A stretch of DNA of 64,000 nucleotides from the sequence record MZ475897.1; one strand, given 5' to 3'. This document shows, in pieces, positions 1 through 64,000 of this stretch. The notes below the pieces were generated by a model that had not been told where the DNA came from, ran no database searches, and saw nothing but the letters and a program-made list of their open reading frames with translations. How positions within the stretch are numbered: the stretch's first letter is position 1; each line of letters begins with the position of its first letter. The position numbers and the translations under genes were made by a program.

Positions 1-542
1 GCACCGTTAGTGTATAAACAGTACAGGGTTTTAGCTTGGCGATCATATACGAACGACACACGCTTGGTAAGGTCAAACGGTGCGTATGCGAGATCACTGA
101 TTTTAACTACAGGCGATTGCTGCAATTCAGCCTGAGTAGGATTGCGTACACCACCACCAATAACAAGACCGTTGTACGTCGGGTTTAGGGACGCACCAAG
201 CGGCATTGCATCAACGCCTTGCGTGAAGAAGCGATAGTCCAGCGTCTTCTTGCGAGGTACGGTGAAGATACGAGAAGCTGAATGAACCAGCATCCAGTTG
301 TCACCGTCTTTGTAATAGACGACTACAGGCTGGGTTGTTGTCTCATCAACAGTGATAGTTGCCTTGAGGGATAGTGCATACACAGAACCCGTTGGCGTAA
401 TGTCCATCTGAGATGTGTTGTTGCTAAACGTACCACCAGCAACACGAAACGTCAGGACGTCGGTATGACCAGAAATCGTTACGCTATCTGACCACGTAAC
501 TGGACCGCTGGCCTGCTCGACTACAGGAATCAATTCAGCCAT
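1..542 (-). CDS. Hypothetical, probably virion-associated protein; 3' end truncated by the window edge
   Basis: Manual translation from ATG at 542 (MAELIPVVEQASGPVTWSDS...) stays open to position 1; lies downstream of the structural block; missed by the ORF track because it has no stop. Confidence 0.75.
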   Translation of the reverse strand, partial: MAELIPVVEQASGPVTWSDSVTISGHTDVLTFRVAGGTFSNNTSQMDITPTGSVYALSLKATITVDETTTQPVVVYYKDGDNWMLVHSASRIFTVPRKKTLDYRFFTQGVDAMPLGASLNPTYNGLVIGGGVRNPTQAELQQSPVVKISDLAYAPFDLTKRVSFVYDRQAKTLYCLYTNG

Positions 543-567
543 TGCTTTTCCTCACGATGTAGAAACT

Positions 568-591
568 AAAAAGGGCGGCCGAAGCCACCCT
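568..591 (-). terminator. Rho-independent terminator with cUUCGg loop
   Basis: Minus strand reads AGGGTGGC-TTCG-GCCGCCCT-TTTT just after the 605..1777 stop. Confidence 0.85.
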
Positions 592-604
592 GTGAGGAAT
601 AGGC

Positions 605-1777
605 TTAGGCGCCTGAAGTTGGAGCTGGGTCTGCCGCTTTGTAGCCACGCAGGAAGAAGACACGCATACCGGTGTTGTTCGGACTGTTAGCAGTCAGAGC
701 TTTATAGGTACGCTTCTTCGGCGTAGTGCCATCGCTTTCCATCTCGTTGTACACCTGCACGTCGAGGTCGGTACCGTTCGATACAACGTCAGCAGACGCG
801 TAACCAACAATATCCATCTCGTACGGGTAGCTGTAGCGCTGCGTGTTGAAGCCAGCAGGCAGACGGAAGTCGAAGTGGTTATCCTCAGAGAATGGAACCA
901 TCTGATATGGGTTGATAACCGCTGAGCAGTCAGCACTGTGCAGATGCGCAGGAGCTGGAGCAGTCGGCGCATTCACATCAGATTCACGCACGGTAAAGCG
1001 CATGAGCTGGTACGAACCTGGGCTGTACGTGATAGGACGCACTTCGGTGTTGTTATCCGCAGCGCCGCCACCGTTAACGGTGAACATACAGAACAGAGGA
1101 GCTTTACCATCGACAACCACAGTACCATCGCTGTTGATAGCACGCTGAACAACGAACCACGCAGCACGGCAGCCATCAGAGTCATGGCCTTCTGCCTGAA
1201 TGTGAACAGCGAAGCCGTGCTCAGTCAGAGAGATGTGGTAAGTGAACGGCGTAGCTTCTGGGTCAGCGAAGATCAGACTGTCTGGGTTAGTCTGAGTTGG
1301 CGTGGTAACGTTCTGTGGGAACGCCATAGTGCCGCTGTAGTACACGCTGTTTTGGTTAGCACCAGCAATACCACGATGCCAGAAGCATACTTCGGTATCA
1401 CCAGTTGCACCCTGAGTACCAGTGAAGCGAGCACCAATCTGACCTGAATACTCAGGCATAGAGTTGGAGGTGGTACCAGTAGTGCCTGTCTTAGACACAG
1501 TGCCCGTGTCAGAGATCTGCGTAGGCGAAGCAACATAAAGCTGCGTGCGCTTATCAGTTCCCTTCATGGCCACACGCCATTTCTGCGTAGCAGCCAGCGG
1601 ATCAATGGTATCAGTCGCTTCGATTACGAAGGACGACAGGTCGGTAGAAGGCACAGTGGTTGCTGCCGTACCGTTGAAGCTGATCAGCTTAAAGCCATTA
1701 GCCAACAAATCATTCAGAATGTCTTTCCACATCTTCAGGTTGTTGGTGTAGCCTGATTTAACAATCAGTTTGTTCAT
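605..1777 (-). CDS. Putative virion structural protein (paralogue of 1796..2782)
   Basis: 390 aa, Thr/Gly/Ser-rich; collinear shared motifs with the neighbour (DPL...QKW, T[DE]HG.A.H..AEG.D..G....WFVVQR, PLF..F...GGG, GY.SADV.S.G, N.GMR). Confidence 0.65.
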   Translation of the reverse strand: MNKLIVKSGYTNNLKMWKDILNDLLANGFKLISFNGTAATTVPSTDLSSFVIEATDTIDPLAATQKWRVAMKGTDKRTQLYVASPTQISDTGTVSKTGTTGTTSNSMPEYSGQIGARFTGTQGATGDTEVCFWHRGIAGANQNSVYYSGTMAFPQNVTTPTQTNPDSLIFADPEATPFTYHISLTEHGFAVHIQAEGHDSDGCRAAWFVVQRAINSDGTVVVDGKAPLFCMFTVNGGGAADNNTEVRPITYSPGSYQLMRFTVRESDVNAPTAPAPAHLHSADCSAVINPYQMVPFSEDNHFDFRLPAGFNTQRYSYPYEMDIVGYASADVVSNGTDLDVQVYNEMESDGTTPKKRTYKALTANSPNNTGMRVFFLRGYKAADPAPTSGA

Positions 1778-1795
1778 GTTTCAAATCCCCTAAGA

Positions 1796-2782
1796 TTAAG
1801 CTGAATCGCCGGCAGCAACAGGAAGCATCAGACGCATACCACGGTTGTCTTTACCGTTAGCGTTCATACCCTGATACACGGTCTTATCAGCAGCTTTCAG
1901 CGGGTTCAGTTGCACCTGAGAGCCAGAAGACAGCACGTCGGCAGAGGTGTAGCCCAGCATGTCCAGTGTAGCGAAGTACACGTAACGCTGAGTGTTAATC
2001 ATCTGCGGGAACAGCACGATAGCGCGGTTACCTTCGGCAATCATAACCTGTTGCATTGGGTTGATGATTGGGCCGCAGTCAGCGCTTGCCTGTACAGCAG
2101 ACACAGGAACGGTAGCAGCATAGATGCCGTTCTCGATAACAACGTAGCGCTGAATCGATTCAGGCTTCAATGTATCAGGGTCGCCTGCCAGACCACCGCC
2201 ACATGAGAACACAGCGAACAACGGACTCTGGTCACCAGGCTTAGTGTCGCCTTCCTGAACGCCGCGCTGAACAACGAACCACGAGAACGCAGTACCGGTG
2301 TTGTCGAAGCCTTCTGCATTCACATGCAGTGCTACGCCGTGGTCAGTAACAACCAGATCGTAGGTCAGTGGGTAAGCGGTAATATCAGCAGCCACATCCA
2401 TCTTCCAGTCAGCAATCTGATCGATGAAGAAGCTGGTCAGCAGGCCAGACTTAGCCATACGACCAACCTGAACTGTAGCAGAACGCATAGCAGCAGTGTA
2501 GTCTTCGGCATCAACCTGAAGATCAGGCAGGACGTTGACCGACATCTGTTTGTTTGCGTTATCAGCGGTCAGGATGATGCCCCACTTCTGAGATGTATAC
2601 AGCGGGTCTACTGAGGCGCTAGCCAGCAGATAGAACGACTTGCCGGTAGGGGTGACAGTAGTGCCAGCCTTACCATCGACAGCGACCAGGGCAAAGCCTG
2701 ACGTGATCAATTTAGCAACCAAGTCACGGGTCAGTGCTTCCAGACCGATGAGCTTAGTCACATTAGTGTGTTGAATTGCCAT
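1796..2782 (-). CDS. Putative virion structural protein (paralogue of 605..1777)
   Basis: 328 aa; same collinear motifs as 605..1777; lies within the tail/fibre operon. Confidence 0.65.
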   Translation of the reverse strand: MAIQHTNVTKLIGLEALTRDLVAKLITSGFALVAVDGKAGTTVTPTGKSFYLLASASVDPLYTSQKWGIILTADNANKQMSVNVLPDLQVDAEDYTAAMRSATVQVGRMAKSGLLTSFFIDQIADWKMDVAADITAYPLTYDLVVTDHGVALHVNAEGFDNTGTAFSWFVVQRGVQEGDTKPGDQSPLFAVFSCGGGLAGDPDTLKPESIQRYVVIENGIYAATVPVSAVQASADCGPIINPMQQVMIAEGNRAIVLFPQMINTQRYVYFATLDMLGYTSADVLSSGSQVQLNPLKAADKTVYQGMNANGKDNRGMRLMLPVAAGDSA

Positions 2783-2789
2783 ATGTCAA

Positions 2790-3575
2790 TCACTCCAATA
2801 CAAGATAGGTGACAGTGAGTTTAGGTTTTGCAGGGGACGTGCCGATATTCTTCATCCGCCACGAAACAACGTTGGTGTTATCTCGGTTAGCCAAGAAGCT
2901 ATAACGACGCAGCTTTTTCAAGACAGGGTTACCGTCAGCATCCTCGTCGTAGAATACGCCATCATCTACCAAGAAATTAGCAGTAGAGCGGAATAAATAC
3001 GGGTTTCTGTCAGAACGATCAGAGGATTCGAACGCAGACAACTCAATGTCGAAAGCATTTGTCTCCACGCGTATGAGCATACACGATTTGTTCATCGTCA
3101 GGTCGAAGTCAAGTTGTTGGCCAGGCGTGAGATACGCACCAGCTTCGAACTCAACAGTTTTACGCACGCCCTGGTTTTCGTTGCCGCTCATATCAACCCA
3201 CATCATCGTACCGTTAGCGCCAGAGGTGAGGGTCATACCCGCATACTCAGGTTCAGGCACTTGCTTATTGGGATCGATACCAACAACAGTTAAACCAGTT
3301 TCATCTACAGCGGTTACGAACGGAGCATCAAAACGATAGTTCGATCCTCCGAATTTCGCTTCCTCCCATGTTACGTTGTCTGTACCAAGTTGATACATCT
3401 TCTTGGTCTCTGTGACGTAACACAACATCCCAGGCTTTTTATTACCTACAGACATTGCGTTACGATCAGCAAGAGTTGGCAGACAGCGCATACCCCCTCG
3501 AAGATATTTGTCCTCGAGGAGATATGGGAGAGCTGTAGATGCAGGCACCAAGAACGAAGTCATGTTGACCGGCAT
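2790..3575 (-). CDS. Putative tail/fibre-associated protein
   Basis: 261 aa; N-terminal LEDKYLRGG..C..TLADRNAM....K.PGMLCYVTETKKMYQL module resembles one common at the N-termini of phage fibre/structural proteins. Confidence 0.5.
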   Translation of the reverse strand: MPVNMTSFLVPASTALPYLLEDKYLRGGMRCLPTLADRNAMSVGNKKPGMLCYVTETKKMYQLGTDNVTWEEAKFGGSNYRFDAPFVTAVDETGLTVVGIDPNKQVPEPEYAGMTLTSGANGTMMWVDMSGNENQGVRKTVEFEAGAYLTPGQQLDFDLTMNKSCMLIRVETNAFDIELSAFESSDRSDRNPYLFRSTANFLVDDGVFYDEDADGNPVLKKLRRYSFLANRDNTNVVSWRMKNIGTSPAKPKLTVTYLVLE

Positions 3576-3587
3576 CTACTTTCTCCT

Positions 3588-6500
3588 TTACGCAGTACCT
3601 GAGCCTGGGGTAGAAGAACCATAGGTCAGTTTGAACGTATACGCCAGATTATCAAACGGGAAGTCGTTGCGGTAAACAACATAGTCCACGCCGTTAATCT
3701 GAACTTCCGCAGGACCTGCAAAGTTGAAGTCGTCAAACTCCAACGCGCCATCCCATGAACCAGCAAAGCCCTGTGCAGACTCCACGAAGTAACCGTAACC
3801 CAGAGACTTAGGCCACGCAACGTAGAAGAACACGTTGTTGCTACTTGTACTGGTGTTAGCAGGGCACGTCAGCGTCTGTTGACCGCTAAGCGTCAGCGCA
3901 TTTTGCAGACCAGAAACGAACTGTGCATCGTAGTTCGTAACAGAGGTCACCTTAGTGCGATAGCCGAAGCGAGCACCCAGGTCAGCAACCTGCTCTTTCT
4001 TCAACGTCACGTCTTTGGTTGCAGTCTTGCTTACACCGTTCTTGGTATAAGTCAGAGTGATTGTGACAACAGCATCAGCAGTCACTTTGTCAGACTTGAG
4101 CAAGCCGCCTACAACGCTCAGGCCAGTAGCAGTACCAGACTTAACAGCAACAGACCACACGCTACCGCTATCAGCAGTTACGTCAGGCGTGGTGCCATCA
4201 GACATAGTAGCAGTACCAGTGTACTGAGTGTTCACGCCGCCGATGATTGAATCACTACCAGTGATAGTAACTGAATCAGGTGTCGCAGGAGCAGGCGTGT
4301 TCGTTACAGTCAGGTTCGCAGTTTGCGCTTGGCTGTTATACGAAGCAGTACCAACGATGATCGTCTGTTGCGCGGACGTCACAGTGTTACCAACGATCTT
4401 GTCCGTGCCGTTAAACGTAAACGCAGTAGAGCTACCGCTTGAACGACTAACAACAGGAGTCAGGTCAACCGTGCTACCGCCAGAAAGAGTCAGACGCAGG
4501 ACATAAGTACCGGTCTCACCTTTGTTGACAGCAGTTGGACCCACCAGCTCGCGCTTAGTGATGGTCTCAGCTTGGTTGATAATCTGAATCGTTTTCTCTG
4601 GCGTGTACGCAGTACCATCAACAGTGACGTTAGCAGCACGCAGCGTTGCGGTTTGGTTCTGGCTGATCGTGTTCGCAGGAACATTAACTTTCGTGCGGCT
4701 CGCGGTCGTACCAGACAGCAACTGAGCATAAGCAGCACCTTGAGGCAGTGTCCACGTTGGGTTAGTAGCGGTGTATTCTACCACAGTGCCGGACAGACGC
4801 GTCACACGCACATAGTATTCACCAGCAGTACCGCCCTCAGTGATTGAGTCAGGACCTACAATGTCTACAGTGCTTACGGTGTCAGTCGGACCAGTTACAG
4901 TGAAGCTAACAGTACCAGTCTTCGTCACGCCGCCAACAGTTGCAGTAACGTTGATAGTGAACGTCAGACTTCCGTAGAACCCGTTAAGAGCTTTCGTGGT
5001 ACGAATGCGCCAGCCAGTTGTTCCGCCAGCAACGATCTCGAAATACTGAGCAGTCGCAGCAGGCAAGGTGTAGCTGAGTTCCGCACTTGTGCCTTCACGC
5101 GTAGAGTTATCGCTGAACGTCAGAGTGCTATGCAGGTCCTTCGCAGTCTGTGCAGCATCGTTAAATGCATACGCAGGTGTAGGAGCAGCAGGCTGAACCG
5201 ACAGCAGACTGATAACGACCACGTTCTTGACCAACACGGATTTCTGTGCAGTCAAGCCACCAGCAGTCGCACGAATCAATGCGGTGCTATCCTGAGTTAC
5301 TTCGCCAGCAGTCAACACACCCGTTTGAGCGATTGATGCGAACGCGCTACCCTGAATAACAGACCACATAGGTGATGCAACCTGAACTTCACTTCCATCA
5401 CTGTAGATTGACCAGGCAGTGTATGGGCTGGTGGAGTTCTCGTTCATCTGGTCTGCGCCACGCACTTCCAGACTAACAACAGTCGGTGGGTTACCAACGA
5501 TTGATACAGGCAGCGTTGCAGTCTTCGTAATACCGTTTTCAGTATACGAGGCGTAGATGGTCACGCTGGACGTAGCGACAGGAACAGCACCAACAGTCAA
5601 CGTTGAGTTATCGAATGTAGCGTACTGGTTAGTCGCTTGCAGACGGAACTCATTCGGGCTAACTGTTTCGGTATGACCATCAGAGTAAGTAGCAAGTACG
5701 GTGTAACCCGTCTGCGTCTTCTCCTGCACGGATGATGGACCGATAATCTGAATCTTCGTCAGGTCAACAACAGGCACCACATTGACGACAGTCAGATTGA
5801 GCGTAGCGTTGACCGTGTGCGTACCTTCTTTATAAGAAGCGGACAGCACGACAGGAACGTCAGCAGTCACAGTACCAGCAGTAACGGTCTTGTTGACGAT
5901 GGTCACAATATCCAGACGGTCAGCAGTAAACGTCAGAGGGTCAACGGTACGCGTGTGGCCATCAGAGTAAGTAGCGAGGAACGTGTAGTTCGCGCTCTCA
6001 CCGCTGCGAATCGTGTTCGCACCCTGAATCGCCAGAGCAGTAACGAAGATCTCTTCTGCTTCATGGATGATTGTGATAGGCTTGGTGCCTGTAATCGTCT
6101 GCGAGCCTGACGTGTAACTTGCATTCAGCGTAACAGCGCGATCTTGTGCTGTCTCTTTGCGTGCAGTAACGACATTAGCATCGATAGCGGTGTAGGTAGC
6201 AGGAGACGCTGTGAATGAATTGGCGGTTACCATTTCAGTGTCACCGTTCGACCAAGTTACCTTGAACGTGTACGAGGCAGAAGCCTGTGACGCGATGGTA
6301 TCTTGTCCGAGAATCTCCAGCTTAGTCATCACCTGCGCCTTGACTGTTACGTCTTTGGTCGCTGTGAAATCTACGCCGTTATAGGTGTACGTTGCAGTCA
6401 GAGTAGAAACGGTATCAGTCGCAACCTTCTGCGCAGTACCCACCAGACCAACAAGCGACAGCACATCCGTTTTAGATGAGGTGAAGTTGTTAGGCTGAAC

Positions 6501-7601
6501 AGTTGCAACAGCGCCTGACTTATAGCGAGCAGTCACGCTGTATGTTTCTTTCTGCTTGTACAACAGGCTGCTAGAACCAATGATGGCGATAGATACCAGC
6601 TCATCATTTGGGATGAATGCGTTCTTAATCAGCAGGTCGTAAGTAGCTGTTACCGTATTGCCGTACACAGGGTCAATCTTGGTAGCAGTCACTTTGAGAA
6701 CTACGTCAGCAGACAAATCAGGCGCGGTAACAGTACCGTCTTCTGAGATAGTCACACCGATAACGTTCTCTTGAATCGTCCACACAACGCCAGTAGGATT
6801 GTGCTCGATACGGTCAGACCATTCAGCGTCGATAGCCAGCTTAACGCTAGAGTTATCTGACATGTACGAAGCTGAACCAGGCAGGCTGATACGCAGATTC
6901 ATTAAGTGAGGAGATTCCCACTCAACGTTGTCTGATACAGGCTTAATCCACTTACCAATGTATTTGTTCGCATTGGCTGGGTCCTGATCGACGATTGCCA
7001 GAACATAACCAGGCTGCGGTTGATTCGAAGAAGCTACCTCAACAAACGCTGAGGAGTTCAGACGAATCATCGTGCGAGGATAGTCTGGGTGATCGTGGTT
7101 GGTCGGATAACGTGGGTCTGACATACGTGGGTCAGAGCCAGATACCGCAATCGGGTCTTCTGCATCAGCAGGGTCTGTCTTCGTCTGCACACTACCGATA
7201 CGATTCGTAGTAGCGTGAGGGATTTCGAGATCCCCTTCTTCGATGCCCAGGTCACCAGCATTCTCCACAACGCGGCGGAAGAACTGCTTAGAGTTAAACA
7301 GCGAAGCGTAGTCAGGAACAGACACCCAAGAACCACGGTGGTTGCCGTCAGACACATGGCTGGTGCGGCGCAGCACATACTGATACTGTGGGCTGCCTGA
7401 GTTAGCATCAATCCAAATCAGATTGTATGGCTTCTCAGAGAATGACGGCTCTGTCAGCGACACTACAACTTGATACACATCGGTCTGATCGTTCGCATTG
7501 GGACGAAACAGGAACGTGATTGGGTTGCGTGGAGTCAGGCCGCGAGTACGGGCCAAAGCGATGTACTGCTTGGCGAATCCGTCAATGGTGGTCACACTCA
7601 T
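3588..7601 (-). CDS. Large Ig-like repeat virion protein (fibre/decoration)
   Basis: 1337 aa; about 10 degenerate repeats of roughly 95 aa (L.I.G...+......Y...AT[YF]SDG....V); N-terminus paralogous to 7598..8230 and 8241..8879; C-terminus paralogous to 8915..9601. Confidence 0.8.
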   Translation of the reverse strand: MSVTTIDGFAKQYIALARTRGLTPRNPITFLFRPNANDQTDVYQVVVSLTEPSFSEKPYNLIWIDANSGSPQYQYVLRRTSHVSDGNHRGSWVSVPDYASLFNSKQFFRRVVENAGDLGIEEGDLEIPHATTNRIGSVQTKTDPADAEDPIAVSGSDPRMSDPRYPTNHDHPDYPRTMIRLNSSAFVEVASSNQPQPGYVLAIVDQDPANANKYIGKWIKPVSDNVEWESPHLMNLRISLPGSASYMSDNSSVKLAIDAEWSDRIEHNPTGVVWTIQENVIGVTISEDGTVTAPDLSADVVLKVTATKIDPVYGNTVTATYDLLIKNAFIPNDELVSIAIIGSSSLLYKQKETYSVTARYKSGAVATVQPNNFTSSKTDVLSLVGLVGTAQKVATDTVSTLTATYTYNGVDFTATKDVTVKAQVMTKLEILGQDTIASQASASYTFKVTWSNGDTEMVTANSFTASPATYTAIDANVVTARKETAQDRAVTLNASYTSGSQTITGTKPITIIHEAEEIFVTALAIQGANTIRSGESANYTFLATYSDGHTRTVDPLTFTADRLDIVTIVNKTVTAGTVTADVPVVLSASYKEGTHTVNATLNLTVVNVVPVVDLTKIQIIGPSSVQEKTQTGYTVLATYSDGHTETVSPNEFRLQATNQYATFDNSTLTVGAVPVATSSVTIYASYTENGITKTATLPVSIVGNPPTVVSLEVRGADQMNENSTSPYTAWSIYSDGSEVQVASPMWSVIQGSAFASIAQTGVLTAGEVTQDSTALIRATAGGLTAQKSVLVKNVVVISLLSVQPAAPTPAYAFNDAAQTAKDLHSTLTFSDNSTREGTSAELSYTLPAATAQYFEIVAGGTTGWRIRTTKALNGFYGSLTFTINVTATVGGVTKTGTVSFTVTGPTDTVSTVDIVGPDSITEGGTAGEYYVRVTRLSGTVVEYTATNPTWTLPQGAAYAQLLSGTTASRTKVNVPANTISQNQTATLRAANVTVDGTAYTPEKTIQIINQAETITKRELVGPTAVNKGETGTYVLRLTLSGGSTVDLTPVVSRSSGSSTAFTFNGTDKIVGNTVTSAQQTIIVGTASYNSQAQTANLTVTNTPAPATPDSVTITGSDSIIGGVNTQYTGTATMSDGTTPDVTADSGSVWSVAVKSGTATGLSVVGGLLKSDKVTADAVVTITLTYTKNGVSKTATKDVTLKKEQVADLGARFGYRTKVTSVTNYDAQFVSGLQNALTLSGQQTLTCPANTSTSSNNVFFYVAWPKSLGYGYFVESAQGFAGSWDGALEFDDFNFAGPAEVQINGVDYVVYRNDFPFDNLAYTFKLTYGSSTPGSGTA

Positions 7602-8230
7602 GCTTTTTTCTCCAGAATATCGGTCGCAAGCAATTGACCATATGAAGCCTTAACTGTCGAATCAGCAACAAACGTAGAACCATTCTGGCCGACGGTAGCA
7701 TCCATGTTGACTTTATCCTGCACGGTCTTCACTTCGACCAGAGGCTTCTCTGGGTGCATCTCATCGTGAGGCAGCGGTGTACGCTTGTCAGTATTGCGTG
7801 GGTCAGATACAGCAACAAACGTTGGACGACCAACAGAAGCAGGCTCAGTTGTGAGACGAGCAATACCATACTCATCCACAGCAGCATTAGGAATATCTGC
7901 GCCGCCTTCAAGGTCAGCCGGATCGTAATACTGCGGTGCCCAGAACGAGTTGAAGTTCTTCACTTCTTCCCAAGTGTTCTGATAGCCACCAGACGGTTGC
8001 TTGTTCTTACGCGCAATGAACTTGCGGTAGAAGGCGCTGTTAACATCCATGCACAACCAGACGACATTCATCGGCAACACAACGCCAACAGGCTCTTGCG
8101 ATGCAACAATGTGCGTGCAGCTAATGTTGAGTGTCGGGTTAATCTGGCGCACGATTTGGTCTTTCGTCGTATCGTCAGCGAAACCAGTAACGGCCAACAG
8201 AGCAGCGGCCAGATCATTCAGTGTAGTCAT
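7598..8230 (-). CDS. Putative virion protein sharing the N-terminal module of the Ig-repeat protein
   Basis: Start reassigned to ATG 8230 (MTTLNDL...) with GGAG RBS; motif SDPRNTDKRTPLPHDEMHPEKP. Confidence 0.65.
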   Translation of the reverse strand: MTTLNDLAAALLAVTGFADDTTKDQIVRQINPTLNISCTHIVASQEPVGVVLPMNVVWLCMDVNSAFYRKFIARKNKQPSGGYQNTWEEVKNFNSFWAPQYYDPADLEGGADIPNAAVDEYGIARLTTEPASVGRPTFVAVSDPRNTDKRTPLPHDEMHPEKPLVEVKTVQDKVNMDATVGQNGSTFVADSTVKASYGQLLATDILEKKA

Positions 8231-8240
8231 AACCGCTCCA

Positions 8241-8879
8241 TTAGTTGGAAGGTGAGGCGAGTTCGGACTCACGTACTTTACGCCATTGAAGCGTGTTGTC
8301 TTCAAGCACCATAATCTGGTTAACTTGAGGTACGTTCTGGTCCTTAATCGGAACAAACTCTTCGCCGTAGCTACCGTTGATACTGATCATGGTGGCAGGC
8401 TTCTCGGGGTGCGTGTGATCTTTCGGGTCACGGTTATTCGTCAGTGTTTCATCACCTTCGAGGATAACACGAGATTCAGCTTCTGGATAAGACAGATAGC
8501 CGACACCACGAGTAAGAGAAGTGGCCAGAGGAGGCAGCGACTGATTAATGACTTTGAGATCATCTGGGTCATATTGCTGGTAAGTCATCGCATCTTCATA
8601 GAAGTACAGCTGGGTCCATACGTCTTTGTACGGATCGATTGGGTCTTTCACTGTACGCTTGAAAGCAGTACGGAAAGTGGAAGACTCTGGGTCCAAGTCA
8701 ATCCAGATACCATTGACAGGCAGGACCACATAACGCGGAATCGCATACGAGCAGTAGAACAACAGACCTAACTGCGAACCGTCTTTGGGCAGACGAAACA
8801 TGATTGGGTTTTTGTTCTGCTGGTGGATATTCGTAAGCAACTCAACGTTACTGATGAACTGTTCAAGTTTCAGTTCCAT
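8241..8879 (-). CDS. Putative virion protein sharing the N-terminal module of the Ig-repeat protein
   Basis: 212 aa; NPI.F, IWID, QQYDPDDL and GDETLTNNRDPKDHTHPEKP motifs shared with its paralogues. Confidence 0.65.
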   Translation of the reverse strand: MELKLEQFISNVELLTNIHQQNKNPIMFRLPKDGSQLGLLFYCSYAIPRYVVLPVNGIWIDLDPESSTFRTAFKRTVKDPIDPYKDVWTQLYFYEDAMTYQQYDPDDLKVINQSLPPLATSLTRGVGYLSYPEAESRVILEGDETLTNNRDPKDHTHPEKPATMISINGSYGEEFVPIKDQNVPQVNQIMVLEDNTLQWRKVRESELASPSN

Positions 8880-8910
8880 TGTGTTCTCCGTGTAACCATA
8901 AGCGGTGATT

Positions 8911-8918
8911 AAAATTAT
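8911..8918 (-). promoter_or_regulatory. Motif B (putative late promoter) ATAATTTT
   Basis: 32 nt upstream of the 8879 start; recurring motif. Confidence 0.45.
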
Positions 8919-9601
8919 ACAGGGTCGCCGGACTTGTTGCTGGTACTGCCGTATTTAATACGGAATACATAATCGAGGCTGTCGAATGGGAAGTCGTTAC
9001 GATAAACGACATAATCATAACCGCCTAAAGATACTTCGGCTGCACCTTCAAAGTTGAAGTCGTCAAACTCCATTGCACCATCCCACGAGCCTGTAAAGCC
9101 TTGCGCTGTCTCTTGGAAGAATCCATACATGAGACGCTTAGGCCAAGCAACATAGAAGAAGCGTTTGTTGTCAGACGTAGATTCATCCGGAGGGCACGTA
9201 ATGAGCTGGTCGCCTGTCTCTGTAAGAGTAGCGAGCGTAAGCGATCGGAAGAATGCGTCATCGTAATCGGTAAGCGACATAACTTTGTCATGAATACCAA
9301 AGCGAGGTCCGTACTCACCGCTGAACGGAACGGAGACATGCACCGTGTTTGAGACACGCAGCGGCGTATCTGTATTGCCATACACCTTAGCAGTCAATCG
9401 ATGTTCGCCCGTATCAAGAGTCAGGTCAGGCGCATCCAGACGAACAGTTCCTGTGCGTGAATACAGGACCTTACCGTTCTGATCTTCGATTGTTGTTTTG
9501 GTGACGCCCGTAGTGTTGTCATTAGAAATGGTGGACTGCATAGTATACGCACGAGGAAGCGCGATATAGTCCATGCTGTTACCAACGGCCAAAATGAACA
9601 T
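8915..9601 (-). CDS. Putative virion protein sharing the C-terminal module of the Ig-repeat protein
   Basis: 228 aa; FFYVAWPK...Q GF.GSWDGA.EFDDFNF.G.AEV...G.DYVVYRNDFPFD is nearly identical to the C-terminus of 3588..7601. Confidence 0.7.
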   Translation of the reverse strand: MFILAVGNSMDYIALPRAYTMQSTISNDNTTGVTKTTIEDQNGKVLYSRTGTVRLDAPDLTLDTGEHRLTAKVYGNTDTPLRVSNTVHVSVPFSGEYGPRFGIHDKVMSLTDYDDAFFRSLTLATLTETGDQLITCPPDESTSDNKRFFYVAWPKRLMYGFFQETAQGFTGSWDGAMEFDDFNFEGAAEVSLGGYDYVVYRNDFPFDSLDYVFRIKYGSTSNKSGDPV

Positions 9602-9617
9602 ATGACCTCACAATACG

Positions 9618-9643
9618 AAAAAGGAGGACCGAAGCCCTCCCTT
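9618..9643 (-). terminator. Rho-independent terminator with cUUCGg loop
   Basis: GGAGGGC-TTCG-GTCCTCC-TTTTT after the sheath gene. Confidence 0.85.
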
Positions 9644-9647
9644 ATGA

Positions 9648-11324
9648 TTACAGACTCAGACTGGTGGAGGTGCTGCCTGATGGGTTGATGTTGAAACGAT
9701 AGATCAAACGCTTAGTGGTACGCGTCGGGTCAAGAACAATATCCAGAATCAGGTCGCCGTTAGCGATTGTCTGATTGGTGTTGTTCGTTTCGTCACACAC
9801 AACTTGATAGCCACGAGAACCAGAGCTACCACCACGCAAGCCACGAGCCAGTTTGATCTCTTCGAGGAACTTCTCGACCATCGCTTTGAGCTGCTCACGC
9901 AACACGTTATCGTTGGGATCAAACAGGCCAGTACGCGCTGAACGAGAACACACTTCAAGCACATAGCCAACCATACGCTGAATCTGAATCTGCTGGAATG
10001 CAGAACTCTGATTGTACAGCGTACTTGCCTCCCACACTGCAAAGCCACCGCCACTAATGTCAGGCAGTTTGCGGATGTAGTTGACCTGCTCACGGGTCAG
10101 CGCATCTCGGTCGTCCTGATCATACTTCTGAGTAAGAGCAAGAATGTTCAGTGGACTTGATGCAGTGATACCAGCAGGTGCGAACCAGCTACCGCGATTG
10201 TTATCCGTGTACGCGAACACAGCACAGATCTGACCAACACAAGCCACCAGCAAGTAGCGACCAGTGTCTTCGTCAAAGATCTTAATATCAGGCGTATACA
10301 GTGCCATGTTTGTATCGTTCAGGTTCAGCGTCTGACGGCGATAACGAATCGCTTTGGATACTGACTGCTCGGCAGTAGGAACACCACAGATAACAAAGCA
10401 GTTGATGTGGGCAGCAGCGGCAGCTTTCATGCCACGGTGCACGATGTAGTCCTGAATAGGGCTAAGCAGCAACGTAACACGAATCTCTTCAGGGTCACCG
10501 AAGTAATCCTGATAAGCAGCAGCCAGTTGGTCGGAGGTAACAGTATCACCGTCAGCACCACCTTTGAAGAAGATGAAGTCTGAGCCGAAGAAACTGATAT
10601 CCGTAGTGAAGTACGGGTTACGGATGAAACGATAGTTGGAGCTTTCGTTTTCCATAACTGTATCAAGGCGGTACTGACGATCAAACTCATCTGAGTAATC
10701 GTACAGGCTTGCCTGATAGCTGTTTACAGGGTTAGACCCGTTGATGTAGTTCTCGTACTCGTCGATGTAGAACAGTTTGCTGTTATACTTCGTACGGTCG
10801 TCAAACGCAGACAGGCCTTTAGGCACGGCAGAACGAATCTGGAGCGCCATGTTGTTGTTCCAGTCACCTGGGTTTTCCAGACAGATGTAGCCGATGATGT
10901 TATCATTCAGCGGGTCAGTCGGCAGGAAGCCCAATTGAGCTGGGTCGTCAACGCCAACAACGTTACCGTCTGCGTCAGTGTATGGAGTTACACGAACAAC
11001 AGGCTGCAATGCAGTTGGGTCGTCAACAGTCAGCACACCAACAGCATACTTGGCGTTCTTAGTGATACGCACATAGGTAAGCTGGTTGGTTTGCTCTGAA
11101 ACAGGAAGAGCCAGATACAGGCCTAGACCGTATTTTGGATCTTTGGAACCGAAAGTGTTTTTCAACACGTCTTTACTGCGAACAGAAACACGCTGGTTAA
11201 CAGGGCCACGAGAAGCCTGTCCAACGATGCCTACTACTGCTGTAGATAAAGACGTTGCACCAACGGAGAGATCCTTGACACCAGTGTAGACACCAGCAGA
11301 GGGATGCGTTGAGTTAACGGGCAT
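9648..11324 (-). CDS. Contractile tail sheath protein
   Basis: 558 aa; N-terminal P.AGVY...KDLS and VGIVGQASRGPVN; C-terminal WFAPAG, VNYIR, VCDETNNT...IANG.L..DI.L.PTR, all typical of phage sheath proteins. Confidence 0.92.
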   Translation of the reverse strand: MPVNSTHPSAGVYTGVKDLSVGATSLSTAVVGIVGQASRGPVNQRVSVRSKDVLKNTFGSKDPKYGLGLYLALPVSEQTNQLTYVRITKNAKYAVGVLTVDDPTALQPVVRVTPYTDADGNVVGVDDPAQLGFLPTDPLNDNIIGYICLENPGDWNNNMALQIRSAVPKGLSAFDDRTKYNSKLFYIDEYENYINGSNPVNSYQASLYDYSDEFDRQYRLDTVMENESSNYRFIRNPYFTTDISFFGSDFIFFKGGADGDTVTSDQLAAAYQDYFGDPEEIRVTLLLSPIQDYIVHRGMKAAAAAHINCFVICGVPTAEQSVSKAIRYRRQTLNLNDTNMALYTPDIKIFDEDTGRYLLVACVGQICAVFAYTDNNRGSWFAPAGITASSPLNILALTQKYDQDDRDALTREQVNYIRKLPDISGGGFAVWEASTLYNQSSAFQQIQIQRMVGYVLEVCSRSARTGLFDPNDNVLREQLKAMVEKFLEEIKLARGLRGGSSGSRGYQVVCDETNNTNQTIANGDLILDIVLDPTRTTKRLIYRFNINPSGSTSTSLSL

Positions 11325-11349
11325 GATTTATCTCCTTTTAAGACTGGTA

Positions 11350-11357
11350 GAAATTAT
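11350..11357 (-). promoter_or_regulatory. Motif B (putative late promoter) ATAATTTC
   Basis: 26 nt upstream of the sheath start. Confidence 0.5.
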
Positions 11358-11378
11358 CGTCAATTAGGAGATAAATGC

Positions 11379-11404
11379 AAAAAGGGCAGCCGAAGCCACC
11401 CTTT
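11379..11404 (-). terminator. Rho-independent terminator with cUUCGg loop
   Basis: AGGGTGGC-TTCG-GCTGCCCT-TTTT after the DHH gene. Confidence 0.85.
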
Positions 11405-11407
11405 AGG

Positions 11408-12487
11408 TTAACATGCACAGCTTGCTTGTTCGTGATCGAATTTAACACTCAGATCAATATTCGGATAAGCAGCCACAAACTCTTCCAGACTTACATTAAA
11501 GCCTGCGGCATTCGCATGACCATCACCGCCGTGCAAACGCGCCGTATGTTTCGCAGAACCTGACTCAGCACCAGTTTTGAAATAACCACTACGCACTGAA
11601 ATATACACACGGTCTTTGTTCTCACCGCCGAGACGCGGCATGATAACTGTGTGGAAGCGATTGTGGTTTTCATAGACGTAGGCAGCGAGTTGAGAACCGA
11701 TACCACGACCAGCAGGAACAACAACGTGAGGTCCGTGACAGATTTCGTTAGCTTCTGAGAAGAACGCGTGTTCATTCAAATGCTCTTGGAACTTCTGCTC
11801 ACGGTTTTCAGCGCGTTGCTGGCCACGAGTAATGATCTGCTCAATGTCACCGTGGACCAGAACATCGATAGCACGTTCAACAGTGCTTGGCGTGCTCACA
11901 TACAACACACCGTGCGGTTCCACCTTCTTAAATGTTTCCGGCGCGTGACCGTCGTAGAAGAAGAACGCACGTTTGTTCTGGCGCTGCCACGTATCGTAAT
12001 CAGACACCAACTGAGCCATGCGAATGACGTTGTTAGCGCTACGACCAGACAGCGACTGGAAGCGAGAGATATGATGGAAGTAGGCAAGCAGTGCACCACT
12101 ACCACCAGCAGTGAACGTAAGCTGTAGAGGCTGTGCACCAATGCGGCGACACTCTTCGGCATACAGTTCATGCGAACGGCAGTTGTGGTGATCGAGCACA
12201 ACAAAGTTGGCTTGATAGCGCTGCGTCAACACAGCCATCTGGCGTTCGGTCAATGAGAAGTCAACGATGATGATCTCTTTATACAGAGCATCAACGTCTT
12301 TGTCTGATTGTCGAACTCCTACCATGTCTTCGATAGCAGTACCATCAGCAAGAGCAATAGGTGCATTGTCTTTTGCGTAATGGGCAGGCAGGTAATGGAT
12401 GTCGTCAGTCGAACGCGCTAGTGCGGTGATGGCTGCTGCGAAAGAACCATCCGCACATCCTTGATGATAAATCACAAGTGTAGTCAT
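11408..12487 (-). CDS. DHH/DHHA1-family phosphoesterase
   Basis: 359 aa; YHQGCADG, IIIVDFS, VLDHH and C-terminal HGGDGHANAAGF motifs. Confidence 0.85.
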   Translation of the reverse strand: MTTLVIYHQGCADGSFAAAITALARSTDDIHYLPAHYAKDNAPIALADGTAIEDMVGVRQSDKDVDALYKEIIIVDFSLTERQMAVLTQRYQANFVVLDHHNCRSHELYAEECRRIGAQPLQLTFTAGGSGALLAYFHHISRFQSLSGRSANNVIRMAQLVSDYDTWQRQNKRAFFFYDGHAPETFKKVEPHGVLYVSTPSTVERAIDVLVHGDIEQIITRGQQRAENREQKFQEHLNEHAFFSEANEICHGPHVVVPAGRGIGSQLAAYVYENHNRFHTVIMPRLGGENKDRVYISVRSGYFKTGAESGSAKHTARLHGGDGHANAAGFNVSLEEFVAAYPNIDLSVKFDHEQASCAC

Positions 12488-12490
12488 TGC

Positions 12491-13336
12491 TTATGCCCAA
12501 TGAGTAAAGGAAGATTGTTCAGGCGGGTTGGTGATTTTGTTCACCATTTCCTGAAGGCCCGCAATTGTTGCGTCTAAGCCCATCTGGTACTGCTTATGTG
12601 CAGTATCAAGACCGTAACGTAATGCCACACAATACAACTGCCATTCGTCAGAGGACTGGAGCATGGCAATCTTTTTGCGGTAAGCATCACGCTTCTGGCG
12701 AGCACGCAACAGACGCTGCATCAAATTAAGATTTGAGACAATTCCAGTCAGCTTCTCTAACAACTGCTCCAGACCTTCGAGGTCATCTACCATCAACTTG
12801 AGTTTGGCTTCAAGGAAGATAGCCTGACGCTCATGCTTCTGGTCTATGGAAAGATTACGGCACTTATCTGGATGCGTCAGCTTAGCGATCTTGCGATAGA
12901 CCTGCTTGCATTTGATTTGCAGTAAGGTCGCTTCGACTTCACCCGCATTCATACCATCTCTGGTAGCTTCGTCGTCCTCTTCTACGACAAAGTTTTCTTC
13001 CATCTCTTTGCGCAGTTCTTCCGCAGCCAGCTTGTCTTCCAGATCATCTGATTCATCCAGATTGATTTGGTGCGCTTCGAGGATAGCAGTCAGACGGTTT
13101 ACTTCCGCGATACGATCACGGTTAAACTCGTTCAGCTTGTTGATGCAGTTCGTGCAGCGGTCGCGGTCGGCAGTGAAGCGAAGTTCAAGAGCATCGGCTT
13201 CGGCCTTGACGTCTTCGAGAGTTTCGTCAGCTTCTGCCTGTTCGAATGCATGTTGATCTTCGTACTCTGCCAGCTCAGTAGAACCGTGAACAATCAGGCC
13301 GTGTTCAGCCACAACAACCAGTTCAGTTCCTGTCAT
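12491..13336 (-). CDS. J-domain (DnaJ-like) coiled-coil protein
   Basis: Start reassigned to 13336 (ATGA overlap with the upstream stop, GGAG RBS); internal KQVYRKIAKLTHPDKC with intact HPD motif, flanked by coiled coils. Confidence 0.75.
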   Translation of the reverse strand: MTGTELVVVAEHGLIVHGSTELAEYEDQHAFEQAEADETLEDVKAEADALELRFTADRDRCTNCINKLNEFNRDRIAEVNRLTAILEAHQINLDESDDLEDKLAAEELRKEMEENFVVEEDDEATRDGMNAGEVEATLLQIKCKQVYRKIAKLTHPDKCRNLSIDQKHERQAIFLEAKLKLMVDDLEGLEQLLEKLTGIVSNLNLMQRLLRARQKRDAYRKKIAMLQSSDEWQLYCVALRYGLDTAHKQYQMGLDATIAGLQEMVNKITNPPEQSSFTHWA

Positions 13337-13527
13337 GGGCGAGTAAGCTCCGAGATAGGTTTGGCTAAGAGTTCTGTAATGCGTGCCGGGCACTCAGGGT
13401 TGCGCTTTAAGTTCTTGTGCAACCACTGCAAGTTACCGCCTGACGCAGATACTTCGCTACGGAACGCAGGAAGTTTCAGTACAGCGCCGTGCTTGTTCAG
13501 CAACGCATTCAGTTCTTTCAGTAACAT
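13333..13527 (-). CDS. Small hypothetical protein
   Basis: 64 aa; AGGA RBS; ATGA coupling to the next gene. Confidence 0.7.
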   Translation of the reverse strand: MLLKELNALLNKHGAVLKLPAFRSEVSASGGNLQWLHKNLKRNPECPARITELLAKPISELTRP

Positions 13528-13536
13528 CGTTTATCC

Positions 13537-14169
13537 TTAAAGAGATGAGGTCATTAAATCGAGAAGGTTTGAGACTACATGAGCAGGTCCGATTGAGATA
13601 CCCGCTTGCACAGGCAGATGAACACGACGAGTAAACAACTCCATCGGGTCAGGACCACCGCCAGTCACTACGATACGAGGTATCTTTGGAAACATCTCAA
13701 GGATATCACGCAGTCTTTCAATCTTATAGCTGGTGCTGTCTATCGTCACGTTCGATATGATCAGCATTGACGGTCGCTTGCTTTTGAGTTGTTCATAGTC
13801 GAAGCGATCACCATACAGCGTAACCCAACGCGGCTTCAAGGCTGTTGTCTCTGAATCTTCAACAGCCGCATGGAAGATAGATAACGCTGCCATCTTTGCA
13901 CGGTAGTCTGACGGGAAGCTACTGATAACCGTGATGCGTGGGTCAAGGCCAAACGGACTTTCAATCATCTTTGCAAGATGCGTCATCTGCTTGGTCTTTG
14001 AAAAAATCTTGCCTTTAAAGTAAGGCGACATTGGCTTAAAGTCTTGTGAGGCTTCGACCACATCGAATGTCTCACGTTTGCCGAAAAGAAGCTGAGGGTC
14101 AACTCCCAGCGTCTGCATCTGCTTTGCTACTGCGGGTTCAAAGTCAAAAGTTAACACAATACCCTCCAT
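13537..14169 (-). CDS. Hypothetical protein; possibly a degenerate DnaC/IstB-like AAA+ fold
   Basis: Start reassigned to ATG 14169 (MEGIVLTF); the order ITVISSFPSDYRAKMAAL / SMLIISNV / LRDILE..PKIPRIVVT parallels Walker A, Walker B and sensor segments but lacks GKT and DD. Confidence 0.4.
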   Translation of the reverse strand: MEGIVLTFDFEPAVAKQMQTLGVDPQLLFGKRETFDVVEASQDFKPMSPYFKGKIFSKTKQMTHLAKMIESPFGLDPRITVISSFPSDYRAKMAALSIFHAAVEDSETTALKPRWVTLYGDRFDYEQLKSKRPSMLIISNVTIDSTSYKIERLRDILEMFPKIPRIVVTGGGPDPMELFTRRVHLPVQAGISIGPAHVVSNLLDLMTSSL

Positions 14170-14182
14170 TGTTCTTATCGGG

Positions 14183-14191
14183 TATTTACAG
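14183..14191 (-). promoter_or_regulatory. Motif A (putative early/middle promoter) CTGTAAATA
   Basis: Exact motif 14 nt upstream of the 14169 start. Confidence 0.55.
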
Positions 14192-14542
14192 TTTCTGCGG
14201 CACACGCTGCCACACGGCGAACTTAACATTCAAGGCGCATTCTTCGAGTTCGGCCTCACGTCTAGGCTCATACTTAGGTGCATACTGTTGAAGGTGCTCA
14301 GGACGCTCTACGGCTGCAAGACTGAATACACGTATTGGGTTCGTCACCTGAGAGTACGAATAGTCTTCAATGATAACAAGATTTTCGATTCGGAGAACAC
14401 CAGGAACTTCAAACACTTCAGGCAAGGTGCAGGGTTCGATTACTGTCCCCATAACCTTTTCTTGGTAGTCAACAAGTGCCTTAATTAAAGCGCGACCAAC
14501 ACTAGTAGACAGTGTAAGATTATACTCTGTACGGAATTCCAT
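14186..14542 (-). CDS. Hypothetical protein
   Basis: 118 aa; GAGGAG RBS. Confidence 0.7.
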   Translation of the reverse strand: MEFRTEYNLTLSTSVGRALIKALVDYQEKVMGTVIEPCTLPEVFEVPGVLRIENLVIIEDYSYSQVTNPIRVFSLAAVERPEHLQQYAPKYEPRREAELEECALNVKFAVWQRVPQKL

Positions 14543-14558
14543 GGTGTTCTCCTCAGTA

Positions 14559-14939
14559 TTACATCAGCGCCAGAGTCGGGTCGACGTAGGTGTATTGAAA
14601 CACTACGTTCCAGCCCGATGGCGTGTTTCTGTTTGGGTGATAGCGATAGCCATACACCATGATAATGCCCTTCACTTTGTCTGGGTCTTCGAGAGTAGGA
14701 TTGTACTCAACGTAAGACGGTTCCAGTTTGAGTGCGTCAGCGATATTGATTGCCCAGTCGTCTAAGTCGTAAGGACTATCAGGCACTGGCCATGAATACG
14801 AATACTTAGGCCAGTGCTCAGCCTGCATATCAGTATCTTTTGAAATCCAATCCAGATGGCGGTAACCCATACGAAGGGCGACAGCATGAATCAGGCCTCG
14901 GTTGTTCATGTAGCTTTGAAGCTGCTTGACAGTAAGCAT
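14559..14939 (-). CDS. Hypothetical protein
   Basis: 126 aa; GGAG RBS. Confidence 0.7.
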   Translation of the reverse strand: MLTVKQLQSYMNNRGLIHAVALRMGYRHLDWISKDTDMQAEHWPKYSYSWPVPDSPYDLDDWAINIADALKLEPSYVEYNPTLEDPDKVKGIIMVYGYRYHPNRNTPSGWNVVFQYTYVDPTLALM

Positions 14940-14957
14940 GGAAGTTCTCCATCAGGT

Positions 14958-14985
14958 AAAAGACAACAGGCACCGAAGTGCCTGT
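14958..14985 (-). terminator. Probable terminator with cUUCGg loop
   Basis: ACAGGCAC-TTCG-GTGCCTGT perfect 8-bp stem followed by TGTCTTTT. Confidence 0.65.
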
Positions 14986-15010
14986 CAGAATCTCAGCGAG
15001 ATGGCTTAAA

Positions 15011-15481
15011 TTACTTACTAAGTCCGCGCAGCAGGATAGTTGCTGTTTTAACGAATTGCTTGCGCTTATCGTCAGGCAGTTTGGCATATTCACGCAGCAG
15101 GTCCTGCACTTCTTTTTCGTTCCCGACGTAACTATCAACACCACGATCACCTTCGATACCGTCAATGCCTTTCAGCACATTGGTCTTGGTGACACGCATC
15201 TTGAAGGTAGCGCGAACGACTTCACAGGCACGCGTTCTATCATTGACGGTGCTGATAGTGGAAATGTCGTAGATCGCCTGAACAGAAAAGCCTTCAGGGT
15301 AAGCAGCGAACACTTCTGCCAGATCGATATGCGCCATGTTATCAGGAGCTGGTATTTTAGCTTCCATACTAACAGTAAACGTCTCACCGTCTTCGGTACT
15401 GTTGTTACCATCAAAGGCGATTTTACCATTCTGTCGCATCGTGTATGCAATCAGTTGATACAGTGGATCAACTAAACTCAT
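15011..15481 (-). CDS. Hypothetical protein
   Basis: 156 aa; coupled to the helicase stop. Confidence 0.7.
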   Translation of the reverse strand: MSLVDPLYQLIAYTMRQNGKIAFDGNNSTEDGETFTVSMEAKIPAPDNMAHIDLAEVFAAYPEGFSVQAIYDISTISTVNDRTRACEVVRATFKMRVTKTNVLKGIDGIEGDRGVDSYVGNEKEVQDLLREYAKLPDDKRKQFVKTATILLRGLSK

Positions 15482-17082
15482 CAGAATCTCCTCATGCCCA
15501 AGTTGGACGGCTGTCCTTTAACAGGGGCTTCTGGTTCAAAGAAGTCAGGCAGTTCAGCATCGAGCGCTTCTCCTCTCGATATGACTCCCATCCAGTTACG
15601 CAGTTTCTTTGGTGTGCGCTTGGCTTTCGCATAACCAAACTTCCAACAGAACTTCAACACACCTCGCGCGAAGCCCATCGACTTCTCCATCTTAGGATCG
15701 ATGAAGACACGAATCACAGGCGTGCGCTTGTTATCCATCGGCGTCAGAATACGACACGACTCCTGCTTCCAGTTCGGTTCGTTATTCATCGGCATGATGT
15801 AGTACAACGTATCCCAACGAGGAACGTTCAGGCCGCGCTGCATCAGCTTACGCATACCTACCACACAACGAATCTTACCCGCACGCGCATCATCGATAAT
15901 CGGCTTACGGCGTTTCGCTTCTTTAGCTCCGCCTAAGAATACAGCCGCCACTTCTTCCATGTAGTGTTCGTTGATACGCTGCACAAGCCGTCGTGCCTGA
16001 TCGGTAAAGTTGATTGGGATTGCAAGTGAGCGACCGGCATCAAGATCTCGAATAATCCACTCAAAGATCTTATCGTTACGATCAGGGTGGTTGGCAAGGA
16101 ACTTACAGAAGTTCGTCCAACCTGCTTTGCCTGTGAACTTGTTGTTGCTCTGCACCTTCTTCGACGTTTTATGAATCGTCACTTTAGGTACAAGCTCCTC
16201 AACAAACGCTTCTGCAATCACAGGACCGAAGATTGATTCAATCAGATAGTGACGACCGTCTTTACGCTTCGGCGTTGCTGTCAAACCAAATCGATACTTC
16301 ATTTTAAGAGACGCCAGCACACGGCTGTAACAGCTTGCGTTACCAGCATGGCACTCATCGACAAACAACGTACCGTAGTTCTCGTTCAACAACTTGAGTC
16401 GCTTCTTCGAGTTCTTACTGTCGCTAATCAATGACTGATAGGTCACCAGAATGATCTGGAAGTTCTTATAGTCATCGAGTGTCTTTGGAAAGCCATACAA
16501 CTTCTTGCCGTACTTTTCTTCAAGCTCAGGCAAGTTCGTCATCTGCTGGATAGTCTCTAAGAAACCATCAAGGAAGTCTTTCTGGTCAGCCATGATAACT
16601 GTACGGAAACCCGAATGACATGCACCCGCAGTACCGATAACAGTCTTACCAGAACGTGGAGGTGCTTTGAAAACACCACACAGTTCATCGAACATATCCG
16701 CGAACGGTTGCTCTTGGTACTCACGCAGCTTGCCTGTGAACTTCACTTTATAATCGTACGGCACACGACTCGTACCGTTAACGAACTTCACCTCGCTCAG
16801 ACTAAGACCAGCAGTCTTTTCGAAGCGGTGCATCTCACCGTACGGGATCGAAACGTAGCGCTTACCCTTAATCTCAGAGTATTTGGCAAGGACGGTAATA
16901 TCAATCAGACCTCCACGAGAACACGAACGGCATTCTTCTGATGGTCTGATTGAACGAAACTCACAGCCCTTACACGCAGCATTATCGAACTCGTAGTGAG
17001 TCATCTTCTTTATGATGTTATCGGCATCAACAGCCTTAACAGGAATGTGCAGACGACTATCGACCAGTACTTTTGCGGTCAC
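15481..17082 (-). CDS. Superfamily 2 DNA helicase (UvsW/XPB-like) with N-terminal Cys4 motif
   Basis: 533 aa; Walker A APPRSGKT, DECH, TATP, RGLNVP, Q..RI; CKGC...CRSC near the N-terminus. Confidence 0.9.
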   Translation of the reverse strand: MTAKVLVDSRLHIPVKAVDADNIIKKMTHYEFDNAACKGCEFRSIRPSEECRSCSRGGLIDITVLAKYSEIKGKRYVSIPYGEMHRFEKTAGLSLSEVKFVNGTSRVPYDYKVKFTGKLREYQEQPFADMFDELCGVFKAPPRSGKTVIGTAGACHSGFRTVIMADQKDFLDGFLETIQQMTNLPELEEKYGKKLYGFPKTLDDYKNFQIILVTYQSLISDSKNSKKRLKLLNENYGTLFVDECHAGNASCYSRVLASLKMKYRFGLTATPKRKDGRHYLIESIFGPVIAEAFVEELVPKVTIHKTSKKVQSNNKFTGKAGWTNFCKFLANHPDRNDKIFEWIIRDLDAGRSLAIPINFTDQARRLVQRINEHYMEEVAAVFLGGAKEAKRRKPIIDDARAGKIRCVVGMRKLMQRGLNVPRWDTLYYIMPMNNEPNWKQESCRILTPMDNKRTPVIRVFIDPKMEKSMGFARGVLKFCWKFGYAKAKRTPKKLRNWMGVISRGEALDAELPDFFEPEAPVKGQPSNLGMRRF

Positions 17083-17084
17083 AT

Positions 17085-17630
17085 CTATTTCCTTGAGTTC
17101 GGTAGACCGTACTCACGCTGATTGATGATGTTCAGAGTATCGACAAGCGCACGATAAGCAAACCCGCACTTGTCAATGTCCTTGATATAGAGGTCAAGCT
17201 CTGCGACCACCGTTTCGAGATTATCAGCGTAGCGGTAATATTCCACCATTACGTTTCTGACACAGCGCTCACGTTCTTTCGCAGCACCTACGGCTTTCAA
17301 GTCTTTGGCATACGTAACCGAAGCATAATCTTGAAAACGTTCCAGCATATCATTTAACAGTTTTGAGGCTGAATGAATGGTGGTCAGTATCTCGGTCATG
17401 CGGCTACGATAAGCCTGGTCTTGAATTATCGACTCAGCCACTTTGCTTAGCGCGTTAGTATCAGAGATATTCAACGTTCTGATCTTACGCATCTTAAACA
17501 GTTTGCGGGCTTCTTCTTGGTACTCAGCCAGAGGCAACTGGAACAAGTCGTTGGTTTTGAAAATGTCGCGGACTTTTTTGTAGCGCTTATCGTCCTTAAT
17601 CTTTAGGCGAATGCGTTTTAGATCGTCCAT
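17085..17630 (-). CDS. Hypothetical helical protein
   Basis: About 181 aa from ATG 17630; lies between the helicase and clamp-like genes. Confidence 0.7.
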   Translation of the reverse strand: MDDLKRIRLKIKDDKRYKKVRDIFKTNDLFQLPLAEYQEEARKLFKMRKIRTLNISDTNALSKVAESIIQDQAYRSRMTEILTTIHSASKLLNDMLERFQDYASVTYAKDLKAVGAAKERERCVRNVMVEYYRYADNLETVVAELDLYIKDIDKCGFAYRALVDTLNIINQREYGLPNSRK

Positions 17631-18064
17631 CAATCACCTTTATCAGTAACGAGCAGCGGACTTTCAGGCGTCTTGTGTGGCATAGCAAAGAAGCTGCCGT
17701 GATCATCACGATACACAAGCAGACCACCAGACGGACCTTCAGTCGGGCATGTGAAGTTAAACAAACGTTCAAGCGGAGGCATGTAGCCAACAGACACAGC
17801 ATTGAACGTACACCACTTGGCAGATACTTCAATCAGTGAGCCGACAACTGTCTCAGCGAGACGCAGATACGATTGACGGAAGTGATAGCTGTGCTCGATT
17901 GGAGACGCGCTATCAATCACTAACTCATTGCCGTACACTGCTTTATAAATCAGGCAGAAGCGACGGCGACCACGAGGTGCATTCGGTATTTCATACAGCA
18001 CATCATGTATGATGGAAGAAACGTCCCCAACAAGAACGTTTCTTTTGACAGCAAGGCTGATCAT
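17630..18064 (-). CDS. Hypothetical protein
   Basis: 144 aa; translationally coupled on both sides. Confidence 0.65.
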   Translation of the reverse strand: MISLAVKRNVLVGDVSSIIHDVLYEIPNAPRGRRRFCLIYKAVYGNELVIDSASPIEHSYHFRQSYLRLAETVVGSLIEVSAKWCTFNAVSVGYMPPLERLFNFTCPTEGPSGGLLVYRDDHGSFFAMPHKTPESPLLVTDKGD

Positions 18065-19239
18065 TGAGGCAGATAACCGAAGTACAACAGGCTGTGCGTG
18101 TCGAACTTGTAGTTAAGGCTGAACGCCGTTAACTTGTTGATGTTCGCACCGTGGAAACCCATCGAATGTTTTTCTTCACGCCCGATAGACTTCAACAGCT
18201 CACGCATGATACGCAGATCGAGATGTGCGCTCAGTTCACGCTCAACAGGCTTGGCCAGTGACATACTGTCCTGCACGTTACCTGCGTCAGTACCAAACTT
18301 GAACTTGATCTCTTTCTTCTTCAAGATGATCTTCGCACTGGTGTTACCCTTCTTCTCAATCAACGTCGAGATGTTGGTGAACGGAGCAGACAGGTCACCT
18401 TTAACAACAACGCCAATCAACGGCTTGCCGAGTTGCACCAACATGTTATCCATGTAACGGTAATCTTCATCACTTGCCTGAATCGGAGGCAGCGTCAAAA
18501 CGAATGAATCAGACTCGGCGGCAAACGAACTACTGTCAACGTGGAACGTTACCTTCTCTTCACCGCAGAAGCGATAAACGAGGTCGAACATCGCACCTGT
18601 CAGACTGAAACGGAACGGTTCTGCTTTCTTTTTCAGATCGCAGGTATAACGAGAAGACGTCCAGTGACCCGGACTTTGAATCTTCATCGATTTACCATCA
18701 CACACAACACGACAGATAATGGTCTGGTTAGTGATCGTATCTTTCATGCTAGTCAGACGCACACCCTGAGTCATTGCGTCGATTACTTCACGCGACATAG
18801 GATGCCCGCCAGAGATGTGGTGCTTGAGACCCTGCTCAACCATAGGGATCTGTTCGTCAGACAGCGGACGGATTTTGAAATCAGCTTTGTACTTACCGTT
18901 CTGCTCTGCGATAGCAACTTGCTTACCGTCAAACGTCAAGGTCAATTCTTTACGCTTGGTGATCAGACCGTTCAGACTGTTCGGGTCGATGTTAAACACC
19001 GTATCAGTGTCAGCAGTTGCGCCAGGTACCTGATAAGCAACGAACGTATCAGGCGTACGGCCCAGAACGAAAACATCCGACTTGTAGGTTACGATCAGAT
19101 GGATGTGCGTCAGCTTATCATCTGATTCAGAGAAACGAGTAACGCTATCAACACGCTTTAAAATGTCAGACAACAACGTGCCTGTAAGCGTAATGTTGCA
19201 GGACTTTGATGGTTTTTTAGGAAGTCGGCAGGTCTTCAT
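18061..19239 (-). CDS. Putative sliding clamp (DNA polymerase III beta-like)
   Basis: 392 aa, the size of a three-domain beta clamp; alternating beta/alpha pattern resembling DnaN (e.g. VFNIDPNSLNGLITKRKELTLTFDGKQVAI..F.I.PLSDEQIP); near the polymerase, with a DnaX-like gene in the same window. Confidence 0.6.
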   Translation of the reverse strand: MKTCRLPKKPSKSCNITLTGTLLSDILKRVDSVTRFSESDDKLTHIHLIVTYKSDVFVLGRTPDTFVAYQVPGATADTDTVFNIDPNSLNGLITKRKELTLTFDGKQVAIAEQNGKYKADFKIRPLSDEQIPMVEQGLKHHISGGHPMSREVIDAMTQGVRLTSMKDTITNQTIICRVVCDGKSMKIQSPGHWTSSRYTCDLKKKAEPFRFSLTGAMFDLVYRFCGEEKVTFHVDSSSFAAESDSFVLTLPPIQASDEDYRYMDNMLVQLGKPLIGVVVKGDLSAPFTNISTLIEKKGNTSAKIILKKKEIKFKFGTDAGNVQDSMSLAKPVERELSAHLDLRIMRELLKSIGREEKHSMGFHGANINKLTAFSLNYKFDTHSLLYFGYLPQ

Positions 19240-19501
19240 TTTTGTCCTCTAAAACAAATTGGAGAATACCCTCAATGTTTACAGCTTTCAGTTGCTGTCC
19301 TGTCTGCATCAACAGACCATTGAGCACGCCGAGTAAATCAGCGCTGTGGCAATTGGGTGCAATCTGATGAACGAAAATATCGTCAGGGATATCACCAGGA
19401 TTAAGCTGCCAAGCGGTACGCAAGGCAGCTCCCATGAATGACGGTCGTTCCACCAGTTGCTTGTTCAGGAAAGAACAAACATCTTCGGCGCTCAACATCA
19501 T
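19217..19501 (-). CDS. Small hypothetical protein
   Basis: 94 aa; overlaps the polymerase stop by 4 nt. Confidence 0.6.
   Translation of the reverse strand: MMLSAEDVCSFLNKQLVERPSFMGAALRTAWQLNPGDIPDDIFVHQIAPNCHSADLLGVLNGLLMQTGQQLKAVNIEGILQFVLEDKNEDLPTS
19276..19284 (-). promoter_or_regulatory. Motif A variant CTGTAAACA
   Basis: 37 nt upstream of the clamp-like gene start. Confidence 0.4.
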
Positions 19502-22500
19502 TTCTTCGTAATCCTCTTGACTGCGTTCTTGAGGAGACTGCGGCTGATTTTGATTTTCTTCTTCGCATCACCAGCAGCTGCGGCAGCTTTCTTGGCCTTC
19601 TCTTCGGCTTCGTATGCTTCCCACTGCTTGATGTTCTTCGGAAGTTCTTTCTTCCACAGATCGATGTTCTTCTGATCTTTCTTGGTCAGAGGATTCACTT
19701 TGCCCATAGAACGAATCTTGATGCCATTAGCCCACAGTTGCTTCTGCATCCACGTGGACATGAGATGGTACTGGTCTTCCATGATGCTATCAAGTTTCTT
19801 ATCGACGTCGAGGTCAGCTTCACCCAACTCATCACGCTTCTGCTCAAGGCCAGCACGAATATGCTTCCTGAGTTGTTCGTAAGAGAAGTCCCAGCCTTCA
19901 ACGTCTTTCTCTGATGCACCGATCTCAAAGTCGATCTCAGGCACAGAGGTGAACTCAAACCCTGGATGACGTTTCTGTACAAGTTCGACCACTGCACTTG
20001 TCATGGCACGCTCAATCATATCAAGCGCGAGGAAAATCCAATCATAGTGACAGTCAACGGTCAAGGAGTCATGTACCGATACGTTCATATCAAAGTCAGG
20101 ATAGACACCGTTTGCTTTCCAGTACTCAAACTTCATGCGGTCCAGAATACGAATCGCACTCATCATCAAGTCAGAACCAAAGCCCTGAACTGGACTGTTT
20201 ACCGCACGACGGTTACATGCAGCATGAACCATGTTCGCGTCTTTATGCGACTCAGGTAACATGAAGCCCCACAGGTAACGACGACGACCAACAGGCGATT
20301 CAACGAAGAAGTTCTGATGAGCAAAATTTTGAATCTTATCGAACCACTTCAAGCCGACAGGGAAGCGTTTAAGGAACTTGCCTTTGATCTCTTCGATCTC
20401 ACCAACTTCACGTCCTGTTGACTTCGCAAGACCTTTGTTACCCTGCTGGTAGATCAGACCGAAGATTACTGTTTTAACCGCGTTACGTACGGACTTTGTT
20501 ACATCCATTACGTTTGGAATACCGAAGAAGTATGCGGCGTTAATCTTATGCACGTCACCTTCTGCTTCTACGCGGTGTTTAATCCACGGGTCTGGCACGG
20601 TACGATAGCGATGACGTAGCTCACGACCTTGTTCGAATACGTCTGCTACGCCTTGGTCGCCTGAGATGATTGACCAACCTCTAACTTCGTGCGCTGAGTA
20701 GTCGACCTTGATTAACAGGCGATTCTTACGCGCAATCAGAATACGTTTGATCAACTTACCCATCTCGCTACGACTCGGAACCTGTTGCAAGTTCGGGTCA
20801 GATGCAGATGTACGACCTGTCACAACTTTTAGATAGCTGTACGTTGGTCGAATCGAACGATCATGCTTGAAGTCCTCACTCTCGCCCCACAGCTTGAGAA
20901 GGCTGTTAACGTAGGCGTTCTTGAGTTTGTACGCTTTACCTAACTTTGTATACAGCGCAACAAGAGGAAGTTCTTTGTACGCCTCTTGGAAGTCTTTATC
21001 GAGCTTCGCAGACTTCTTACCGTTATCACGGAGTTGCTCACCTTCCTTGAGAGGCTTTAAGCGCATCACATCGATGAACAGGATTTGCTTATGCTCCTGC
21101 TTCGACATATCGAACTTCGTGACCTCGACTTTGCCCATAAGACCCATCTTAGGAACATTGTCGTCTCGGCATATCACGGCGTTCGCTGCTTTGACCTCAG
21201 GACTCGACATGAACTCGCGTTCAACGTTTCGAATCTCTTCATTGATTGGACTGTTTGGCAGGTTGAGCTTAAACAGGTAATCAATGTCAGCACCAGCGCC
21301 TGTTGTTTCCAAGACACTGAACGCATGAATCTGGTCGGAGATTTGCTCACCCACCAGCGACTCATACTTCGTGTACTTGCTATCGACGCCACGCTTAATC
21401 TGAGACAGATAGATGCGGAACGGAACGATAACGTCAAGCCCAGCATACTCCTGCACAGCTTCGTCAAGGTCAGAGTCGGCGATTGTCGCACGCATCTCCT
21501 TACCAAACGATACTTCGTGATAAACAGTCGTACCGTACTGCATTGCGAGGTTGGCTAAGTTGTAATAGCCTTGGCCCGTAACGGTCAACAGCGACTTCGC
21601 GTTTTCATCGTTACCAAACTCACCTGCTTGAATATCCCAGACGTCGGCGCAATAACTACGAATGCCAAAGTTGGAACGCATTACGTTCAGGTCAAACTTC
21701 GCATTCGTATAGATCTGAACCTTGTTGTCGTTGTCTTCGAAGTAGTCACGGAACATATCACTAATTCGACGCAACTCTTTACCGCTGAACGGACTGTCTC
21801 TGTGATAGATTGGAATCACATAGGCCGTCTCACCGTCGCACGACAACTGCACGGTCTGAATCTTGTTTTTAATTCGATTCAGGTTCTCGGTTTCTGTATC
21901 GACTGCGACCAGCTTAGCACGCTTCATCTTTTTCAAGATCTTTTCAAGCTGCTTAACTTTGGTCACATACACCAGCTTCCAGTTGCGGTCTTTACCGCAG
22001 GTCACTGGCTTAATCGCATAACGCATACCCTTGTTAAGCCACGGCAACATCCAACGTGCCATGTAACCCAGAGTATACGACGATGCGTTTATCACAGCAG
22101 GGTTCAAGACTGTGTGATAACTAACGTTCGGCAGATGGATGAAGCTGTGCTTCTTGCCATCGTGCTTGAGCTTGGTGGGTATCTCAACTCCGTACCAGTG
22201 CTCATAGTGTTCTTTTGAATACTGAATCCTTTCATTGTTGAGCGCCTTGAACGGAGCTTTACCAAAAGTCAGAACGTAGTCTGGCTTGTAGTCAACAATC
22301 AGATCCCGAATACGATCAGCAAATGCTTGGTCAGCATCTTCCTTATACTGCTCAGACTTATCATACGTCTTGAACATGTTGTAGCTAACAACGAGGAAGT
22401 TCCAATCGTCTAACGTGGTCTTTGTCGGGAACACGTCTTCGAGATACTGCATCTGATTCAGGAACAATTCGCCTTCTGTGCTGCTAAAGATCTTACCGTT

Positions 22501-22662
22501 ACGCAGGTCCTCAGTTGGCATGTGATCAAGGACAAGTAGTGCTTTACCGCCTTTGGCGCTTTTACTAACGCCTTTTAAAATACGAACCCCGTCATAAGTC
22601 TGCACGTCGGCAAACTGTTCAGGTGGATCGAAGTCAAGAGCAACGTGCTTGATTTTCACCAT
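19498..22662 (-). CDS. polA: Family A DNA polymerase with N-terminal uracil-DNA-glycosylase-like domain and 3'-5' exonuclease
   Basis: 1054 aa; Exo I VDTET, Exo II NAKFD, Exo III YAGLD; TGRTS; motif A DYSAHEVR; motif B RNAVKTVIFGLIY; NSPVQG; motif C VHDS; N-terminal PDYVLTFGKAPFKAL pattern of family-4 UDG. Confidence 0.93.
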   Translation of the reverse strand: MVKIKHVALDFDPPEQFADVQTYDGVRILKGVSKSAKGGKALLVLDHMPTEDLRNGKIFSSTEGELFLNQMQYLEDVFPTKTTLDDWNFLVVSYNMFKTYDKSEQYKEDADQAFADRIRDLIVDYKPDYVLTFGKAPFKALNNERIQYSKEHYEHWYGVEIPTKLKHDGKKHSFIHLPNVSYHTVLNPAVINASSYTLGYMARWMLPWLNKGMRYAIKPVTCGKDRNWKLVYVTKVKQLEKILKKMKRAKLVAVDTETENLNRIKNKIQTVQLSCDGETAYVIPIYHRDSPFSGKELRRISDMFRDYFEDNDNKVQIYTNAKFDLNVMRSNFGIRSYCADVWDIQAGEFGNDENAKSLLTVTGQGYYNLANLAMQYGTTVYHEVSFGKEMRATIADSDLDEAVQEYAGLDVIVPFRIYLSQIKRGVDSKYTKYESLVGEQISDQIHAFSVLETTGAGADIDYLFKLNLPNSPINEEIRNVEREFMSSPEVKAANAVICRDDNVPKMGLMGKVEVTKFDMSKQEHKQILFIDVMRLKPLKEGEQLRDNGKKSAKLDKDFQEAYKELPLVALYTKLGKAYKLKNAYVNSLLKLWGESEDFKHDRSIRPTYSYLKVVTGRTSASDPNLQQVPSRSEMGKLIKRILIARKNRLLIKVDYSAHEVRGWSIISGDQGVADVFEQGRELRHRYRTVPDPWIKHRVEAEGDVHKINAAYFFGIPNVMDVTKSVRNAVKTVIFGLIYQQGNKGLAKSTGREVGEIEEIKGKFLKRFPVGLKWFDKIQNFAHQNFFVESPVGRRRYLWGFMLPESHKDANMVHAACNRRAVNSPVQGFGSDLMMSAIRILDRMKFEYWKANGVYPDFDMNVSVHDSLTVDCHYDWIFLALDMIERAMTSAVVELVQKRHPGFEFTSVPEIDFEIGASEKDVEGWDFSYEQLRKHIRAGLEQKRDELGEADLDVDKKLDSIMEDQYHLMSTWMQKQLWANGIKIRSMGKVNPLTKKDQKNIDLWKKELPKNIKQWEAYEAEEKAKKAAAAAGDAKKKIKISRSLLKNAVKRITKK

Positions 22663-22701
22663 CTAGTCCTATCAGAGTGTGTAACACAATATGATGGCTG
22701 T

Positions 22702-22710
22702 TATTTACAG
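22702..22710 (-). promoter_or_regulatory. Motif A CTGTAAATA
   Basis: Exact motif 40 nt upstream of the polymerase start, immediately after a terminator. Confidence 0.7.
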
Positions 22711-22723
22711 ATTTAGAAACGAG

Positions 22724-22747
22724 AAAGGGCAGCCGAAGCCACCCTTT
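22724..22747 (-). terminator. Rho-independent terminator with cUUCGg loop
   Basis: AAAGGGTGGC-TTCG-GCTGCCCTTT. Confidence 0.8.
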
Positions 22748-22763
22748 GTGATTTAACAGAGAC

Positions 22764-23930
22764 TTATTTTGCAGTGCCCTTGACAGCGGCGACGAATGCA
22801 GCGAACGCTTTATCGAAGTCGTTGAACGTACCCAACTGCTTAGCTTTGCGGTTATCTGGGTGTCCGTGAACAACCTCTTCAATGTGCTCACCGAACTTCA
22901 CGCTTGCCACAGTGAATTTACCTTTGCCCATGATATCCTTGTAGGAGAATTTCATGTCAGCGCTTTCACCGAAAACGATAGCAGTGTTCGGGCCGTCCGG
23001 AGACGAGGTGTAGAAGTAGAAGGAATCGCCTGAACCGTTGTCGCCAATACCGCCGATAGCGCGTGGTGGAATCTTTTTCAGGCCAGAGAACTTAGCGATA
23101 CGCTTACCTGCCAGCACATCATCGCCGTCATCTTCATCAAACAGGTTACCGAACTCAACCATGCTGTGGACGTTTACGTTAGTCGCAGAGGCCACAGGCG
23201 TCTTGCCATGGTTCTTGTTGATTGCTGCCTTGATGCCTTCAAAGTCATTGAATGCGAAGGACTTATCATCAACGCCAGTGTTCAGACTAAGAATCCATTT
23301 GCCTTTGCTTGTGCCGTTGTAGGGGTCGTCAAAGGTCAGGTGAACGCTAAGCTGACCGACATGCCCGTCCATTTCCCACTCTTCACCTGGCTTAGACTTG
23401 AACGACTCACCGCGGTTGTCAATACCGTAAGTCAGTTTTTCGAGACCGAGAATGTGAACCAGTTTATTTGTGAAAGCAACACGCTGTGCGTGCGTCATCT
23501 TACGCAGGCCGGCAGCCGTCACATCACCGATGGCAGATTGGTCAACAGCAGACAACTGCTTAGCGGCACCGCGCTTGGTTGTAGCAGCAACAGCGTTACC
23601 CGCAGCAGGTTTGATTTTGATTGCACGCAGTGCGTTGATGGTAGCCACCAGCGTCTTCGCTTTGTACAGGTTGCGCACAGCGGTCACGAGGGTTTTACCG
23701 GCAGCTTTCTTGGCGAGGCTCTGAGTAGCAGCTTCGTCTTTCAGCAGTTCCAGCAGCGTAGACAACTTAGACGTGTCCAGCTCTTTGATCTTAACCAGCT
23801 CCTCCAGACGCTTGATAATCACGGCAGCGTTCTTCCCAAACAGGATAGCCGCGTTAGCCAGTTGAGGCTTAGTCGCAGATTCAGACTTAACCGTCTGCTC
23901 TTTATCCAGATTCAATTTAATCAGTGACAT
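22764..23930 (-). CDS. Lys/Ala-rich putative internal virion protein with MSLIKLNL...SESA leader
   Basis: 388 aa; N-terminus matches those of 42372..43493 and 43504..44505. Confidence 0.6.
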   Translation of the reverse strand: MSLIKLNLDKEQTVKSESATKPQLANAAILFGKNAAVIIKRLEELVKIKELDTSKLSTLLELLKDEAATQSLAKKAAGKTLVTAVRNLYKAKTLVATINALRAIKIKPAAGNAVAATTKRGAAKQLSAVDQSAIGDVTAAGLRKMTHAQRVAFTNKLVHILGLEKLTYGIDNRGESFKSKPGEEWEMDGHVGQLSVHLTFDDPYNGTSKGKWILSLNTGVDDKSFAFNDFEGIKAAINKNHGKTPVASATNVNVHSMVEFGNLFDEDDGDDVLAGKRIAKFSGLKKIPPRAIGGIGDNGSGDSFYFYTSSPDGPNTAIVFGESADMKFSYKDIMGKGKFTVASVKFGEHIEEVVHGHPDNRKAKQLGTFNDFDKAFAAFVAAVKGTAK

Positions 23931-23939
23931 GTTAAGTCC

Positions 23940-24494
23940 TTACTTGCGGTTTTTAGTCCAGTTAGAATTTTGAGGTTTCTTTTCGCTTTGTGGCGAAGTG
24001 TTCTCCTCGTTAATCTCTTCCTCCTCGTCCTCATCTTCGTCCTCGACGACAGGCTCAGCAGCAGGCGCGGCTTCGATCTTAGTCACTTCGAGAATTTGAG
24101 AGGGCAGTGGATTCTGATTTACAGATGAAGCGACAGCAGCAGGTTCGCTTACTGTAGGCTCTACAGCAGCGGTCGCACCTACAACATGTTCGTGGACGAT
24201 CTGCTTAGTCAGCAACGCGCCTTTCTCAGCGAGAATCTGATCAGCACGTTCTTGGTCCCACTTAACCCACAGGATATCGAGACCCTTGTGTGCGTACATG
24301 AAACCCTGAGGCAGCTTGCCACGACCGTTGAACGGCAGGCCGTTAGAAGGAACGCCTGGCTCGAACTCGTCCATCAGTTCCCACTTACGTTTAGCCGTGA
24401 TACACTTCGGTCCCCACACGCCATCACATGCACCATCGTACAGATCGAGCATGGTCATGATGACTTGGAGCTTCTGATAGAATTTATTCAGCAT
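23940..24494 (-). CDS. Protein with N-terminal peptidoglycan-binding-like (PG_binding_1) domain and acidic tail
   Basis: LQVIMTMLDLYDGACDGVWGPKCITAKRKWE fits the LQ..L...G.Y.G..DG.[FW]G..T..A...[FW]Q pattern; C-terminal EDEDEDEEEE. Confidence 0.55.
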   Translation of the reverse strand: MLNKFYQKLQVIMTMLDLYDGACDGVWGPKCITAKRKWELMDEFEPGVPSNGLPFNGRGKLPQGFMYAHKGLDILWVKWDQERADQILAEKGALLTKQIVHEHVVGATAAVEPTVSEPAAVASSVNQNPLPSQILEVTKIEAAPAAEPVVEDEDEDEEEEINEENTSPQSEKKPQNSNWTKNRK

Positions 24495-24756
24495 CTTTCT
24501 TTTTCTCCGGACGAGGGACGTCTTTGCCGATGATACGTTTGAACAAACGCAGAGCCATAACAGCTTCGGTTTGAGCCATGCGAGATTGCTGCTGGAACTG
24601 CATCGGATTTTCTTTCATCCAATCAACTACACGCTGCAACTCACGCGCAGTAATCAGCTTCTGCGCCAGCTTACCTTGAAGGTACACACGAACACCAGTA
24701 GTCGAAATCTTCGCTGCACTGGTGCTCTCTGCCAAATTGATCACAATCTTAGTCAT
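24484..24756 (-). CDS. Small basic protein with MTKIVINLAESTSA leader
   Basis: 90 aa; AGGA RBS. Confidence 0.65.
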   Translation of the reverse strand: MTKIVINLAESTSAAKISTTGVRVYLQGKLAQKLITARELQRVVDWMKENPMQFQQQSRMAQTEAVMALRLFKRIIGKDVPRPEKKKDAE

Positions 24757-24768
24757 TGTCTTTTCCTT

Positions 24769-24792
24769 AAAAGAAAGGGGCCGAAGCCCCTT
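24769..24792 (-). terminator. Rho-independent terminator with cUUCGg loop
   Basis: AAGGGGC-TTCG-GCCCCTT-TCTTTT after the SNF2 gene. Confidence 0.8.
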
Positions 24793-24795
24793 ATC

Positions 24796-27700
24796 TTACA
24801 CTGACTTGTCTTTCGACGCAGTGAGTTTCAGTTTGGTCAACGCAGCCAGACACTGTTTCATGTTCGGGATGCTGTAGCCAGCTTTCTGAATACGGTTGAT
24901 ACGCGCTTTCGCACCAGCAACGTTCTTCACGAAGCTAATCCACATACCAGATGACAGGCTGAACGTACCGAACTTACGAGTGTTCGGGATTTTCGTTCCC
25001 ACGAAGCGTTTCACTTTCGGGTTAGTCGCTAGGTCGAACATGATACGCAGACGATCTTCCATCACCATCGGATATGCTTTGATGTGCTTAACATCTTTCG
25101 CAGAGGTGTGACGAATCTGGAAGAACTGTTTCAACTGCGACTGTGCCTTAACAGCCAGCTGGTAGTTGAAGCTCAGCTTAGGCGTAGACTCATCGAAGAA
25201 GTCCTGAACGAACTCCAGACGGCGAGAGGACGGACCGTCAAAGTCCAGCTTCTTAGCCTCGATGAAGTCCAAGAACTTCTCAAAGTCAGAGTAGTACGCG
25301 CAATCGATATACACGTAATCCCCGAACTCGGTGAACTCGAAGTCCTTGAGCGCTTTCGCATCTGGGTCGGTCGCATCTGCGTACAGAGCAACGAAGCCGT
25401 TGTACACTGTAGGCGTCAGTTCCAGAGACATATCGGTACCGTCGTCCAGTGTAACAGCAGCGCCACGAACAGCCTTGCGCACTTTGTTGTCCAGCGGAGG
25501 AAGTTCAGCAGCCTTACGACGACGAACACGGGCAGCTGCCTGCTCTACGCCCTCGTTGATTGGCTTACCTTCTTCTTTGTTCGCTTTACGTTGAGTAACG
25601 CGGGCGTTCTTACGCTCTTGAGCCTCAACTTTCTTCTCGGTTGCTTTCGAGTCGGCAGTTTGAGTCTCATCGGTCACGGTGTCTTCGACTTCAACGCGCT
25701 TGGCTTCTGCTTCAACACGCTTACGGTCTTTAGCTGTCGCCCACGGCTTACGCACTTCAAAGAAGCGTTTCAGATCAGCAGGAGATACCTTACCAGCGTA
25801 ATGCACTTTGTTCGCAGGCACAGTAACGATTTCCTCGCCACCAGCAAGACGAACACGCACGGTACTGATAGGGCTGTCAGCACGCAGCTTACCGTCAGCA
25901 GTACGAACCGTAACGCTCACGATGATACCGTTACCGAACTCAGTCACAACAGGTGCACGGTTCAGCGCGTCCTTCACGTTCTCACCTGAGGAGAAGTTCT
26001 GGTTGCGTGCCCAATCGAGCAGACGTTCCAGTCCCCAGTTATGACGGTCTGGGATCTTCTGGTTCGCAACGATAGGTACCTGCTCCATGATACGGAAGTC
26101 ACGCAGAGCCGGAGTGGCAGGCAGCGGCTGCATTGCTGCAATCGTTGTCTTACGCATCTCTTGGAACTCTTGCGCTTCAATATCGTTCAGGTCACGCTTG
26201 GCCAGGAAGTACGGTTTAAAGTCTTCCATCGTGTTGTTATCGATCAACAGACTTGCATTCATCTTGATTGGAGCAAGCTGATACTGGTCGAGTTTTTCGT
26301 AGCGCTGGTTACCTTTCTCGTCGAAACGAGTTTTCTCCAGCGTCTTCCACATCAGACGTGCAACCTTACCTACTTCAAGAGTCTTGTTCGTCATCACCCA
26401 ATCGATGAACACGGCTTCGCGTTTCATATCGCCGGGCTTACCGTTCTCATCAAGCACGGCAGCAGCAACGTCAGGACGGAAGATACGCGCAGTAGACTGA
26501 TCGTATGTACCTGGAGACCACGGGGTGTCACAGCGAATGATACGACTACCCATCTGCATGTTGTGGCCTTCACTGATTGCCTGTTCGTTAGCAATCAGAA
26601 TCTGCACACGGTCATCGGTCTTGAACGCGTCAAGGTTGGCCTCTTTGTTCTGGCCTAACTTACCGACTTCACCGTGATACACAACAGCGACCTTCTTGTA
26701 GTTCTCAGGCAGAGAGTTATAGATTGCGTTTGCAGCACGCGTGTAGCGAGTGAACACAATCAGCTTGCCCTGAACCTCTGGCTTCCAGTAGTCTGGGTCT
26801 TCCGGAGGTGGAACCATTGAAGGCGGCAGTGTTTGACGCTGGAACTCTTCGGACTGCTTACGTGCCAGATACTTCTGACCCTGATAGACAGCCATGTCAA
26901 GTTCACGAGGAGTAACGCCCTGCGTCCAGTTGAAGATTTGCTGCTCTTTGACCATCGGGTCACGTTCAGGCTGCACTTCAAAGTGCTTGCGAATACGCTC
27001 GATGATAGTCAGGACTTTTGCAGAAACGAACTTGGTGACACCAGCGTTTTCAAACGTCAGACGAGCAACGTCATCGCCCATCGGGTCTGTCAGCATCATC
27101 TCCATGCGCTGGAAGTACATGTTGAGGTCGGCGTTACCTGCGAGCAATGCGCCCAGGTCATCACCTTCTTCAATATCATCTTCATCAATGTCGTCAGAGG
27201 CCGTAGTTTCTGCACCGTCCTCTTCGTCATCCTCACCCGCAGATGCAGCACGGCGTTTGGCGTTGTTAGCAGCTTCCTGCAACTTCTCCAACACCTGAGC
27301 ATACATCGCGTTATACACCTCTTGGTGCAGCGATGAGTTAGGCACAGTCGGGTCATCAATCTCAACCTGAATGAAGGTATCGATTGGGTTCGGCAACATG
27401 AACGCCCAGTTCTTACGCTTGAACGAGATGAACGCCGTGTGGTTAGACATACGCGAGTGAGCACGACGAATCATTTCAATGTCATCTTTCGCGCCGTCGT
27501 ATGCAACGTCGAGAGAGTCACCGAACATCGCAGGCGTCATCAGTGCAGCCTGACCAACAATGTCACGCACGCGGTCAGTTACCAGAGTACCAGTAGCGAT
27601 ACGCGCATAGCGAACAGATGGTGCGGTGAATACTGCTTTGGTGTTGAAGTGCACCTGAGAGCCAGACTGGCCGCCAGAGAAGTTCTTAACCTTGTGCGAC

Positions 27701-30630
27701 TCATCCAGCATAACGTAGCTGAAATTGAAGCGGTTAACGAACTCAACAGCACCACGTACGCGAACACGCACACCACCAATGTCAACGTTGAACGTACCGG
27801 TCTGCAAGAAGCTCAAGCCAACGATGAAGAGGGTGTTCTGAGGAGCCTGCTTAATCACGTCGTACATACGGTCTTCACCCCAGGAGTTCACGGTGTCAGA
27901 CGTAATAGGTACGGCGTTCCAACCATCAGCAATCTTGTGCAAGTCATCACACCAGTTCGATACGAGGTTGGTAGGGCAGATGATCAGAGGACGAATGTTC
28001 TCTTCACCTAGATCACTCAGCTCCTGAATGGTAGCAGCAATATCGGACAGACCGATGATTGTCTTACCACCGCCAGGCGCGATAAAGACTGTAGCGTAAC
28101 GCGGACGACGGCGAAGTGTTTTGTGCGCTTCTACCTGATGTGGTAAGAGTGCAGCACCAGCTTTGAGTCCAGGAATACGAATGTCTTCAATCGTGATACC
28201 CTGATCAGGCTTGAGGCGTTCAATCTCAGTTTCCGCAGATTCGAAGATCTCCAGAGACTTAGGAATGACAGCGCTATACATCTTGGAGAACGGCAGAATG
28301 ATTTGCTGCAAACGTTCTGCGCCTGGCGCTTCGTCGCTTTCAACCAGAGAGCTAAACAGCTTCTTACGATCAGCATTGCCGATAGCAGCAGCCAGCTCAC
28401 GATACAGCGCACCACCGAAGTAGTTGTTCAGTCGCGCCATGTCGCTGATTTTAGCAGTCTGACCCATCACAAAGTAATGCGTGTGATTAGGCAGAGACTC
28501 CATAGCACCAGCAATATCACCGCTCATCTCAGTAACGGTAGTCGCTACCATGTTCGAGCCGCGTAGGCCAGATGCATCGTTGAGCACGCGCAGCATGATA
28601 CGCATAGCAATCAGACCAGAATCACCCTGAGCCAGAGTAAAGTCATTCTCAATCAGACCCGCGTACAGGTTGTTGTCGAGAGAGCTTTCGGTCAGTGACG
28701 CGTTCTCTGCATCCATACCGATTGCAGCACGCGCTTGCTTGATCAGCGTAGGCAGATCAGGCACCAGCTTGTGGTTGAATGCGAAAGAATACGCAGCCAC
28801 AGTCTGTGCGATGATGCTAACAAGGCCATCAACTTCCGAGTCTTCGGTGGTCGTGAACACGATGGTCTTGTCGTTGACGCTATCGATCAGTTTGCCTTTC
28901 GCAGCTTCCAGTTTAGCCGCCTGCAACAGCAGGTCATTAGCAACACGATACGAGGTCATGTTACCGCTAGACTGATTGCTCATGATGTTGCGAATAACGT
29001 TCGACGCTGAGCGGAAGTTAGGCGTTTCGCCAGGCTCTGCAAAGTCGTAACCCAGCATATCAGCAACGTCTAACGAGTTAGGCGCTTTCATACCGACAGT
29101 ACGGGTTTCGTTAACCGACAGGCCACCACCGTTCGAGGTGTTAACCACCAGCGCGAAGTCTGGGTCGACGCCGATACACACGTTGCTGAATCGCGTTAAC
29201 GATTTGGCTTCTGCCTGCATCGAGTTATCGAAGTCGAGGTTGCCGTTCTGAATAGCGAAGATGTTGGTGCGCAGCGTCTGGTGTTCAGTAGACAGCGGTA
29301 CGCCTTTCGCAAACAGATGCTCCAGCACGCGGTTCAGTTCGGTTTCGTAGTTGCGCACCATCTCAACGTCAATGTCTTCACGTCGAGGCAACACAGACAG
29401 CGTACCGTTAGGCATGATAGTCAGATCGTTTTCATCTGCAACAACATCATGGACAGCGTAGCCGAACTTCTCACGCAGTTGTTTAAGCGCAGGCAGGCCA
29501 GTAGCAGAGGTAACGTAGCGTGGGATACGCGCAGCACGCGTGATACCAGTACGAGTAGAACCACTGATACGGAAGTAATAGCTCGTCCAGCCCTGGAACC
29601 AACGATACAGACACATGGTCTGAGTGTCAGCACCCTGAGAGATGTACTCAACCATCTCTTTGCTCAGGTTAACAATCAGGCCGCCTTCTGCACGAATGTC
29701 GGTAGCAATTGCTACTTCGTTGAACTCCAGCGGATAGTCGTGGCTGATCTTCATCGCTTCGAGTTTGCGATCAATCATCTGCTTGCCTGGGATAGAGCGC
29801 AGGCCCAGAGTCATGAAGTCGCCGAGCGCATCAACAACGTCTTTGTCCAGATTACGGAACAGGTTGATATCCAGATTGTGCATCTTCGGGTGCACACCAC
29901 GCAGCGCCGCGTTGTAGATAGACCAGTCTTTGCCGAGAGGGATACGAACAACTTTGGTCTGGAACACGTTGGCGTTGGTACGCGCTTCACCGAAGATATC
30001 CTTGTACAGGGTCTTCGCGGCGTTGATAGCTGCCTGAGCAATGTCAGAGCTATACACCTGAATGTTCATCTGCTCAAAGTTAGAGTCGTTATCGACACGA
30101 GGACGATCACTACCCTGACTGTTCGTAACGTTGAAGTTACCCGCACCAGCAGCTGGAGACTGCGGGCATGGCGTGCCTGACATGATAATGTCTTTGCCGC
30201 CTGGGTACACGGTACTGTTTTCGATGATAGCGCCTGAGGTGTTGCTCAAGTTTTCCGCTAACGCCGTTTTGATTTCACGAGACAGCTTACCGCTATTCAG
30301 CAGCACCTGAATCTTGTTCGTGGACATGTCCACATATTGCTGCACACGCTTGGTGAACTCTTCTGGCGCTACTTCCAGAATGTCTTCGAACTCAGCACCA
30401 TTACGGATGATGTAGTTGAGCAAGTCGAATGCTGCATAGATACGGGCGACAGTTGACGCAGAGAACACGGCCAGTGTTTCATAGTGACGGCGTGCTTTGC
30501 CTGTCACGTACATCTTGGCCATGAGCTGCTCGGAGCCGAACGGTACAGGTTTTACCGCCAGCGCCTGATTAAAGCTATCAGCAATTTGCTGGGTCGCTGT
30601 GGCGGAGGTACTGATAATCTGATTCATCAT
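24796..30630 (-). CDS. Very large SNF2/SWI2-like helicase-domain protein
   Basis: 1944 aa; Walker A APGGGKT, LIICP, MLDESHKVKN, ATGT; C-terminal lobe ILIANEQAISEGHNMQ...DTPWSPGTYDQSTARIFR; about 830 N-terminal residues unassigned. Confidence 0.85.
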   Translation of the reverse strand: MMNQIISTSATATQQIADSFNQALAVKPVPFGSEQLMAKMYVTGKARRHYETLAVFSASTVARIYAAFDLLNYIIRNGAEFEDILEVAPEEFTKRVQQYVDMSTNKIQVLLNSGKLSREIKTALAENLSNTSGAIIENSTVYPGGKDIIMSGTPCPQSPAAGAGNFNVTNSQGSDRPRVDNDSNFEQMNIQVYSSDIAQAAINAAKTLYKDIFGEARTNANVFQTKVVRIPLGKDWSIYNAALRGVHPKMHNLDINLFRNLDKDVVDALGDFMTLGLRSIPGKQMIDRKLEAMKISHDYPLEFNEVAIATDIRAEGGLIVNLSKEMVEYISQGADTQTMCLYRWFQGWTSYYFRISGSTRTGITRAARIPRYVTSATGLPALKQLREKFGYAVHDVVADENDLTIMPNGTLSVLPRREDIDVEMVRNYETELNRVLEHLFAKGVPLSTEHQTLRTNIFAIQNGNLDFDNSMQAEAKSLTRFSNVCIGVDPDFALVVNTSNGGGLSVNETRTVGMKAPNSLDVADMLGYDFAEPGETPNFRSASNVIRNIMSNQSSGNMTSYRVANDLLLQAAKLEAAKGKLIDSVNDKTIVFTTTEDSEVDGLVSIIAQTVAAYSFAFNHKLVPDLPTLIKQARAAIGMDAENASLTESSLDNNLYAGLIENDFTLAQGDSGLIAMRIMLRVLNDASGLRGSNMVATTVTEMSGDIAGAMESLPNHTHYFVMGQTAKISDMARLNNYFGGALYRELAAAIGNADRKKLFSSLVESDEAPGAERLQQIILPFSKMYSAVIPKSLEIFESAETEIERLKPDQGITIEDIRIPGLKAGAALLPHQVEAHKTLRRRPRYATVFIAPGGGKTIIGLSDIAATIQELSDLGEENIRPLIICPTNLVSNWCDDLHKIADGWNAVPITSDTVNSWGEDRMYDVIKQAPQNTLFIVGLSFLQTGTFNVDIGGVRVRVRGAVEFVNRFNFSYVMLDESHKVKNFSGGQSGSQVHFNTKAVFTAPSVRYARIATGTLVTDRVRDIVGQAALMTPAMFGDSLDVAYDGAKDDIEMIRRAHSRMSNHTAFISFKRKNWAFMLPNPIDTFIQVEIDDPTVPNSSLHQEVYNAMYAQVLEKLQEAANNAKRRAASAGEDDEEDGAETTASDDIDEDDIEEGDDLGALLAGNADLNMYFQRMEMMLTDPMGDDVARLTFENAGVTKFVSAKVLTIIERIRKHFEVQPERDPMVKEQQIFNWTQGVTPRELDMAVYQGQKYLARKQSEEFQRQTLPPSMVPPPEDPDYWKPEVQGKLIVFTRYTRAANAIYNSLPENYKKVAVVYHGEVGKLGQNKEANLDAFKTDDRVQILIANEQAISEGHNMQMGSRIIRCDTPWSPGTYDQSTARIFRPDVAAAVLDENGKPGDMKREAVFIDWVMTNKTLEVGKVARLMWKTLEKTRFDEKGNQRYEKLDQYQLAPIKMNASLLIDNNTMEDFKPYFLAKRDLNDIEAQEFQEMRKTTIAAMQPLPATPALRDFRIMEQVPIVANQKIPDRHNWGLERLLDWARNQNFSSGENVKDALNRAPVVTEFGNGIIVSVTVRTADGKLRADSPISTVRVRLAGGEEIVTVPANKVHYAGKVSPADLKRFFEVRKPWATAKDRKRVEAEAKRVEVEDTVTDETQTADSKATEKKVEAQERKNARVTQRKANKEEGKPINEGVEQAAARVRRRKAAELPPLDNKVRKAVRGAAVTLDDGTDMSLELTPTVYNGFVALYADATDPDAKALKDFEFTEFGDYVYIDCAYYSDFEKFLDFIEAKKLDFDGPSSRRLEFVQDFFDESTPKLSFNYQLAVKAQSQLKQFFQIRHTSAKDVKHIKAYPMVMEDRLRIMFDLATNPKVKRFVGTKIPNTRKFGTFSLSSGMWISFVKNVAGAKARINRIQKAGYSIPNMKQCLAALTKLKLTASKDKSV

Positions 30631-31124
30631 TCACCCAGTTTAGTGTAGTTGTCAATCACTGACTGCCACAAAGCAGGCACCTGAAGGCGACGATCAGCAG
30701 CAATGTCCGAGAGAGTCATTGCCAATGCGTATGCACGCAGAGGTTTGAGTCCTTCAAACTTATCACGAGTGAACACCGAGCCTAATTGCTCGTTGGTCAG
30801 TTCGTTATACTGCTCGCGGTATTCTGCACGATACTTAACGTAGTTACCGTCATCAACAGGGGTGGTGTCAGGCGCGGACTGTGCGAATTGAATCGTCTTA
30901 GCCATAGCATCCATCAACAGCAGAAGGTCTGCTTGATCGTATGGCGAAATGTCAGGTACGCCAGCTTTACCCAAAAGGTCCACAACTGATTGCGGCAATT
31001 GGATAGGCTCACGCGAATCTGACACGGACTGCATAATCCCTTGAGCTGCACCAGCGTAGCGTTTATCACTACCAGCCAGTTCAGCCAAGAGAGAAACGAG
31101 TCGTGCGTTAATCTCTAAACTCAC
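30627..31124 (-). CDS. Hypothetical protein
   Basis: 165 aa; GTG start with AGGAG RBS; ATGA overlap with the SNF2 gene. Confidence 0.7.
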   Translation of the reverse strand: MSLEINARLVSLLAELAGSDKRYAGAAQGIMQSVSDSREPIQLPQSVVDLLGKAGVPDISPYDQADLLLLMDAMAKTIQFAQSAPDTTPVDDGNYVKYRAEYREQYNELTNEQLGSVFTRDKFEGLKPLRAYALAMTLSDIAADRRLQVPALWQSVIDNYTKLGE

Positions 31125-31134
31125 GGTGATTCTC

Positions 31135-31917
31135 CTAAGTAAAAATGCTCTTGACCAAACTGTTGAGTTTCTTCTCTACGGCAGTGCGCTTGTGAGAAGT
31201 CAAAAAACAGCACAGTCTGCGAGACTGTAAGTGCAACGCAAAAGCATTACCCTTAACGCGCATACAGCTAATCCCCAGGTCCAGATTCCATGGATGCCAC
31301 TGACGTGGTAAGAGCATGGCTTGCTGAATCGCCGGATAAGTGTCCGTAACAACAGGCGAAGGGGACTTTGCAAGTTTCTGAGTCAAATTATCAGTCTTGA
31401 ACAAAGCCTTAGGCTGTTTGTTAGAAAACCAGTAAGGAACCTGTCTGTGGAGTATCTCACCCACTTTCGGGATTCCTGTGCGATTAGTCTGCGGCACGTA
31501 TACCAAGTATATATCAACTGTCGTGTTAATGCAATTGGCTACGCGATTAAAATCGCTGGTGGTTCGTGAGTGCACCTCAGCAAGACGAAACTTGCTGTTG
31601 AACTCAATACGTTGCAGCCAGCGTTTCAGATCTGTCTGTTGCAGTTTAAGCAGCGCACGCGCACTATCGATTGAATGACGAGTGACACGCGGCACAGGAC
31701 GAATCAAATACTTTGTGCTGGTGCGAGACAGAGAAGACAGGAAGCCATCAACAACACGTTCCATGCCAAGAGGCTGTGGCAGCGAGTTGAACAAATCTAC
31801 CGCTGTTTGTGTTGAGATGTACGATCCCCAAGCATCAAGATACTCAGGGTCTACGCAATCTGGGAAGTTCCGCAGATCGAGACCGACAGCAGAACCATAG
31901 GCTTTCAAACGACTCAC
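31135..31917 (-). CDS. Hypothetical protein
   Basis: 260 aa; GTGA overlap with the HNH gene. Confidence 0.65.
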   Translation of the reverse strand: MSRLKAYGSAVGLDLRNFPDCVDPEYLDAWGSYISTQTAVDLFNSLPQPLGMERVVDGFLSSLSRTSTKYLIRPVPRVTRHSIDSARALLKLQQTDLKRWLQRIEFNSKFRLAEVHSRTTSDFNRVANCINTTVDIYLVYVPQTNRTGIPKVGEILHRQVPYWFSNKQPKALFKTDNLTQKLAKSPSPVVTDTYPAIQQAMLLPRQWHPWNLDLGISCMRVKGNAFALHLQSRRLCCFLTSHKRTAVEKKLNSLVKSIFT

Positions 31918-32279
31918 CGTCTACCTCCATGAAGCAACTTCGAACCTCTTCGGTTCGCTGAGCCTATCTGGTTATTATCACAATCATGGCATAGCAGCTC
32001 CAGATTGTGTTTGAGATTGCTTCCACCACGTGAGTGGGGAACTTTGTGGTTAAGAATCAGTTGTGGTGTGCGCTTACCGCAACGTTCACACGCTTGACCA
32101 CGCTCATCGATGATCTGCATTTTGAATGCGTGCCACTCTGAACGGTCCATACGAACATGCGTACCAGCACGCGCACGCTCCATACCTGAAACACCAGCAA
32201 GGCGTTGAGTAGTAGACAGGCTACGACCACGACCGCCATTCTGTCTTGCAGCGATACCGCCACGCGCTCTATATACCAT
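31914..32279 (-). CDS. Small HNH-fold protein with Zn-binding cysteines
   Basis: CERC...LILNHKVPHSRGGSNLKHNLELLCHDCD; GGAGG RBS. Confidence 0.8.
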   Translation of the reverse strand: MVYRARGGIAARQNGGRGRSLSTTQRLAGVSGMERARAGTHVRMDRSEWHAFKMQIIDERGQACERCGKRTPQLILNHKVPHSRGGSNLKHNLELLCHDCDNNQIGSANRRGSKLLHGGRR

Positions 32280-32312
32280 GAGAACCTCCTACAGTTTATT
32301 TTACAGTTGTTT

Positions 32313-33134
32313 TTATGCTGAGGAGCTGAATATCTCAACTGTTTTATTCAAGCCCGCCTGATACGCCATCTCAATGTCTTTGGCAGCGTTACGGATAATC
32401 TGCGTAACGGCGGCATCGGCTTTGGCGATCTCTTCAATAGCGAGGTTCTTTTTGTTCCACGCTTTGATCAGATGGTTAACGCCAACAAGAATCGTACCAG
32501 CAGACTCTGCAAATGGTCCCATAACTTCGGCATTAAGGATTTCAGCAAGTTGGGAAACGTCACGCAACGCACGAAGGTCAGCAATGATTTCACGCATCTG
32601 ATTGTATAGCTGCATCAGCGCATAAATGTCACGGCTTTGTTTCTTGTCGCGGTAGTTCTCCTCACAGATACGAGCCATAGACTGACACTGACCAAACATT
32701 GTCATGTACTCGGCGATCTGTTCATTCTCTTGCTTGATAACGTCAGGTACTTCTGACAGCACTTCCATCAGTTCGCCTTCTAAGGCAACGAGGTCTGTAC
32801 CACCCATAGACTTGACTTTCTTTTTCTTCTTCGCCTCTTTGATTGTCTCAACGGCGTTAGTCTTCTTTTTCTTTTTCTTCGCTTTCTTTTCTTCTTTCAC
32901 GGCCAATGCTTTCTGTGTGGCCGCAATATCCGCATACATCTCATCAGCATCAATGCGCGTAGGCATAATGTCTTTCGAGCTATCGGATTTCTTTTTCTTT
33001 TTAACCTTCACGCCTTTGCTAACTGTCTTAGCTTTCTTGACGGAAGTCTTTGCCTTCACCGTCGCCTTCTTTTTCTTCTTGACAGGAAGAGGCTGAGCGT
33101 GTGAGCCAATGTCGTCCAAGCTTATGGCTGGCAT
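32313..33134 (-). CDS. Hypothetical protein with Lys-rich N-terminal half and helical C-terminal half
   Basis: 273 aa; several KKKKK runs. Confidence 0.7.
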   Translation of the reverse strand: MPAISLDDIGSHAQPLPVKKKKKATVKAKTSVKKAKTVSKGVKVKKKKKSDSSKDIMPTRIDADEMYADIAATQKALAVKEEKKAKKKKKKTNAVETIKEAKKKKKVKSMGGTDLVALEGELMEVLSEVPDVIKQENEQIAEYMTMFGQCQSMARICEENYRDKKQSRDIYALMQLYNQMREIIADLRALRDVSQLAEILNAEVMGPFAESAGTILVGVNHLIKAWNKKNLAIEEIAKADAAVTQIIRNAAKDIEMAYQAGLNKTVEIFSSSA

Positions 33135-33156
33135 AGTGAAATCCTCTGAGGAAATG

Positions 33157-33184
33157 AAAAAGGGAACCCTGTTAGGCTCCCTTT
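33157..33184 (-). terminator. Probable rho-independent terminator
   Basis: AAGGGAGCC-TAACAG-GGTTCCCTT-TTT. Confidence 0.7.
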
Positions 33185-33192
33185 AGGGTTTG

Positions 33193-33993
33193 TTAGAAGC
33201 TGTGTGCGCGAATACGATCAGCCAGAAGCGAGAAGTATTCAGGGCTGTAGCGATACACCTTAGCATAGTAGTCGAGCAGCTTAGGCACATCAACACCAGC
33301 AGCGGCAGACACGCTATCCAGCGCAGGGAACTGGCGCTCGTCAAGCTCATCGCTCGGCAGCACAGCCACCATTGAAGCTGAGGTGATTTGCTCGTTGTTA
33401 CCTTCGAAGTCAACAACAAGGAAGCTGTTGTCGTCAGTAACACGCGCAGCAACGAAGCCAACGGTCAACGCACCAGACGCAGACACGAAGCTAATCATGT
33501 CACCACCCTGAGCACCAGCACGGTCAGCAGCATTAGCAGACAGAGCCTGGGCAACTTCTGGCAGACGTGCGTTCAGGTTGAAAGCAGCAGCGCCAGACAC
33601 AGAACGAATCATATCGATCAGGTCGGCGTTATCGTTTGCTTCTGACTGGCGCACCAGAACATCTTCACCGCTTTCAGATTTGCGAACAGCCCACATGCGC
33701 TCTTGTTTGTCCATATACATGTTCTTGGACAGAGCCTGGAACTCATCGCCCATCTGAGCAACAGGAACGATATCCTGCATGCGGGTCAGAATGGTACGAA
33801 CGAAGCTGGAGGTTTTACCCTGCTCAATCATCGAGGTCGCACCCTGAACAGGCATGAACTCGCGATCACAGGAAGCGCTCACGATAGCACCGAAGTTATC
33901 GGTAATATCTTCGTTTGGGGTATGTGTAACTTGCACGATGGCCACACTCTGGGTGTCGTTGAGCTGGTCAATCTGCTTGATGAAAGCGTCCAT
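33193..33993 (-). CDS. Putative virion (head-associated) protein
   Basis: Start reassigned to ATG 33993 (MDAFIKQ) with AGGAG RBS; motif B upstream; contains internal RSVSG and DSVSAA sites. Confidence 0.5.
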   Translation of the reverse strand: MDAFIKQIDQLNDTQSVAIVQVTHTPNEDITDNFGAIVSASCDREFMPVQGATSMIEQGKTSSFVRTILTRMQDIVPVAQMGDEFQALSKNMYMDKQERMWAVRKSESGEDVLVRQSEANDNADLIDMIRSVSGAAAFNLNARLPEVAQALSANAADRAGAQGGDMISFVSASGALTVGFVAARVTDDNSFLVVDFEGNNEQITSASMVAVLPSDELDERQFPALDSVSAAAGVDVPKLLDYYAKVYRYSPEYFSLLADRIRAHSF

Positions 33994-34023
33994 TGTCATC
34001 TCCTGGGATATGTTTGACAATAT

Positions 34024-34031
34024 GAAATTAG
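34024..34031 (-). promoter_or_regulatory. Motif B CTAATTTC
   Basis: 31 nt upstream of the 33993 start. Confidence 0.45.
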
Positions 34032-34042
34032 TATTTCGAGGG

Positions 34043-35206
34043 TTACCTGGTCACGCTGTAACGCGCATTTACCCAGATACTTCGGTTACCAACAGTTGCC
34101 CACTTGGTAGTAGGAGCGTTTGTGATGCCGAGCTTGCCGAGAGAACGCGCGCCATCGATAGCACCAGAACCCTGAGAACCATCACCATCGTTGATACCAG
34201 CTTTCGACAGTTTGTTCTTCAAGTTGGTGACAGGACCTTGTATCTGTGTTTCGATTCTGCCTAAAGCAGCTTCGATTGCAGGGGTGCGGTCCATATTGAG
34301 GTTGACTACTTGCCCAGTGAAGTCAAAGGCCATACTGCCCTCTGCTTGCAACTGAGCGGCGAGCGCATAGTAACACGCACACGTTAGCCAACCATCAAGT
34401 ATTGTACCTTGCATGTTCGTACCACTAAAGCCCGTAACACGAGGGCCTACCATGTTGAACAGCGCAAGGCCACGATAGAGATAACCAATCAGATCAGCCT
34501 GAGTGTATTCCAACTCAGGTATCACGTTAAATGCACGCGCTTTGTTTATATGGTCTTCGACAAAGGAAGCAGCGAGCAACACTTGAGGAGTGATTACCCA
34601 CAGCTTATACGTGTACATCTTGGTTGTCTTACGTGTCGCAGAAGTGTGTGAGGCGATAAGCGAGATAGGTTCGAGGCGACGAGTCGCTACCCATACAGGC
34701 ACTTTGAACACGCAGGTATCGGCGCGGTTCACAATCATCTTAACACCTGCATCGCTGGAACTAATGTCCGTCGCAATGATTTGGTTGTTGAGAGATAACT
34801 GGAAGCGCAGCTTATCGCCACGAGTATCAAAATGAAAAGGCAACGTTAGCTCAAACGTTTCTTCATCGCCAAACAAACACACAATGTCTGTTACACGGTT
34901 TTCAGTCAGAGGCTCAACGGTCAGTTCTTGGCGCGACTGCACGAGTCCCTCTTCGGACTCATATCGCCATGAGACAGTCAGACGTTTAGCGTCCGTAAGC
35001 CCCATGTTAGGAACTGCAAGGTCTGCGGTCCAATAGCCAGGCACTTCACCTGTCGTGGCAACCACTTGAGCAAGCACAGAACGATCTGAGGGATCGATGA
35101 GCGTTACCACAGGCCCCATGTCGTCTGACTGAGGATAAATCGGTTCGTCTAGGTCGTTGAAGAAACCTTCCTCAATGACCAATACGTTACCTTCAACAGT
35201 GCGCAT
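34043..35206 (-). CDS. Putative head-tail adaptor/neck protein
   Basis: Start reassigned to ATG 35206; beta-rich N-terminal domains plus a helical C-terminal region (EYTQADLIGYLYRGLALFN...CACYYALAAQ...FDFTGQVVNL) reminiscent of adaptor proteins; function is inference. Confidence 0.4.
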   Translation of the reverse strand: MRTVEGNVLVIEEGFFNDLDEPIYPQSDDMGPVVTLIDPSDRSVLAQVVATTGEVPGYWTADLAVPNMGLTDAKRLTVSWRYESEEGLVQSRQELTVEPLTENRVTDIVCLFGDEETFELTLPFHFDTRGDKLRFQLSLNNQIIATDISSSDAGVKMIVNRADTCVFKVPVWVATRRLEPISLIASHTSATRKTTKMYTYKLWVITPQVLLAASFVEDHINKARAFNVIPELEYTQADLIGYLYRGLALFNMVGPRVTGFSGTNMQGTILDGWLTCACYYALAAQLQAEGSMAFDFTGQVVNLNMDRTPAIEAALGRIETQIQGPVTNLKNKLSKAGINDGDGSQGSGAIDGARSLGKLGITNAPTTKWATVGNRSIWVNARYSVTR

Positions 35207-35207
35207 A

Positions 35208-36314
35208 TCAACCTGCCTTAGTGAGTCCCAGGTACTCAATTAAATTGCGTAGCTGGTCATTGAACCCACCGGATATAAGCGCTCTCGCCATATTCAAGTG
35301 ATTCGAAGAAACTGCACGCACAACCTTAGCCTGATACTCTGGAACGTTTTGCATGTTCTGAGTCAGGTTGTAGAAATAGCTGCGCACAAAGTTAGTTCGC
35401 TCCACATTGCTCGCTTCCATATCAGACGTATCTTGCGTCGGAGTAAGAAGCATATACAGGGCAGCAAGCAGTTCAGGAGTCGGGTCAACAATCTGCGATG
35501 CGATAGCGGCACTAAGTTTCATCATGCCTTTCGCAACGAAGTCCGCGACAGTTTTGTCGATATACTCGGTGCCAGACTTGCCTACGTTCGGAAGGTACAG
35601 TTTCGGCAGAATGTACATGCAGAAGTAAAGAGGGAAGTCTTTACGCATAACGTCCGAGATAAGCATCTCTGAATAGTCTTTCCAGATGTTCACGTTGTAG
35701 TGCCATTCATCGTACGGCACAGTGCGCATCAGGTTAGACACACTCAGGTCGAGCACCTGATTGGCTGTCGTAGCCAAGTCGATGTAGTTTGCAGCAGGCG
35801 AAAGGGACGCACTCGAAACCAATTGAACGTAGTTACGAGTCACAGCACCAACAGTGTTATAAATAACATTGAGGAACTCAAGTCCGTTGCCGTTAAGCGC
35901 GAACAACACAGAGCGAGGTAGACCGACAGTCAGGTATTCGTTATTGTCAGCTACACCCCATAAACGCCAATAGCGCCCACGACCAAGCTGCGTCAGAGGT
36001 TGAGGCAGCACGCGGTTGGGGCGCGGCTTGAGGCAAAACGTGAAGCAGATACCGCTGTCAATCATGATCACTGAATCATCGGGACGATTCGAGTAACCCA
36101 TCGACATTTGATTGTCGGTACTGAATACGTTAACCAGAGTGAAGTTCAGAGCTTTCGTGAAAGGCATCTGAGCTTCAATTATCTGGGAGATGACTTGACG
36201 CAAGATAGTGTCAAGCACATAAGGAGAAGCACTTCGCATTTGTTGCGGTCGATACTGACCACCGAAAGTGCTTTCCTTGAATGTGCGATCTACCTTGTAG
36301 TGGGTCATTGCCAT
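35208..36314 (-). CDS. Hypothetical, probably virion protein
   Basis: 368 aa; coupled within the motif-B operon. Confidence 0.6.
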   Translation of the reverse strand: MAMTHYKVDRTFKESTFGGQYRPQQMRSASPYVLDTILRQVISQIIEAQMPFTKALNFTLVNVFSTDNQMSMGYSNRPDDSVIMIDSGICFTFCLKPRPNRVLPQPLTQLGRGRYWRLWGVADNNEYLTVGLPRSVLFALNGNGLEFLNVIYNTVGAVTRNYVQLVSSASLSPAANYIDLATTANQVLDLSVSNLMRTVPYDEWHYNVNIWKDYSEMLISDVMRKDFPLYFCMYILPKLYLPNVGKSGTEYIDKTVADFVAKGMMKLSAAIASQIVDPTPELLAALYMLLTPTQDTSDMEASNVERTNFVRSYFYNLTQNMQNVPEYQAKVVRAVSSNHLNMARALISGGFNDQLRNLIEYLGLTKAG

Positions 36315-37603
36315 TACTTGACCGACTGTTTAAGCAGACGCTTCTGTTGAGGACTCAGACCCATAACGTCGGAGATTTGATCAATCTTCGCCAGAGTCAG
36401 AACGCCTTTAGCAGTGCCGCTAGAACCAGTCAGGCTGATCTTAACGAACTCACGTCCTTCACGACCTGTGACCAGCTGGTGGATAAGAGTGTTCTTACCG
36501 CTACGTCCCGCACGCAATGCGCTGCTTGCCATGCCCAAAATCTCGGTAACAGCTTCGCGCTTCTCAGAAGGAGACAGGCCAGGAACGAGACGCACATAAA
36601 GGCTATCGTTCTGCACACGCACGGAGTCGAAGATTTCTTTCTTGCGACCACGAACTGTATGCTGGCGTTGACCCAACTGAGTCATGTTACGCAGGTCATC
36701 AGTCGAACGATTGATAGGCTTACGTTCGCTGTAGTTCAGGAATCCATCCAGAGCCATCAGCTGGTTGATAGCACGCTTCATTTCAGGAGCGGTTTCAATC
36801 AGACGGCCCAGCGGGAATGAGTTAGGAACTTTCTCATCCACCAGCGAGGTGATGTAGTTTTCACTCAGACCAGTAGCCACTGCGATCTTGGTAGAGACTA
36901 CGATAGCATAGGTCGGATAGTGCAGGCCATCAGAGTTCACGAAGTTATCGATAAACACATAGGTCTGGAAGATGATTGGGTCAGTACCCTGCGCGATGAA
37001 AGTACGTGTACGAATCTTAGAGTAATCTTCTTTACTCAGAATCTTCGACAGGTAGTTAGCGATGGTAGCAGCCAACTTGGTGTGTTCTTTCGGTGCGCCG
37101 TTCTTAACGTCAATGCTCATCAAACGCACCAGCTGGGTCTGCTGGTCTTTGGCCTGATTGATAACACTAAGCAGTGACTTGGAAGCGCCTGTCTGATCTT
37201 TGAAGGCGCTGAACGTTTTGCTATTCAGAATCTGATAAGCAACGGACAACTCGCCGATAGCCTGAGACAACTGACTGACCTGAGCGTTATATTTAGCTTT
37301 GTTCTGGACGTCAGAAATATCAATCTTCGACAAGTCGATCACTTGGTTCAGATCGATTGACTTGGCCTGTTTACCTTTGATTGAGCCTTCCAGATCAGAA
37401 AGTTCAATCGCTTTAGGGCTGGCGCTAACAGACAGCAGCTTCTTAGGAATGGTTACAGAAGTAGCAAGAGAGATAACGTTTTCAAGTACCTTCTTGAACT
37501 CTTTAGCAGTACGTGCATTACGCAACGCCACCATGTTCCCAGAGCCGTAATCAACGGATGCGCTGATGCTGCTAACTTCATTGTTTTTGGCAGTCTTAGC
37601 CAT
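36314..37603 (-). CDS. Hypothetical, probably virion protein with SSISA leader
   Basis: Start reassigned to ATG 37603 (MAKTAKNNEVSSISASVD) with GAGG RBS. Confidence 0.6.
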   Translation of the reverse strand: MAKTAKNNEVSSISASVDYGSGNMVALRNARTAKEFKKVLENVISLATSVTIPKKLLSVSASPKAIELSDLEGSIKGKQAKSIDLNQVIDLSKIDISDVQNKAKYNAQVSQLSQAIGELSVAYQILNSKTFSAFKDQTGASKSLLSVINQAKDQQTQLVRLMSIDVKNGAPKEHTKLAATIANYLSKILSKEDYSKIRTRTFIAQGTDPIIFQTYVFIDNFVNSDGLHYPTYAIVVSTKIAVATGLSENYITSLVDEKVPNSFPLGRLIETAPEMKRAINQLMALDGFLNYSERKPINRSTDDLRNMTQLGQRQHTVRGRKKEIFDSVRVQNDSLYVRLVPGLSPSEKREAVTEILGMASSALRAGRSGKNTLIHQLVTGREGREFVKISLTGSSGTAKGVLTLAKIDQISDVMGLSPQQKRLLKQSVK

Positions 37604-37640
37604 GATTATCCTCGGCTGGGGCAATTGTTCGAATCGAGTA

Positions 37641-37648
37641 AAAATTAG
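37641..37648 (-). promoter_or_regulatory. Motif B CTAATTTT
   Basis: 38 nt upstream of the 37603 start. Confidence 0.45.
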
Positions 37649-37716
37649 CGACAAGGAGCTGTTTATTTCTGATCTTAGCGCAGGAAGACTTTACAAATTT
37701 TTTGACTGAGAATGAC

Positions 37717-37749
37717 AAAAGGGCCACCCGAAGGCAGCCCTTTTGTTTT
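37717..37749. terminator. Rho-independent terminator, possibly bidirectional, with cUUCGg loop on the minus strand
   Basis: AAAAGGGCCACC-CGAA-GGCAGCCCTTTT with A/T tracts on both sides. Confidence 0.75.
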
Positions 37750-37776
37750 CGCATCTGTGTAGCTGACCGAAGTCAA

Positions 37777-38436
37777 TTAAACAGTTACTTTACCTTTTGC
37801 TTTGGTCTTGGCAGCTTTCTTAGCGCCAGTCTTCTGAGCAGCGGTACCTTTGTGGTGAACAGCTTTAGCAGTAGTCTGCTTGCCACCTTTCAGACGCGGT
37901 AACGGCTTAAGGGTAGGCTTCTTCAGGGTAACTGCCTTCGGCGCCACTTTCGGAGTCACGATCTTACCGGCCTTGATGGTCGGCTTGTTCGCTTTACGCG
38001 CGGCCAGACGAGCTTTCTGTTTCGCGATCAGGTTGCTGTAACCAGCTTTCTGTTTCGCGGCCAGGTTGCTACGTGCAACTTTCTGACGGGCCAGCAGCAG
38101 TTTACGCACACGGCTCTGAGAAGCTTGGGTAGCTTTCAGACCTTTGGCATATTTAGCCTGGCGCTCTTTCAGGCGCTGCTCAATGCTTTTGCCTTTGGCG
38201 CGAGCTTTGGTTTTGCGCAGGTGGGTAGCACGCTCACCGTCGAATTTTTTCTCAGCAGCGGTTTTCTTCGCAGCAGGTTTTTTCGCGGTCGCTTTTTTAG
38301 CAGTAGCTTTAGGAGCTTTTGCTTTTTTAGCGGCAGGAGCTTTCTTCGCAGCAGGTTTTTTAGCAGCGGTTTTCTTGGCTTTAGATCCACCTTTAACCGG
38401 GTCGGTAGGTGAAGTCAGTTTGCGTTTTACGGCCAT
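37777..38436 (-). CDS. Histone H1/AlgP-like Lys-Ala-Pro-rich DNA-binding protein
   Basis: 219 aa; repeated KKPAAKK/KKTAAKK/KATAKK units; almost no acidic residues; monocistronic between motif B and a terminator. Confidence 0.75.
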   Translation of the reverse strand: MAVKRKLTSPTDPVKGGSKAKKTAAKKPAAKKAPAAKKAKAPKATAKKATAKKPAAKKTAAEKKFDGERATHLRKTKARAKGKSIEQRLKERQAKYAKGLKATQASQSRVRKLLLARQKVARSNLAAKQKAGYSNLIAKQKARLAARKANKPTIKAGKIVTPKVAPKAVTLKKPTLKPLPRLKGGKQTTAKAVHHKGTAAQKTGAKKAAKTKAKGKVTV

Positions 38437-38485
38437 GATTATATCCTCAAGTTACAATGAAACTTCGTCCTATGGACATTAAGTT

Positions 38486-38515
38486 TTGAAATCAGCAAGT
38501 AAAAATTAGTATAAT
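38486..38515 (+). promoter_or_regulatory. Sigma70-like promoter (TTGAAA-N18-TATAAT) pointing antisense into sbcD
   Basis: 5/6 match at -35 and 6/6 at -10 in an AT-rich intergenic region. Confidence 0.4.
38502..38509 (-). promoter_or_regulatory. Motif B CTAATTTT
   Basis: 66 nt upstream of the histone-like gene start. Confidence 0.4.
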
Positions 38516-38551
38516 CCCCGTAGGAATAAACAGGAAATTTCCTAAACATTT

Positions 38552-39631
38552 TTACTGTACTGTATATCCGATTTCAGACAACACCGCGTCCAATTCTTTC
38601 CGTGCTCGCACACGCAAAGACTTTTTAATTCCCGATGCCTTAAGGTAATCCTTTAGGCCATCACGTGGGTCGATATCCGCAAGCGCCAACTCACTAACAT
38701 CAACTGTATCTATATTATCGAGATCGACACGTTTATTCGTGGAATTTATTTGGGAAATGTTAGGCACGCGTGTGCGTATATCTGCTGGGATAGAGACTTC
38801 TTCTTTCACTATAACTCGATAACGAATAGCAGAGTTGGCTTCGAGACGCGACCAATCCTTTTGAGTTTCAATCAATACTGTTTCCAGTCTAAAGCCAGGC
38901 TTGCTGTCAACAAACTTCTGCTTGACCACCAGCTCTTTGTTCTTGTACTGCGCCTTGAAGTGAATGAAACCTTTAGGCAGAGACTCGCCGAATGTCTTTT
39001 GATACGGTGCACCACAGTACGTGAAACGTTTCTTCTCCAGCACTTGATGCAAATGGATGTGACCACTGATCGTGTAATCGCGTGGGTCAACCTTAATGTC
39101 GTGCTTCGCTTTGAGAGGACGACCGTTATCGCCCAGAGCACCAACAGCTTCAACGTGACAGAAGTTAAGACACGGCTTCTTGTGCTTGATGCTTTCCTTT
39201 GCAGGGTGCGGTAGGAAGTTAACAACGATGCCGTCAATCTCAACCTGTTCTGGTCTGAGGTAGATGTGCAGCGACTTGAGGAACGACCACTCACAGAATG
39301 TTTTAATCAGGTCCATGCTGGTGGTTGTCATGTCCGCCCAGTCATGGTTGCCGCCACAGTAATGACTTTCAATGATACCGTCATACTTAAGGAAGTGCTG
39401 CATCAGTCTGCGCTTAGTCTCATCGTCCATGCGGAACTTATCAGTAATGTCGCCTGGGATAAAGATGTGCTTGATGCCGTGCTCAAGGGCATACTGGTAG
39501 ATGCGATCAATTGTTTCGAGTTGACGGTCAACGTGATCTTGTGGGAAGTGATTCGATAAACCTTCCAAGTGCCAGTCAGCGGTTGCAAGTGCTTCAAGGA
39601 ACGCAGTGGCGATCTTACTCTTTTTCATCAT
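38552..39631 (-). CDS. sbcD: SbcD/Mre11 (T4 gp47-like) metallophosphoesterase nuclease subunit
   Basis: 359 aa; ADWHL, PGDITD, GGNHD, HVE and SGHIH motifs; SbcC partner present in the window. Confidence 0.85.
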   Translation of the reverse strand: MMKKSKIATAFLEALATADWHLEGLSNHFPQDHVDRQLETIDRIYQYALEHGIKHIFIPGDITDKFRMDDETKRRLMQHFLKYDGIIESHYCGGNHDWADMTTTSMDLIKTFCEWSFLKSLHIYLRPEQVEIDGIVVNFLPHPAKESIKHKKPCLNFCHVEAVGALGDNGRPLKAKHDIKVDPRDYTISGHIHLHQVLEKKRFTYCGAPYQKTFGESLPKGFIHFKAQYKNKELVVKQKFVDSKPGFRLETVLIETQKDWSRLEANSAIRYRVIVKEEVSIPADIRTRVPNISQINSTNKRVDLDNIDTVDVSELALADIDPRDGLKDYLKASGIKKSLRVRARKELDAVLSEIGYTVQ

Positions 39632-39657
39632 TCTGTTCCATACGTTTTAGTGTAAGC

Positions 39658-39666
39658 TATTTACAG
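39658..39666 (-). promoter_or_regulatory. Motif A CTGTAAATA
   Basis: Exact motif 27 nt upstream of sbcD, directly after a terminator hairpin. Confidence 0.7.
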
Positions 39667-39667
39667 A

Positions 39668-39690
39668 ATAAAGGGCAGCCGAAGCCGCCC
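39668..39690 (-). terminator. Terminator-like hairpin with cUUCGg loop
   Basis: GGGCGGC-TTCG-GCTGCCC-TTTATT. Confidence 0.75.
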
Positions 39691-39708
39691 AATGCTGGTC
39701 AGATGATA

Positions 39709-39716
39709 AAAATTAT
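39709..39716 (-). promoter_or_regulatory. Motif B ATAATTTT with no ORF directly downstream
   Basis: Sits between two hairpins. Confidence 0.3.
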
Positions 39717-39723
39717 TGTACAA

Positions 39724-39755
39724 ATAGAAAACGCTCCTAACGGGGCGTTTTCTAT
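39724..39755. terminator. Hairpin terminator after 39752..40522
   Basis: ATAGAAAACGC...GCGTTTTCTAT perfect 11-bp inverted repeat. Confidence 0.7.
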
Positions 39756-40522
39756 AGATCAGTATAGGAGCGAGTGAAATACGACTGTACCATAGGCCGA
39801 GTACCTGCAATCAAGTTTTGACCGAAGAATATATCGTCAGCACTGAATCGAAACAGTCGATTGTTAAACACGCATTCATACTTGAAGGGATTTCGTGGCG
39901 TATCGTTTTCTGTCGTGTCCAAATACAGAATCATGTCGGAATCATCATAGCTGGTGTAGCTGTATGATGAGGCATTGATAGTCATAGACTCACAGCGAAT
40001 GTAGCGGAAGGTGGGCGGGTTATCCACGAAGTTATAGGTGTCTAGTTCGACCTTACCTACTCGCGCAACACGAAAACTATTATTGGCATCCGTTACCATC
40101 AATGCGCTAATAGTCAGAGAAGGCGACTGGGCTCCTGTACGAACATGCGTGCGCCCGTAAAACATCCGACTGCGTAACGTTGTATCGTTAGAAAAGAAAA
40201 TTGTATTGCACGGAGTCCATGCAAGCGCAGTCACCTCTTGACCTAGAGAACAACCTCCAGCCAGAGTAGTGCCAGTGTGAATGTTGCTTGCGTTAGGCAT
40301 AGCAGTGTATGCCCACTTCAGGTTTGATGCATAGCGCTTGGCAGCAGCCACGCCACTAACAGTATTAGCCTGACCATTTATGCCAAGCGTGAACAACGAT
40401 TTGTTTACGACGTCTAACGGCGAAGCCACGTTGTCAAGCAGTGAGGTCTGATCGTCAAACGCAAACACTTGAGGACACAGCTTGTCGAATACTCCGTAAT
40501 TGGTTAGATGGTATTGCATCAT
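39752..40522 (-). CDS. Hypothetical protein (possible distant paralogue of 41035..41859)
   Basis: 256 aa; Thr/Ser/Asn-rich; AGAGAGG RBS; ATGA overlap. Confidence 0.65.
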   Translation of the reverse strand: MMQYHLTNYGVFDKLCPQVFAFDDQTSLLDNVASPLDVVNKSLFTLGINGQANTVSGVAAAKRYASNLKWAYTAMPNASNIHTGTTLAGGCSLGQEVTALAWTPCNTIFFSNDTTLRSRMFYGRTHVRTGAQSPSLTISALMVTDANNSFRVARVGKVELDTYNFVDNPPTFRYIRCESMTINASSYSYTSYDDSDMILYLDTTENDTPRNPFKYECVFNNRLFRFSADDIFFGQNLIAGTRPMVQSYFTRSYTDL

Positions 40523-41031
40523 GACCTCTCTTTAAATCTCAGCCAGTCATTCCACCAGTAATCAACAGGAATGGATTTGCGTAGCGCATAGTCAATGCAG
40601 TTCTGAGTTCCTGAAGGAGCACCACAGCACAATGATGCAAGTCTGTCTGTGTTATCTACCATGAAGTGATTACGCTTGTTCAACGCGAACCCTACATTGC
40701 CGTCCATGTGAAGCACGTCTTCTTTCGAACTGACTATGTGGACTTCGTGGCTTTTGTTCAGCAGCACATCGAGATCCCAAACGCTCTCAGTAGGCCAGCG
40801 TTCGTTGAAGCCCAAATAAGGAATGCAAGACACGATGCGGTGACCTTGAGCAAGTCCGGCAGCAGCGACAGCTTGGTCGAAGCCTAACGCACAGCCTACC
40901 CAGAGTTCTACATCTGTGTCTATCTTTAACAGCTGACGGCGGGCGAACTTATAGAGGCGTTGTTTTGCCTCAGAACCGTACCCACCTAAATACTGTGGAC
41001 GGTGACCAGTGAATGAAAGTTTCATGATCAC
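40519..41031 (-). CDS. SLOG-superfamily YspA/DUF1273-like protein
   Basis: KLSFTGHRPQYLGGY, GCALGFDQ..A, IPY.GF.ERW, RNHFMVD, SGT.NCI.YA. Confidence 0.85.
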   Translation of the reverse strand: MIMKLSFTGHRPQYLGGYGSEAKQRLYKFARRQLLKIDTDVELWVGCALGFDQAVAAAGLAQGHRIVSCIPYLGFNERWPTESVWDLDVLLNKSHEVHIVSSKEDVLHMDGNVGFALNKRNHFMVDNTDRLASLCCGAPSGTQNCIDYALRKSIPVDYWWNDWLRFKERS

Positions 41032-41040
41032 TATTTACAG
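41032..41040 (-). promoter_or_regulatory. Motif A CTGTAAATA
   Basis: Exact motif 1-7 nt from the YspA-like start; also overlaps the upstream stop codon. Confidence 0.45.
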
Positions 41041-41859
41041 TTGTATTGTGGCTCTACTGCGTATCGAAAGTGAAGGCTTTGTGCCCGGTGCTACAGGCAA
41101 ATTGATCTGATCGCTTACTACCAGTTCGTCTTTGAGTTTGACGATCACCTTTAGTGCTGGAGAGTACATGATGCCCAAGTCCAGTATAGGCTTTTCGTCC
41201 TCAGGCACGAAATTGCCTGTCAGCCAAGAGATGCAGTTAGAGTTTATCAGAGCGGCACGTCCACCGTAGCCAGGACGTTCGTGGCCGTAAGAGGCTTGAC
41301 CTCGCATGATAAGCAGCTCAGGCAGAACTGGACCAAATGAATATTTGGGATTGTCGTAGCGATAGGTTTCGTAAGAGGCAGTGTTGCCTAGCGTGTATAT
41401 GTCAGGGCCTGTGATAGTATTCATTCGAGCAACGAATGTGTAGGAGTAACCGCCACCATATGCGCCATAGCAACCGAACATAGGCATAGACATTGCAACT
41501 GTTGAGTCACGCGCAACCTCAGGAAAAACAGTAGCCAAAGAGTTTGTGTTTTGGTGAGCTACACCCATAACAGTATCTGCACCAACGTTATACGAACCTA
41601 TCACAGGGTTCGTTATCATGTCACTGAATTTTGTTCGGCGGGTATTGAACATGAAATTGGTCATATAGTAGTTGTTGCCTAGTTGGCCTACAACGCCATT
41701 GACGAATGTTCTGCCTGCAATGCCTCGTGCTTTGGGCGTCAGTGCAACTATCTGATCAGGTGACTCTATCTCATCGATGTTGATTGCATCGCGTGAGTCA
41801 AACATTACCAGCTCACCAAATTGTTCGAATGTAGTATTTGCTTGCGCTAGATATAGCAT
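41035..41859 (-). CDS. Hypothetical protein (possible distant paralogue of 39752..40522)
   Basis: 274 aa; Gly/Thr/Tyr-rich; AAGGA RBS. Confidence 0.65.
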   Translation of the reverse strand: MLYLAQANTTFEQFGELVMFDSRDAINIDEIESPDQIVALTPKARGIAGRTFVNGVVGQLGNNYYMTNFMFNTRRTKFSDMITNPVIGSYNVGADTVMGVAHQNTNSLATVFPEVARDSTVAMSMPMFGCYGAYGGGYSYTFVARMNTITGPDIYTLGNTASYETYRYDNPKYSFGPVLPELLIMRGQASYGHERPGYGGRAALINSNCISWLTGNFVPEDEKPILDLGIMYSPALKVIVKLKDELVVSDQINLPVAPGTKPSLSIRSRATIQL

Positions 41860-41959
41860 ACAAAATTCCTTATAGGCAGGTCAGAGCAAACGTGGAACGC
41901 TTACTTGCTGAACTTTGGAGGGAGTTAGGCACAGAGCACTTCCATGTGCTCACCTACTG

Positions 41960-42325
41960 TTACGCGATGACTGTGATCTCGTGGTCTTTAGACGCCCACA
42001 CTTTCTCACGGATGTTACGAGGCATAACGATGCAACCGTTAGACGCTGTGCCTGGTGCTTTGATGCTATCGCCATGCATCTGGAAAGACGCACGACCAAA
42101 CATCTCATTGTCCTTGTGCGGCACTAAGTCCATAATGTACGGACCAGTCTTCTGGCTAGTGCGTGGAGGGCTGCACGTATAAGTACCCTGGGGCAATGGG
42201 CCTTCATTCTTGACTGCTTGCGACTGAGGGTCATTCTTGTGAGCACCCAGACCAGCATAACCACGAGCCACCAGCTGGTGGTTGGCGTCAAACAATTCGC
42301 CTGTACTCTGTTTATAAGTCCACAT
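41960..42325 (-). CDS. Tlde1/DUF2778 L,D-transpeptidase-like protein
   Basis: 121 aa; W.Y.QSTG, GYAG, N+GPLP.G.Y, FGR..FQMHGD...ASNGCIV with the His...Cys catalytic pair. Confidence 0.85.
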   Translation of the reverse strand: MWTYKQSTGELFDANHQLVARGYAGLGAHKNDPQSQAVKNEGPLPQGTYTCSPPRTSQKTGPYIMDLVPHKDNEMFGRASFQMHGDSIKAPGTASNGCIVMPRNIREKVWASKDHEITVIA

Positions 42326-42346
42326 AAGATTCTCCTGAGAAATGAG

Positions 42347-42367
42347 AAAGCCCCAATTAAGGGGCTT
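42347..42367 (-). terminator. Probable terminator
   Basis: AAGCCCC-TTAATT-GGGGCTT-TCT. Confidence 0.65.
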
Positions 42368-42371
42368 GTGA

Positions 42372-43493
42372 TTAATGCCAAGAATTTTGAGCAGCCATGC
42401 GGTCTACTTTCTTAAACTTCTGCAATTTCTTGATCGATGTTTCAAGAGCTTTGCGGGCGCTTGCGTAAGGTGCACCTGGATTAGAGCCACCGCCATTGCC
42501 ACCGAAGTTAGCATAACTATTCCATTTGCCTGTCTTACTATCCTTGCTCATACGGTAGCTTGCTGTGCCGAGTTTGTACTCAATGCTGTTCGCTTTAACC
42601 ACGAACTTACCTTTCGACACGCCACCTTTCTCGATCAAGTTCTTAACGATGTTCTTGACTTCTTTCGAAGCTGGCCAGTGGTCATGAGCTTGGATAGTTA
42701 CCTTGGTACCCGGTACTTTCTTAGTGCTATAACTGTCGAGAACAGTTTTACCAAGCATTGGCTTATCTTTAGACGGATCGCCAGCCATTGCGTCATCTAA
42801 AGAACTGGCTTTGGGCTTACCCAGAAGTTTTTCTGCACGATCAGCTTTGATTGCACGTTTCTTCTCTGGTGAATAAGCACCGCCGCCTACAAGATCTTTA
42901 CGCTTCTTAGTAGAGGCTTTCGCAACAGGAGCTTTCTTCGCTGCTTTGGTCACAGTCTTACTACCCAGCGCATCGAACTTAGCAGAAGCCAGGAACTTAG
43001 GCTTGAACTGACCGCGCTTGCCAGTAACGCCGAACTCGTTCAGCTTGGCAGTACGCAATGCAGCTAATACCTTAGGAGCTTTTTCAGTAATGCCCTGAAG
43101 AGAAGTTGAGGTCAGTCCCATCTTCAAGCCAGACAGTCCGTGCTTACGCGCATAAGACGCAGACTCTTTCAGATGCAGCTTGGCTTCTTTGAGTGCGGCG
43201 CTGCCTTTAGCTTTATAGTCAGCAGCTTTGGCAGAAGCGCGAGATTTTGCATCACCGGTCAGCGTTTTGACTTTAGCGCGGGCCTTGCTCCACGCATCGA
43301 TGTTACGCGCAGCACTAACGCCAGCAGTCTTAGCTTTCTTCAAATGACCGAGGATGGTCGTCAGTTCTGCTTTCTTCTCTGAGTTAATAACCAGAGTAGC
43401 AACGCCATTCACCTTAGCGATTTTGTAGCTAGGCTTTTTAGCAGCAGACTCAGACACAACGTGATCTGCAAGATTGATTTTAATGAGTGACAT
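42372..43493 (-). CDS. Highly basic Lys/Ala-rich putative internal virion protein with MSLIKINL...SESA leader
   Basis: 373 aa; N-terminal ~150 aa clearly paralogous to 43504..44505. Confidence 0.65.
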   Translation of the reverse strand: MSLIKINLADHVVSESAAKKPSYKIAKVNGVATLVINSEKKAELTTILGHLKKAKTAGVSAARNIDAWSKARAKVKTLTGDAKSRASAKAADYKAKGSAALKEAKLHLKESASYARKHGLSGLKMGLTSTSLQGITEKAPKVLAALRTAKLNEFGVTGKRGQFKPKFLASAKFDALGSKTVTKAAKKAPVAKASTKKRKDLVGGGAYSPEKKRAIKADRAEKLLGKPKASSLDDAMAGDPSKDKPMLGKTVLDSYSTKKVPGTKVTIQAHDHWPASKEVKNIVKNLIEKGGVSKGKFVVKANSIEYKLGTASYRMSKDSKTGKWNSYANFGGNGGGSNPGAPYASARKALETSIKKLQKFKKVDRMAAQNSWH

Positions 43494-43503
43494 AGAGATG
43501 ACC

Positions 43504-44505
43504 TTATGCGTTGTATTGAGTCAATGGCCGTGGCTTACGCTTCGGCAAACGTTTTGTTTTTATACCAGCAGCTTTATCTGAGGCGCGTTTATCTTCGCGT
43601 GCAGAGATGCCAACTGTTTGTGACAGGTAGCTGGTCAATGAAGCCTTAGACAAGGTTTCTTTGCGCTTGCCTGAGTCAACAACATATGAATTGCCCGAAG
43701 CGTGCGTGATCTTGAGCTTGAGCTTACCATTATCATAATGGATGTTGCCGTCAGCATCACCGTACAGTTTGGCAGACGCAGCTTTTTCCTGATACTTCTC
43801 CAGCTTGTCGATAATGCTACGCAGAGCGCTACTGCTTTTGTAGATATTGTTCAGATGTTTCTTACCTTCGTCCACTTTAGGCGCGGCAGCTTTCTTCGTC
43901 ACAGGCTTTGTAACTAAACGCTTGGTAGTTTTCACAGCAGGTGCTTTACCCGAAGCTGCGATCTTCTCACCAATCTTATCGAACTTATCACCAGTAGCAT
44001 ATCGAGGCTTCAAAGGTACTGTGTGATGTGCACCGTATTTTGCACGGAAACTATCAGGCTTCGCTTTACTGATCTTGCCTAACGTATAGGTCGGGTCAGT
44101 TTGTGTGATATACGACGCTTTGATGGACAGGTCGAGCGCACTCAAGCCAGCTTTTTTCAAAAGATCAGCAGCAGCTTTAGCAAGTGCTTTGGCTTCTGTT
44201 ACACCGTGCTTGATAGCTGCTTTGTTATCACTAATCTTTTCACGAATAGGCGCTTTCTTTGCAGGGGTCTGAGCCTGACTTAGCTTGAGTTTCAATTTCT
44301 CAGTAGCAACACCAAGCTTTGCCGCAGACACACCGAGAGTTTTGGCCTTCTTGAGATTAGCAACGGCCTTCGTAACAGCGGACTTGTGTTTGCTGTCAAT
44401 TACGAGGGCCTGTGCACCGCCGATAGGAACGAGATGATAAGCTGGCTTGGCTTTGGCGGATTCAGATACTGCGAACTCTGCCAAATTGATTTTAATAAGT
44501 GACAT
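43504..44505 (-). CDS. Highly basic Lys/Ala-rich putative internal virion protein with MSLIKINL...SESA leader
   Basis: 333 aa; paralogue of 42372..43493. Confidence 0.65.
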   Translation of the reverse strand: MSLIKINLAEFAVSESAKAKPAYHLVPIGGAQALVIDSKHKSAVTKAVANLKKAKTLGVSAAKLGVATEKLKLKLSQAQTPAKKAPIREKISDNKAAIKHGVTEAKALAKAAADLLKKAGLSALDLSIKASYITQTDPTYTLGKISKAKPDSFRAKYGAHHTVPLKPRYATGDKFDKIGEKIAASGKAPAVKTTKRLVTKPVTKKAAAPKVDEGKKHLNNIYKSSSALRSIIDKLEKYQEKAASAKLYGDADGNIHYDNGKLKLKITHASGNSYVVDSGKRKETLSKASLTSYLSQTVGISAREDKRASDKAAGIKTKRLPKRKPRPLTQYNA

Positions 44506-44514
44506 AGCTATTCC

Positions 44515-45111
44515 TTAGACTCGGCCGGCCATAGTAAATTCTTTGCCCGCAGAGTAATCTCCTAAGGCAGCGTAAAGAGAATCGCGCAACATCTTCTGAA
44601 TGATATCCGAGTTATACGCGGACGCGTCGCGGAAAGCGACTTCAACAGTTTCAGTGCGTGGGTTGATTACAGCATAACGTAGAGGAGCAATCTCCTGAGC
44701 GTCACACCACAGATCGACAACGTGCTGTAGTCCAGGCGTCATCTGAATTTTGAAATCAGACAGCAGGAACACAGCACTTTGAATTGGCGGCGGAGCAGAC
44801 TGAGAGACAACAGCATTGTCTCCAAGTTTCTCCATAGCCATAGACGCATTGTACACTGAGGAGAATTTCGTTTTCAGTGCAGAGGTCTGTACTACCTTAT
44901 AGCTATTCGATGAAATGCCCTGACGGCGCAGCTTGGCGATACGCACAACGTAATCACCAGAATCGTCTGAGGCAAATGCAACGTAAGCGTAGCTCACGAA
45001 GCCAGGCTCCTCACTAAGCAGCTTGTGGTCGAGGGCACGAACACCCAAGACAGCACTAAGTGCCTGTAGGCCCATCTGAACTTCGCGGGACAGAGACACG
45101 TACATTTCCAT
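44515..45111 (-). CDS. Hypothetical protein with MEMYVSLSR leader
   Basis: Start reassigned to ATG 45111, just downstream of the endolysin stop; about 198 aa. Confidence 0.6.
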   Translation of the reverse strand: MEMYVSLSREVQMGLQALSAVLGVRALDHKLLSEEPGFVSYAYVAFASDDSGDYVVRIAKLRRQGISSNSYKVVQTSALKTKFSSVYNASMAMEKLGDNAVVSQSAPPPIQSAVFLLSDFKIQMTPGLQHVVDLWCDAQEIAPLRYAVINPRTETVEVAFRDASAYNSDIIQKMLRDSLYAALGDYSAGKEFTMAGRV

Positions 45112-45118
45112 TAGCGAA

Positions 45119-45688
45119 TTATTTAACCCCCACGTGTTTAGCCAGATTGATAACGCGAGTAACCCAACCATACACGTTCTCTTCTTGGTCTTCTGACTTC
45201 TTCGCCAGATTAAGCAAGAATGCTTTACGCATGGAGTTGAAGCTATCTGTAAGTACAGAAATGTCACGCACCTTAGCGTACAGGCCTAAGGTCGATAACG
45301 TTTTAGGTCCGATGTTTGGTGCAGGCACAAAATCGGGATACAACTTCTGGCGATTGTTGAATACGTTCAGCAAGCCTTGAAGCTCCAGCGCAGCAGTACC
45401 CGCACCTGAGTTGACTGCATAGTCAAACACATAGATGGCGAGTTCTTCGCTGTACTTGGCAATGTCATCGCACTTGCACAAGTCCCAATAGTTCTTGGCA
45501 TAGATCGCTTCTGCGGTTTCACGAGGCAATACTTTCATATCACCCTGATAACCATAAGCGCGAGCGACTGGCTGAGTGATACCCCAGCGAGTGGGGCCGC
45601 CACGGTCAGCAGCGCGATTTGTGTAACGTTCGCCACCTTCTCTGTCGATAAGCTCTGAGGTAGCGCGAATAGCTAATTGACTAGGCAT
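45119..45688 (-). CDS. Glycoside hydrolase family 108 endolysin with C-terminal PG-binding region
   Basis: Start reassigned to ATG 45688; REGG.RYTN..ADRGGPTRWGITQ, AEAIY..NYW, VFDYAVNSG, YGWV.RV. Confidence 0.88.
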   Translation of the reverse strand: MPSQLAIRATSELIDREGGERYTNRAADRGGPTRWGITQPVARAYGYQGDMKVLPRETAEAIYAKNYWDLCKCDDIAKYSEELAIYVFDYAVNSGAGTAALELQGLLNVFNNRQKLYPDFVPAPNIGPKTLSTLGLYAKVRDISVLTDSFNSMRKAFLLNLAKKSEDQEENVYGWVTRVINLAKHVGVK

Positions 45689-45715
45689 GATATTTACCTT
45701 TACGAAGTGTACGAG

Positions 45716-45723
45716 AAAATTAT
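45716..45723 (-). promoter_or_regulatory. Motif B ATAATTTT
   Basis: 28 nt upstream of the endolysin start, right after a terminator. Confidence 0.5.
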
Positions 45724-45736
45724 CATAGGGAACGAC

Positions 45737-45756
45737 AAAAGGGGCCGAAGCCCCCT
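45737..45756 (-). terminator. Rho-independent terminator with cUUCGg loop
   Basis: GGGGC-TTCG-GCCCC-TTTT. Confidence 0.8.
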
Positions 45757-46094
45757 CAGAATAGCCATCTAATTGAATAGCAGAACAAGCCTGACCAAAA
45801 ACCAATATGAGCGCAGTATGCGTGTTGCATGAAACGTGATTGCACATACGGCTTTAGGAAGCAATCATACAGCGCACCATACATACCACCGAGTGCTGCG
45901 AACACTAGCATCGTACAGGCAAGCTGCATCTGAGGCATATCTACGACAAAGATACCAACAAGGACGATCAGCACTTCAACGATTACCAGATGATAGATGT
46001 TCAGCGGTTTGGTGAAGCCGTCGCACACAAGAGGTCTAAGGTCAGCAGACGCAACCATCAAAAACAGGATTAGAAATTGATAGTCGATTGACAT
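45756..46094 (-). CDS. Small membrane protein
   Basis: 112 aa with 3-4 hydrophobic segments. Confidence 0.55.
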   Translation of the reverse strand: MSIDYQFLILFLMVASADLRPLVCDGFTKPLNIYHLVIVEVLIVLVGIFVVDMPQMQLACTMLVFAALGGMYGALYDCFLKPYVQSRFMQHAYCAHIGFWSGLFCYSIRWLF

Positions 46095-46399
46095 GCGTGA
46101 TCGACCTCATCGGTTGTGATGCGTTGTTGACGTCTGGCCTTGAGGGCGACTTGAGCCATCATACCGTTCTTGACCATTTGCTGCAACTCTTCATCAGTCA
46201 GTGCGCTCATCGCCTGTTTGATATGACTGAGATTAGCGAGGTCACGAGGGTCGAAGTGATCAGAATGTTTGTGGACGACAGCACTGCCAAGACGACCAAC
46301 ATCCATTCCTGCACAACGATGCCAGACTTCATCCGCATCAGGGTCAGTCTGCACAAGCAGCGTGCCGTGACGCTCAACGTCATGAATGTTACGACTCAT
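46070..46399 (-). CDS. Hypothetical protein
   Basis: Start reassigned to ATG 46399 (MSRNIH) with GGGAG RBS. Confidence 0.65.
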   Translation of the reverse strand: MSRNIHDVERHGTLLVQTDPDADEVWHRCAGMDVGRLGSAVVHKHSDHFDPRDLANLSHIKQAMSALTDEELQQMVKNGMMAQVALKARRQQRITTDEVDHACQSTINF

Positions 46400-46400
46400 A

Positions 46401-47114
46401 TCAAACTCCCTGATTAGCAACGTAGGTGTCGGTGATGTTCGCAGTCTTCTCAACGTTACCGCGAATGTAACCTATCTCAAACACCTGCACATTATGTTTG
46501 ACCACAGCTTCACCGTCAGTCTCACACGCACCGCTATGAATGTCCAAGAAAGCCTGACACAATCGGTCAGTAACAGGCTTAGCTAAGATCTTCATCAGCG
46601 TATGCTTCTGGACAGCAGTCATCTTGATCGGCAGTGCATCAATCTCACGCTCGATAGACTTGCGCCCGCCACCGTACACCCAACGACAAATAGTGTTAGT
46701 GATTGGCTTCTGGTGCGTCTTGCTCGGCAGCTTATAGATGAATGTCATCAGGCTATAGAACAAGCTGCCATCGACTGCGCGTTTCTTCAAGTCATCAAGA
46801 TAAGCACCGACAGGTGACAGCTTACCTTTCTGAGGAACTAATTGGTCGAGCTTGAGATCAACATCAAGCCCGTAGCGGTTAAGCACCTCAGAGTGACCGA
46901 ACACAAAGACGATGTGCTCTGGCAGATCACGAATCGCAATCGCGTTGCGACTGTAATCACGCGAGCCTACAATGAAAATGTATTTGCGGTATTTCTTCGC
47001 TGGATTTAAGAACCCATTGGACGGCACAAAGGTGACGCGCTGTGCTTCACCTTTCTTTTTAAGCCATCCCATCACCTGCTCTGGGCTCTGTCGCGTTACT
47101 GCAATTACTGGCAT
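46401..47114 (-). CDS. Hypothetical protein
   Basis: 237 aa; coupled to sbcC. Confidence 0.7.
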   Translation of the reverse strand: MPVIAVTRQSPEQVMGWLKKKGEAQRVTFVPSNGFLNPAKKYRKYIFIVGSRDYSRNAIAIRDLPEHIVFVFGHSEVLNRYGLDVDLKLDQLVPQKGKLSPVGAYLDDLKKRAVDGSLFYSLMTFIYKLPSKTHQKPITNTICRWVYGGGRKSIEREIDALPIKMTAVQKHTLMKILAKPVTDRLCQAFLDIHSGACETDGEAVVKHNVQVFEIGYIRGNVEKTANITDTYVANQGV

Positions 47115-49435
47115 CAGATCACCTTACGACTAAGAGACGACACACCAGACTTCTTAGTGACCGTCCACTGATTGTTAGAGAAGTGCTCAACATCGTTTGG
47201 AGTTATCCAGTAGATGTTAGGAATGATCTGCTTGAGAATCGGCAGGAAGTTGTTGACGATGTGACTGCTCACAGCAGGACTGCAACTGTTGTCCGGCTCA
47301 TCAAGAACGATGAAGTTGGTGCGGCGGTTAGCTGGGATGAACGGCATGATCGCTACAGCAAACAGCAATCTAAAGCAGTTCGTCTCTGCACCACTCATGA
47401 TACCAATGTCCGTAGTCTTCTTAGAGATCATACGAGTCACGGTAGCACCAACACCCTGCTTGGTCGTGAACAAATCAAAGTGCATCGGTTCAGGGAACAC
47501 CAGCGAGGAGTATTCGTTCAGCTTCTTCTCAATCTGTTTCAAACGACCTTCGACGGCTTTCAGTTTCAGCGCGTTGTTCGAGTATGCTTTGTATAGCACC
47601 TCAAACACTTTGCGCTTATCGATCAGAGGCTGCAAGTCCGCGAGCTTACCACGAAGTTCCTTGAGAGTCTCCTCGTAGTGCTCATGCTCTTGGATGCGCA
47701 TCTTGATCTTCTGGGCCTTGTGCTCTTTCTTATCAATGTCGTCTGTCAGCTTCTCAACTTCCTGAGTAACCTTCTTGAACTCGGCATCAAGCAGATAGAA
47801 GTCGTTGGAAGGTTTGCCTACAGCTTTGAGCGCACCAAGCAATTCACGCAACGTCTCAAGGTCTTCGATGCGACCCTCAATGACTTTACGTTTCTTCTTC
47901 GGCTTCTCAATCTTCTTCGGCTTCTTCAATGAATCGAGGCGAGTGTTGAGCTTGTCATACTTCTTGGCAGACTCAAACTGCTCTTCCATTTTATCCAACA
48001 GCTTACCGACCTTCTTCATACGAGCTTGAAGTTCTTCACGGTCGAGCTTCGGCTTCTTGACCTTGTTGTCCTTGAGAGCCTGGAGTTCAGCAGACAACGC
48101 ATAGTAGTCCAGAGCTTCGATGCAGTCATCAACAGTAGCCCGTGCACGGGTTGCCGCTTTAGCCATCGACTTCATATCAACATCCTGAGAACACGTAGGG
48201 CACTTTGTACCTTCAACATGTTCGGACAGATGCTCAAATGCTTTTACGATTGCTCGCGCTTCTGCTCGCGCATCACGAGCTTCTTCCTCAGTTCGTTTAG
48301 GACTTTTGAGCTTAGATAGCCGCTTTTCCAATTGTTTGACTGAGGACTGCCATGCTCGGTATTCTTCTTGCTGGCCATCAATCTCCTCCAGGAGCTGTTC
48401 GATTTCTTCCTCTTCGGCCACCAGCTTGCGATGCTTCTTGCTTGCGGCTTTGCTATCAAAGTCCGAGCAATCGCCGAGTTCTTCAAGTTGCTTGTGCAGC
48501 TTTTTCAGATCTGCCTTATACTCTTCCAGCAGTTCCTCATACTCGGCGTACATGTCGTGCAGTGCAAGGTCGGAGCGGAGTTTCTTTAGCTCCTGTTTGG
48601 GATCATCTGCCTCAATGCCAAGCGTGTCGAGTTGATGCTTAATCTTCTCATACTTCTTGGCAGTGTTGCGTTCAGTGCTTACTTCAACCAGACGCTCGGA
48701 CAAGTTGTTGCGCTTGGCCTTGAGCTTGTCGATCATGCTGATGATACTTTTCAGCGTGTTCTTTTCTTCTGCATGGATGTCCAGCGCGTTTTGCTTACGC
48801 TGCATAACGTCCAGCATATCGGCCAGGCCCTTAGATTCTGTCTCGGCATCTTTTGCCAGATCAAGTTTCTTCTTGAGCGCTGCGCGAATGTTATCGAACA
48901 CATCGAGGTTGAACAAGCTGGTCAGGTACTTGAGACGATCAGCAGGAGCAGCACGCTGGAACGGATGAGAGATCTGCGACTGGATGTAGCAGTAGCTGTA
49001 GAACTCATCTTTAGACAGAGGCCAGTGCTTCTGTACCCAAGAGCGTGCAACGTCCTGACGACCAACCTTCTGGTCTTCGCCGTTGTAGAATACCTGATAC
49101 TTGGTAGACGACTGCACGACACGAACAATGCCACCAAGCGGTGACTTCCATGACAGGTCAATCGAGCTACCCTTGCCGAGCATGTTACCCTTGTCTTTCT
49201 TTTTCATCGCAAGGGGATCAGCTTCATACAGCAAGGTAGGTATTGCAGCGAACAGCATACTCTTACCTACGCCGTTCGTGTTTTCCTTAACGTCTGGACT
49301 ATCGAGGTTCTTTCCGCAGATTGTTGCGAAGCCCTCTTTGTCAAGGCCATCAATGTCGAGTTCCTTGTACACGCCAACGTCGCGCAAGTGAATCTCTTTC
49401 AGGCCAATACCGTGTTGCTGTTTTACTTTCGCCAT
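47114..49435 (-). CDS. sbcC: SbcC/Rad50 (T4 gp46-like) ABC ATPase
   Basis: 773 aa; Walker A NGVGKS, Q-loop YIQSQ, long coiled coil with CPTC zinc hook, signature MSGAE, Walker B/D-loop IVLDEPD. Confidence 0.9.
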   Translation of the reverse strand: MAKVKQQHGIGLKEIHLRDVGVYKELDIDGLDKEGFATICGKNLDSPDVKENTNGVGKSMLFAAIPTLLYEADPLAMKKKDKGNMLGKGSSIDLSWKSPLGGIVRVVQSSTKYQVFYNGEDQKVGRQDVARSWVQKHWPLSKDEFYSYCYIQSQISHPFQRAAPADRLKYLTSLFNLDVFDNIRAALKKKLDLAKDAETESKGLADMLDVMQRKQNALDIHAEEKNTLKSIISMIDKLKAKRNNLSERLVEVSTERNTAKKYEKIKHQLDTLGIEADDPKQELKKLRSDLALHDMYAEYEELLEEYKADLKKLHKQLEELGDCSDFDSKAASKKHRKLVAEEEEIEQLLEEIDGQQEEYRAWQSSVKQLEKRLSKLKSPKRTEEEARDARAEARAIVKAFEHLSEHVEGTKCPTCSQDVDMKSMAKAATRARATVDDCIEALDYYALSAELQALKDNKVKKPKLDREELQARMKKVGKLLDKMEEQFESAKKYDKLNTRLDSLKKPKKIEKPKKKRKVIEGRIEDLETLRELLGALKAVGKPSNDFYLLDAEFKKVTQEVEKLTDDIDKKEHKAQKIKMRIQEHEHYEETLKELRGKLADLQPLIDKRKVFEVLYKAYSNNALKLKAVEGRLKQIEKKLNEYSSLVFPEPMHFDLFTTKQGVGATVTRMISKKTTDIGIMSGAETNCFRLLFAVAIMPFIPANRRTNFIVLDEPDNSCSPAVSSHIVNNFLPILKQIIPNIYWITPNDVEHFSNNQWTVTKKSGVSSLSRKVI

Positions 49436-49629
49436 TAGATATACTCGAAGGCTTCTTCCTGAATCAAACCTTTACCGTGAGTCTGCTCGAAGATTTCGAT
49501 TTCATCATCGGTGTAAGGCTCAGCAGATTCTGCGATTACGTGATACGCAATGCTTTCATCGCGGTTGGCCAGATGCTCAGGCTTTACGATACGCCACACT
49601 GGAACTTGAATTGGTTCGCGATCAATCAT
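49435..49629 (-). CDS. Small hypothetical protein
   Basis: Start reassigned to 49629 (ATGA overlap, GGAG RBS); 64 aa. Confidence 0.55.
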   Translation of the reverse strand: MIDREPIQVPVWRIVKPEHLANRDESIAYHVIAESAEPYTDDEIEIFEQTHGKGLIQEEAFEYI

Positions 49630-49838
49630 TGGTAAACAGTCTCCGTTACTACCCACATGTCAGGGTCATTATACTTTTGACGCAGTTCTTGGAGAGCTTC
49701 GTCGGAAAGAGGTTGGCTGGTGGTGCAGACGCATTGAGCAACGACCTCCGGCTTAGAAGTAACAGGGTTAATGTCGTGATCGTGACGCATCACGTTCCAC
49801 TGTTGCTTAGGGGTCATTGAAATATAAAGGTGTTCCAT
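49626..49838 (-). CDS. Small hypothetical protein
   Basis: 70 aa; first gene after motif A. Confidence 0.6.
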   Translation of the reverse strand: MEHLYISMTPKQQWNVMRHDHDINPVTSKPEVVAQCVCTTSQPLSDEALQELRQKYNDPDMWVVTETVYQ

Positions 49839-49875
49839 AGCGCTTGCCTATGTGTAGTGTATTGTTGATGGACGT

Positions 49876-49884
49876 TATTTACAG
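49876..49884 (-). promoter_or_regulatory. Motif A CTGTAAATA
   Basis: Exact motif 38 nt upstream of 49838, heading the sbcC operon, after a terminator. Confidence 0.7.
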
Positions 49885-49902
49885 TATTTGAGGCATACAG
49901 AC

Positions 49903-49933
49903 AAAAAGAAGGGCCACCATCTAGGCAGCCCTT
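49903..49933 (-). terminator. Probable terminator
   Basis: AAGGGCTGCC-TAGAT-GGTGGCCCTT-CTTTTT. Confidence 0.75.
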
Positions 49934-49940
49934 GCATGTC

Positions 49941-50387
49941 TTAATATCTACGAGGCTTCTTAGGCTTCTTGATCGTAGACTTAGGACGCTTGATAGCCCG
50001 CAGTGCTTTGCGTGCTTCCACAATTTGTTTGGCTACAGTGGAACGACGAGCTTTGACCTGGTCTGTATCTTGGTCAGTGCCTTTCAGCTTATCGAGTCTG
50101 TTCCATTCTTGCACCAGACGATCAACAACACCAGCACGACCTACGCGTTGCTGGTTGATGCGCACAATGTCCTGATGAGTCTTCACGGAGTTTTGTGCGT
50201 CTTTCTGTTTAGCACGCGCAGATGCAACGTGGTCAGAGTTACCCTCAGCAGACTTCTCGTTAAGCTGCTTACGTCTAAGTGCCAGACGGCGTTGCGCTTG
50301 CTTGAGTTCGTCTTTGGAGTTCTCCAGTTGCGTCTGCATGTCTTCAAGAGGACTTGAGCGTGCGCTCAGACTAACGAGAAGTTCCAT
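49941..50387 (-). CDS. Basic coiled-coil protein with MELLVSLSA leader
   Basis: Start reassigned to ATG 50387 with GAGG RBS; 148 aa. Confidence 0.65.
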   Translation of the reverse strand: MELLVSLSARSSPLEDMQTQLENSKDELKQAQRRLALRRKQLNEKSAEGNSDHVASARAKQKDAQNSVKTHQDIVRINQQRVGRAGVVDRLVQEWNRLDKLKGTDQDTDQVKARRSTVAKQIVEARKALRAIKRPKSTIKKPKKPRRY

Positions 50388-50394
50388 AGGTTCC

Positions 50395-50946
50395 TCACAC
50401 AGGCTGTATGGTAATGATCTGGACGCCTTGTTCATTACGCGACTTGAGAATGCGGAAGCGGAAGTCTATTGGATAAATCCATTCGAGTTCATCCATAAGA
50501 CCATCAAGAATCATCTCACGTTCTTCTTCGTCACCACCGAATTCTTTATCAAGATCAGCAGCCATGATAAGATTGTACGTGCGTTGCCAATAGTTGAAGG
50601 CTTTGTTCTTTGGCCCAGGAAGAATCTCCAGCATCGTATCTGTCTTGCCTGCCTTTGCAAAACCTTTAGCAGTAGCTAAGTCTTGACTGAACGACAGGTA
50701 CTTGTTGATCATCACGAAAGGATTCTTAGCCTGCTTAAACAGAGCCATGAGTTCTTTTTCGTACAGACCACGATACAGAGGCATCTCAGGACGTTCGGGA
50801 TATTTAGCGATCAGATCATCAAGCGCAGGGCTGGAGCGATTAGCGTCAATCACATGCCCTTTATCGTGGAGCATCGTCCACATAATGTCTTGCTGTCTGT
50901 CTGTGTAGGCAGGTATCTTAGCACTGAGGCTAACCATAAGTTCCAT
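50395..50946 (-). CDS. ADP-ribosyltransferase of the R-S-E class (Alt/Mod/VIP2-like fold) with MELMVSLSA leader
   Basis: 183 aa; PLYRG, YLSFS and ELEWI motifs in canonical order. Confidence 0.75.
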   Translation of the reverse strand: MELMVSLSAKIPAYTDRQQDIMWTMLHDKGHVIDANRSSPALDDLIAKYPERPEMPLYRGLYEKELMALFKQAKNPFVMINKYLSFSQDLATAKGFAKAGKTDTMLEILPGPKNKAFNYWQRTYNLIMAADLDKEFGGDEEEREMILDGLMDELEWIYPIDFRFRILKSRNEQGVQIITIQPV

Positions 50947-50959
50947 GCATGTTCCTTAA

Positions 50960-50985
50960 AAGAAAAGGCGGACCGAAGCCCGCCT
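50960..50985 (-). terminator. Rho-independent terminator with cUUCGg loop
   Basis: AGGCGGGC-TTCG-GTCCGCCT-TTTCTTTT. Confidence 0.8.
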
Positions 50986-51074
50986 CTGAGTAATGTGCGC
51001 TATGCACTCGACGGTTAAGTCTCCTGCTATTGTTTTACCTCGTTGCAGTAAACGAGGAGATAAGGATCACCTCC

Positions 51075-51623
51075 TCAGACGGTACCTAATACTTCAAGCA
51101 CATCTTCGTCGTCCACACTTGCAGACCACGAACGCATAACAGAAGCATTGCCGCGATTGCCTGTCAGCATTGATTTAACTGCTGGTGTGGCTTCGATTTC
51201 GGCATAGTGTTCCAAGAGAGCTTTGTCATCTTTGAACCACATAATGGAGTTACCGTCCTTAGGGACGATCAAGAATTGGGTAGGCTTCTGGGTGACGTTT
51301 AACGTCAGGTAGTAATCACCAGCACCTTTAGGAGTCAGCATCGGCATTGGCTTCATCGCATACATGAAGTCCTTAGCGTGCATGAGTTTCTGATCGCCGA
51401 GCAACCAGATTGCGCCTTCTTCGCCTTGACGCACAGCAGACAAATCGCCTTTACGTGTTGCAATCGTTCCGAATACATCTTTATCGAAACGTGACAGACC
51501 GAAGATCAGCGAGGCGAGACGCTTCAGGTCCGGGGTCGTGCATGGACTGTTGATCACAGCCATACCCTCAGACCCAAGTGTGAATTTAGAGAGTGAAATA
51601 AAGAGTTCCATCGTAACGTCCAT
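51075..51623 (-). CDS. Hypothetical protein with MELFISLSK leader (start 51623 or 51611)
   Basis: 178-182 aa; motif B upstream. Confidence 0.65.
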   Translation of the reverse strand: MDVTMELFISLSKFTLGSEGMAVINSPCTTPDLKRLASLIFGLSRFDKDVFGTIATRKGDLSAVRQGEEGAIWLLGDQKLMHAKDFMYAMKPMPMLTPKGAGDYYLTLNVTQKPTQFLIVPKDGNSIMWFKDDKALLEHYAEIEATPAVKSMLTGNRGNASVMRSWSASVDDEDVLEVLGTV

Positions 51624-51644
51624 ACCGTCTTATGAATGTATGGT

Positions 51645-51652
51645 AAAATTAG
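51645..51652 (-). promoter_or_regulatory. Motif B CTAATTTT
   Basis: 22-34 nt upstream of the start, after a terminator. Confidence 0.5.
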
Positions 51653-51676
51653 TGTTCCTTAAGACATTTCTGAAAT

Positions 51677-51706
51677 AAAAAAGGGCGACCCTTAGGCCAC
51701 CCTTTT
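51677..51706. terminator. Terminator after the dnaX-like gene
   Basis: AAAAGGGCGACC-CTTA-GGCCACCCTTTT with A/T tracts on both sides. Confidence 0.75.
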
Positions 51707-51721
51707 GTTAGTTATTTACCA

Positions 51722-53002
51722 CTACTTCTTCTTTTTCTTTTTCTTCTTGGGCTTTTCGTCTTCGTCGTCATCTTCGACTTCGTTACCCAATTTCACAGAC
51801 AGTTTGCCTTCATAAATGTCGGCCATCAGACTGAGGATAGTTGATTCCAACATAATGTCAGCAGGCACGGAGGTACTGTTGAATGCTACCTCTGCTTCTG
51901 CCAGTGCTTTCTGCAAATAGATCAGGCAAACAAGATTGACCTTAATCTTCTCTTGCTTAACCATATTCAGGAACATCTTGAGGCCAGCAGACTGCCACTT
52001 GTTTGTGTCAGAGTAATGACCAAGCGCACCGTGAAGTACCCAGCGTGCTTTCGCTACGATTGCTCGTGGGTTGTTTGCTTCACGCAGGAACTGAATGACG
52101 CCGATAAGGTCCATCGCAATGAACGCACCGATAGTCTGAACTGCTTTGCCTTCCATTTCAATTTCTGGATCGGCTGCTGCAAGTTCTGCCACCAGCTTCT
52201 TATCAAACGCTTCACCACCTTTAACTGACGCAAAGATGTTTTGCATCATCGTGATTGCACCACGCATCTGACCACCAGCATACTCTGCTACTTGGTGCAG
52301 TGCGGATTCGGCTTTATCACGCGCTTTGTCTTTCTTCGGCATGATGCCAAGCGTGTCTGCAATCTCGGACAGTCGCTTCGCAATGATGTCGGTAGGAATC
52401 GGCCTGATAGGAAGTTGTGTCATACGACTGATCATCGTATCTTTCATCTTCTCAGGGTTCGTGGTCACAAAGATGAACACGACATGAGCTGGGGGTTCCT
52501 CAATGATCTTGAGGAACTTCGATTCGGCTGCGCTCGACATAAGGTGCGCTTCATCGAGAATGAACACACGGCGCTTGAACGTAGCCGCCAGTGGTGCTGA
52601 GTCAACGATACGCTGTGAGCCTTCAACTTTACCAGAGTCGCTACCCATATCGAATTCTTGCACGTCAGGGTGCTGGCCGTTATTGTACACCATGCGACAC
52701 GAGGCACACTTACCACACGCGCTAAACGAATCACAGTTGATGTACTTTGCGACGAGACGCGCAAACGTTGTTTTACCACTACCCAGATGGCCTGTAATGA
52801 TCATCGTTGATGGAACTGTTTTCGACTTCTGCCAACCGTTCATGATCTTAACGATGTGGTCTTGACCTACATAGTCTTCGATGCGTTTCGGTCGAAACTG
52901 AGCGGCAAAGTTTACCGTAGTCAGTTCAGTAGAAGATTCGGACTTGGAACTATCTGAACCAAAGTCGCGTTTCTTCTTCTTTTTCTTTTCTTCTTTCACC
53001 AT
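51722..53002 (-). CDS. dnaX: DNA polymerase III gamma/tau-like clamp loader subunit (gamma-sized)
   Basis: 426 aa; RP..+.D.VGQ, GHLGSGKTTFAR, CGKCASC zinc module, FILDEAH, LKIIEEPP, TMISR. Confidence 0.9.
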   Translation of the reverse strand: MVKEEKKKKKKRDFGSDSSKSESSTELTTVNFAAQFRPKRIEDYVGQDHIVKIMNGWQKSKTVPSTMIITGHLGSGKTTFARLVAKYINCDSFSACGKCASCRMVYNNGQHPDVQEFDMGSDSGKVEGSQRIVDSAPLAATFKRRVFILDEAHLMSSAAESKFLKIIEEPPAHVVFIFVTTNPEKMKDTMISRMTQLPIRPIPTDIIAKRLSEIADTLGIMPKKDKARDKAESALHQVAEYAGGQMRGAITMMQNIFASVKGGEAFDKKLVAELAAADPEIEMEGKAVQTIGAFIAMDLIGVIQFLREANNPRAIVAKARWVLHGALGHYSDTNKWQSAGLKMFLNMVKQEKIKVNLVCLIYLQKALAEAEVAFNSTSVPADIMLESTILSLMADIYEGKLSVKLGNEVEDDDEDEKPKKKKKKKK

Positions 53003-53038
53003 GATGCTATTGCCCTTTAGTTTGATGCTTACTGTCGA

Positions 53039-53047
53039 TATTTACAG
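53039..53047 (-). promoter_or_regulatory. Motif A CTGTAAATA
   Basis: Exact motif 37 nt upstream of dnaX, after a terminator. Confidence 0.7.
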
Positions 53048-53056
53048 ATTTTAGAC

Positions 53057-53097
53057 AAAAAGAAAGGACCACATCCAAAATGGAGGGTCCTTAAAAA
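53057..53097. terminator. Probable terminator
   Basis: AAGGACC...GGTCCTT stem with inner TCCA/TGGA pairing and flanking A tracts. Confidence 0.6.
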
Positions 53098-53143
53098 GTC
53101 TATCTCTGGTATGGGACAGCTATCACTAGTGGCAACAGGTGAT

Positions 53144-53353
53144 TCATGCAAAGCTCATCTCCCAGCGGGGCGTCACGCGGGAAAAGAGTTTAAATTCTTC
53201 AGGTGGGTTAGACTTGATTTCGTTGATGGCTGCTTCAACGTCATCGTAATCGTGAAGTCCAGCTTGTACGGTCTGCGTAACGAACGTACCATCTGAATTG
53301 ATCAAGTCAGCGACGACTCGATAACTTGGGCGACTCTGTTGCATCCTAAACAT
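53144..53353 (-). CDS. Small hypothetical protein
   Basis: 69 aa; AGGAG RBS; motif A variant CTGTAAACA at 53393-53401. Confidence 0.65.
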   Translation of the reverse strand: MFRMQQSRPSYRVVADLINSDGTFVTQTVQAGLHDYDDVEAAINEIKSNPPEEFKLFSRVTPRWEMSFA

Positions 53354-53401
53354 AACATCTCCTGAATATTAAACCTCAACGTTCTTGAATTATGTTTACA
53401 G

Positions 53402-53800
53402 ATTGCTTCGGTCCGTCCTTGCGATTTAAAGTCAGAATAGTCTTAAACTCCAATAAGCTCTTGTTAGAACGTATTGGAGTCCACCCTGTCAGATGACGGT
53501 CGTTCAGGGCTTTCTCCCCGCACACTTATATAGCGCCGTGCGGCAGGCTGCGCTCGCGAGGTCTTATGTTTTCCACAGCAGGTGGTCCAGGAGGTAGCGT
53601 CCTCTGAAAAGATACCCGCCGCACAACAGCCTCGCTATCGGCCAATCAGCGATACGCGGTGTTACGCTGAATCGACCTAAGTGACTCTGGCCGAGTCGTG
53701 TACAAAAAAAAAGAGTTCGGTCCCAATCAAAAAGATGGCGAAAAAGAAAGGGACCGAACAAAAGGCACTCAGCGCAAACTCCTTATGCACTGTTTTTGTA
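53402..53800. ncRNA. Candidate structured non-coding RNA or cis element of unknown family
   Basis: About 400 nt without a credible ORF in an otherwise dense genome; at least six stems (53447-55/53472-80, 53484-88/53505-09, 53518-23/53538-43, 53556-61/53630-35, 53683-87/53693-97, 53715-24/53750-59). Confidence 0.45.
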
Positions 53801-53806
53801 CTTGGG

Positions 53807-53814
53807 AAAATTAG
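53807..53814 (-). promoter_or_regulatory. Motif B CTAATTTT pointing into the structured non-coding region
   Basis: Recurring motif; no credible CDS follows. Confidence 0.35.
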
Positions 53815-53841
53815 TGACATTCCCTTTTATTCAGAAAATTC

Positions 53842-54420
53842 TTAGTCGATGGTTAATTGCATCTGACGCAGAGTTTTGAGAAAATGTCTGCGTTGAAAAG
53901 ATTCGATGCGGTACGGATGATCGATATGTTTGTTCCAACCCTGATTAAATAGCATAATGTTGTCGGGCAATTTCTCGGCACCATTCCACTTCGGTTTATC
54001 ATCTACAAGCAGGTAATTGCCTGCACCATGAACCGAATCAAGGAACGCAATTTTATCAGGGTAAATCAGTGGACTAATCACATGGAAGTGATCTATCACG
54101 TGGAGGAGTCCGCGCATCGCCAGACGCGAGTAACGAGTTCCAAGTTCGTGATAGCCACGATGAGTGCAAACACCAACAGAGTAACCTTGCTGCACAAGAT
54201 ACTCCAACGTGCCCTTTGCATACTGACGCATACGCGCATCGAGCATGAACGTCGGACTGTTCAGTATCTCACTGAAATGAATACCGCCATTCTCAGGCGT
54301 AATGTATTCACCTTCACCGATAGTAACTCCTTTAGCAGCAAGTTTCTTGCGCATCACAGGGTGAGTCTCAAAGAACGTATCATCCAAATCGAAAAAGATT
54401 TTCTTTAGCTTTTGCATCAA
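53842..54420 (-). CDS. HAD-superfamily 5'(3')-deoxyribonucleotidase-like protein
   Basis: IFFDLDDT, VCTHR, K, LLVDDKP, LFNQ.WN motifs. Confidence 0.8.
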   Translation of the reverse strand: MMQKLKKIFFDLDDTFFETHPVMRKKLAAKGVTIGEGEYITPENGGIHFSEILNSPTFMLDARMRQYAKGTLEYLVQQGYSVGVCTHRGYHELGTRYSRLAMRGLLHVIDHFHVISPLIYPDKIAFLDSVHGAGNYLLVDDKPKWNGAEKLPDNIMLFNQGWNKHIDHPYRIESFQRRHFLKTLRQMQLTID

Positions 54421-54752
54421 TGCCTCGTGCTGTTAAAGAGCATGGGAATGTCGTTGATGTGTCCGAGATTGAGAAGTAGGTCTGTGTGTAGCAGGCGCAT
54501 CTCATCCGCGTTGCAAATGACAATGACTTCTTGCAGTGGGTCAATTAAGAATCGAGGCACCTCAAGCAATTCGACGGTCATGCCATCATCAAGCTCGTCA
54601 ACAAGGTGCGCACCCTCCATCCATGTTCTACCTTCAGCATCATCTTTCAAATGACCGATAAAGTATTCGTCATCCAGCTCTATCATCATTAGTGCTGTGT
54701 GATCAATTTCTAGATCATCAAATTCAAAATGAAAGTCATCGTCGTTGCACAT
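54417..54752 (-). CDS. Acidic hypothetical protein
   Basis: 111 aa; coupled to neighbours. Confidence 0.65.
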   Translation of the reverse strand: MCNDDDFHFEFDDLEIDHTALMMIELDDEYFIGHLKDDAEGRTWMEGAHLVDELDDGMTVELLEVPRFLIDPLQEVIVICNADEMRLLHTDLLLNLGHINDIPMLFNSTRH

Positions 54753-54754
54753 GG

Positions 54755-55345
54755 CTATGCCCTCAGGTCAACCAATATAGATCCGCTTAGGTCACGCAGC
54801 ATCTCTCGACCAAGAGGCGTGTACATGATTTGATGCACAGCAATACGTTCGAGGAACTGCTTGCTGGAATGTACATCGTGTCCTGTACGCTTTCGAACAA
54901 ACTCTATGATCGAGGGAGCAGGTTGAATGAGGAACGTCAGTATCTCCGCATCGTGGAGAACACTACCCATGTCAGTGATTGGCTTTAGCTCAGTCTCCTG
55001 ATCAAGGATATATCGGATAACGCGTTCCTCGTTACCAGTTTTAGGATTATGCTTAAAGAAGGCGCGAGCAGATTCAACCATAAGTTTGAAATCATACTCG
55101 TCATCCGCAGTAGGCATTCTGAGAAAGAGAGCAGCAAGCAACAAATTTATTTCCACCTGTGGACCACGTTCAATGTTGAGCATCGCGTGTGCGGTGAGCA
55201 CTACATCAAGCGCATAGTCACGGGTATACAGAGGATGAGAGGCTACTGTTCTGTCAAAATAGTCAAGGGCTGTGCGAAGTCCATGACGAGATAACAGGTG
55301 CTCTGCCTTAACACGAGCTAGGCGTTGCACCCTAGTCTTCTCCAC
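54755..55345 (-). CDS. HD-domain-like protein, apparently degenerate
   Basis: Helical layout HPLY..DYALDV / LLLAALFL / VIRYI..Q / VLHDAEIL mirrors HD proteins, but the HD dyad is not evident. Confidence 0.4.
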   Translation of the reverse strand: MEKTRVQRLARVKAEHLLSRHGLRTALDYFDRTVASHPLYTRDYALDVVLTAHAMLNIERGPQVEINLLLAALFLRMPTADDEYDFKLMVESARAFFKHNPKTGNEERVIRYILDQETELKPITDMGSVLHDAEILTFLIQPAPSIIEFVRKRTGHDVHSSKQFLERIAVHQIMYTPLGREMLRDLSGSILVDLRA

Positions 55346-56306
55346 CGATCTCTTTGAGGCTGTTCTTGATTGCTTTGCGCAGCGTCTTGCCTACGTCAAT
55401 GCCATCAACATGTTTTGCGAACACATGCGCAAACAGCGTCGTCGGATTTTTCATGATTGCTTTATCGAGGTCAGGACGACCCTCAGCGATTTGCATTTCG
55501 CCAGGCCACAGTTCAGCAACTGCCGAGCTATCGTTAACGGCGATAAGCTCAAGCTCGCGGACTGAGATAGAGTTCTGGCGTGCAATCGTTCGGAAGATGA
55601 GATCAACGAAAGGCAGGAGATCTTCTGACACAACGTTCTTGACGTCTTTGGCATCGCCAGCACGCTGGAAGTCTTCCATGAGATCTGTCAGGACTTTCTT
55701 GTCGATCTTATGCACGTTGCGCAGTTTGTTGAACAACACCATCCAGCGAACTTTACGCTTGGAACTAATCAGGTGCGTCCACACACTTTCGCCGAGAGCG
55801 ATCAGCAAACGATTATACACGTCAACTGAAACTGACTCACGGCTAACGAACACGGTCAGCTCATCATGCCACTCGTCTTTCTTAAACTTAGAACGGAACG
55901 AGTGTGTCTTGGAGCCTGACTGCTGGACAAAGTTGATGCGCTTGCAGCGGCGCAGTGCTTCATGCAGCTTGTACTTCTCGATCACTTTCGGGAGTCGCTT
56001 CACTCCCTTACGACACGCTTTGGCGCAATCGGTTTCACGACCGTAGAGCGCGAGAGAAGGAAGGCCAGACATTACAGCGAGGCTCGCGTAAGGTCGGACA
56101 GTAACTCCACAAACAGACATGCCGGGTTCCGGGTCTTTGCCCAGTACGGCAAGAACATCGCCTGCTTTAGGACTGAACTTAATTGATTCTGGGTCAGGAG
56201 TACCGAGTGTTGCAGCCAGAAGGCCGACGGTCTTGCCTGTCGCCAGAACCAAATGATTTTTGTTGCCTTGCCTAACGACAAGGTAATCTTGCTCACTATG
56301 TTTCAT
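55332..56306 (-). CDS. Hypothetical protein
   Basis: 324 aa; in the operon. Confidence 0.7.
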   Translation of the reverse strand: MKHSEQDYLVVRQGNKNHLVLATGKTVGLLAATLGTPDPESIKFSPKAGDVLAVLGKDPEPGMSVCGVTVRPYASLAVMSGLPSLALYGRETDCAKACRKGVKRLPKVIEKYKLHEALRRCKRINFVQQSGSKTHSFRSKFKKDEWHDELTVFVSRESVSVDVYNRLLIALGESVWTHLISSKRKVRWMVLFNKLRNVHKIDKKVLTDLMEDFQRAGDAKDVKNVVSEDLLPFVDLIFRTIARQNSISVRELELIAVNDSSAVAELWPGEMQIAEGRPDLDKAIMKNPTTLFAHVFAKHVDGIDVGKTLRKAIKNSLKEIGGED

Positions 56307-56317
56307 AACAACCCTAG

Positions 56318-56830
56318 TTAACGAGGAATGTAATCAGAGACGTTAGCTTCCTTAGCGTCTGCTGTACGGTGGCGAATCAGGCGGCTAGTTGTATCTGCTG
56401 GTGGGAAGCAGACAATAGGCTTGACGACCATGACTGTCAGTTGTTGCGGCCACATGTCGTGATCGATCATACGCGAGGCAATAATATGTGCGGCGCGTTC
56501 TGCATCTTCACGTAAATGGTCAAACTCCAACAGCAACACCTGAGGCTTCTGATCAATCTCGTTAACAGCATGATCAAGTTCCATCAGGTTCGTAGCAACA
56601 TAGCTTCGGCAAGGCAGCGTTCCAGAGTAATCACGCGGTCCGATATAGACAACGTTCTCTGGGTCAACATCATCGATTGCATTGCAGATGAAATCAGGGA
56701 CGAACTTGCCCAAGTCCCCTTCCAGTGCGACAAAAGACATATCAAAAGGATCGTGCCTCATAACGGTCATGACAGCACGTCCATAGCCAGACAGATAGTT
56801 CATCAGTCTGTATACGAGATCACTATGCAC
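56318..56830 (-). CDS. Hypothetical protein
   Basis: 170 aa; AGAGG RBS. Confidence 0.65.
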   Translation of the reverse strand: MHSDLVYRLMNYLSGYGRAVMTVMRHDPFDMSFVALEGDLGKFVPDFICNAIDDVDPENVVYIGPRDYSGTLPCRSYVATNLMELDHAVNEIDQKPQVLLLEFDHLREDAERAAHIIASRMIDHDMWPQQLTVMVVKPIVCFPPADTTSRLIRHRTADAKEANVSDYIPR

Positions 56831-56841
56831 GTTAACCTCTT

Positions 56842-56997
56842 TTAGAATGCGGGAGTGTAGGTGTATTTGCGCTTCTTCAACTTCGCTGCCGCGTGTTCAC
56901 GGTCTAAGTCGTCGAAGATACCTACCCGTCGGTGGTAACGAAATTTCGGATGAACGGAAATATGTTTGACGATAGCACTTACGGGTTCGGTAGGCAT
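56842..56997 (-). CDS. Small 51-aa basic protein not in the ORF track
   Basis: MPTEPVSAIVKHISVHPKFRYHRRVGIFDDLDREHAAAKLKKRKYTYTPAF; strong GAGGTGA RBS; fills the intergenic gap almost exactly. Confidence 0.65.
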   Translation of the reverse strand: MPTEPVSAIVKHISVHPKFRYHRRVGIFDDLDREHAAAKLKKRKYTYTPAF

Positions 56998-57008
56998 ATA
57001 TCACCTCG

Positions 57009-58025
57009 TTACTTGTACTGTCCCGTCACAACAAAGACGAGAGAATCAGGTTTCTTCCGCCCGTTAACAATGAGATACTTGAACGGACGTGTGGGTTCAA
57101 GCTGGCCTTCGACCACTTGAGTGATTGCAATATCTTTGACTTCACCAAAGGTCAGAGCGTTGTCCATCTGATCAAAGGAGAAGGCATTTGAAAGCGAAAC
57201 AGAGTTGTGAGACACTACCGTAATACCTTCAGGCTTCTTGGAGGCGCTACGCTTCGAGTCCAGCCACTTCTGCCAATCGAACATCGCATGGTTCATTGAA
57301 CGAGAGACGAGCGAACGGGGCACTTTCCCTTTCAACGATTTGCGAAACTCGGTGACAACCTCCGACACAGGAGGACCGGCGTTAACGCGACGACGATCTT
57401 TCAGAATCGTGCGCATCTTATCCGACCAGTAGTTGTAGGCATCAACCCGAATCTGAATGTATTCTTCAAGGCGCTGAGCCTGTTCGAGGGTACACTCAAT
57501 TTCGAACGTCACCTGACTTCCACGTTCTGTACCGTTGTGTTTGATAGCAGCTTTCTCTGCTTTCGTCTCGCTGATCAGTTTTTCTTTTACACACGCCGCC
57601 CATGCATATGCAAATGTGAGACGCATGTCAGGATAACGGTTCATCACCTGCACGCGTGTTTGAAGCAACAACGGAATGGCATAGCCCAGATGACAACGAC
57701 GATCAATAAAGGCAGAACGGAGTTCTCCAATATCTTTGTCCAGCTCGTTGAGGTCATTGAACAAATAACCCGAGTCACGGTACGACTGAGAAATGTGGTT
57801 ACCTTCACGAAGTACATCATCGATGGTCAAACCTTTTTCAACGATGCTGTTGTATGCTTCTTCCAAAGTAACATCAGGCCAAGTGCGATAACCTGTTTGG
57901 TCTAAAGTAAGATGACGGAAGCAATACAATTCATACATGTGCAAAAAGTCCGCGAATGGCAGACTTTTGGGATATACGAATTTTTTAATCACCTTCTTCG
58001 GTTTGATAACTGCTTTCTTGATCAT
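57009..58025 (-). CDS. Two-domain protein: unknown N-terminal half plus a TnpB-like WED/REC region without RuvC
   Basis: Residues ~171-338 are collinear with the TnpB N-terminal pattern (T.EQ...L, YN, SE..T..+K, V....+..S+, P, beta-rich WED strands); the stop falls where RuvC-I would begin. Confidence 0.5.
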   Translation of the reverse strand: MIKKAVIKPKKVIKKFVYPKSLPFADFLHMYELYCFRHLTLDQTGYRTWPDVTLEEAYNSIVEKGLTIDDVLREGNHISQSYRDSGYLFNDLNELDKDIGELRSAFIDRRCHLGYAIPLLLQTRVQVMNRYPDMRLTFAYAWAACVKEKLISETKAEKAAIKHNGTERGSQVTFEIECTLEQAQRLEEYIQIRVDAYNYWSDKMRTILKDRRRVNAGPPVSEVVTEFRKSLKGKVPRSLVSRSMNHAMFDWQKWLDSKRSASKKPEGITVVSHNSVSLSNAFSFDQMDNALTFGEVKDIAITQVVEGQLEPTRPFKYLIVNGRKKPDSLVFVVTGQYK

Positions 58026-59715
58026 TGCGTTCTCGCTGGAGTTTGGCGGCTATTTTGAGATATTCTCTATTTACAGTTTCTGGGTCTGTAGCGAACCCAC
58101 GCTTAGTGAACAGGTTACGGCGCACGCTACCCATGCTATATCCGTTATCCCAAAGTTTCATGAATACCAAACAGTTGTGTGTAGGCTCCATGAATGGTTT
58201 TTCTTTCAATGCGATCTCGCCTGAATATTTAGTCAGTAGAATCGCACCGTCAAATTCAGCACTGCACCACTCAGCCTCAGCCAAAATCTTCAACAGGTTA
58301 TAATTCTCCATCCCCTGAATCATGTGGCTGAGAACGCTGTACTGATCTTTTTTATACCTAGACACAGGCATTTTGTGAGAGCACTCGGAATCGTTCTTGA
58401 AGTAGTAACTACCTGATCGTGAGTAAGCACTCATACGAATGCGCTCACACAATTCAGATACCACCAGAGCGGCCGGTTTGAAAATCTCTTTCCACTTATC
58501 CCAAATACGATCGGCGTAACTGATAAGCTCACGCTCGTTCATATTACCTTTCTTAGCTGCATTCTGAACTTTTGTGTCCATGACCAGTTGACGGAAAATA
58601 TCCGTCATCATCGCACTTTGTTCCTCATTATCAGCACAGGTCTCAAAAGACTGTTTAAACCATTTCTGGTTGCTCCACCCACTGTATATGCCGCCGTAGT
58701 TCAACGTCTTGGCAGTACCGCGGGTGATGCGCAATTCTTTCGCGATCTGATCATGATTAAGAGTTTCAAGTTCAGGACAATCCAATCCGTACCTAGCCAT
58801 CAGGTCAAGCAGCAAAACTATCTGGGCGTTCGGCATATCAAAGTTGCGACCATAAGAGTGATCGAAACAGAGTAGCTTAACCACCTTAGGCAGAGCAGCC
58901 GCTGTACCAAACAAACGACTGCCAACATCGTTCATCGCGTAGCTGTCATAAAACTCCACCAGCCTGTCATTTGGATTGTCATTGACAAGGCGCAACCCGT
59001 TCTTACATATCCGTTTTAAGAAAGCATCGAGACGCATGTGAAGATTTTTCTTGCGATTGGTATGCGCATTCTTTTTGATATCAAGGAAACGATCAAGATA
59101 GAATCGGTACGGGCGTTGATTCGCCTGAGCCTTTTTAATCAGATCGATAACTTCGCTGTTTCTGACCTTGTGGAAGTTAAAGTTCCCAGGACGCACAAAA
59201 GGTTTAGCCTTTATAGGGACCTGAAGTGCCGCTTCAACCAAATCTTCTTCGTTCTCAAAGAGAGGCCTTCTGCGCAACGGTTTAAGGAGATTGTACATCG
59301 GCTCCTTAAACATAAACAGCTCCGATATTTCATCGGATAAAGCACGCGACAGGGAATACTTACGAGCGATCCCCTTAATGTAGTCGAATCGCGTTTTGTT
59401 CACCTTTCGGTTCAACCACAACTCCACGGAATACTCTTTGTGGTATATCATGGTGTAGCGCAATTTTTCATGAGCCAGCATGTACGTGTAGGTGACTAAG
59501 GTCTCGTTATACACGTTCGTTTTGTCTAAAACTCGGGACTTATCGATCAAATGGATGAAAAACCACGCCAAACTTTCGTAAAACTTATCCGATTTAGCCT
59601 TCGGAGGCTTAGGGCACGAATAAATCATGTCCCAGAAATACTTATGAAAGGATTTAGGTACCGCGCCCACCCATCCTGGGGGCACAGCTTTCTTCCCGTA
59701 CACGGGTTTGGCCAT
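57985..59715 (-). CDS. Divergent PolA-fold polymerase-like protein without a recognisable exonuclease domain
   Basis: 576 aa; GSRLFG, motif A-like FDMPNAQIVLL, motif B-like RGTAKTLNYGGIY, IQG.E, motif C-like EFDG, in PolA order. Confidence 0.6.
   Translation of the reverse strand: MAKPVYGKKAVPPGWVGAVPKSFHKYFWDMIYSCPKPPKAKSDKFYESLAWFFIHLIDKSRVLDKTNVYNETLVTYTYMLAHEKLRYTMIYHKEYSVELWLNRKVNKTRFDYIKGIARKYSLSRALSDEISELFMFKEPMYNLLKPLRRRPLFENEEDLVEAALQVPIKAKPFVRPGNFNFHKVRNSEVIDLIKKAQANQRPYRFYLDRFLDIKKNAHTNRKKNLHMRLDAFLKRICKNGLRLVNDNPNDRLVEFYDSYAMNDVGSRLFGTAAALPKVVKLLCFDHSYGRNFDMPNAQIVLLLDLMARYGLDCPELETLNHDQIAKELRITRGTAKTLNYGGIYSGWSNQKWFKQSFETCADNEEQSAMMTDIFRQLVMDTKVQNAAKKGNMNERELISYADRIWDKWKEIFKPAALVVSELCERIRMSAYSRSGSYYFKNDSECSHKMPVSRYKKDQYSVLSHMIQGMENYNLLKILAEAEWCSAEFDGAILLTKYSGEIALKEKPFMEPTHNCLVFMKLWDNGYSMGSVRRNLFTKRGFATDPETVNREYLKIAAKLQRERNDQESSYQTEEGD
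58068..58076 (-). promoter_or_regulatory. Motif A CTGTAAATA
   Basis: Exact motif 43 nt upstream of the TnpB-like gene start, inside the upstream CDS. Confidence 0.6.
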
Positions 59716-59749
59716 CTTGGAACCTCAAAAAGCTCGTTCTCTTGGCTGA

Positions 59750-59758
59750 TCTTTACAG
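59750..59758 (-). promoter_or_regulatory. Motif A variant CTGTAAAGA
   Basis: 35 nt upstream of the PolA-like gene start. Confidence 0.5.
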
Positions 59759-59759
59759 A

Positions 59760-60059
59760 ATCCTGCTTGTTCTACGGTCAGAGACTCAAATTGCATCATC
59801 GGATTAGATATGTCTATCTATCTCGGTACAGCTTCGGCATCTTATGCAGCATGAGCGCACTATATTCACAGAAAATAAGCGCCTCGCTCCGAAATCCCTA
59901 GCGCCTAGACGCACAACCCGAGCGAAGAACCATGCCTACGGTATCGAAAACGCGAATACCGCTTTAGCATGGTTATTTGGTGTCAATACGACGATCTTAT
60001 GATCTAAGCGCACTTTGAGACTATTCTTATTGCCGTAGGTCGATTCTGTAGGAAAGTGG
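59760..60059. other. Non-coding, hairpin-rich intergenic region
   Basis: About 300 nt with no ORF in the track; stems TAGATA/TATCTA (59805-20), TCGCTC/GAGCGA (59884-925), AACCATGC/GCATGGTT with inner CGGTAT/ATACCG (59928-74). Confidence 0.45.
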
Positions 60060-60719
60060 TTATTTTTTGCGCGAAATTTGCTGATTCAGCTTTTTGCCGA
60101 TCTGCGTCAAAACGCGCTCAACGGTCTCTCCGTCACGCTCTCCGATAGCCATAGCGAGCCTTTCGCCCTGTTCACGCGATAGCTCAGGCATAATCAGCTT
60201 GAGCATCTTTGATCGCGCCTTTGCAGACTTTGATTTGCCTTTTGATAGCGATTGCGTTTCCATTTCGGCAGCAACACGGCTCATTGTGCGCTGCACGCGA
60301 CGATCTGCGAATATATCACCGAAGATATTGCCAAACAGGTCCTGGAACGAGCGTCCGCCACCAAATATCTCATCCTTTGTGAAGCGCACTTCCTTTCCTA
60401 GCGCATTACGCTTAACGCTGTGCGTGCTTTCTACTTCGTTTTGGACGCGTGCACCTTCGATGAAGTTCTCATCAGGCCGCGATTTCTTACCTTCAGCACC
60501 AGGCTTAGTGACGCCGTTACGCAGCTCAGCACGCCCCTCAACAGCCGCATCCGGGTCAAACATGTCATCAGTGTTGACGCTCTGATTAGGGTCAAAGGGG
60601 ATTTTGTCTGTCAGCTTGTTTTCATCAGGCCACGAACGAGGAATATCAGACGCCGGTTGAGGGCTATTCGTCATATCGCCGTTCTTTTCGCTGTTCAGAC
60701 TCACATAAATCTTGGTCAT
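60060..60719 (-). CDS. Hypothetical, probably virion protein (MTKIYVSLNS N-terminus)
   Basis: 219 aa; AGGA RBS; co-transcribed with the neck-like gene. Confidence 0.6.
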   Translation of the reverse strand: MTKIYVSLNSEKNGDMTNSPQPASDIPRSWPDENKLTDKIPFDPNQSVNTDDMFDPDAAVEGRAELRNGVTKPGAEGKKSRPDENFIEGARVQNEVESTHSVKRNALGKEVRFTKDEIFGGGRSFQDLFGNIFGDIFADRRVQRTMSRVAAEMETQSLSKGKSKSAKARSKMLKLIMPELSREQGERLAMAIGERDGETVERVLTQIGKKLNQQISRKK

Positions 60720-60728
60720 TTGTTTCTC

Positions 60729-61835
60729 CTAGAGAATTTTAAAGCCCTTGAAAATGTTATACGCGTATTCTTTGCGTTGCACGGCACGGGTGGTGCACAC
60801 CCATTCCCATTGATCGTTCTTTGCTGTGCGCTTCTTCGGCGCTTCCATCACTTTCAGCACATAGTTTTTGAAAGGCAGAACCAGCAAATCTTCAGGCTCC
60901 AGCGGACCACAACGCGCAGGCAGAACAACACTCAGGTTACCTACAGTCAGTTCCTGATCGTAGTCCAGCACGTTTGCTTCTTCGCTGATATTGCCTTTAA
61001 CGTAAGGCACGCCCAGATCGAATATCATTGTGGCATGTGTGAAAGCCTCAACGCCGCCGATTCTGATCGTTACGTTCTTGCCACGAAACTTATCCAGCGT
61101 TTCCGCTTTCAACTCGACCGCTACGCCGTTCAACATCAGCATAGGACGTGGAAAAGCAGGAAGCACTTTCTCATTCAATCTGACCGAATAAGTCGCCTGC
61201 GTAAAGTATTTTGGAATAAGCTGATCGAACTCAACGAAGCCGTCTTTGCGTACCTGACGGAACGTTGAAGGGCTGGTGGACTGATCGTATGTGTAGCCTT
61301 CAATGCGTAGCGCATGGTGCTGCATCATAACGTTGTACACGAAGCCTGTGCTAATGAATCCAGGCACGATGCCTTGACGGAAGCACACAGCACAGTTGGC
61401 GTTGTTACCGCCATCCCATTTGACGCTCATCTCTTCTTCGGTGTCGCCCATGAGATCTGCTGCGCTCAACGTTGCGTTTTCACCTTCGTCGAGGTCATCA
61501 AGGCTAACCGTTTGACGGCCACCACCAAACATGCCTTTCGACACAGTGTTCAGCTTGACGTTACCCTGAGTGCCGAGGCTTGAACGGCCAACGCTTTTCA
61601 TTCCACCCAAGTTGGAATCAAAGTCATCGTTGACTGTTTTGTTGCAACTGCACGTCAGACCGAATTTTGCTTTCTTGAATATGATAATGTCCGTAGCATC
61701 GACGGCTAATGCCTGTTCTACCTTGGACTTGACCACTTCCTGAATGGAGTCGAGGCGCTGCTGCACTCGCTTTGTCTCGTAGGTCTTGTGGCGATCATAT
61801 TTATTACGGGGTTTGCCACGTTCAATCCAGCTCAT
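60729..61835 (-). CDS. Putative neck/head-closure protein with Cys cluster
   Basis: 368 aa; CSC...CAVCFRQGIVPGF and C-terminal LEPEDLLV...VLKV pattern resemble jumbo-phage head-completion proteins; function is inference. Confidence 0.4.
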   Translation of the reverse strand: MSWIERGKPRNKYDRHKTYETKRVQQRLDSIQEVVKSKVEQALAVDATDIIIFKKAKFGLTCSCNKTVNDDFDSNLGGMKSVGRSSLGTQGNVKLNTVSKGMFGGGRQTVSLDDLDEGENATLSAADLMGDTEEEMSVKWDGGNNANCAVCFRQGIVPGFISTGFVYNVMMQHHALRIEGYTYDQSTSPSTFRQVRKDGFVEFDQLIPKYFTQATYSVRLNEKVLPAFPRPMLMLNGVAVELKAETLDKFRGKNVTIRIGGVEAFTHATMIFDLGVPYVKGNISEEANVLDYDQELTVGNLSVVLPARCGPLEPEDLLVLPFKNYVLKVMEAPKKRTAKNDQWEWVCTTRAVQRKEYAYNIFKGFKIL

Positions 61836-61856
61836 ATTAATCTCCTTTGTTGCTCT

Positions 61857-61864
61857 GAAATTAT
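61857..61864 (-). promoter_or_regulatory. Motif B ATAATTTC
   Basis: 22 nt upstream of the 61835 start, in the divergent intergenic gap. Confidence 0.5.
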
Positions 61865-61933
61865 TGTGCTGTTTCCGTGCCTTTCACATCAAAAATATTT
61901 ATTTAGTAGCACAATGAAAATACGGAGTTTCAT

Positions 61934-62482
61934 ATGCGCGTTCTTTCAGGCGACCCGGGTAAGGTTAACTTCGCGCTGTCTGTCCAGGAGTTCAAGGACA
62001 AACGCATTACTGTTATAGGCACCCGCATGTTCCGCAGTCCTATTCAGAACCTGCATTACGATATGCGTCAGCCCACAAAAGAGTTTCTTGCCGAGCTTGA
62101 GCTAATATGGAAACTCTACGGACCGTTCGATGCCATGTGCTTTGAGCGCTTCCAGTCGCGTGGTCTTGGAGGCAACACCATTGAAGCTATCAGCCTCATG
62201 CTCGGTGTCATATCGTTCTTTGCGTTGAAGAAGAAATGCCCTCTTGATTTAATCACTGCTAGTCAGTGGAAAAATGCTTTCAACCGCAGCATGGACCTTA
62301 AAGGCTATTATGCGGAATACAATCTGACGTCAAAGAAAAGCCAAAAAGCAATTCATGAATTTGATGCGAGCCTCATTGGCGTCTATACCTTTTATCGTCA
62401 TTCAGAAATCAAACCGTTTGCAGGCTTCAATCGTATCATCGATGCGTATGTTCCACGATTCCTGGAAGCACCTGTTCTTTGA
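61934..62482 (+). CDS. ruvC: RuvC-like Holliday junction resolvase
   Basis: 182 aa; VLSGDPG (Asp), CFERFQ (Glu), ASQWK, HEFDA (Asp). Confidence 0.8.
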   Translation: MRVLSGDPGKVNFALSVQEFKDKRITVIGTRMFRSPIQNLHYDMRQPTKEFLAELELIWKLYGPFDAMCFERFQSRGLGGNTIEAISLMLGVISFFALKKKCPLDLITASQWKNAFNRSMDLKGYYAEYNLTSKKSQKAIHEFDASLIGVYTFYRHSEIKPFAGFNRIIDAYVPRFLEAPVL

Positions 62483-62491
62483 GGAAATGAA

Positions 62492-62830
62492 ATGAACATT
62501 GAACTTGAAACCCGTGTAATGAACATGCTGGCAGGCATCAGCCGTCATCTGGTTAAGCTTGGCAGAGGTGATGTAGCTGCCTACCAAGATCGTTTCTTCT
62601 TCGAGCATTCATTCAGTACGCTGAACAAAGAAGACGACGAGACCGATGTGGTCGCTGTGTTGCGCGAAAAGATTGTGGCAGAACTTGCCGTGCGTGACAT
62701 TGCACTGACCGAAGATTATCAGCCTGTGCTTACCTACAGACCGATGGTGATTGTACCGGCATCTGATGACCGTGAGCTGGTAGTTATCGTGGTTGGTTTC
62801 CCACTTGATGCACCAGTGGTCCTGCCATAA
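62492..62830 (+). CDS. Hypothetical protein
   Basis: 112 aa; GAGGA RBS. Confidence 0.7.
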   Translation: MNIELETRVMNMLAGISRHLVKLGRGDVAAYQDRFFFEHSFSTLNKEDDETDVVAVLREKIVAELAVRDIALTEDYQPVLTYRPMVIVPASDDRELVVIVVGFPLDAPVVLP

Positions 62831-62833
62831 ATT

Positions 62834-62842
62834 CTGTAAATG
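62834..62842 (+). promoter_or_regulatory. Motif A variant CTGTAAATG
   Basis: About 33 nt upstream of the 62875 start; the motif flips orientation with the genes. Confidence 0.5.
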
Positions 62843-62874
62843 ATCTTACTTGGTTAACCTGTAGGATATTTGCG

Positions 62875-63534
62875 ATGGCGAAGTCAGTGAAAGAACGAAA
62901 AGCGGTTACGAAGATCGCTAAAACAAAGAAGGGAAAAATTCCTATTCGCATTATCGAGGACACGCGCCCAATAATCATTTGCCCCGAGATGGAAGACAAA
63001 CCTCGTCCGTTTCGTTTTCGCGGTCAGTGCCCGATAACAACCTGCCAGTATTGCACACGCGAAACTGCAACTGGCTGCATGTCGTTAGACCGTAAAGAGT
63101 CTTCCGACCGTTCTATCTCTAACCGCGAGATTGCGTACTATAAGCGTAGCCTCTTTCCTGAACTTAAAGAGATGGATCAGAAACAGTTGGACACGACTGT
63201 TCGACGGGCACAGACTCGTACCCGTACTGCTATCTGTCTCAATATGTTTATTGCCTCCGTTGATGATTCTGATTCTGATCGTTCATTTCAGTACGTGAAA
63301 GGCAGACACCCGTCAGTGGACAATGTGCATAACTACATGGTTCAAACCTTTACCGACTACAGACCTTGGATGCTCGCCTATCTTGATGATGAGCAGCGCT
63401 TCGAAGAACTGGTCGGTAAGATAGCAAATTCTGAATTTAATTTAGGTACAGCTCTGCGTCTTACGCCTCGTAAGTATCAGGTGTTCTGCAAAGCTCTAAA
63501 CGACCTTAAACAATCTGGAGAAACCAATGAGTGA
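62875..63534 (+). CDS. Hypothetical protein with Cys cluster (possible zinc-binding regulator)
   Basis: 219 aa; CP...CPITTCQYC......C; basic N-terminus. Confidence 0.65.
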   Translation: MAKSVKERKAVTKIAKTKKGKIPIRIIEDTRPIIICPEMEDKPRPFRFRGQCPITTCQYCTRETATGCMSLDRKESSDRSISNREIAYYKRSLFPELKEMDQKQLDTTVRRAQTRTRTAICLNMFIASVDDSDSDRSFQYVKGRHPSVDNVHNYMVQTFTDYRPWMLAYLDDEQRFEELVGKIANSEFNLGTALRLTPRKYQVFCKALNDLKQSGETNE

Positions 63535-64000
63535 TAACTTCATTACTCTTGAGCAATATCGCGCGATGATCGAACGCAACATCCTGACCGAACCCGCGAT
63601 GTTAGTCAAGAACCAGACTCAGCCTCTTGGGCGAATCATCTTCCAAGCGCTGGGCGACAACATGCAGATGAAGGACATCATTGTTCCTGACTCTCGCAAC
63701 GCGATTGACCTGACGCAGCAAGCGCCGCTGTCTAACCTGCTGGCCAGCTCGCAACTCAAGTCGCTGATTCAGCTTCGCCGTCTGGTAATCTTGAATCCGG
63801 ATGATATGCCTGCACCAGAGCAAGGCATCAAGAAGCCTACTCTGTCGCAAGAGCCTGTTGCTGGCGCTACCTCGATCGATGGTACTACGATTCCAAACGC
63901 GACTGTTATCGTTGAGCAAAACGGTAACGTCTGGACTGGTACTTCAAACGGTAGCGGTGCTTTCACTGTTGACGTGTCTGGCCTTGCAGAAGGTCCATTC
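63527..64000 (+). CDS. Protein with Ig-like (Big-type) domain; truncated by the window edge
   Basis: Manual translation MSDNFITLEQYRAMIERN...ATSIDGTTIPNATVIVEQNGNVWTGTSNGSGAFTVDVSGLAEGPF; GGAG RBS; no stop in the window. Confidence 0.75.
   Translation, partial: MSDNFITLEQYRAMIERNILTEPAMLVKNQTQPLGRIIFQALGDNMQMKDIIVPDSRNAIDLTQQAPLSNLLASSQLKSLIQLRRLVILNPDDMPAPEQGIKKPTLSQEPVAGATSIDGTTIPNATVIVEQNGNVWTGTSNGSGAFTVDVSGLAEGPF

Follow-up and report, generated by a model that had tools for sequence, protein, structure and literature searches.

The window analysed here, a 64,000-nucleotide stretch of record MZ475897.1, comes from the Erwinia jumbo phage pEa_SNUABM_21 (Snuvirus). About 10 otherwise unrelated proteins encoded in the window, and about 19 genome-wide, begin with a short N-terminal leader that ends in Ser-x-Ser. 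All 11 N-termini quoted in the first-pass annotation are present at their minus-strand starts, and the S-x-S-[A/K/R] leader that it described is found in 10 of them, at residues 6–19 and after a hydrophobic residue; the start at 60719 (MTKIYVSLNS) lacks it. RefSeq gene calls on pEa_SNUABM_7 (SNU7; 99.5% identical) match nine of these starts, and the sole disagreement is at 45111, where RefSeq places the start 60 nt upstream (45171). We favour 45111 because the orthologue in phage JA11 begins MEILVSISA; at least one RefSeq start codon is thus corrected by the analysis of the tag.

Leader-bearing proteins of the window

All of the following features lie on the minus strand, and a caret marks the putative cleavage point. 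Gene 22764–23930 (388 aa) has a long leader of the IKINL type (23874..23930, MSLIKLNLDKEQTVK-SES^A); its JA11 orthologue is gp162 (MTTISLNVD-SVS^A), and its paralogues in the window are genes 42372–43493 (373 aa; 43443..43493, MSLIKINLADHVV-SES^A) and 43504–44505 (333 aa; 44455..44505, MSLIKINLAEFAV-SES^A). The product of gene 24484–24756 (90 aa; 24715..24756, MTKIVINLAE-STS^A) has only its first ~16 residues in common with the 43493 family. Of the two sub-styles of leader distinguished in the first-pass annotation, the “IKINL” style is partly explained by paralogy. The SNF2 helicase-like protein of 1944 aa (24796–30630) starts with MMNQII-STS^A (30601..30630), and its JA11 counterpart with MQIF-STS^A. 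Gene 36314–37603 (429 aa) encodes MAKTAKNNEVS-SIS^A (37559..37603) and has the late-like motif GCTAATTT upstream of it at 37642–37649; its JA11 orthologue reads ...NEAQ-LS^ASVDY.

Shorter leaders are found on the products of gene 44515–45111 (198 aa; 45085..45111, MEMYV-SLS^R; JA11 gp179, MEILV-SIS^A), gene 49941–50387 (148 aa; 50361..50387, MELLV-SLS^A; JA11, MQVLI-SLS^K) and gene 51075–51611 (178 aa; 51585..51611, MELFI-SLS^K; JA11, MQIVF-SLS^K), the last with the late-like motif ACTAATTT nearby at 51646–51653. The ADP-ribosyltransferase (ART) gene 50395–50946 (183 aa) encodes MELMV-SLS^A (50920..50946); M1 and S6-L7-S8-A9 are invariant in eight homologues, and an indel falls directly after A9. 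The structure model of the ART (pLDDT 53) was too poor to place the leader inside or outside the fold. The doubtful case at 60060..60719, which reads MTKIYVSLNS without S-x-S and whose JA11 orthologue starts MQTEIIFGSADP, is probably not a member of the set.

The recognised unit would be hydrophobic-S-x-S, followed by a P1' position that varies (A/K/R, but also H, Q, T or F), and the cut probably falls after the second Ser (S-x-S^A). The leaders are about 5–18 residues long, some as short as 2–5, and the tagged proteins include small DNA-associated or acidic ones. Genome-wide, hydrophobic-S-x-S is found at residues 4–19 of at least 12 unrelated bodies, a count that stands after paralogy is removed. 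The earlier view that replication enzymes are without the leader is upheld for the window and fails genome-wide: an NAD-dependent DNA ligase carries it, as does a Nudix hydrolase.

Enrichment, conservation and modularity of the leader

A scan of all N-termini in the full genome and in a relative, which had been proposed as a check, showed the motif to be commoner than expected both here and in JA11. Of 346 proteins, 15 have an S.SA that starts no later than residue 20 (3.9 expected, Poisson p=1.4e-5) and 10 have [VILFM]S.SA in that region (1.0 expected, p=1e-7), counts that are inflated by partial paralogy: 23930, 43493 and 44505 are paralogous together with gp254, and gp141 and gp157 share a KMPT-N domain. 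An unsupervised scan of all three-residue patterns ranked V-S-L first (14 vs. 2.6) and S.SA fourth; reversed-sequence controls gave 0–2 matches vs. 9–12. In the JA11 genome, with genes called by an independent caller, S.SA is found in 15 proteins vs. 3.5 expected (p=4.8e-6). The N-terminal enrichment in PaBG (automated gene caller, four loci) is not significant, and the PaBG leaders mostly end in A-x-A instead of S-x-S. When orthologues of SNU7 and JA11, which belong to different genera, are compared, 31 of 39 motif positions (79%) are identical, as are 85 of 211 neighbouring positions (40%; p=7e-6).

Comparison of gene products among relatives indicates that the leader is modular, as orthologues exist without it and different bodies stand behind it. 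The ligases of Yoloswag and PaBG and the Nudix protein of PaBG have no leader and begin at the point at which their SNU7 counterparts are predicted to be cleaved; the JA11 Nudix protein keeps an N-terminal extension but without S-x-S. Conversely, JA11 gp176, gp177, gp180 and gp190 bear the tag on bodies without a SNU7 homologue, and gp190 is an ART-PolyVal domain protein (MELLI-SLS^K), of a different ART family, that occupies the slot of the ART in the window.

The prohead protease and its candidate substrates

The prohead protease, whose identification the first-pass annotation had called for, corresponds to gp151 of pEa_SNUABM_7, its orthologue; the gene lies beyond the window. Searches of Pfam families and PDB sequences gave no match to the gp151-type protease, T4 gp21 included, so that structure prediction was needed. 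In the AF2 model (pLDDT 85), residues 1–18, which hold the site, are disordered; T4 gp21 (5jbl) was the top and only meaningful PDB hit, at modest strength (prob 0.80, TM 0.49, E=0.06), and many annotated prohead serine proteases were matched in BFVD (prob 1.0). The predicted structure thus assigns the protease to the T4 gp21/HK97 (herpesvirus-assemblin-like) prohead serine protease fold.

The same site shape is found in the protease and in its hallmark substrates. The protease N-terminus h-S-x-S-F (h, hydrophobic) is kept in homologues down to ~40% identity; the propeptide of the major capsid protein (MCP) contains L-S-x-S-T-G-E, invariant in four genera, with further S-x-S sites near residue 65–75; and the portal N-terminus reads F-L-S-Q-S-A-G, with S-T-S-S in JA11 and A-T-A in PaBG, such that the site co-varies by lineage. 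Internal sites lie at residues 32 and 51 of MCP and portal. Because the position of the second MCP site of SNU7 (H-S-Q-S-N at residue ~65) is not conserved in PaBG, sequence alone does not fix where the MCP is finally cut. The sites are S-x-S or A-x-A and show no conserved Glu at the cleavage-consensus position; Erwinia/Dickeya phages have Ser at P1, and PaBG and phage G have either Ala or Ser there. A candidate S-x-S substrate peptide for a gp151-type protease is MELMVSLSAKIPAY.

Relatives provide experimental anchors. N-terminal sequencing showed that the MCP of phage G, which belongs to the same protease/MCP clade, is shortened from 282 to 255 aa (PMC5646251 Table 1); from these published lengths, rather than from a printed sequence, we deduce a cut after G-R-V-A-L-A (h-A-x-A). 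The PaBG MCP loses ~20% of its mass (PMC7412058), and a cut at E-A-V-A^A (residue 78/79) would account for 21%. The SNF2 protein of the window has its PaBG orthologue in gp202 (E=0), an abundant virion protein that begins MGSLFTLN-SLS^A, with S-L-S-A at residues 9–12, and is the Coomassie-visible 221-kDa band 1 of a virion gel proteome that does not tell head from tail or give N-termini (PMC7412058 Table 1); gp83, a virion protein in the same proteome, begins MLIKINLLEAVAAK with an IKINL leader (MLIKINL). No cleavage or N-terminal data were found in the literature on Snuvirus, AD1/JA11 and phage G multi-omics, nor were proteomic or N-terminal data for any Snuvirus, Alexandravirus or Salmondvirus, and the Aravind jumbo-phage survey makes no mention of such a leader.

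The first-pass annotation had noted several leader genes in putative late units, and most tagged genes do lie in late-type units: those headed by [GA]CTAATTT hold 7 of the 10 tagged genes of the window, and 5 of the 14 late-like promoters of this type lie directly upstream of tagged genes. The replication-type motif CTGTAAA[CT]A lies directly upstream of only one tagged gene. Counting against a capsid role, however, the unit of 45111, 44505 and 43493 is apparently headed by CTGTAAA[CT]A; the ligase gene, too, sits behind a replication-type promoter motif.

Interpretation and comparison with known systems

We propose that the leaders are T4-like capsid-targeting and maturation propeptides that follow a hydrophobic-small-x-small specificity of the phage's own prohead protease, a reading to which we assign a probability of roughly 0.65. 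The first-pass annotation had suggested a Ser-based address or cleavage site for a head-internal ART and SNF2 protein; the core of that suggestion is the best-supported reading, and it now extends to MCP, portal and protease. It is favoured because the site is present in these three proteins, because the protease has the predicted gp21/HK97 fold, and because of PaBG gp202, the phage G cut and the late units. The N-termini would be short propeptides ending in the recognition site of the prohead serine protease, S-x-S being the Erwinia/Dickeya-phage form of a clade-wide “hydrophobic-small-x-small^” specificity; the leader would mark unrelated proteins for uptake into the assembling prohead core in the manner of the T4 capsid-targeting sequence (CTS), and the protease would trim this cargo together with the capsid propeptide, the portal and itself. 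The putative cargo comprises the ART, the 1944-aa SNF2 ATPase, small proteins that are DNA-associated or acidic and, from other parts of the genome, the NAD ligase and Nudix protein; once trimmed, it would remain in the DNA-filled head and probably be delivered into the next host cell. That the proteins are packaged and injected, and which bond is cut, we infer rather than demonstrate, and ligase, Nudix and SNF2 proteins would be unusual capsid cargo, which counts against the proposal.

Three other explanations deserve consideration. S-x-S could be a prohead protease site on proteins that are parts of the core or scaffold, degraded or expelled rather than retained as injected cargo. The highly acidic or disordered nature of gp157, gp233 and gp243, the presence of the head-module KMPT-N domain in gp141 and gp157, and the little address information that leaders of 2–5 residues can hold are all compatible with such a role; we nevertheless consider it unlikely, as the intact catalytic domains of the ART, SNF2 protein, ligase and Nudix protein fit a scaffold poorly and the SNF2 orthologue of PaBG persists in mature virions at a Coomassie-visible level (PMC7412058). 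Somewhat less probable again is that the tag is read by another factor, such as the peptidase encoded at 55332–56306, the KMPT-N metallopeptidase gp150 or an A-x-A-like host peptidase, and serves cytoplasmic processing, localisation or turnover. Signal peptidase follows a -3/-1 rule of small residues, which small-x-small resembles, and two further phage peptidases do exist, the one in the window being conserved in PaBG; yet the leaders have neither a charged n-region nor a hydrophobic h-region, the site is shared with capsid protein, portal and prohead protease, and maturation of the phage G MCP uses the same site shape. The leaders do not fit a Sec-type signal peptide for signal peptidase I, in which a basic n-region and a hydrophobic h-region of 10–15 residues precede the small-x-small site: they are 5–16 residues long, with at most 3–5 hydrophobic residues and often an acidic residue at position 2. 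The sequence MSLIKINLAEFA resembles the N-terminal extension of Firmicute ribosomal protein L27 and of phage 80alpha that is cut by Prp.

Finally, the leaders might carry no protein signal and reflect inherited paralogy or a nucleotide-level element, that is, a translation-initiation or promoter sequence extending into the open reading frames. The paralogous family and the shared domain described above lend this some credit, but at least 12 unrelated bodies of different known folds carry the tag, which rules out pure paralogy as the source of the leader for most members; Ser and Leu codons vary synonymously among the copies, for which reason a nucleotide-level repeat or promoter was rejected; and neither version fits the internal sites of MCP and portal or the existence of orthologues both with and without the leader. 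We regard this explanation as largely refuted and very improbable.

Were the propeptide reading correct, a simple sequence rule would point to capsid-internal, probably co-injected proteins across a jumbo phage clade, about 19 mostly “hypothetical” genes of pEa_SNUABM_21 would gain a first role, and proteases of the gp21/HK97 fold would have evolved a Ser/Ala-directed specificity beside the Glu-directed T4/phiKZ type. It would also suggest that the NAD ligase, the Nudix protein, ARTs of two families and a giant SNF2 ATPase became cargo simply by gaining a leader of 5–15 residues, and the tag would offer a very short means of directing proteins into phage heads. More tentatively, and with clearly lower confidence, a tag of 5–9 residues (Met, 2–4 residues, a hydrophobic residue, S-x-S) may be address and cleavage site at once, the core-resident protease acting as cargo receptor through its substrate groove. 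The hydrophobic-small-x-small^ rule might then span a large and little-studied protease clade, with the PaBG/Lu11 group, phiRSL1, phage G and the cluster C mycobacteriophages, and the injected proteome could be read from sequence: for Snuvirus, an NAD-linked set of enzymes (ART, NAD ligase and Nudix protein) plus a DarB-like SNF2 ATPase delivered with the DNA.

The architecture proposed here matches both the T4 CTS/gp21 system and the propeptides of SPN3US (PMC3012670, PMC10052503). In T4, prohead protease gp21 processes the CTS found on internal proteins IPI-III and on Alt (PMC3012670, PMC9026906); as here, a short conserved N-terminal peptide is borne by unrelated proteins, an ADP-ribosyltransferase among them, that are exchanged rapidly. 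The leader stays constant when the cargo body behind it is replaced, and the capsid protein and a protease of the same fold contain the site as well. The T4 consensus is L/I-x-E, whereas the site here is hydrophobic-S-x-S and lacks the P1 Glu; leaders go down to 2–5 residues, and the cargo, whose packaging is predicted, includes a 1944-aa SNF2 protein, an NAD ligase and a Nudix protein. The proteases gp175 and gp245 of phiKZ/SPN3US recognise S/A/G-x-E (PMC10052503, PMC5694885). These are likewise jumbo phages in which head proteins, portal, MCP and protease are cut with release of N-terminal propeptides, and the P3 residue is small, as here, with V/A noted at P4 for SPN3US; P1, however, is Glu in these phages and Ser/Ala here, where the propeptides are much shorter. 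They also belong to an unrelated jumbo lineage, the phage studied here falling in the “Lupandier” group (PaBG, Lu11, AD1, JA11, Yoloswag, Alexandra, Snuvirus); a further difference from the phiKZ lineage is that the RefSeq record carries no annotated genes for a virion RNA polymerase.

Phage P1 offers a parallel for the largest cargo: DarB is a ~250-kDa helicase-type virion protein directed by its N-terminus (PMC9024508), much like the 221-kDa virion protein that is the SNF2 orthologue of PaBG. The Dar proteins of P1 have no consensus leader in common, DarB requires more than 9 but fewer than 30 residues for its targeting, and a common cleavage motif has not been reported (PMC9024508); in pEa_SNUABM_21, by contrast, one motif is common to about 19 proteins.

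Occurrence of the leader in the window and genome-wide

The window is 100% identical to positions 124001-188000 of MZ475897, the 265-kb genome of the jumbo myovirus Erwinia phage pEa_SNUABM_21 (genus Snuvirus); it and the remaining genome were annotated from RefSeq NC_061451 of pEa_SNUABM_7 (SNU7; 99.5% identical), to which unprefixed gp numbers refer. The SNU7 gene set comprises T4-like replication and late-sigma genes, and the window does not include the head module (major head protein gp147, head maturation protease gp151, portal gp006). Other members of the phage's group, "Lupandier", are PaBG, Lu11, AD1, JA11, Yoloswag and Alexandra (PMC7412058).

The N-termini quoted in the first-pass annotation were all found at their minus-strand starts (23930, 24756, 30630, 37603, 43493, 44505, 45111, 50387, 50946, 51611 and 60719), and the S-x-S-[A/K/R] leader ascribed to them is present in 10 of the 11, between residues 6 and 19; 60719 (MTKIYVSLNS) lacks it. 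RefSeq gives the same start for nine of these ten genes. The exception is the gene at 44515-45171 (minus strand): for its SNU7 homologue, gp200, RefSeq places the start 60 nt upstream of ATG 45111, in overlap with the endolysin gene. Both the tag itself and the JA11 orthologue (MEILVSISA...) point to 45111 as the genuine start. For gene 37603, the mechanical ORF (36314-37654, minus strand) reaches a TTG at 37654; the annotated, orthologue-supported start is ATG 37603, with AGGA upstream. GC-rich hairpins (GGGGCTTCGGCCCC, GGCGGGCTTCGGTCCGCC, then TTTCTTTTAAGGAA) lie directly upstream of two tagged genes (24757-24795 and 50947-50990, minus strand); they are terminator-like and stand immediately ahead of a strong ribosome-binding site.

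The bodies behind the tags include an SNF2 helicase-like protein, an ADP-ribosyltransferase (ART) and several separate PHROG families. They mostly differ, as had been claimed, but 43493 and 44505 are not the only paralogues: all-against-all BLAST adds 23930 to this pair, 24756 has only ~16 residues in common with the three, and similarity among the four MEx(x)[VI]SLS proteins is limited to residues 1-8(21). Codon usage varies among tag copies (Ser AGT/AGC/TCA/TCT; Leu CTT/CTC/CTG), and the tag is therefore conserved at the protein level. The gene at 41960-42325 (minus strand), which separates the tagged cluster from a GTP-binding-domain gene, encodes a small untagged protein with a DUF2778-domain annotation in JA11 (L,D-transpeptidase-like effector family).

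Scanning the full genome and a relative, as had been proposed, confirmed the shared leader and extended it to about 19 proteins genome-wide. S.SA starts within the first 20 residues of 15 of 346 proteins, where the remainder of the proteome predicts 3.9, and [VILFM]S.SA in 10 versus 1.0 (p = 1e-7); when all three-residue patterns were ranked without supervision, V-S-L came first, S.SA fourth and S-L-x-A eighth. Dickeya phage JA11, with an independent gene caller and a protease 68% identical, gave 15 versus 3.5 for S.SA (p = 4.8e-6), and reversed-sequence controls gave 0-2 matches versus 9-12. The same scan of PaBG N-termini was not significant. Carriers beyond the window (NC_061451) are gp083, gp127 (Nudix), gp253, gp254, the KMPT-N domain proteins gp141 and gp157 of the head region, the NAD-dependent DNA ligase gp156, and the acidic proteins gp233 (S-L-S-Q) and gp243 (S-L-S-H); the N-terminal tag is absent from all annotated tail, sheath, baseplate and fibre proteins. 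The Pfam KMPT-N domain is common to gp141, gp150 and gp157: the tag directly precedes it in gp141 and gp157, the latter ending in a C-terminal poly-Asp/Glu tract of ~250 residues, and untagged gp150 combines it with a HELAH zinc-peptidase motif. Among tagged enzymes, the window ART (50395-50946), the ligase gp156 and possibly the Nudix hydrolase gp127 are NAD-linked, and may represent a co-delivered NAD-related function.

Two intergenic motifs recur. [GA]CTAATTT, a candidate late promoter, lies 31-55 nt ahead of the start codon (74 nt for gp192) and precedes structural genes (those for sheath and PAAR, the one ahead of portal, and the head-tail connector unit) as well as five tagged genes; its window copies, all on the minus strand, are at 51646-51653, 38503-38510, 37642-37649, 34025-34032 and 53808-53815. 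CTGTAAA[CT]A, a candidate early/middle promoter, precedes the replication genes for Pol I, clamp loader and SbcD, with minus-strand copies including 22702-22710, 39658-39666, 41032-41040, 49876-49884, 53039-53047 and 53393-53401, and sigma and SSB elsewhere; the ligase is the only tagged gene so preceded, and the trio 45111/44505/43493 seemingly belongs to a unit headed by this motif. The placement of several tagged genes in putative late units stands: seven of the ten in the window fall under the motifs at 34025-34032, 37642-37649 and 51646-51653.

Related sites in head proteins and the protease

The major capsid protein (MCP) family (PDB 6wkk) and the protease family (phage G gp19) are both shared by phage G, whose MCP is shortened from 282 to 255 residues, as determined by N-terminal sequencing (PMC5646251, Table 1). 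In its sequence, G-R-V-A-L-A occupies residues 22-27 and Q28 comes next; read in this way, this site is hydrophobic-small-x-small^ (^, cut), the shape of the predicted V-S-L-S^A. Virion proteins of PaBG are also processed, with MCP mass falling ~20% (PMC7412058, section 3.2), and a cut at E-A-V-A^A (residue 78/79) would remove 21%. Band 1 of the PaBG gel proteome is gp202, a 221-kDa helicase-like protein (PMC7412058, Table 1); it is the orthologue (E = 0, syntenic) of the 1944-aa SNF2 protein of the window and begins MGSLFTLN-SLS-A. The PaBG virion protein gp83 begins MLIKINLLEAVAAK, an IKINL-type leader (the "style A" of the first-pass annotation) ending in EAVAA, the pentapeptide of the MCP site, and A-E-A^A/K ends the leaders of PaBG gp217, gp219 and LigT. 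It appears from these comparisons that h-[S/A]-x-[S/A]^ (h, hydrophobic) is a clade-wide rule, with Ser fixed in the Erwinia and Dickeya phages; the sites of several unrelated proteins change jointly across lineages, as predicted by co-evolution with one protease.

The tag site recurs in canonical substrates of prohead proteases, the MCP and portal among them. L-S-x-S-T-G-E (MCP residues 31-37) is invariant in SNU7, JA11, Yoloswag and PaBG, and the Erwinia and Dickeya phages have more S-x-S sites near residues 65-75. The portal has F-L-S-Q-S-A-G at residue 51, with S-T-S-S as its JA11 counterpart and A-T-A in PaBG. An untagged Lys/Ala-rich, histone-H1-like basic protein with AAKKPAAKK repeats (37777-38436, minus strand; late-like motif ahead) is possibly a DNA-condensing head protein; the similarly basic, syntenic PaBG gp191 is a processed virion protein (PMC7412058).

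The prohead protease, whose identification had been proposed, is probably gp151, the annotated head maturation protease. Pfam and PDB sequence searches gave no match for it. An AlphaFold model from 36 homologues (mean pLDDT 85; site-bearing residues 1-18 disordered) had T4 gp21 (5jbl) as its sole meaningful, and modest, PDB match (probability 0.80, TM 0.49), and its BFVD matches at probability 1.0 included dozens of proteins annotated as prohead serine proteases (COG3740). By analogy, H124 and S181 (invariant) and H208 (nearly invariant) are catalytic candidates. The protease itself has a variable leader and then h-S-x-S-F; S7, S9 and F10 do not vary among four genera, and the motif can still be recognised in metagenomic homologues down to ~40% identity. 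A 324-aa "peptidase" in the window (55332-56306, minus strand; phrog_17197), conserved in PaBG (gp182, annotated Zn-metalloprotease) and with no match in a Pfam search, is a possible alternative processing enzyme.

Conservation and modularity

Across 13 SNU7-JA11 orthologue pairs, the two Ser positions and the one after them show 31 identities out of 39, versus 85 of 211 at adjoining N-terminal positions (Fisher p = 7e-6); the x is free to drift (SESA/SVSA, SESA/SQSA, SLSR/SISA), and S-x-S sites are also retained in Yoloswag. Eight homologues of the window ART all have M1 and S6-L7-S8-A9; they differ from one another at positions 2-5 and 10-13, with an indel after A9. Leaders also come and go: the Yoloswag DNA ligase start MAVQLSLKRL aligns just past the predicted cut of SNU7 MKVRLSISA|SVSLKQL, the PaBG ligase and Nudix proteins lack leaders, and JA11 Nudix has lost S-x-S. 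Perfect tags are found on JA11 gp176, gp177, gp180 and gp190, whose bodies have no SNU7 homologue; JA11 gp190 occupies the slot of the window ART, yet is a member of another ART family (Pfam ART-PolyVal).

Interpretation and comparison with known systems

The tag is likely a maturation site and cargo mark, so that the earlier proposal of a Ser-based address or cleavage site for head cargo is supported in part. We infer that the scissile bond follows the second Ser, given the phage G site and the range of residues that come next (A, K, R, H, Q, T, F, S). Tagged proteins would be retained in the head, a step for which support is confined to PaBG, and might then be injected. The case is weakened by the PaBG enrichment result, the modest structural match to T4 gp21, the replication-type promoter motif of the ligase and a poor structure model of the ART. 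The motif is not known to have been described before, and the searchable literature yielded no account of it.

The proposed arrangement would resemble that of T4, in which diverse internal proteins and Alt bear a short N-terminal capsid-targeting sequence that is removed by the prohead protease (PMC3012670); the specificity would differ, being small-x-small here. In SPN3US and phiKZ, processing has a similar scope (MCP, portal, ejection proteins and protease self-cleavage; PMC10052503), but their motif is A/S/G-x-E rather than the S-x-S of the Snuvirus phage.

What the first reader, a model, noticed from the sequence alone, without database searches (positions are those of the whole stretch)
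57985..59715. Second, highly divergent PolA-fold protein lacking proofreading, overlapping the TnpB-like gene
Seen in PolA order: GSRLFG (cf. TGRLS), FDMPNAQIVLL (motif A, Asp kept, Glu to Gln), HDQIAKELRITRGTAKTLNYGGIY (motif B with Tyr at the E. coli Phe762-equivalent position, whereas the main polymerase has Phe), MIQGME, and EFDG (motif C Asp kept). No DEDD exonuclease motifs; about 270 unassigned basic N-terminal residues. Sampled lines are AT-richer than structural genes (20/60 GC at 59041-59100 versus 36/60 at 26101-26160). It overlaps the TnpB-like gene by 41 nt and both have motif A. Inference: a specialised polymerase (primer synthesis, protein- or RNA-templated synthesis, or modified-base incorporation). 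Together with the TnpB-like protein and the adjacent structured non-coding DNA, it may form an undescribed module; that linkage is speculative.
Basis: partly seen in the sequence, partly recalled or inferred. Interest (0 to 1): 0.72.

Follow-up and report, generated by a model that had tools for sequence, protein, structure and literature searches.

The report
Hidden second polymerase in jumbo phage
A gene annotated only as "hypothetical" in an Erwinia jumbo phage encodes a very divergent DNA-polymerase-I-type enzyme with an intact active site and no proofreading domain, and it belongs to a small unannotated family also found in defence-rich genomic islands of E. coli and its relatives.

Summary
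No Pfam, NCBIfam or PADLOC model recognises it. Three independent tests still place it in the family A polymerase / T7-RNAP superfamily:
- Conserved motifs: R267, D293 and K336 are invariant and D489 is at least 90% conserved down to 16-25% identity.
- Profile-profile alignment to bona fide PolA gives P = 6e-4, against 0.13-0.19 for controls.
- A confident AlphaFold model (pLDDT 86) has 50 best PDB matches that are all PolA or single-subunit RNAPs.

There is no exonuclease domain, and the N-terminal ~230 residues are basic.

The proposed module is not supported. The "TnpB-like" neighbour hits no TnpB model and accompanies the gene only in some jumbo phages. The upstream spacer is not detectably structured or conserved.

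New findings: the gene plus its spacer was swapped as a cassette between near-identical phages, under purifying selection. Relatives sit in enterobacterial integrative islands among anti-phage systems.

Most likely it is an active, proofreading-less DNA polymerase used by mobile elements for their own specialised DNA synthesis. The role is unproven. A defence or counter-defence polymerase is the main rival.

The parts
57985..59715 (-). 576-aa gene for a divergent, exonuclease-less family A-fold polymerase (QYW05233.1, annotated hypothetical)
   Evidence: ORF; record annotation; phrog_30690 of unknown function, E 3e-95; AF2 pLDDT 85.9; Foldseek top 50 all PolA or ssRNAP; dN/dS 0.12
58906..58923 (-). 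GSRLFG, counterpart of the PolA T/DxxGR (TGRLSS) motif; R267 invariant
   Evidence: falls on VTGRTSA of the phage's own PolA in relaxed hhalign
58810..58842 (-). Motif A (FDMPNAQIVLL): invariant D293 as metal ligand; Q298 at the position of the PolA steric-gate Glu
   Evidence: beta-strand 290-293 followed by helix 297-308 in the model
58684..58755 (-). Motif B / O-helix (RGTAKTLNYGGIY): invariant K336, Y340, Y344
   Evidence: Pol gamma and T7 DNAP motif B are the only PDB sequence hits; aligned to motif B of the main PolA; helix 332-345
58306..58323 (-). MIQGME, counterpart of the PolA QG(T/S)AAD motif
   Evidence: aligned to SPVQGFGSD of the main PolA by hhalign; H464, G468 and E470 at least 90% conserved
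58246..58257 (-). Motif C (EFDG; EHDG in most relatives): D489 as second metal ligand, at a beta-hairpin
   Evidence: strands 483-486 and 490-493
59026..59715 (-). Basic N-terminal region (residues 1-230, pI 9.9), helical with short strands; no exonuclease signature; function unassigned (DNA binding inferred)
   Evidence: no invariant acidic residue
59716..60059 (-). 344-bp upstream spacer. It holds a promoter-like conserved box (59844-59869), a conserved leader (59733-59763), an SD GAGG (59723-59726) and one hairpin (59925-59977). It is co-exchanged with the gene
   Evidence: no Rfam hit and no excess folding
58070..60020 (.). Recombination cassette: 59-85% nt identity to pEa_SNUABM_7, against 96-100% in both flanks
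   Evidence: dS 1.5 inside versus 0.07 in the neighbouring gene; protein 76% versus 99-100%
57009..58025 (-). It is a jumbo-phage-specific neighbour of unknown function and not a family-wide partner
19498..22662 (-). Comparator only: the phage's canonical family A replicase with a 3'-5' exonuclease domain
   Evidence: PF00476 E 6e-53 and PF01612 E 4e-15

Best explanation
The gene encodes a catalytically competent nucleotide polymerase of the family A (Pol I / T7 RNAP) fold that has no proofreading domain. It founds a small, fast-evolving family that current profile libraries do not recognise. The family is carried only by mobile elements: several genera of Erwinia/Dickeya jumbo phages at one syntenic locus, a few other phages, and integrative islands of Enterobacteriaceae.

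Shown: the fold, the conserved two-Asp / Lys / Arg active site, the absence of an exonuclease domain, purifying selection, and cassette-like exchange of the gene together with its upstream spacer.

Inferred: it extends a 3'-OH on a DNA template with dNTPs. The motif order and spacing and the QN(L/I)P and QG motifs resemble DNA polymerases more than RNA polymerases, and a Gln of the same size sits at the steric-gate position.

Most likely role (about 35-40%): element-autonomous, specialised DNA synthesis. That would be initiation or priming, or recombination-linked synthesis, for the element's own replication. The basic N-terminal domain would supply DNA binding and the co-exchanged spacer a cognate cis site. 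This is analogous to the exonuclease-truncated A-family primase-polymerase CcPol-MP of SCCmec.

It does not work as a module with the 338-aa neighbour.
For: Fold: AF2 model with pLDDT 85.9 and pTM 0.83. All 50 best PDB matches are PolA or single-subunit RNAPs, with probability 1.00 over about 320 columns to Klenow, KlenTaq and Bst. BFVD shows the same picture.

Sequence: hhalign against a PolA profile gives P 5.6e-4, against 0.13-0.19 for controls, with motif B and the QG motif in register. 17 of 18 PDB profile hits are Pol gamma or T7 DNAP motif B.

Active site: R267, D293 and K336 are invariant and D489 is at least 90% conserved over 36 sequences.

Functional gene: dN/dS 0.12.

Mobile-element restriction and replication-type neighbourhoods:
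- Syntenic in Yoloswagvirus, Rivsvirus, Alexandravirus and Salmondvirus.
- Near a 5'-3' exonuclease, Thy1 and PhoH, and near UvrD, in other phages.
- Directly after AlpA, or after AlpA plus a weakly Rep_trans-like ORF, in islands.

The spacer and gene are exchanged together.

Precedent for an island-borne exonuclease-less A-family primase-polymerase: PMC7581432, PMC10061031, PMC10201439.
Against: - No biochemical data.
- Pfam PF00476 does not hit, Foldseek E-values are modest (7e-4 to 4e-2) and TM-scores are 0.25-0.30.
- The phage lineage already has a full replisome: PolA with exonuclease, clamp, clamp loader and helicases in the window, plus a DnaG-type primase in the syntenic contig L008. 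A replication role would therefore be accessory.
- The spacer has no iterons and no conserved structure, and in islands it is less conserved than the gene.
- One island (L034) already carries a DUF927 replication protein, with the family gene lying among defence genes. In Klebsiella a restriction gene separates it from AlpA-g381.
- No SSB or helicase partner like those of CcPol is adjacent.
Confidence: 0.6

Rival explanations
1. It is a conflict (defence or counter-defence) polymerase. It would be a stand-alone effector that, when triggered, synthesises aberrant or untemplated DNA or hijacks primer termini. This is functionally comparable to the reverse-transcriptase-based Abi/DRT systems, but built on an A-family fold. 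Phage copies would serve inter-phage competition or counter-defence.
For: In bacteria the gene lies in the variable cargo of integrative islands and is flanked by known systems:
- Type I R-M plus Septu
- Avs3a
- Type IV REase, PDC-S71 and RmrAT on both sides in Klebsiella
- Mrr-like nuclease and retron St85
- AbiP2 RT, HipA and toxin-antitoxin genes
- A HEPN gene

There is frequent decay: IS3 truncation, a 294-aa piece in strain 536, and a 194-nt scar in about 500 E. coli genomes. It is a single-gene unit with no constant partner. Distribution is patchy, with cassette exchange in phages.
Against: - No PADLOC model matches.
- Backbone genes of islands are also enriched next to defence cargo.
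- The gene is kept at one syntenic locus across several genera of virulent jumbo phages, which is unusual for an anti-phage gene.
- dN/dS is 0.12 with saturated dS, indicating allele replacement without diversifying selection.
- In RIT691 and Scandinavium it is present without recognisable defence neighbours.
Confidence: 0.3
2. It is a repair or lesion-bypass polymerase of the Pol theta / Pol nu type: a low-fidelity gap-filling or end-joining enzyme that helps the element survive DNA damage or nuclease attack.
For: It is an exonuclease-less A-family fold like Pol theta and Pol nu, which are among the structural matches. The window and related contigs carry recombination and repair genes nearby: an RuvC-like resolvase at 61934-62482, SbcC at 47114-49435, and a 5'-3' exonuclease or UvrD in L015 and L014.
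Against: There is no helicase domain or Pol theta-specific insertion that could be tested. The neighbours are not consistently repair genes. Nothing explains the island distribution or the co-exchanged spacer.
Confidence: 0.12
3. It is a minimal single-subunit RNA polymerase or RNA primase related to T7 RNAP.
For: The best single Foldseek E-value is to T7 RNAP elongation complexes (7e-4), and POLRMT is also matched. Motif C is (H/F)DG without the third carboxylate, as in T7 RNAP HDS (own knowledge). No phage RNAP is known in this phage group (PMC7412058).
Against: - The RNAP alignments are poor (rmsd 16-27 A), whereas the Pol I matches are local and tight (rmsd 6.5-7.5 A, probability 1.00).
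- In BFVD the DNA polymerases rank above the RNAPs.
- The protein is 576 aa, against about 880 aa for T7 RNAP (own knowledge), leaving little room for a promoter-binding N-terminal domain or specificity loop.
- The Y639-equivalent position varies between Tyr and Phe in the family.
- The phage's own bona fide PolA also has HDS at motif C.
- The phage group uses host RNAP with phage sigma factors (PMC7412058).
Confidence: 0.08

Closest known systems
Family A DNA polymerases (Pol I Klenow/KlenTaq/Bst, T7 DNAP, Pol gamma, Pol theta, Pol nu, DpoZ; Pfam PF00476)
   Same: The right-hand palm/fingers fold is the same. The order and approximate spacing of the T/DxxGR, motif A, motif B, QG and motif C elements also match, with the catalytic Asp, Asp, Lys and Arg conserved.
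   Different: - It is not detected by PF00476 or any NCBIfam model.
- Identity in structural alignments is 9-15%.
- There is no 3'-5' or 5'-3' exonuclease domain.
- A basic ~230-aa N-terminal region of unknown fold relationship is present instead.
- Gln replaces the steric-gate Glu.
- Motif C is (H/F)DG where PolA has HDE.
- In the window's clade the QNLP element has degenerated to AALP.
CcPol-MP primase-polymerase of SCCmec and related Pol-SSB pairs of Bacillota mobile elements (PMC7581432, PMC10061031)
   Same: Both are A-family catalytic domains without working proofreading, encoded by integrative mobile elements next to recombinase genes. This is a precedent showing that such an enzyme can prime DNA synthesis de novo for element replication.
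   Different: - CcPols are recognisably close to the CHEAP subfamily and keep part of the exonuclease domain (PMC10201439).
- They sit in an operon with a small OB-fold SSB and the Cch2 helicase.
- In the window the neighbours (ORFs of 338 aa and 219 aa) have no SSB or helicase Pfam domain, and neighbour sizes differ in the other contexts.
- The hosts here are Gammaproteobacteria and their phages.
- No direct sequence or structure comparison with CcPol could be run.
T7-like single-subunit RNA polymerases / POLRMT
   Same: They belong to the same superfamily fold and include the best single Foldseek E-value. Motif C has no third carboxylate.
   Different: The protein is much smaller, the global superposition is poor (rmsd about 20 A), and no promoter-recognition elements are evident. 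The DNA-polymerase-type QN(L/I)P and QG motifs are conserved in the family.
Polymerase-based defence genes (AbiK, AbiP2, DRT reverse transcriptases, retrons)
   Same: These are stand-alone polymerase genes in the same kind of island cargo, sometimes in the same island, and are typically preceded by a long non-coding stretch.
   Different: They have a different fold family (the RT palm) and there is no PADLOC match. The upstream spacer here shows no conserved RNA. Any defence phenotype is untested.

Membership tests
Family A DNA polymerase superfamily (PolA / T7 RNAP fold) | Palm/fingers/thumb fold superposable on Klenow-type polymerase domains | tested here: met
   AF2 pLDDT 85.9. Foldseek PDB top 50 are all PolA or ssRNAP, with probability 1.00 over about 320 columns and rmsd 6.5-7.5 A to Klenow, KlenTaq and Bst. 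BFVD gives the same result.
Family A DNA polymerase superfamily (PolA / T7 RNAP fold) | Motif A and motif C aspartates (metal ligands) conserved | tested here: met
   D293 is invariant and D489 at least 90% conserved in 36 sequences.
Family A DNA polymerase superfamily (PolA / T7 RNAP fold) | Motif B O-helix R...K...[FY]G..[YF] and the T/DxxGR arginine | tested here: met
   K336 and R267 are invariant. Motif B aligns to motif B of Pol gamma, T7 DNAP and the phage's own PolA.
Family A DNA polymerase superfamily (PolA / T7 RNAP fold) | Significant match to the curated sequence model (Pfam PF00476 DNA_pol_A) | tested here: not met
   No hit at E up to 1 for the candidate, or up to 0.1 for 18 relatives. 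Profile-profile P = 5.6e-4 against controls of 0.13-0.19.
Family A DNA polymerase superfamily (PolA / T7 RNAP fold) | Template-directed nucleotide polymerisation | not testable with these tools
   Requires an enzyme assay.
Canonical Pol I-type replicase/repair enzyme | 3'-5' (DEDD) or 5'-3' exonuclease domain | tested here: not met
   No PF01612 or PF02739 hit. No conserved acidic residue in the N-terminal region. The main PolA in the same window has PF01612.
CcPol-MP type primase-polymerase | Adjacent small OB-fold SSB (MP) and Cch2-type helicase genes | tested here: not met
   The neighbours are ORFs of 338 aa and 219 aa with no SSB or helicase domain. The islands have g381 or no partner.
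CcPol-MP type primase-polymerase | A-family catalytic domain with a truncated exonuclease, on an integrative mobile element | tested here: inconclusive
   The mobile-element location and the exonuclease-less A-family core are met. Whether the N-terminal region is an exonuclease remnant could not be resolved, and no CcPol sequence was available for comparison.
CcPol-MP type primase-polymerase | De novo primer synthesis | not testable with these tools
   Requires an enzyme assay.
T7-like single-subunit RNA polymerase | Full-length architecture with promoter-binding N-terminal domain and specificity loop; RNA_pol Pfam model | tested here: not met
   The protein is 576 aa, there is no RNAP Pfam hit, and the RNAP superpositions have rmsd 16-27 A.
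TnpB / IS605 OrfB (claimed for the neighbour 57009-58025) | OrfB_IS605 / RuvC and Zn-ribbon domains, or similarity to solved TnpB/Cas12 structures | tested here: not met
   No such Pfam hit at E up to 10 in any of 5 homologues. The profile search against the PDB gives only Atg23 at E 0.1. The protein ends where a RuvC domain would begin.
Known anti-phage defence systems (PADLOC-DB v2) | Match to a defence protein model | tested here: not met
   There is no hit for the candidate or P0021, and only DrmC at E 0.003 for P0014, which is not credible.

The most novel reading that the evidence does not exclude
This is a previously unrecognised branch of the A-family polymerase fold that mobile elements use as a stand-alone effector. 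It could be a self-sufficient initiator-polymerase, with the N-terminal DNA-binding domain and the polymerase in one chain priming replication at a cognate site in the co-inherited upstream spacer. Alternatively it could be the first A-family-fold polymerase acting as an anti-phage or counter-defence system, the PolA counterpart of the AbiK/DRT reverse transcriptases.
Probability: 0.3. Interest if true: 0.85.

Novelty: new variant of a known kind. Interest (0 to 1): 0.68.

Why it matters
Family A polymerases are among the best-surveyed enzymes. Two recent censuses collected them by Pfam PF00476 tags (PMC10201439) or by sequence and profile searches (PMC12926913), and describe no group like this one. 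This family matches neither PF00476 nor any other curated model tried here.

The finding shows that a catalytically intact A-family-fold polymerase family has gone unannotated in sequenced jumbo phages. The same is true in E. coli, Klebsiella, Hafnia and Scandinavium islands, where it sits among defence systems. Several records also truncate the gene.

If it primes or initiates replication, it would be a second, independent case after CcPol-MP of mobile elements turning a Pol I fold into an initiator. If it is a defence or counter-defence enzyme, it would add a new enzymatic class to phage-bacteria conflict. A compact, exonuclease-free, highly divergent PolA core is also of practical interest as an enzyme scaffold.

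Tried and rejected
1. First AF2 model from 10 close homologues: pLDDT 56, unusable. It was replaced by a 36-sequence alignment.
2. Single-sequence and shallow-profile PDB searches gave nothing or E = 2.
4. ncRNA or structured-DNA idea for the spacer: no Rfam hit, z-scores of -1.45 and -1.15, no covarying or conserved structure, and only promoter-like and leader blocks. In islands the spacer is AT-rich and less conserved than the gene. There are no iterons. Rejected as unsupported. Only the recurrent 300-700 bp gap remains unexplained.
5. Two-gene module: the phage neighbour (338 aa), the island neighbour (g381) and the Alexandravirus 174-aa ORF are not detectably homologous (hhalign P 0.05-0.48). 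Rejected.
6. TnpB-likeness of the neighbour: rejected at sequence level.
7. My first reading that about 10% of E. coli genomes carry the gene was wrong. About 500 of the 557 matches are a 194-nt remnant.
8. Diversifying selection as the cause of the local divergence: rejected (dN/dS 0.12, dS saturated). Allelic replacement by recombination fits better.
9. 'Putative helicase', as annotated for the pEa_SNUABM_5 homologue: no helicase domain or fold was found.
Full report
**What the window is.** Nucleotides 57000-60000 are 100% identical to Erwinia amylovora jumbo phage pEa_SNUABM_21 (MZ475897.1, 265 kb), and the window corresponds to record positions 124001-188000. Every gene in the record is annotated 'hypothetical protein'. 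My own annotation of the large ORFs shows:
- A tail sheath gene (9648-11324).
- A helicase (15481-17082).
- A clamp-like processivity factor (18061-19239).
- The canonical family A replicase with a 3'-5' exonuclease domain (19498-22662; PF00476 E 6e-53, PF01612 E 4e-15).
- A 1944-aa SNF2-type helicase (24796-30630).
- An SbcC-like protein (47114-49435).
- A clamp loader (51722-53002).

The phage belongs to the PaBG/Lu11/Yoloswag/Alexandra group. That group is described as using PolA, clamp and clamp loader, plus phage sigma factors with the host RNA polymerase (PMC7412058).

**Observation check.** ORF 57985-59715 (-) encodes 576 aa. The 41-nt overlap with ORF 57009-58025, the basic N-terminal region (pI 9.9 for residues 1-230) and the slightly lower GC (0.448 against a window mean of 0.487) are all real.

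**Is it a polymerase? Sequence evidence.** Curated libraries do not recognise it:
- Pfam gives nothing relevant at E up to 1.
- NCBIfam and PADLOC give nothing.
- PHROGs gives only phrog_30690, of 'unknown function'.

An exhaustive profile search of 1.84 billion representative proteins found only about 19 further relatives. None of them has a Pfam domain.

In the 23- and 36-sequence alignments, relatives only 16-25% identical share five blocks in this order:
- YYPxYKxAxxGGRLFE..GGFQNLP..VK
- NYD..SSQL.IL
- R...K...YG..F..G
- LAH.IQG.E
- S.EHDG

From my own knowledge of PolA, these correspond to TGRLSS/PNLQNIP, motif A (DYSQIELR), motif B (RxxAKxxNFGxxYG), QGxAAD and motif C (VHDE). R267, D293 and K336 are invariant, and D489 is at least 90% conserved.

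Three statistical tests point the same way:
- The family profile searched against all PDB sequences returns 18 hits, 17 of them Pol gamma or T7 DNA polymerase and all at motif B (best E 0.05).
- hhalign of the family against a profile of 39 bona fide PolAs, collected with the phage's own replicase, gives P = 5.6e-4.
- Reversed-sequence controls and an exonuclease-domain control give P = 0.13-0.19.

In that hhalign alignment, motif B pairs with motif B and HMIQGME pairs with SPVQGFGSD. With relaxed settings GGRLFE..Q.LP falls on VTGRTSA..PNLQQIP. The spacing of R, D, K and D is 26/43/153 residues, against 37/76/135 in the phage's own PolA.

**Is it a polymerase? Structural evidence.** A model from 10 close homologues was poor (pLDDT 56). 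With 36 diverse sequences the model reached pLDDT 85.9 and pTM 0.83.
- Foldseek against the PDB: all 50 best matches are family A DNA polymerases (Klenow, KlenTaq, Bst, Aquifex Pol I, Pol theta, gamma and nu, DpoZ) or T7 RNAP/POLRMT.
- The Pol I large-fragment matches cover about 320 columns at probability 1.00 and rmsd 6.5-7.5 A.
- Against viral predicted structures, the family's own uncharacterised members come first, then phage PolAs, then T7-like RNAPs.

E-values (7e-4 to 4e-2) and TM-scores (0.25-0.30) are modest, as expected at 9-15% identity with an unmatched N-terminal third. The uniformity of the hit list, together with the sequence evidence, settles the fold. There is no exonuclease domain and no conserved acidic residue upstream of residue 259.

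**The proposed module.** The 338-aa neighbour matches no TnpB, RuvC or Zn-ribbon model, even at E up to 10, in any of five homologues. Its profile hits no TnpB/Cas12 structure.

Its C-terminal half superficially recalls the N-terminal part of TnpB, but the protein ends where the RuvC domain would start.

It follows the polymerase gene in the pEa_SNUABM_21/7/35 group, Rivsvirus, Yoloswagvirus, Salmondvirus and metagenomic contig L008. It does not follow it in these contexts:
- Alexandravirus, where a 174-aa ORF follows.
- The other phage contigs.
- The bacterial islands.

The phage neighbour, the island neighbour and the 174-aa ORF are not detectably related to one another.

The 344-bp upstream spacer has no Rfam hit, folds no better than shuffled sequence, and has no iterons. 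It shows only a promoter-like conserved box, a conserved leader and one hairpin.

**New observations.**

(a) Cassette exchange.
- Against pEa_SNUABM_7, nucleotides ~58,070-60,020 (gene plus spacer) are 59-85% identical, while both flanks, including the 338-aa gene, are 96-100% identical.
- Synonymous divergence is saturated inside the block (dS 1.5) against 0.07 next door, and dN/dS is 0.12.
- So a functional allele was imported from a distant relative, together with its upstream region and without its neighbour.

(b) The family is retained at the same syntenic locus across several jumbo-phage genera, but at only 20-40% identity. By comparison, a neighbour is 68% identical, and the polymerase domain of the main PolA (residues 500-950) is 82-84% identical.

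(c) Several records truncate the gene:
- AD1_214: the full ORF is 538 aa.
- JA13_200: annotated as 284 aa, but the ORF is 574 aa and its C-terminal part is 71% identical to P0012.
- The E. coli 536 copy.

(d) Bacterial relatives lie in integrative islands of Klebsiella, Hafnia, Scandinavium, an unclassified Enterobacteriaceae isolate and E. coli, at the mutS-ygbA and ychF loci. A backbone of DUF2787, RadC, integrase, AlpA and g381 precedes the gene, and the genes around it are anti-phage systems:
- Type I R-M plus Septu.
- Avs3a.
- A type IV restriction enzyme, PDC-S71 and RmrAT.
- An Mrr-like nuclease and retron St85.
- AbiP2.
- A HEPN protein.

The best Pfam match for g381 is Rep_trans, but far below threshold (E 0.005-0.017). 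About 500 E. coli genomes carry only a 194-nt remnant, and full-length copies were seen in at least 42 of 5,426 genomes.

**Interpretation.**

What is shown:
- A real gene under purifying selection.
- The family A polymerase fold.
- A complete two-metal active site with the O-helix lysine and the T/DxxGR arginine.
- No proofreading domain.
- Restriction to mobile elements.

What is inferred:
- DNA-templated dNTP polymerisation. The local structural matches, the BFVD ranking and the QN(L/I)P and QG motifs favour DNA polymerases over RNAPs. A Gln sits at the steric-gate Glu position, and Tyr/Phe variation occurs at the position that senses ribose in T7 RNAP (own knowledge).

For the biological role I commit, at about 35-40%, to element-autonomous specialised DNA synthesis (initiation or priming, or recombination-linked synthesis). 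The reasons are:
- The conserved syntenic position in virulent phages.
- The position after AlpA in islands.
- The basic N-terminal domain.
- The co-exchange of the gene with its upstream region.
- The CcPol-MP precedent (PMC7581432, PMC10061031, PMC10201439).

The main rival, at about 30%, is a defence or counter-defence polymerase. This is suggested by defence genes on both sides in several islands and by frequent decay. Repair or translesion synthesis, and RNA synthesis, are less likely.

**Comparison with what is known.**
- The 2023 reclassification collected sequences by PF00476, which this family does not hit.
- The 2026 bacterial survey lists only PolA1, PolA1-like, PolA2/APEX and PolA3.
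- CcPol-type enzymes are in Bacillota, are close to the CHEAP subfamily, keep part of the exonuclease domain, and are paired with an SSB and a helicase. None of these partner features is met here.
- I found no paper describing this family.

I therefore classify it as a new variant (a new, very divergent family) within a known superfamily.

**Verdict.** Interest is moderately high.

Noticed in passing
window 58070-60020, compared with L020 (pEa_SNUABM_7): There is a sharply bounded block of 59-85% nucleotide identity inside otherwise 96-100% identical genomes. It covers exactly the polymerase gene and its upstream spacer. dS is 1.5 inside, against 0.07 in the adjacent gene.
   Followed up: yes
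L004 4905-6521 (Dickeya phage AD1); L033 3047-4771 (Dickeya phage JA13); L036 10001-11463 (E. coli 536): Family members are annotated in truncated form: AD1_214 covers only 5469-6521 of a 538-aa ORF, and JA13_200 is annotated as 284 aa of a 574-aa ORF. The strain 536 copy is annotated as a 294-aa piece although the nucleotide match spans the full length. I did not establish whether the 536 copy is broken.
   Followed up: partly
L010 6468-7613 and homologues in L016-L019 and L031: The island ORF 'g381' between AlpA and the polymerase-like gene has Rep_trans (rolling-circle replication initiator) as its best Pfam match, but far below threshold (E 0.005-0.017 in 2 of 5 members). It has no PDB hit.
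   Followed up: partly
L037 6001-6194 (E. coli ST131) and about 500 other E. coli genomes: A 194-nt unannotated remnant of the 3' end of an island-type family gene persists next to an IS3 element and the integrase at the ychF locus. It is a widespread scar of a degraded island.
   Followed up: partly
window 59716-60059 and the equivalent positions in L002, L005-L008, L010, L012, L015, L031, L032: Every family member examined is preceded by 300-700 bp without a called gene, in phages and islands alike. No conserved sequence, structure or repeats were found, so the recurrence is unexplained.
   Followed up: partly
window 57009-58025 (-): The 338-aa neighbour has a C-terminal half (FEIECTLEQAQRLEEY..VDAYNYW ... 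KYLIV ... VTGQYK) that superficially resembles the N-terminal WED/REC part of TnpB, but it stops before any RuvC domain. No model or structure search supports homology, and its fold was not predicted.
   Followed up: partly
window 19498-22662 (-): The phage's canonical PolA has VHDS at motif C where PolA typically has VHDE, and DYSAHEVR at motif A. It is flanked by a clamp-like processivity factor (18061-19239) and a helicase (15481-17082).
   Followed up: no
window 24796-30630 (-): A 1944-aa protein has SNF2-related and Helicase_C domains (phrog_21391). This is an unusually large helicase-like gene in the replication region.
   Followed up: no
L016 5598-7433 (-), 9628-11427 (+), 11482-13227 (-): The Klebsiella spallanzanii island carries a GmrSD/SspE-like type IV restriction gene, the candidate system PDC-S71 and RmrAT immediately around the family gene.
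   Followed up: yes
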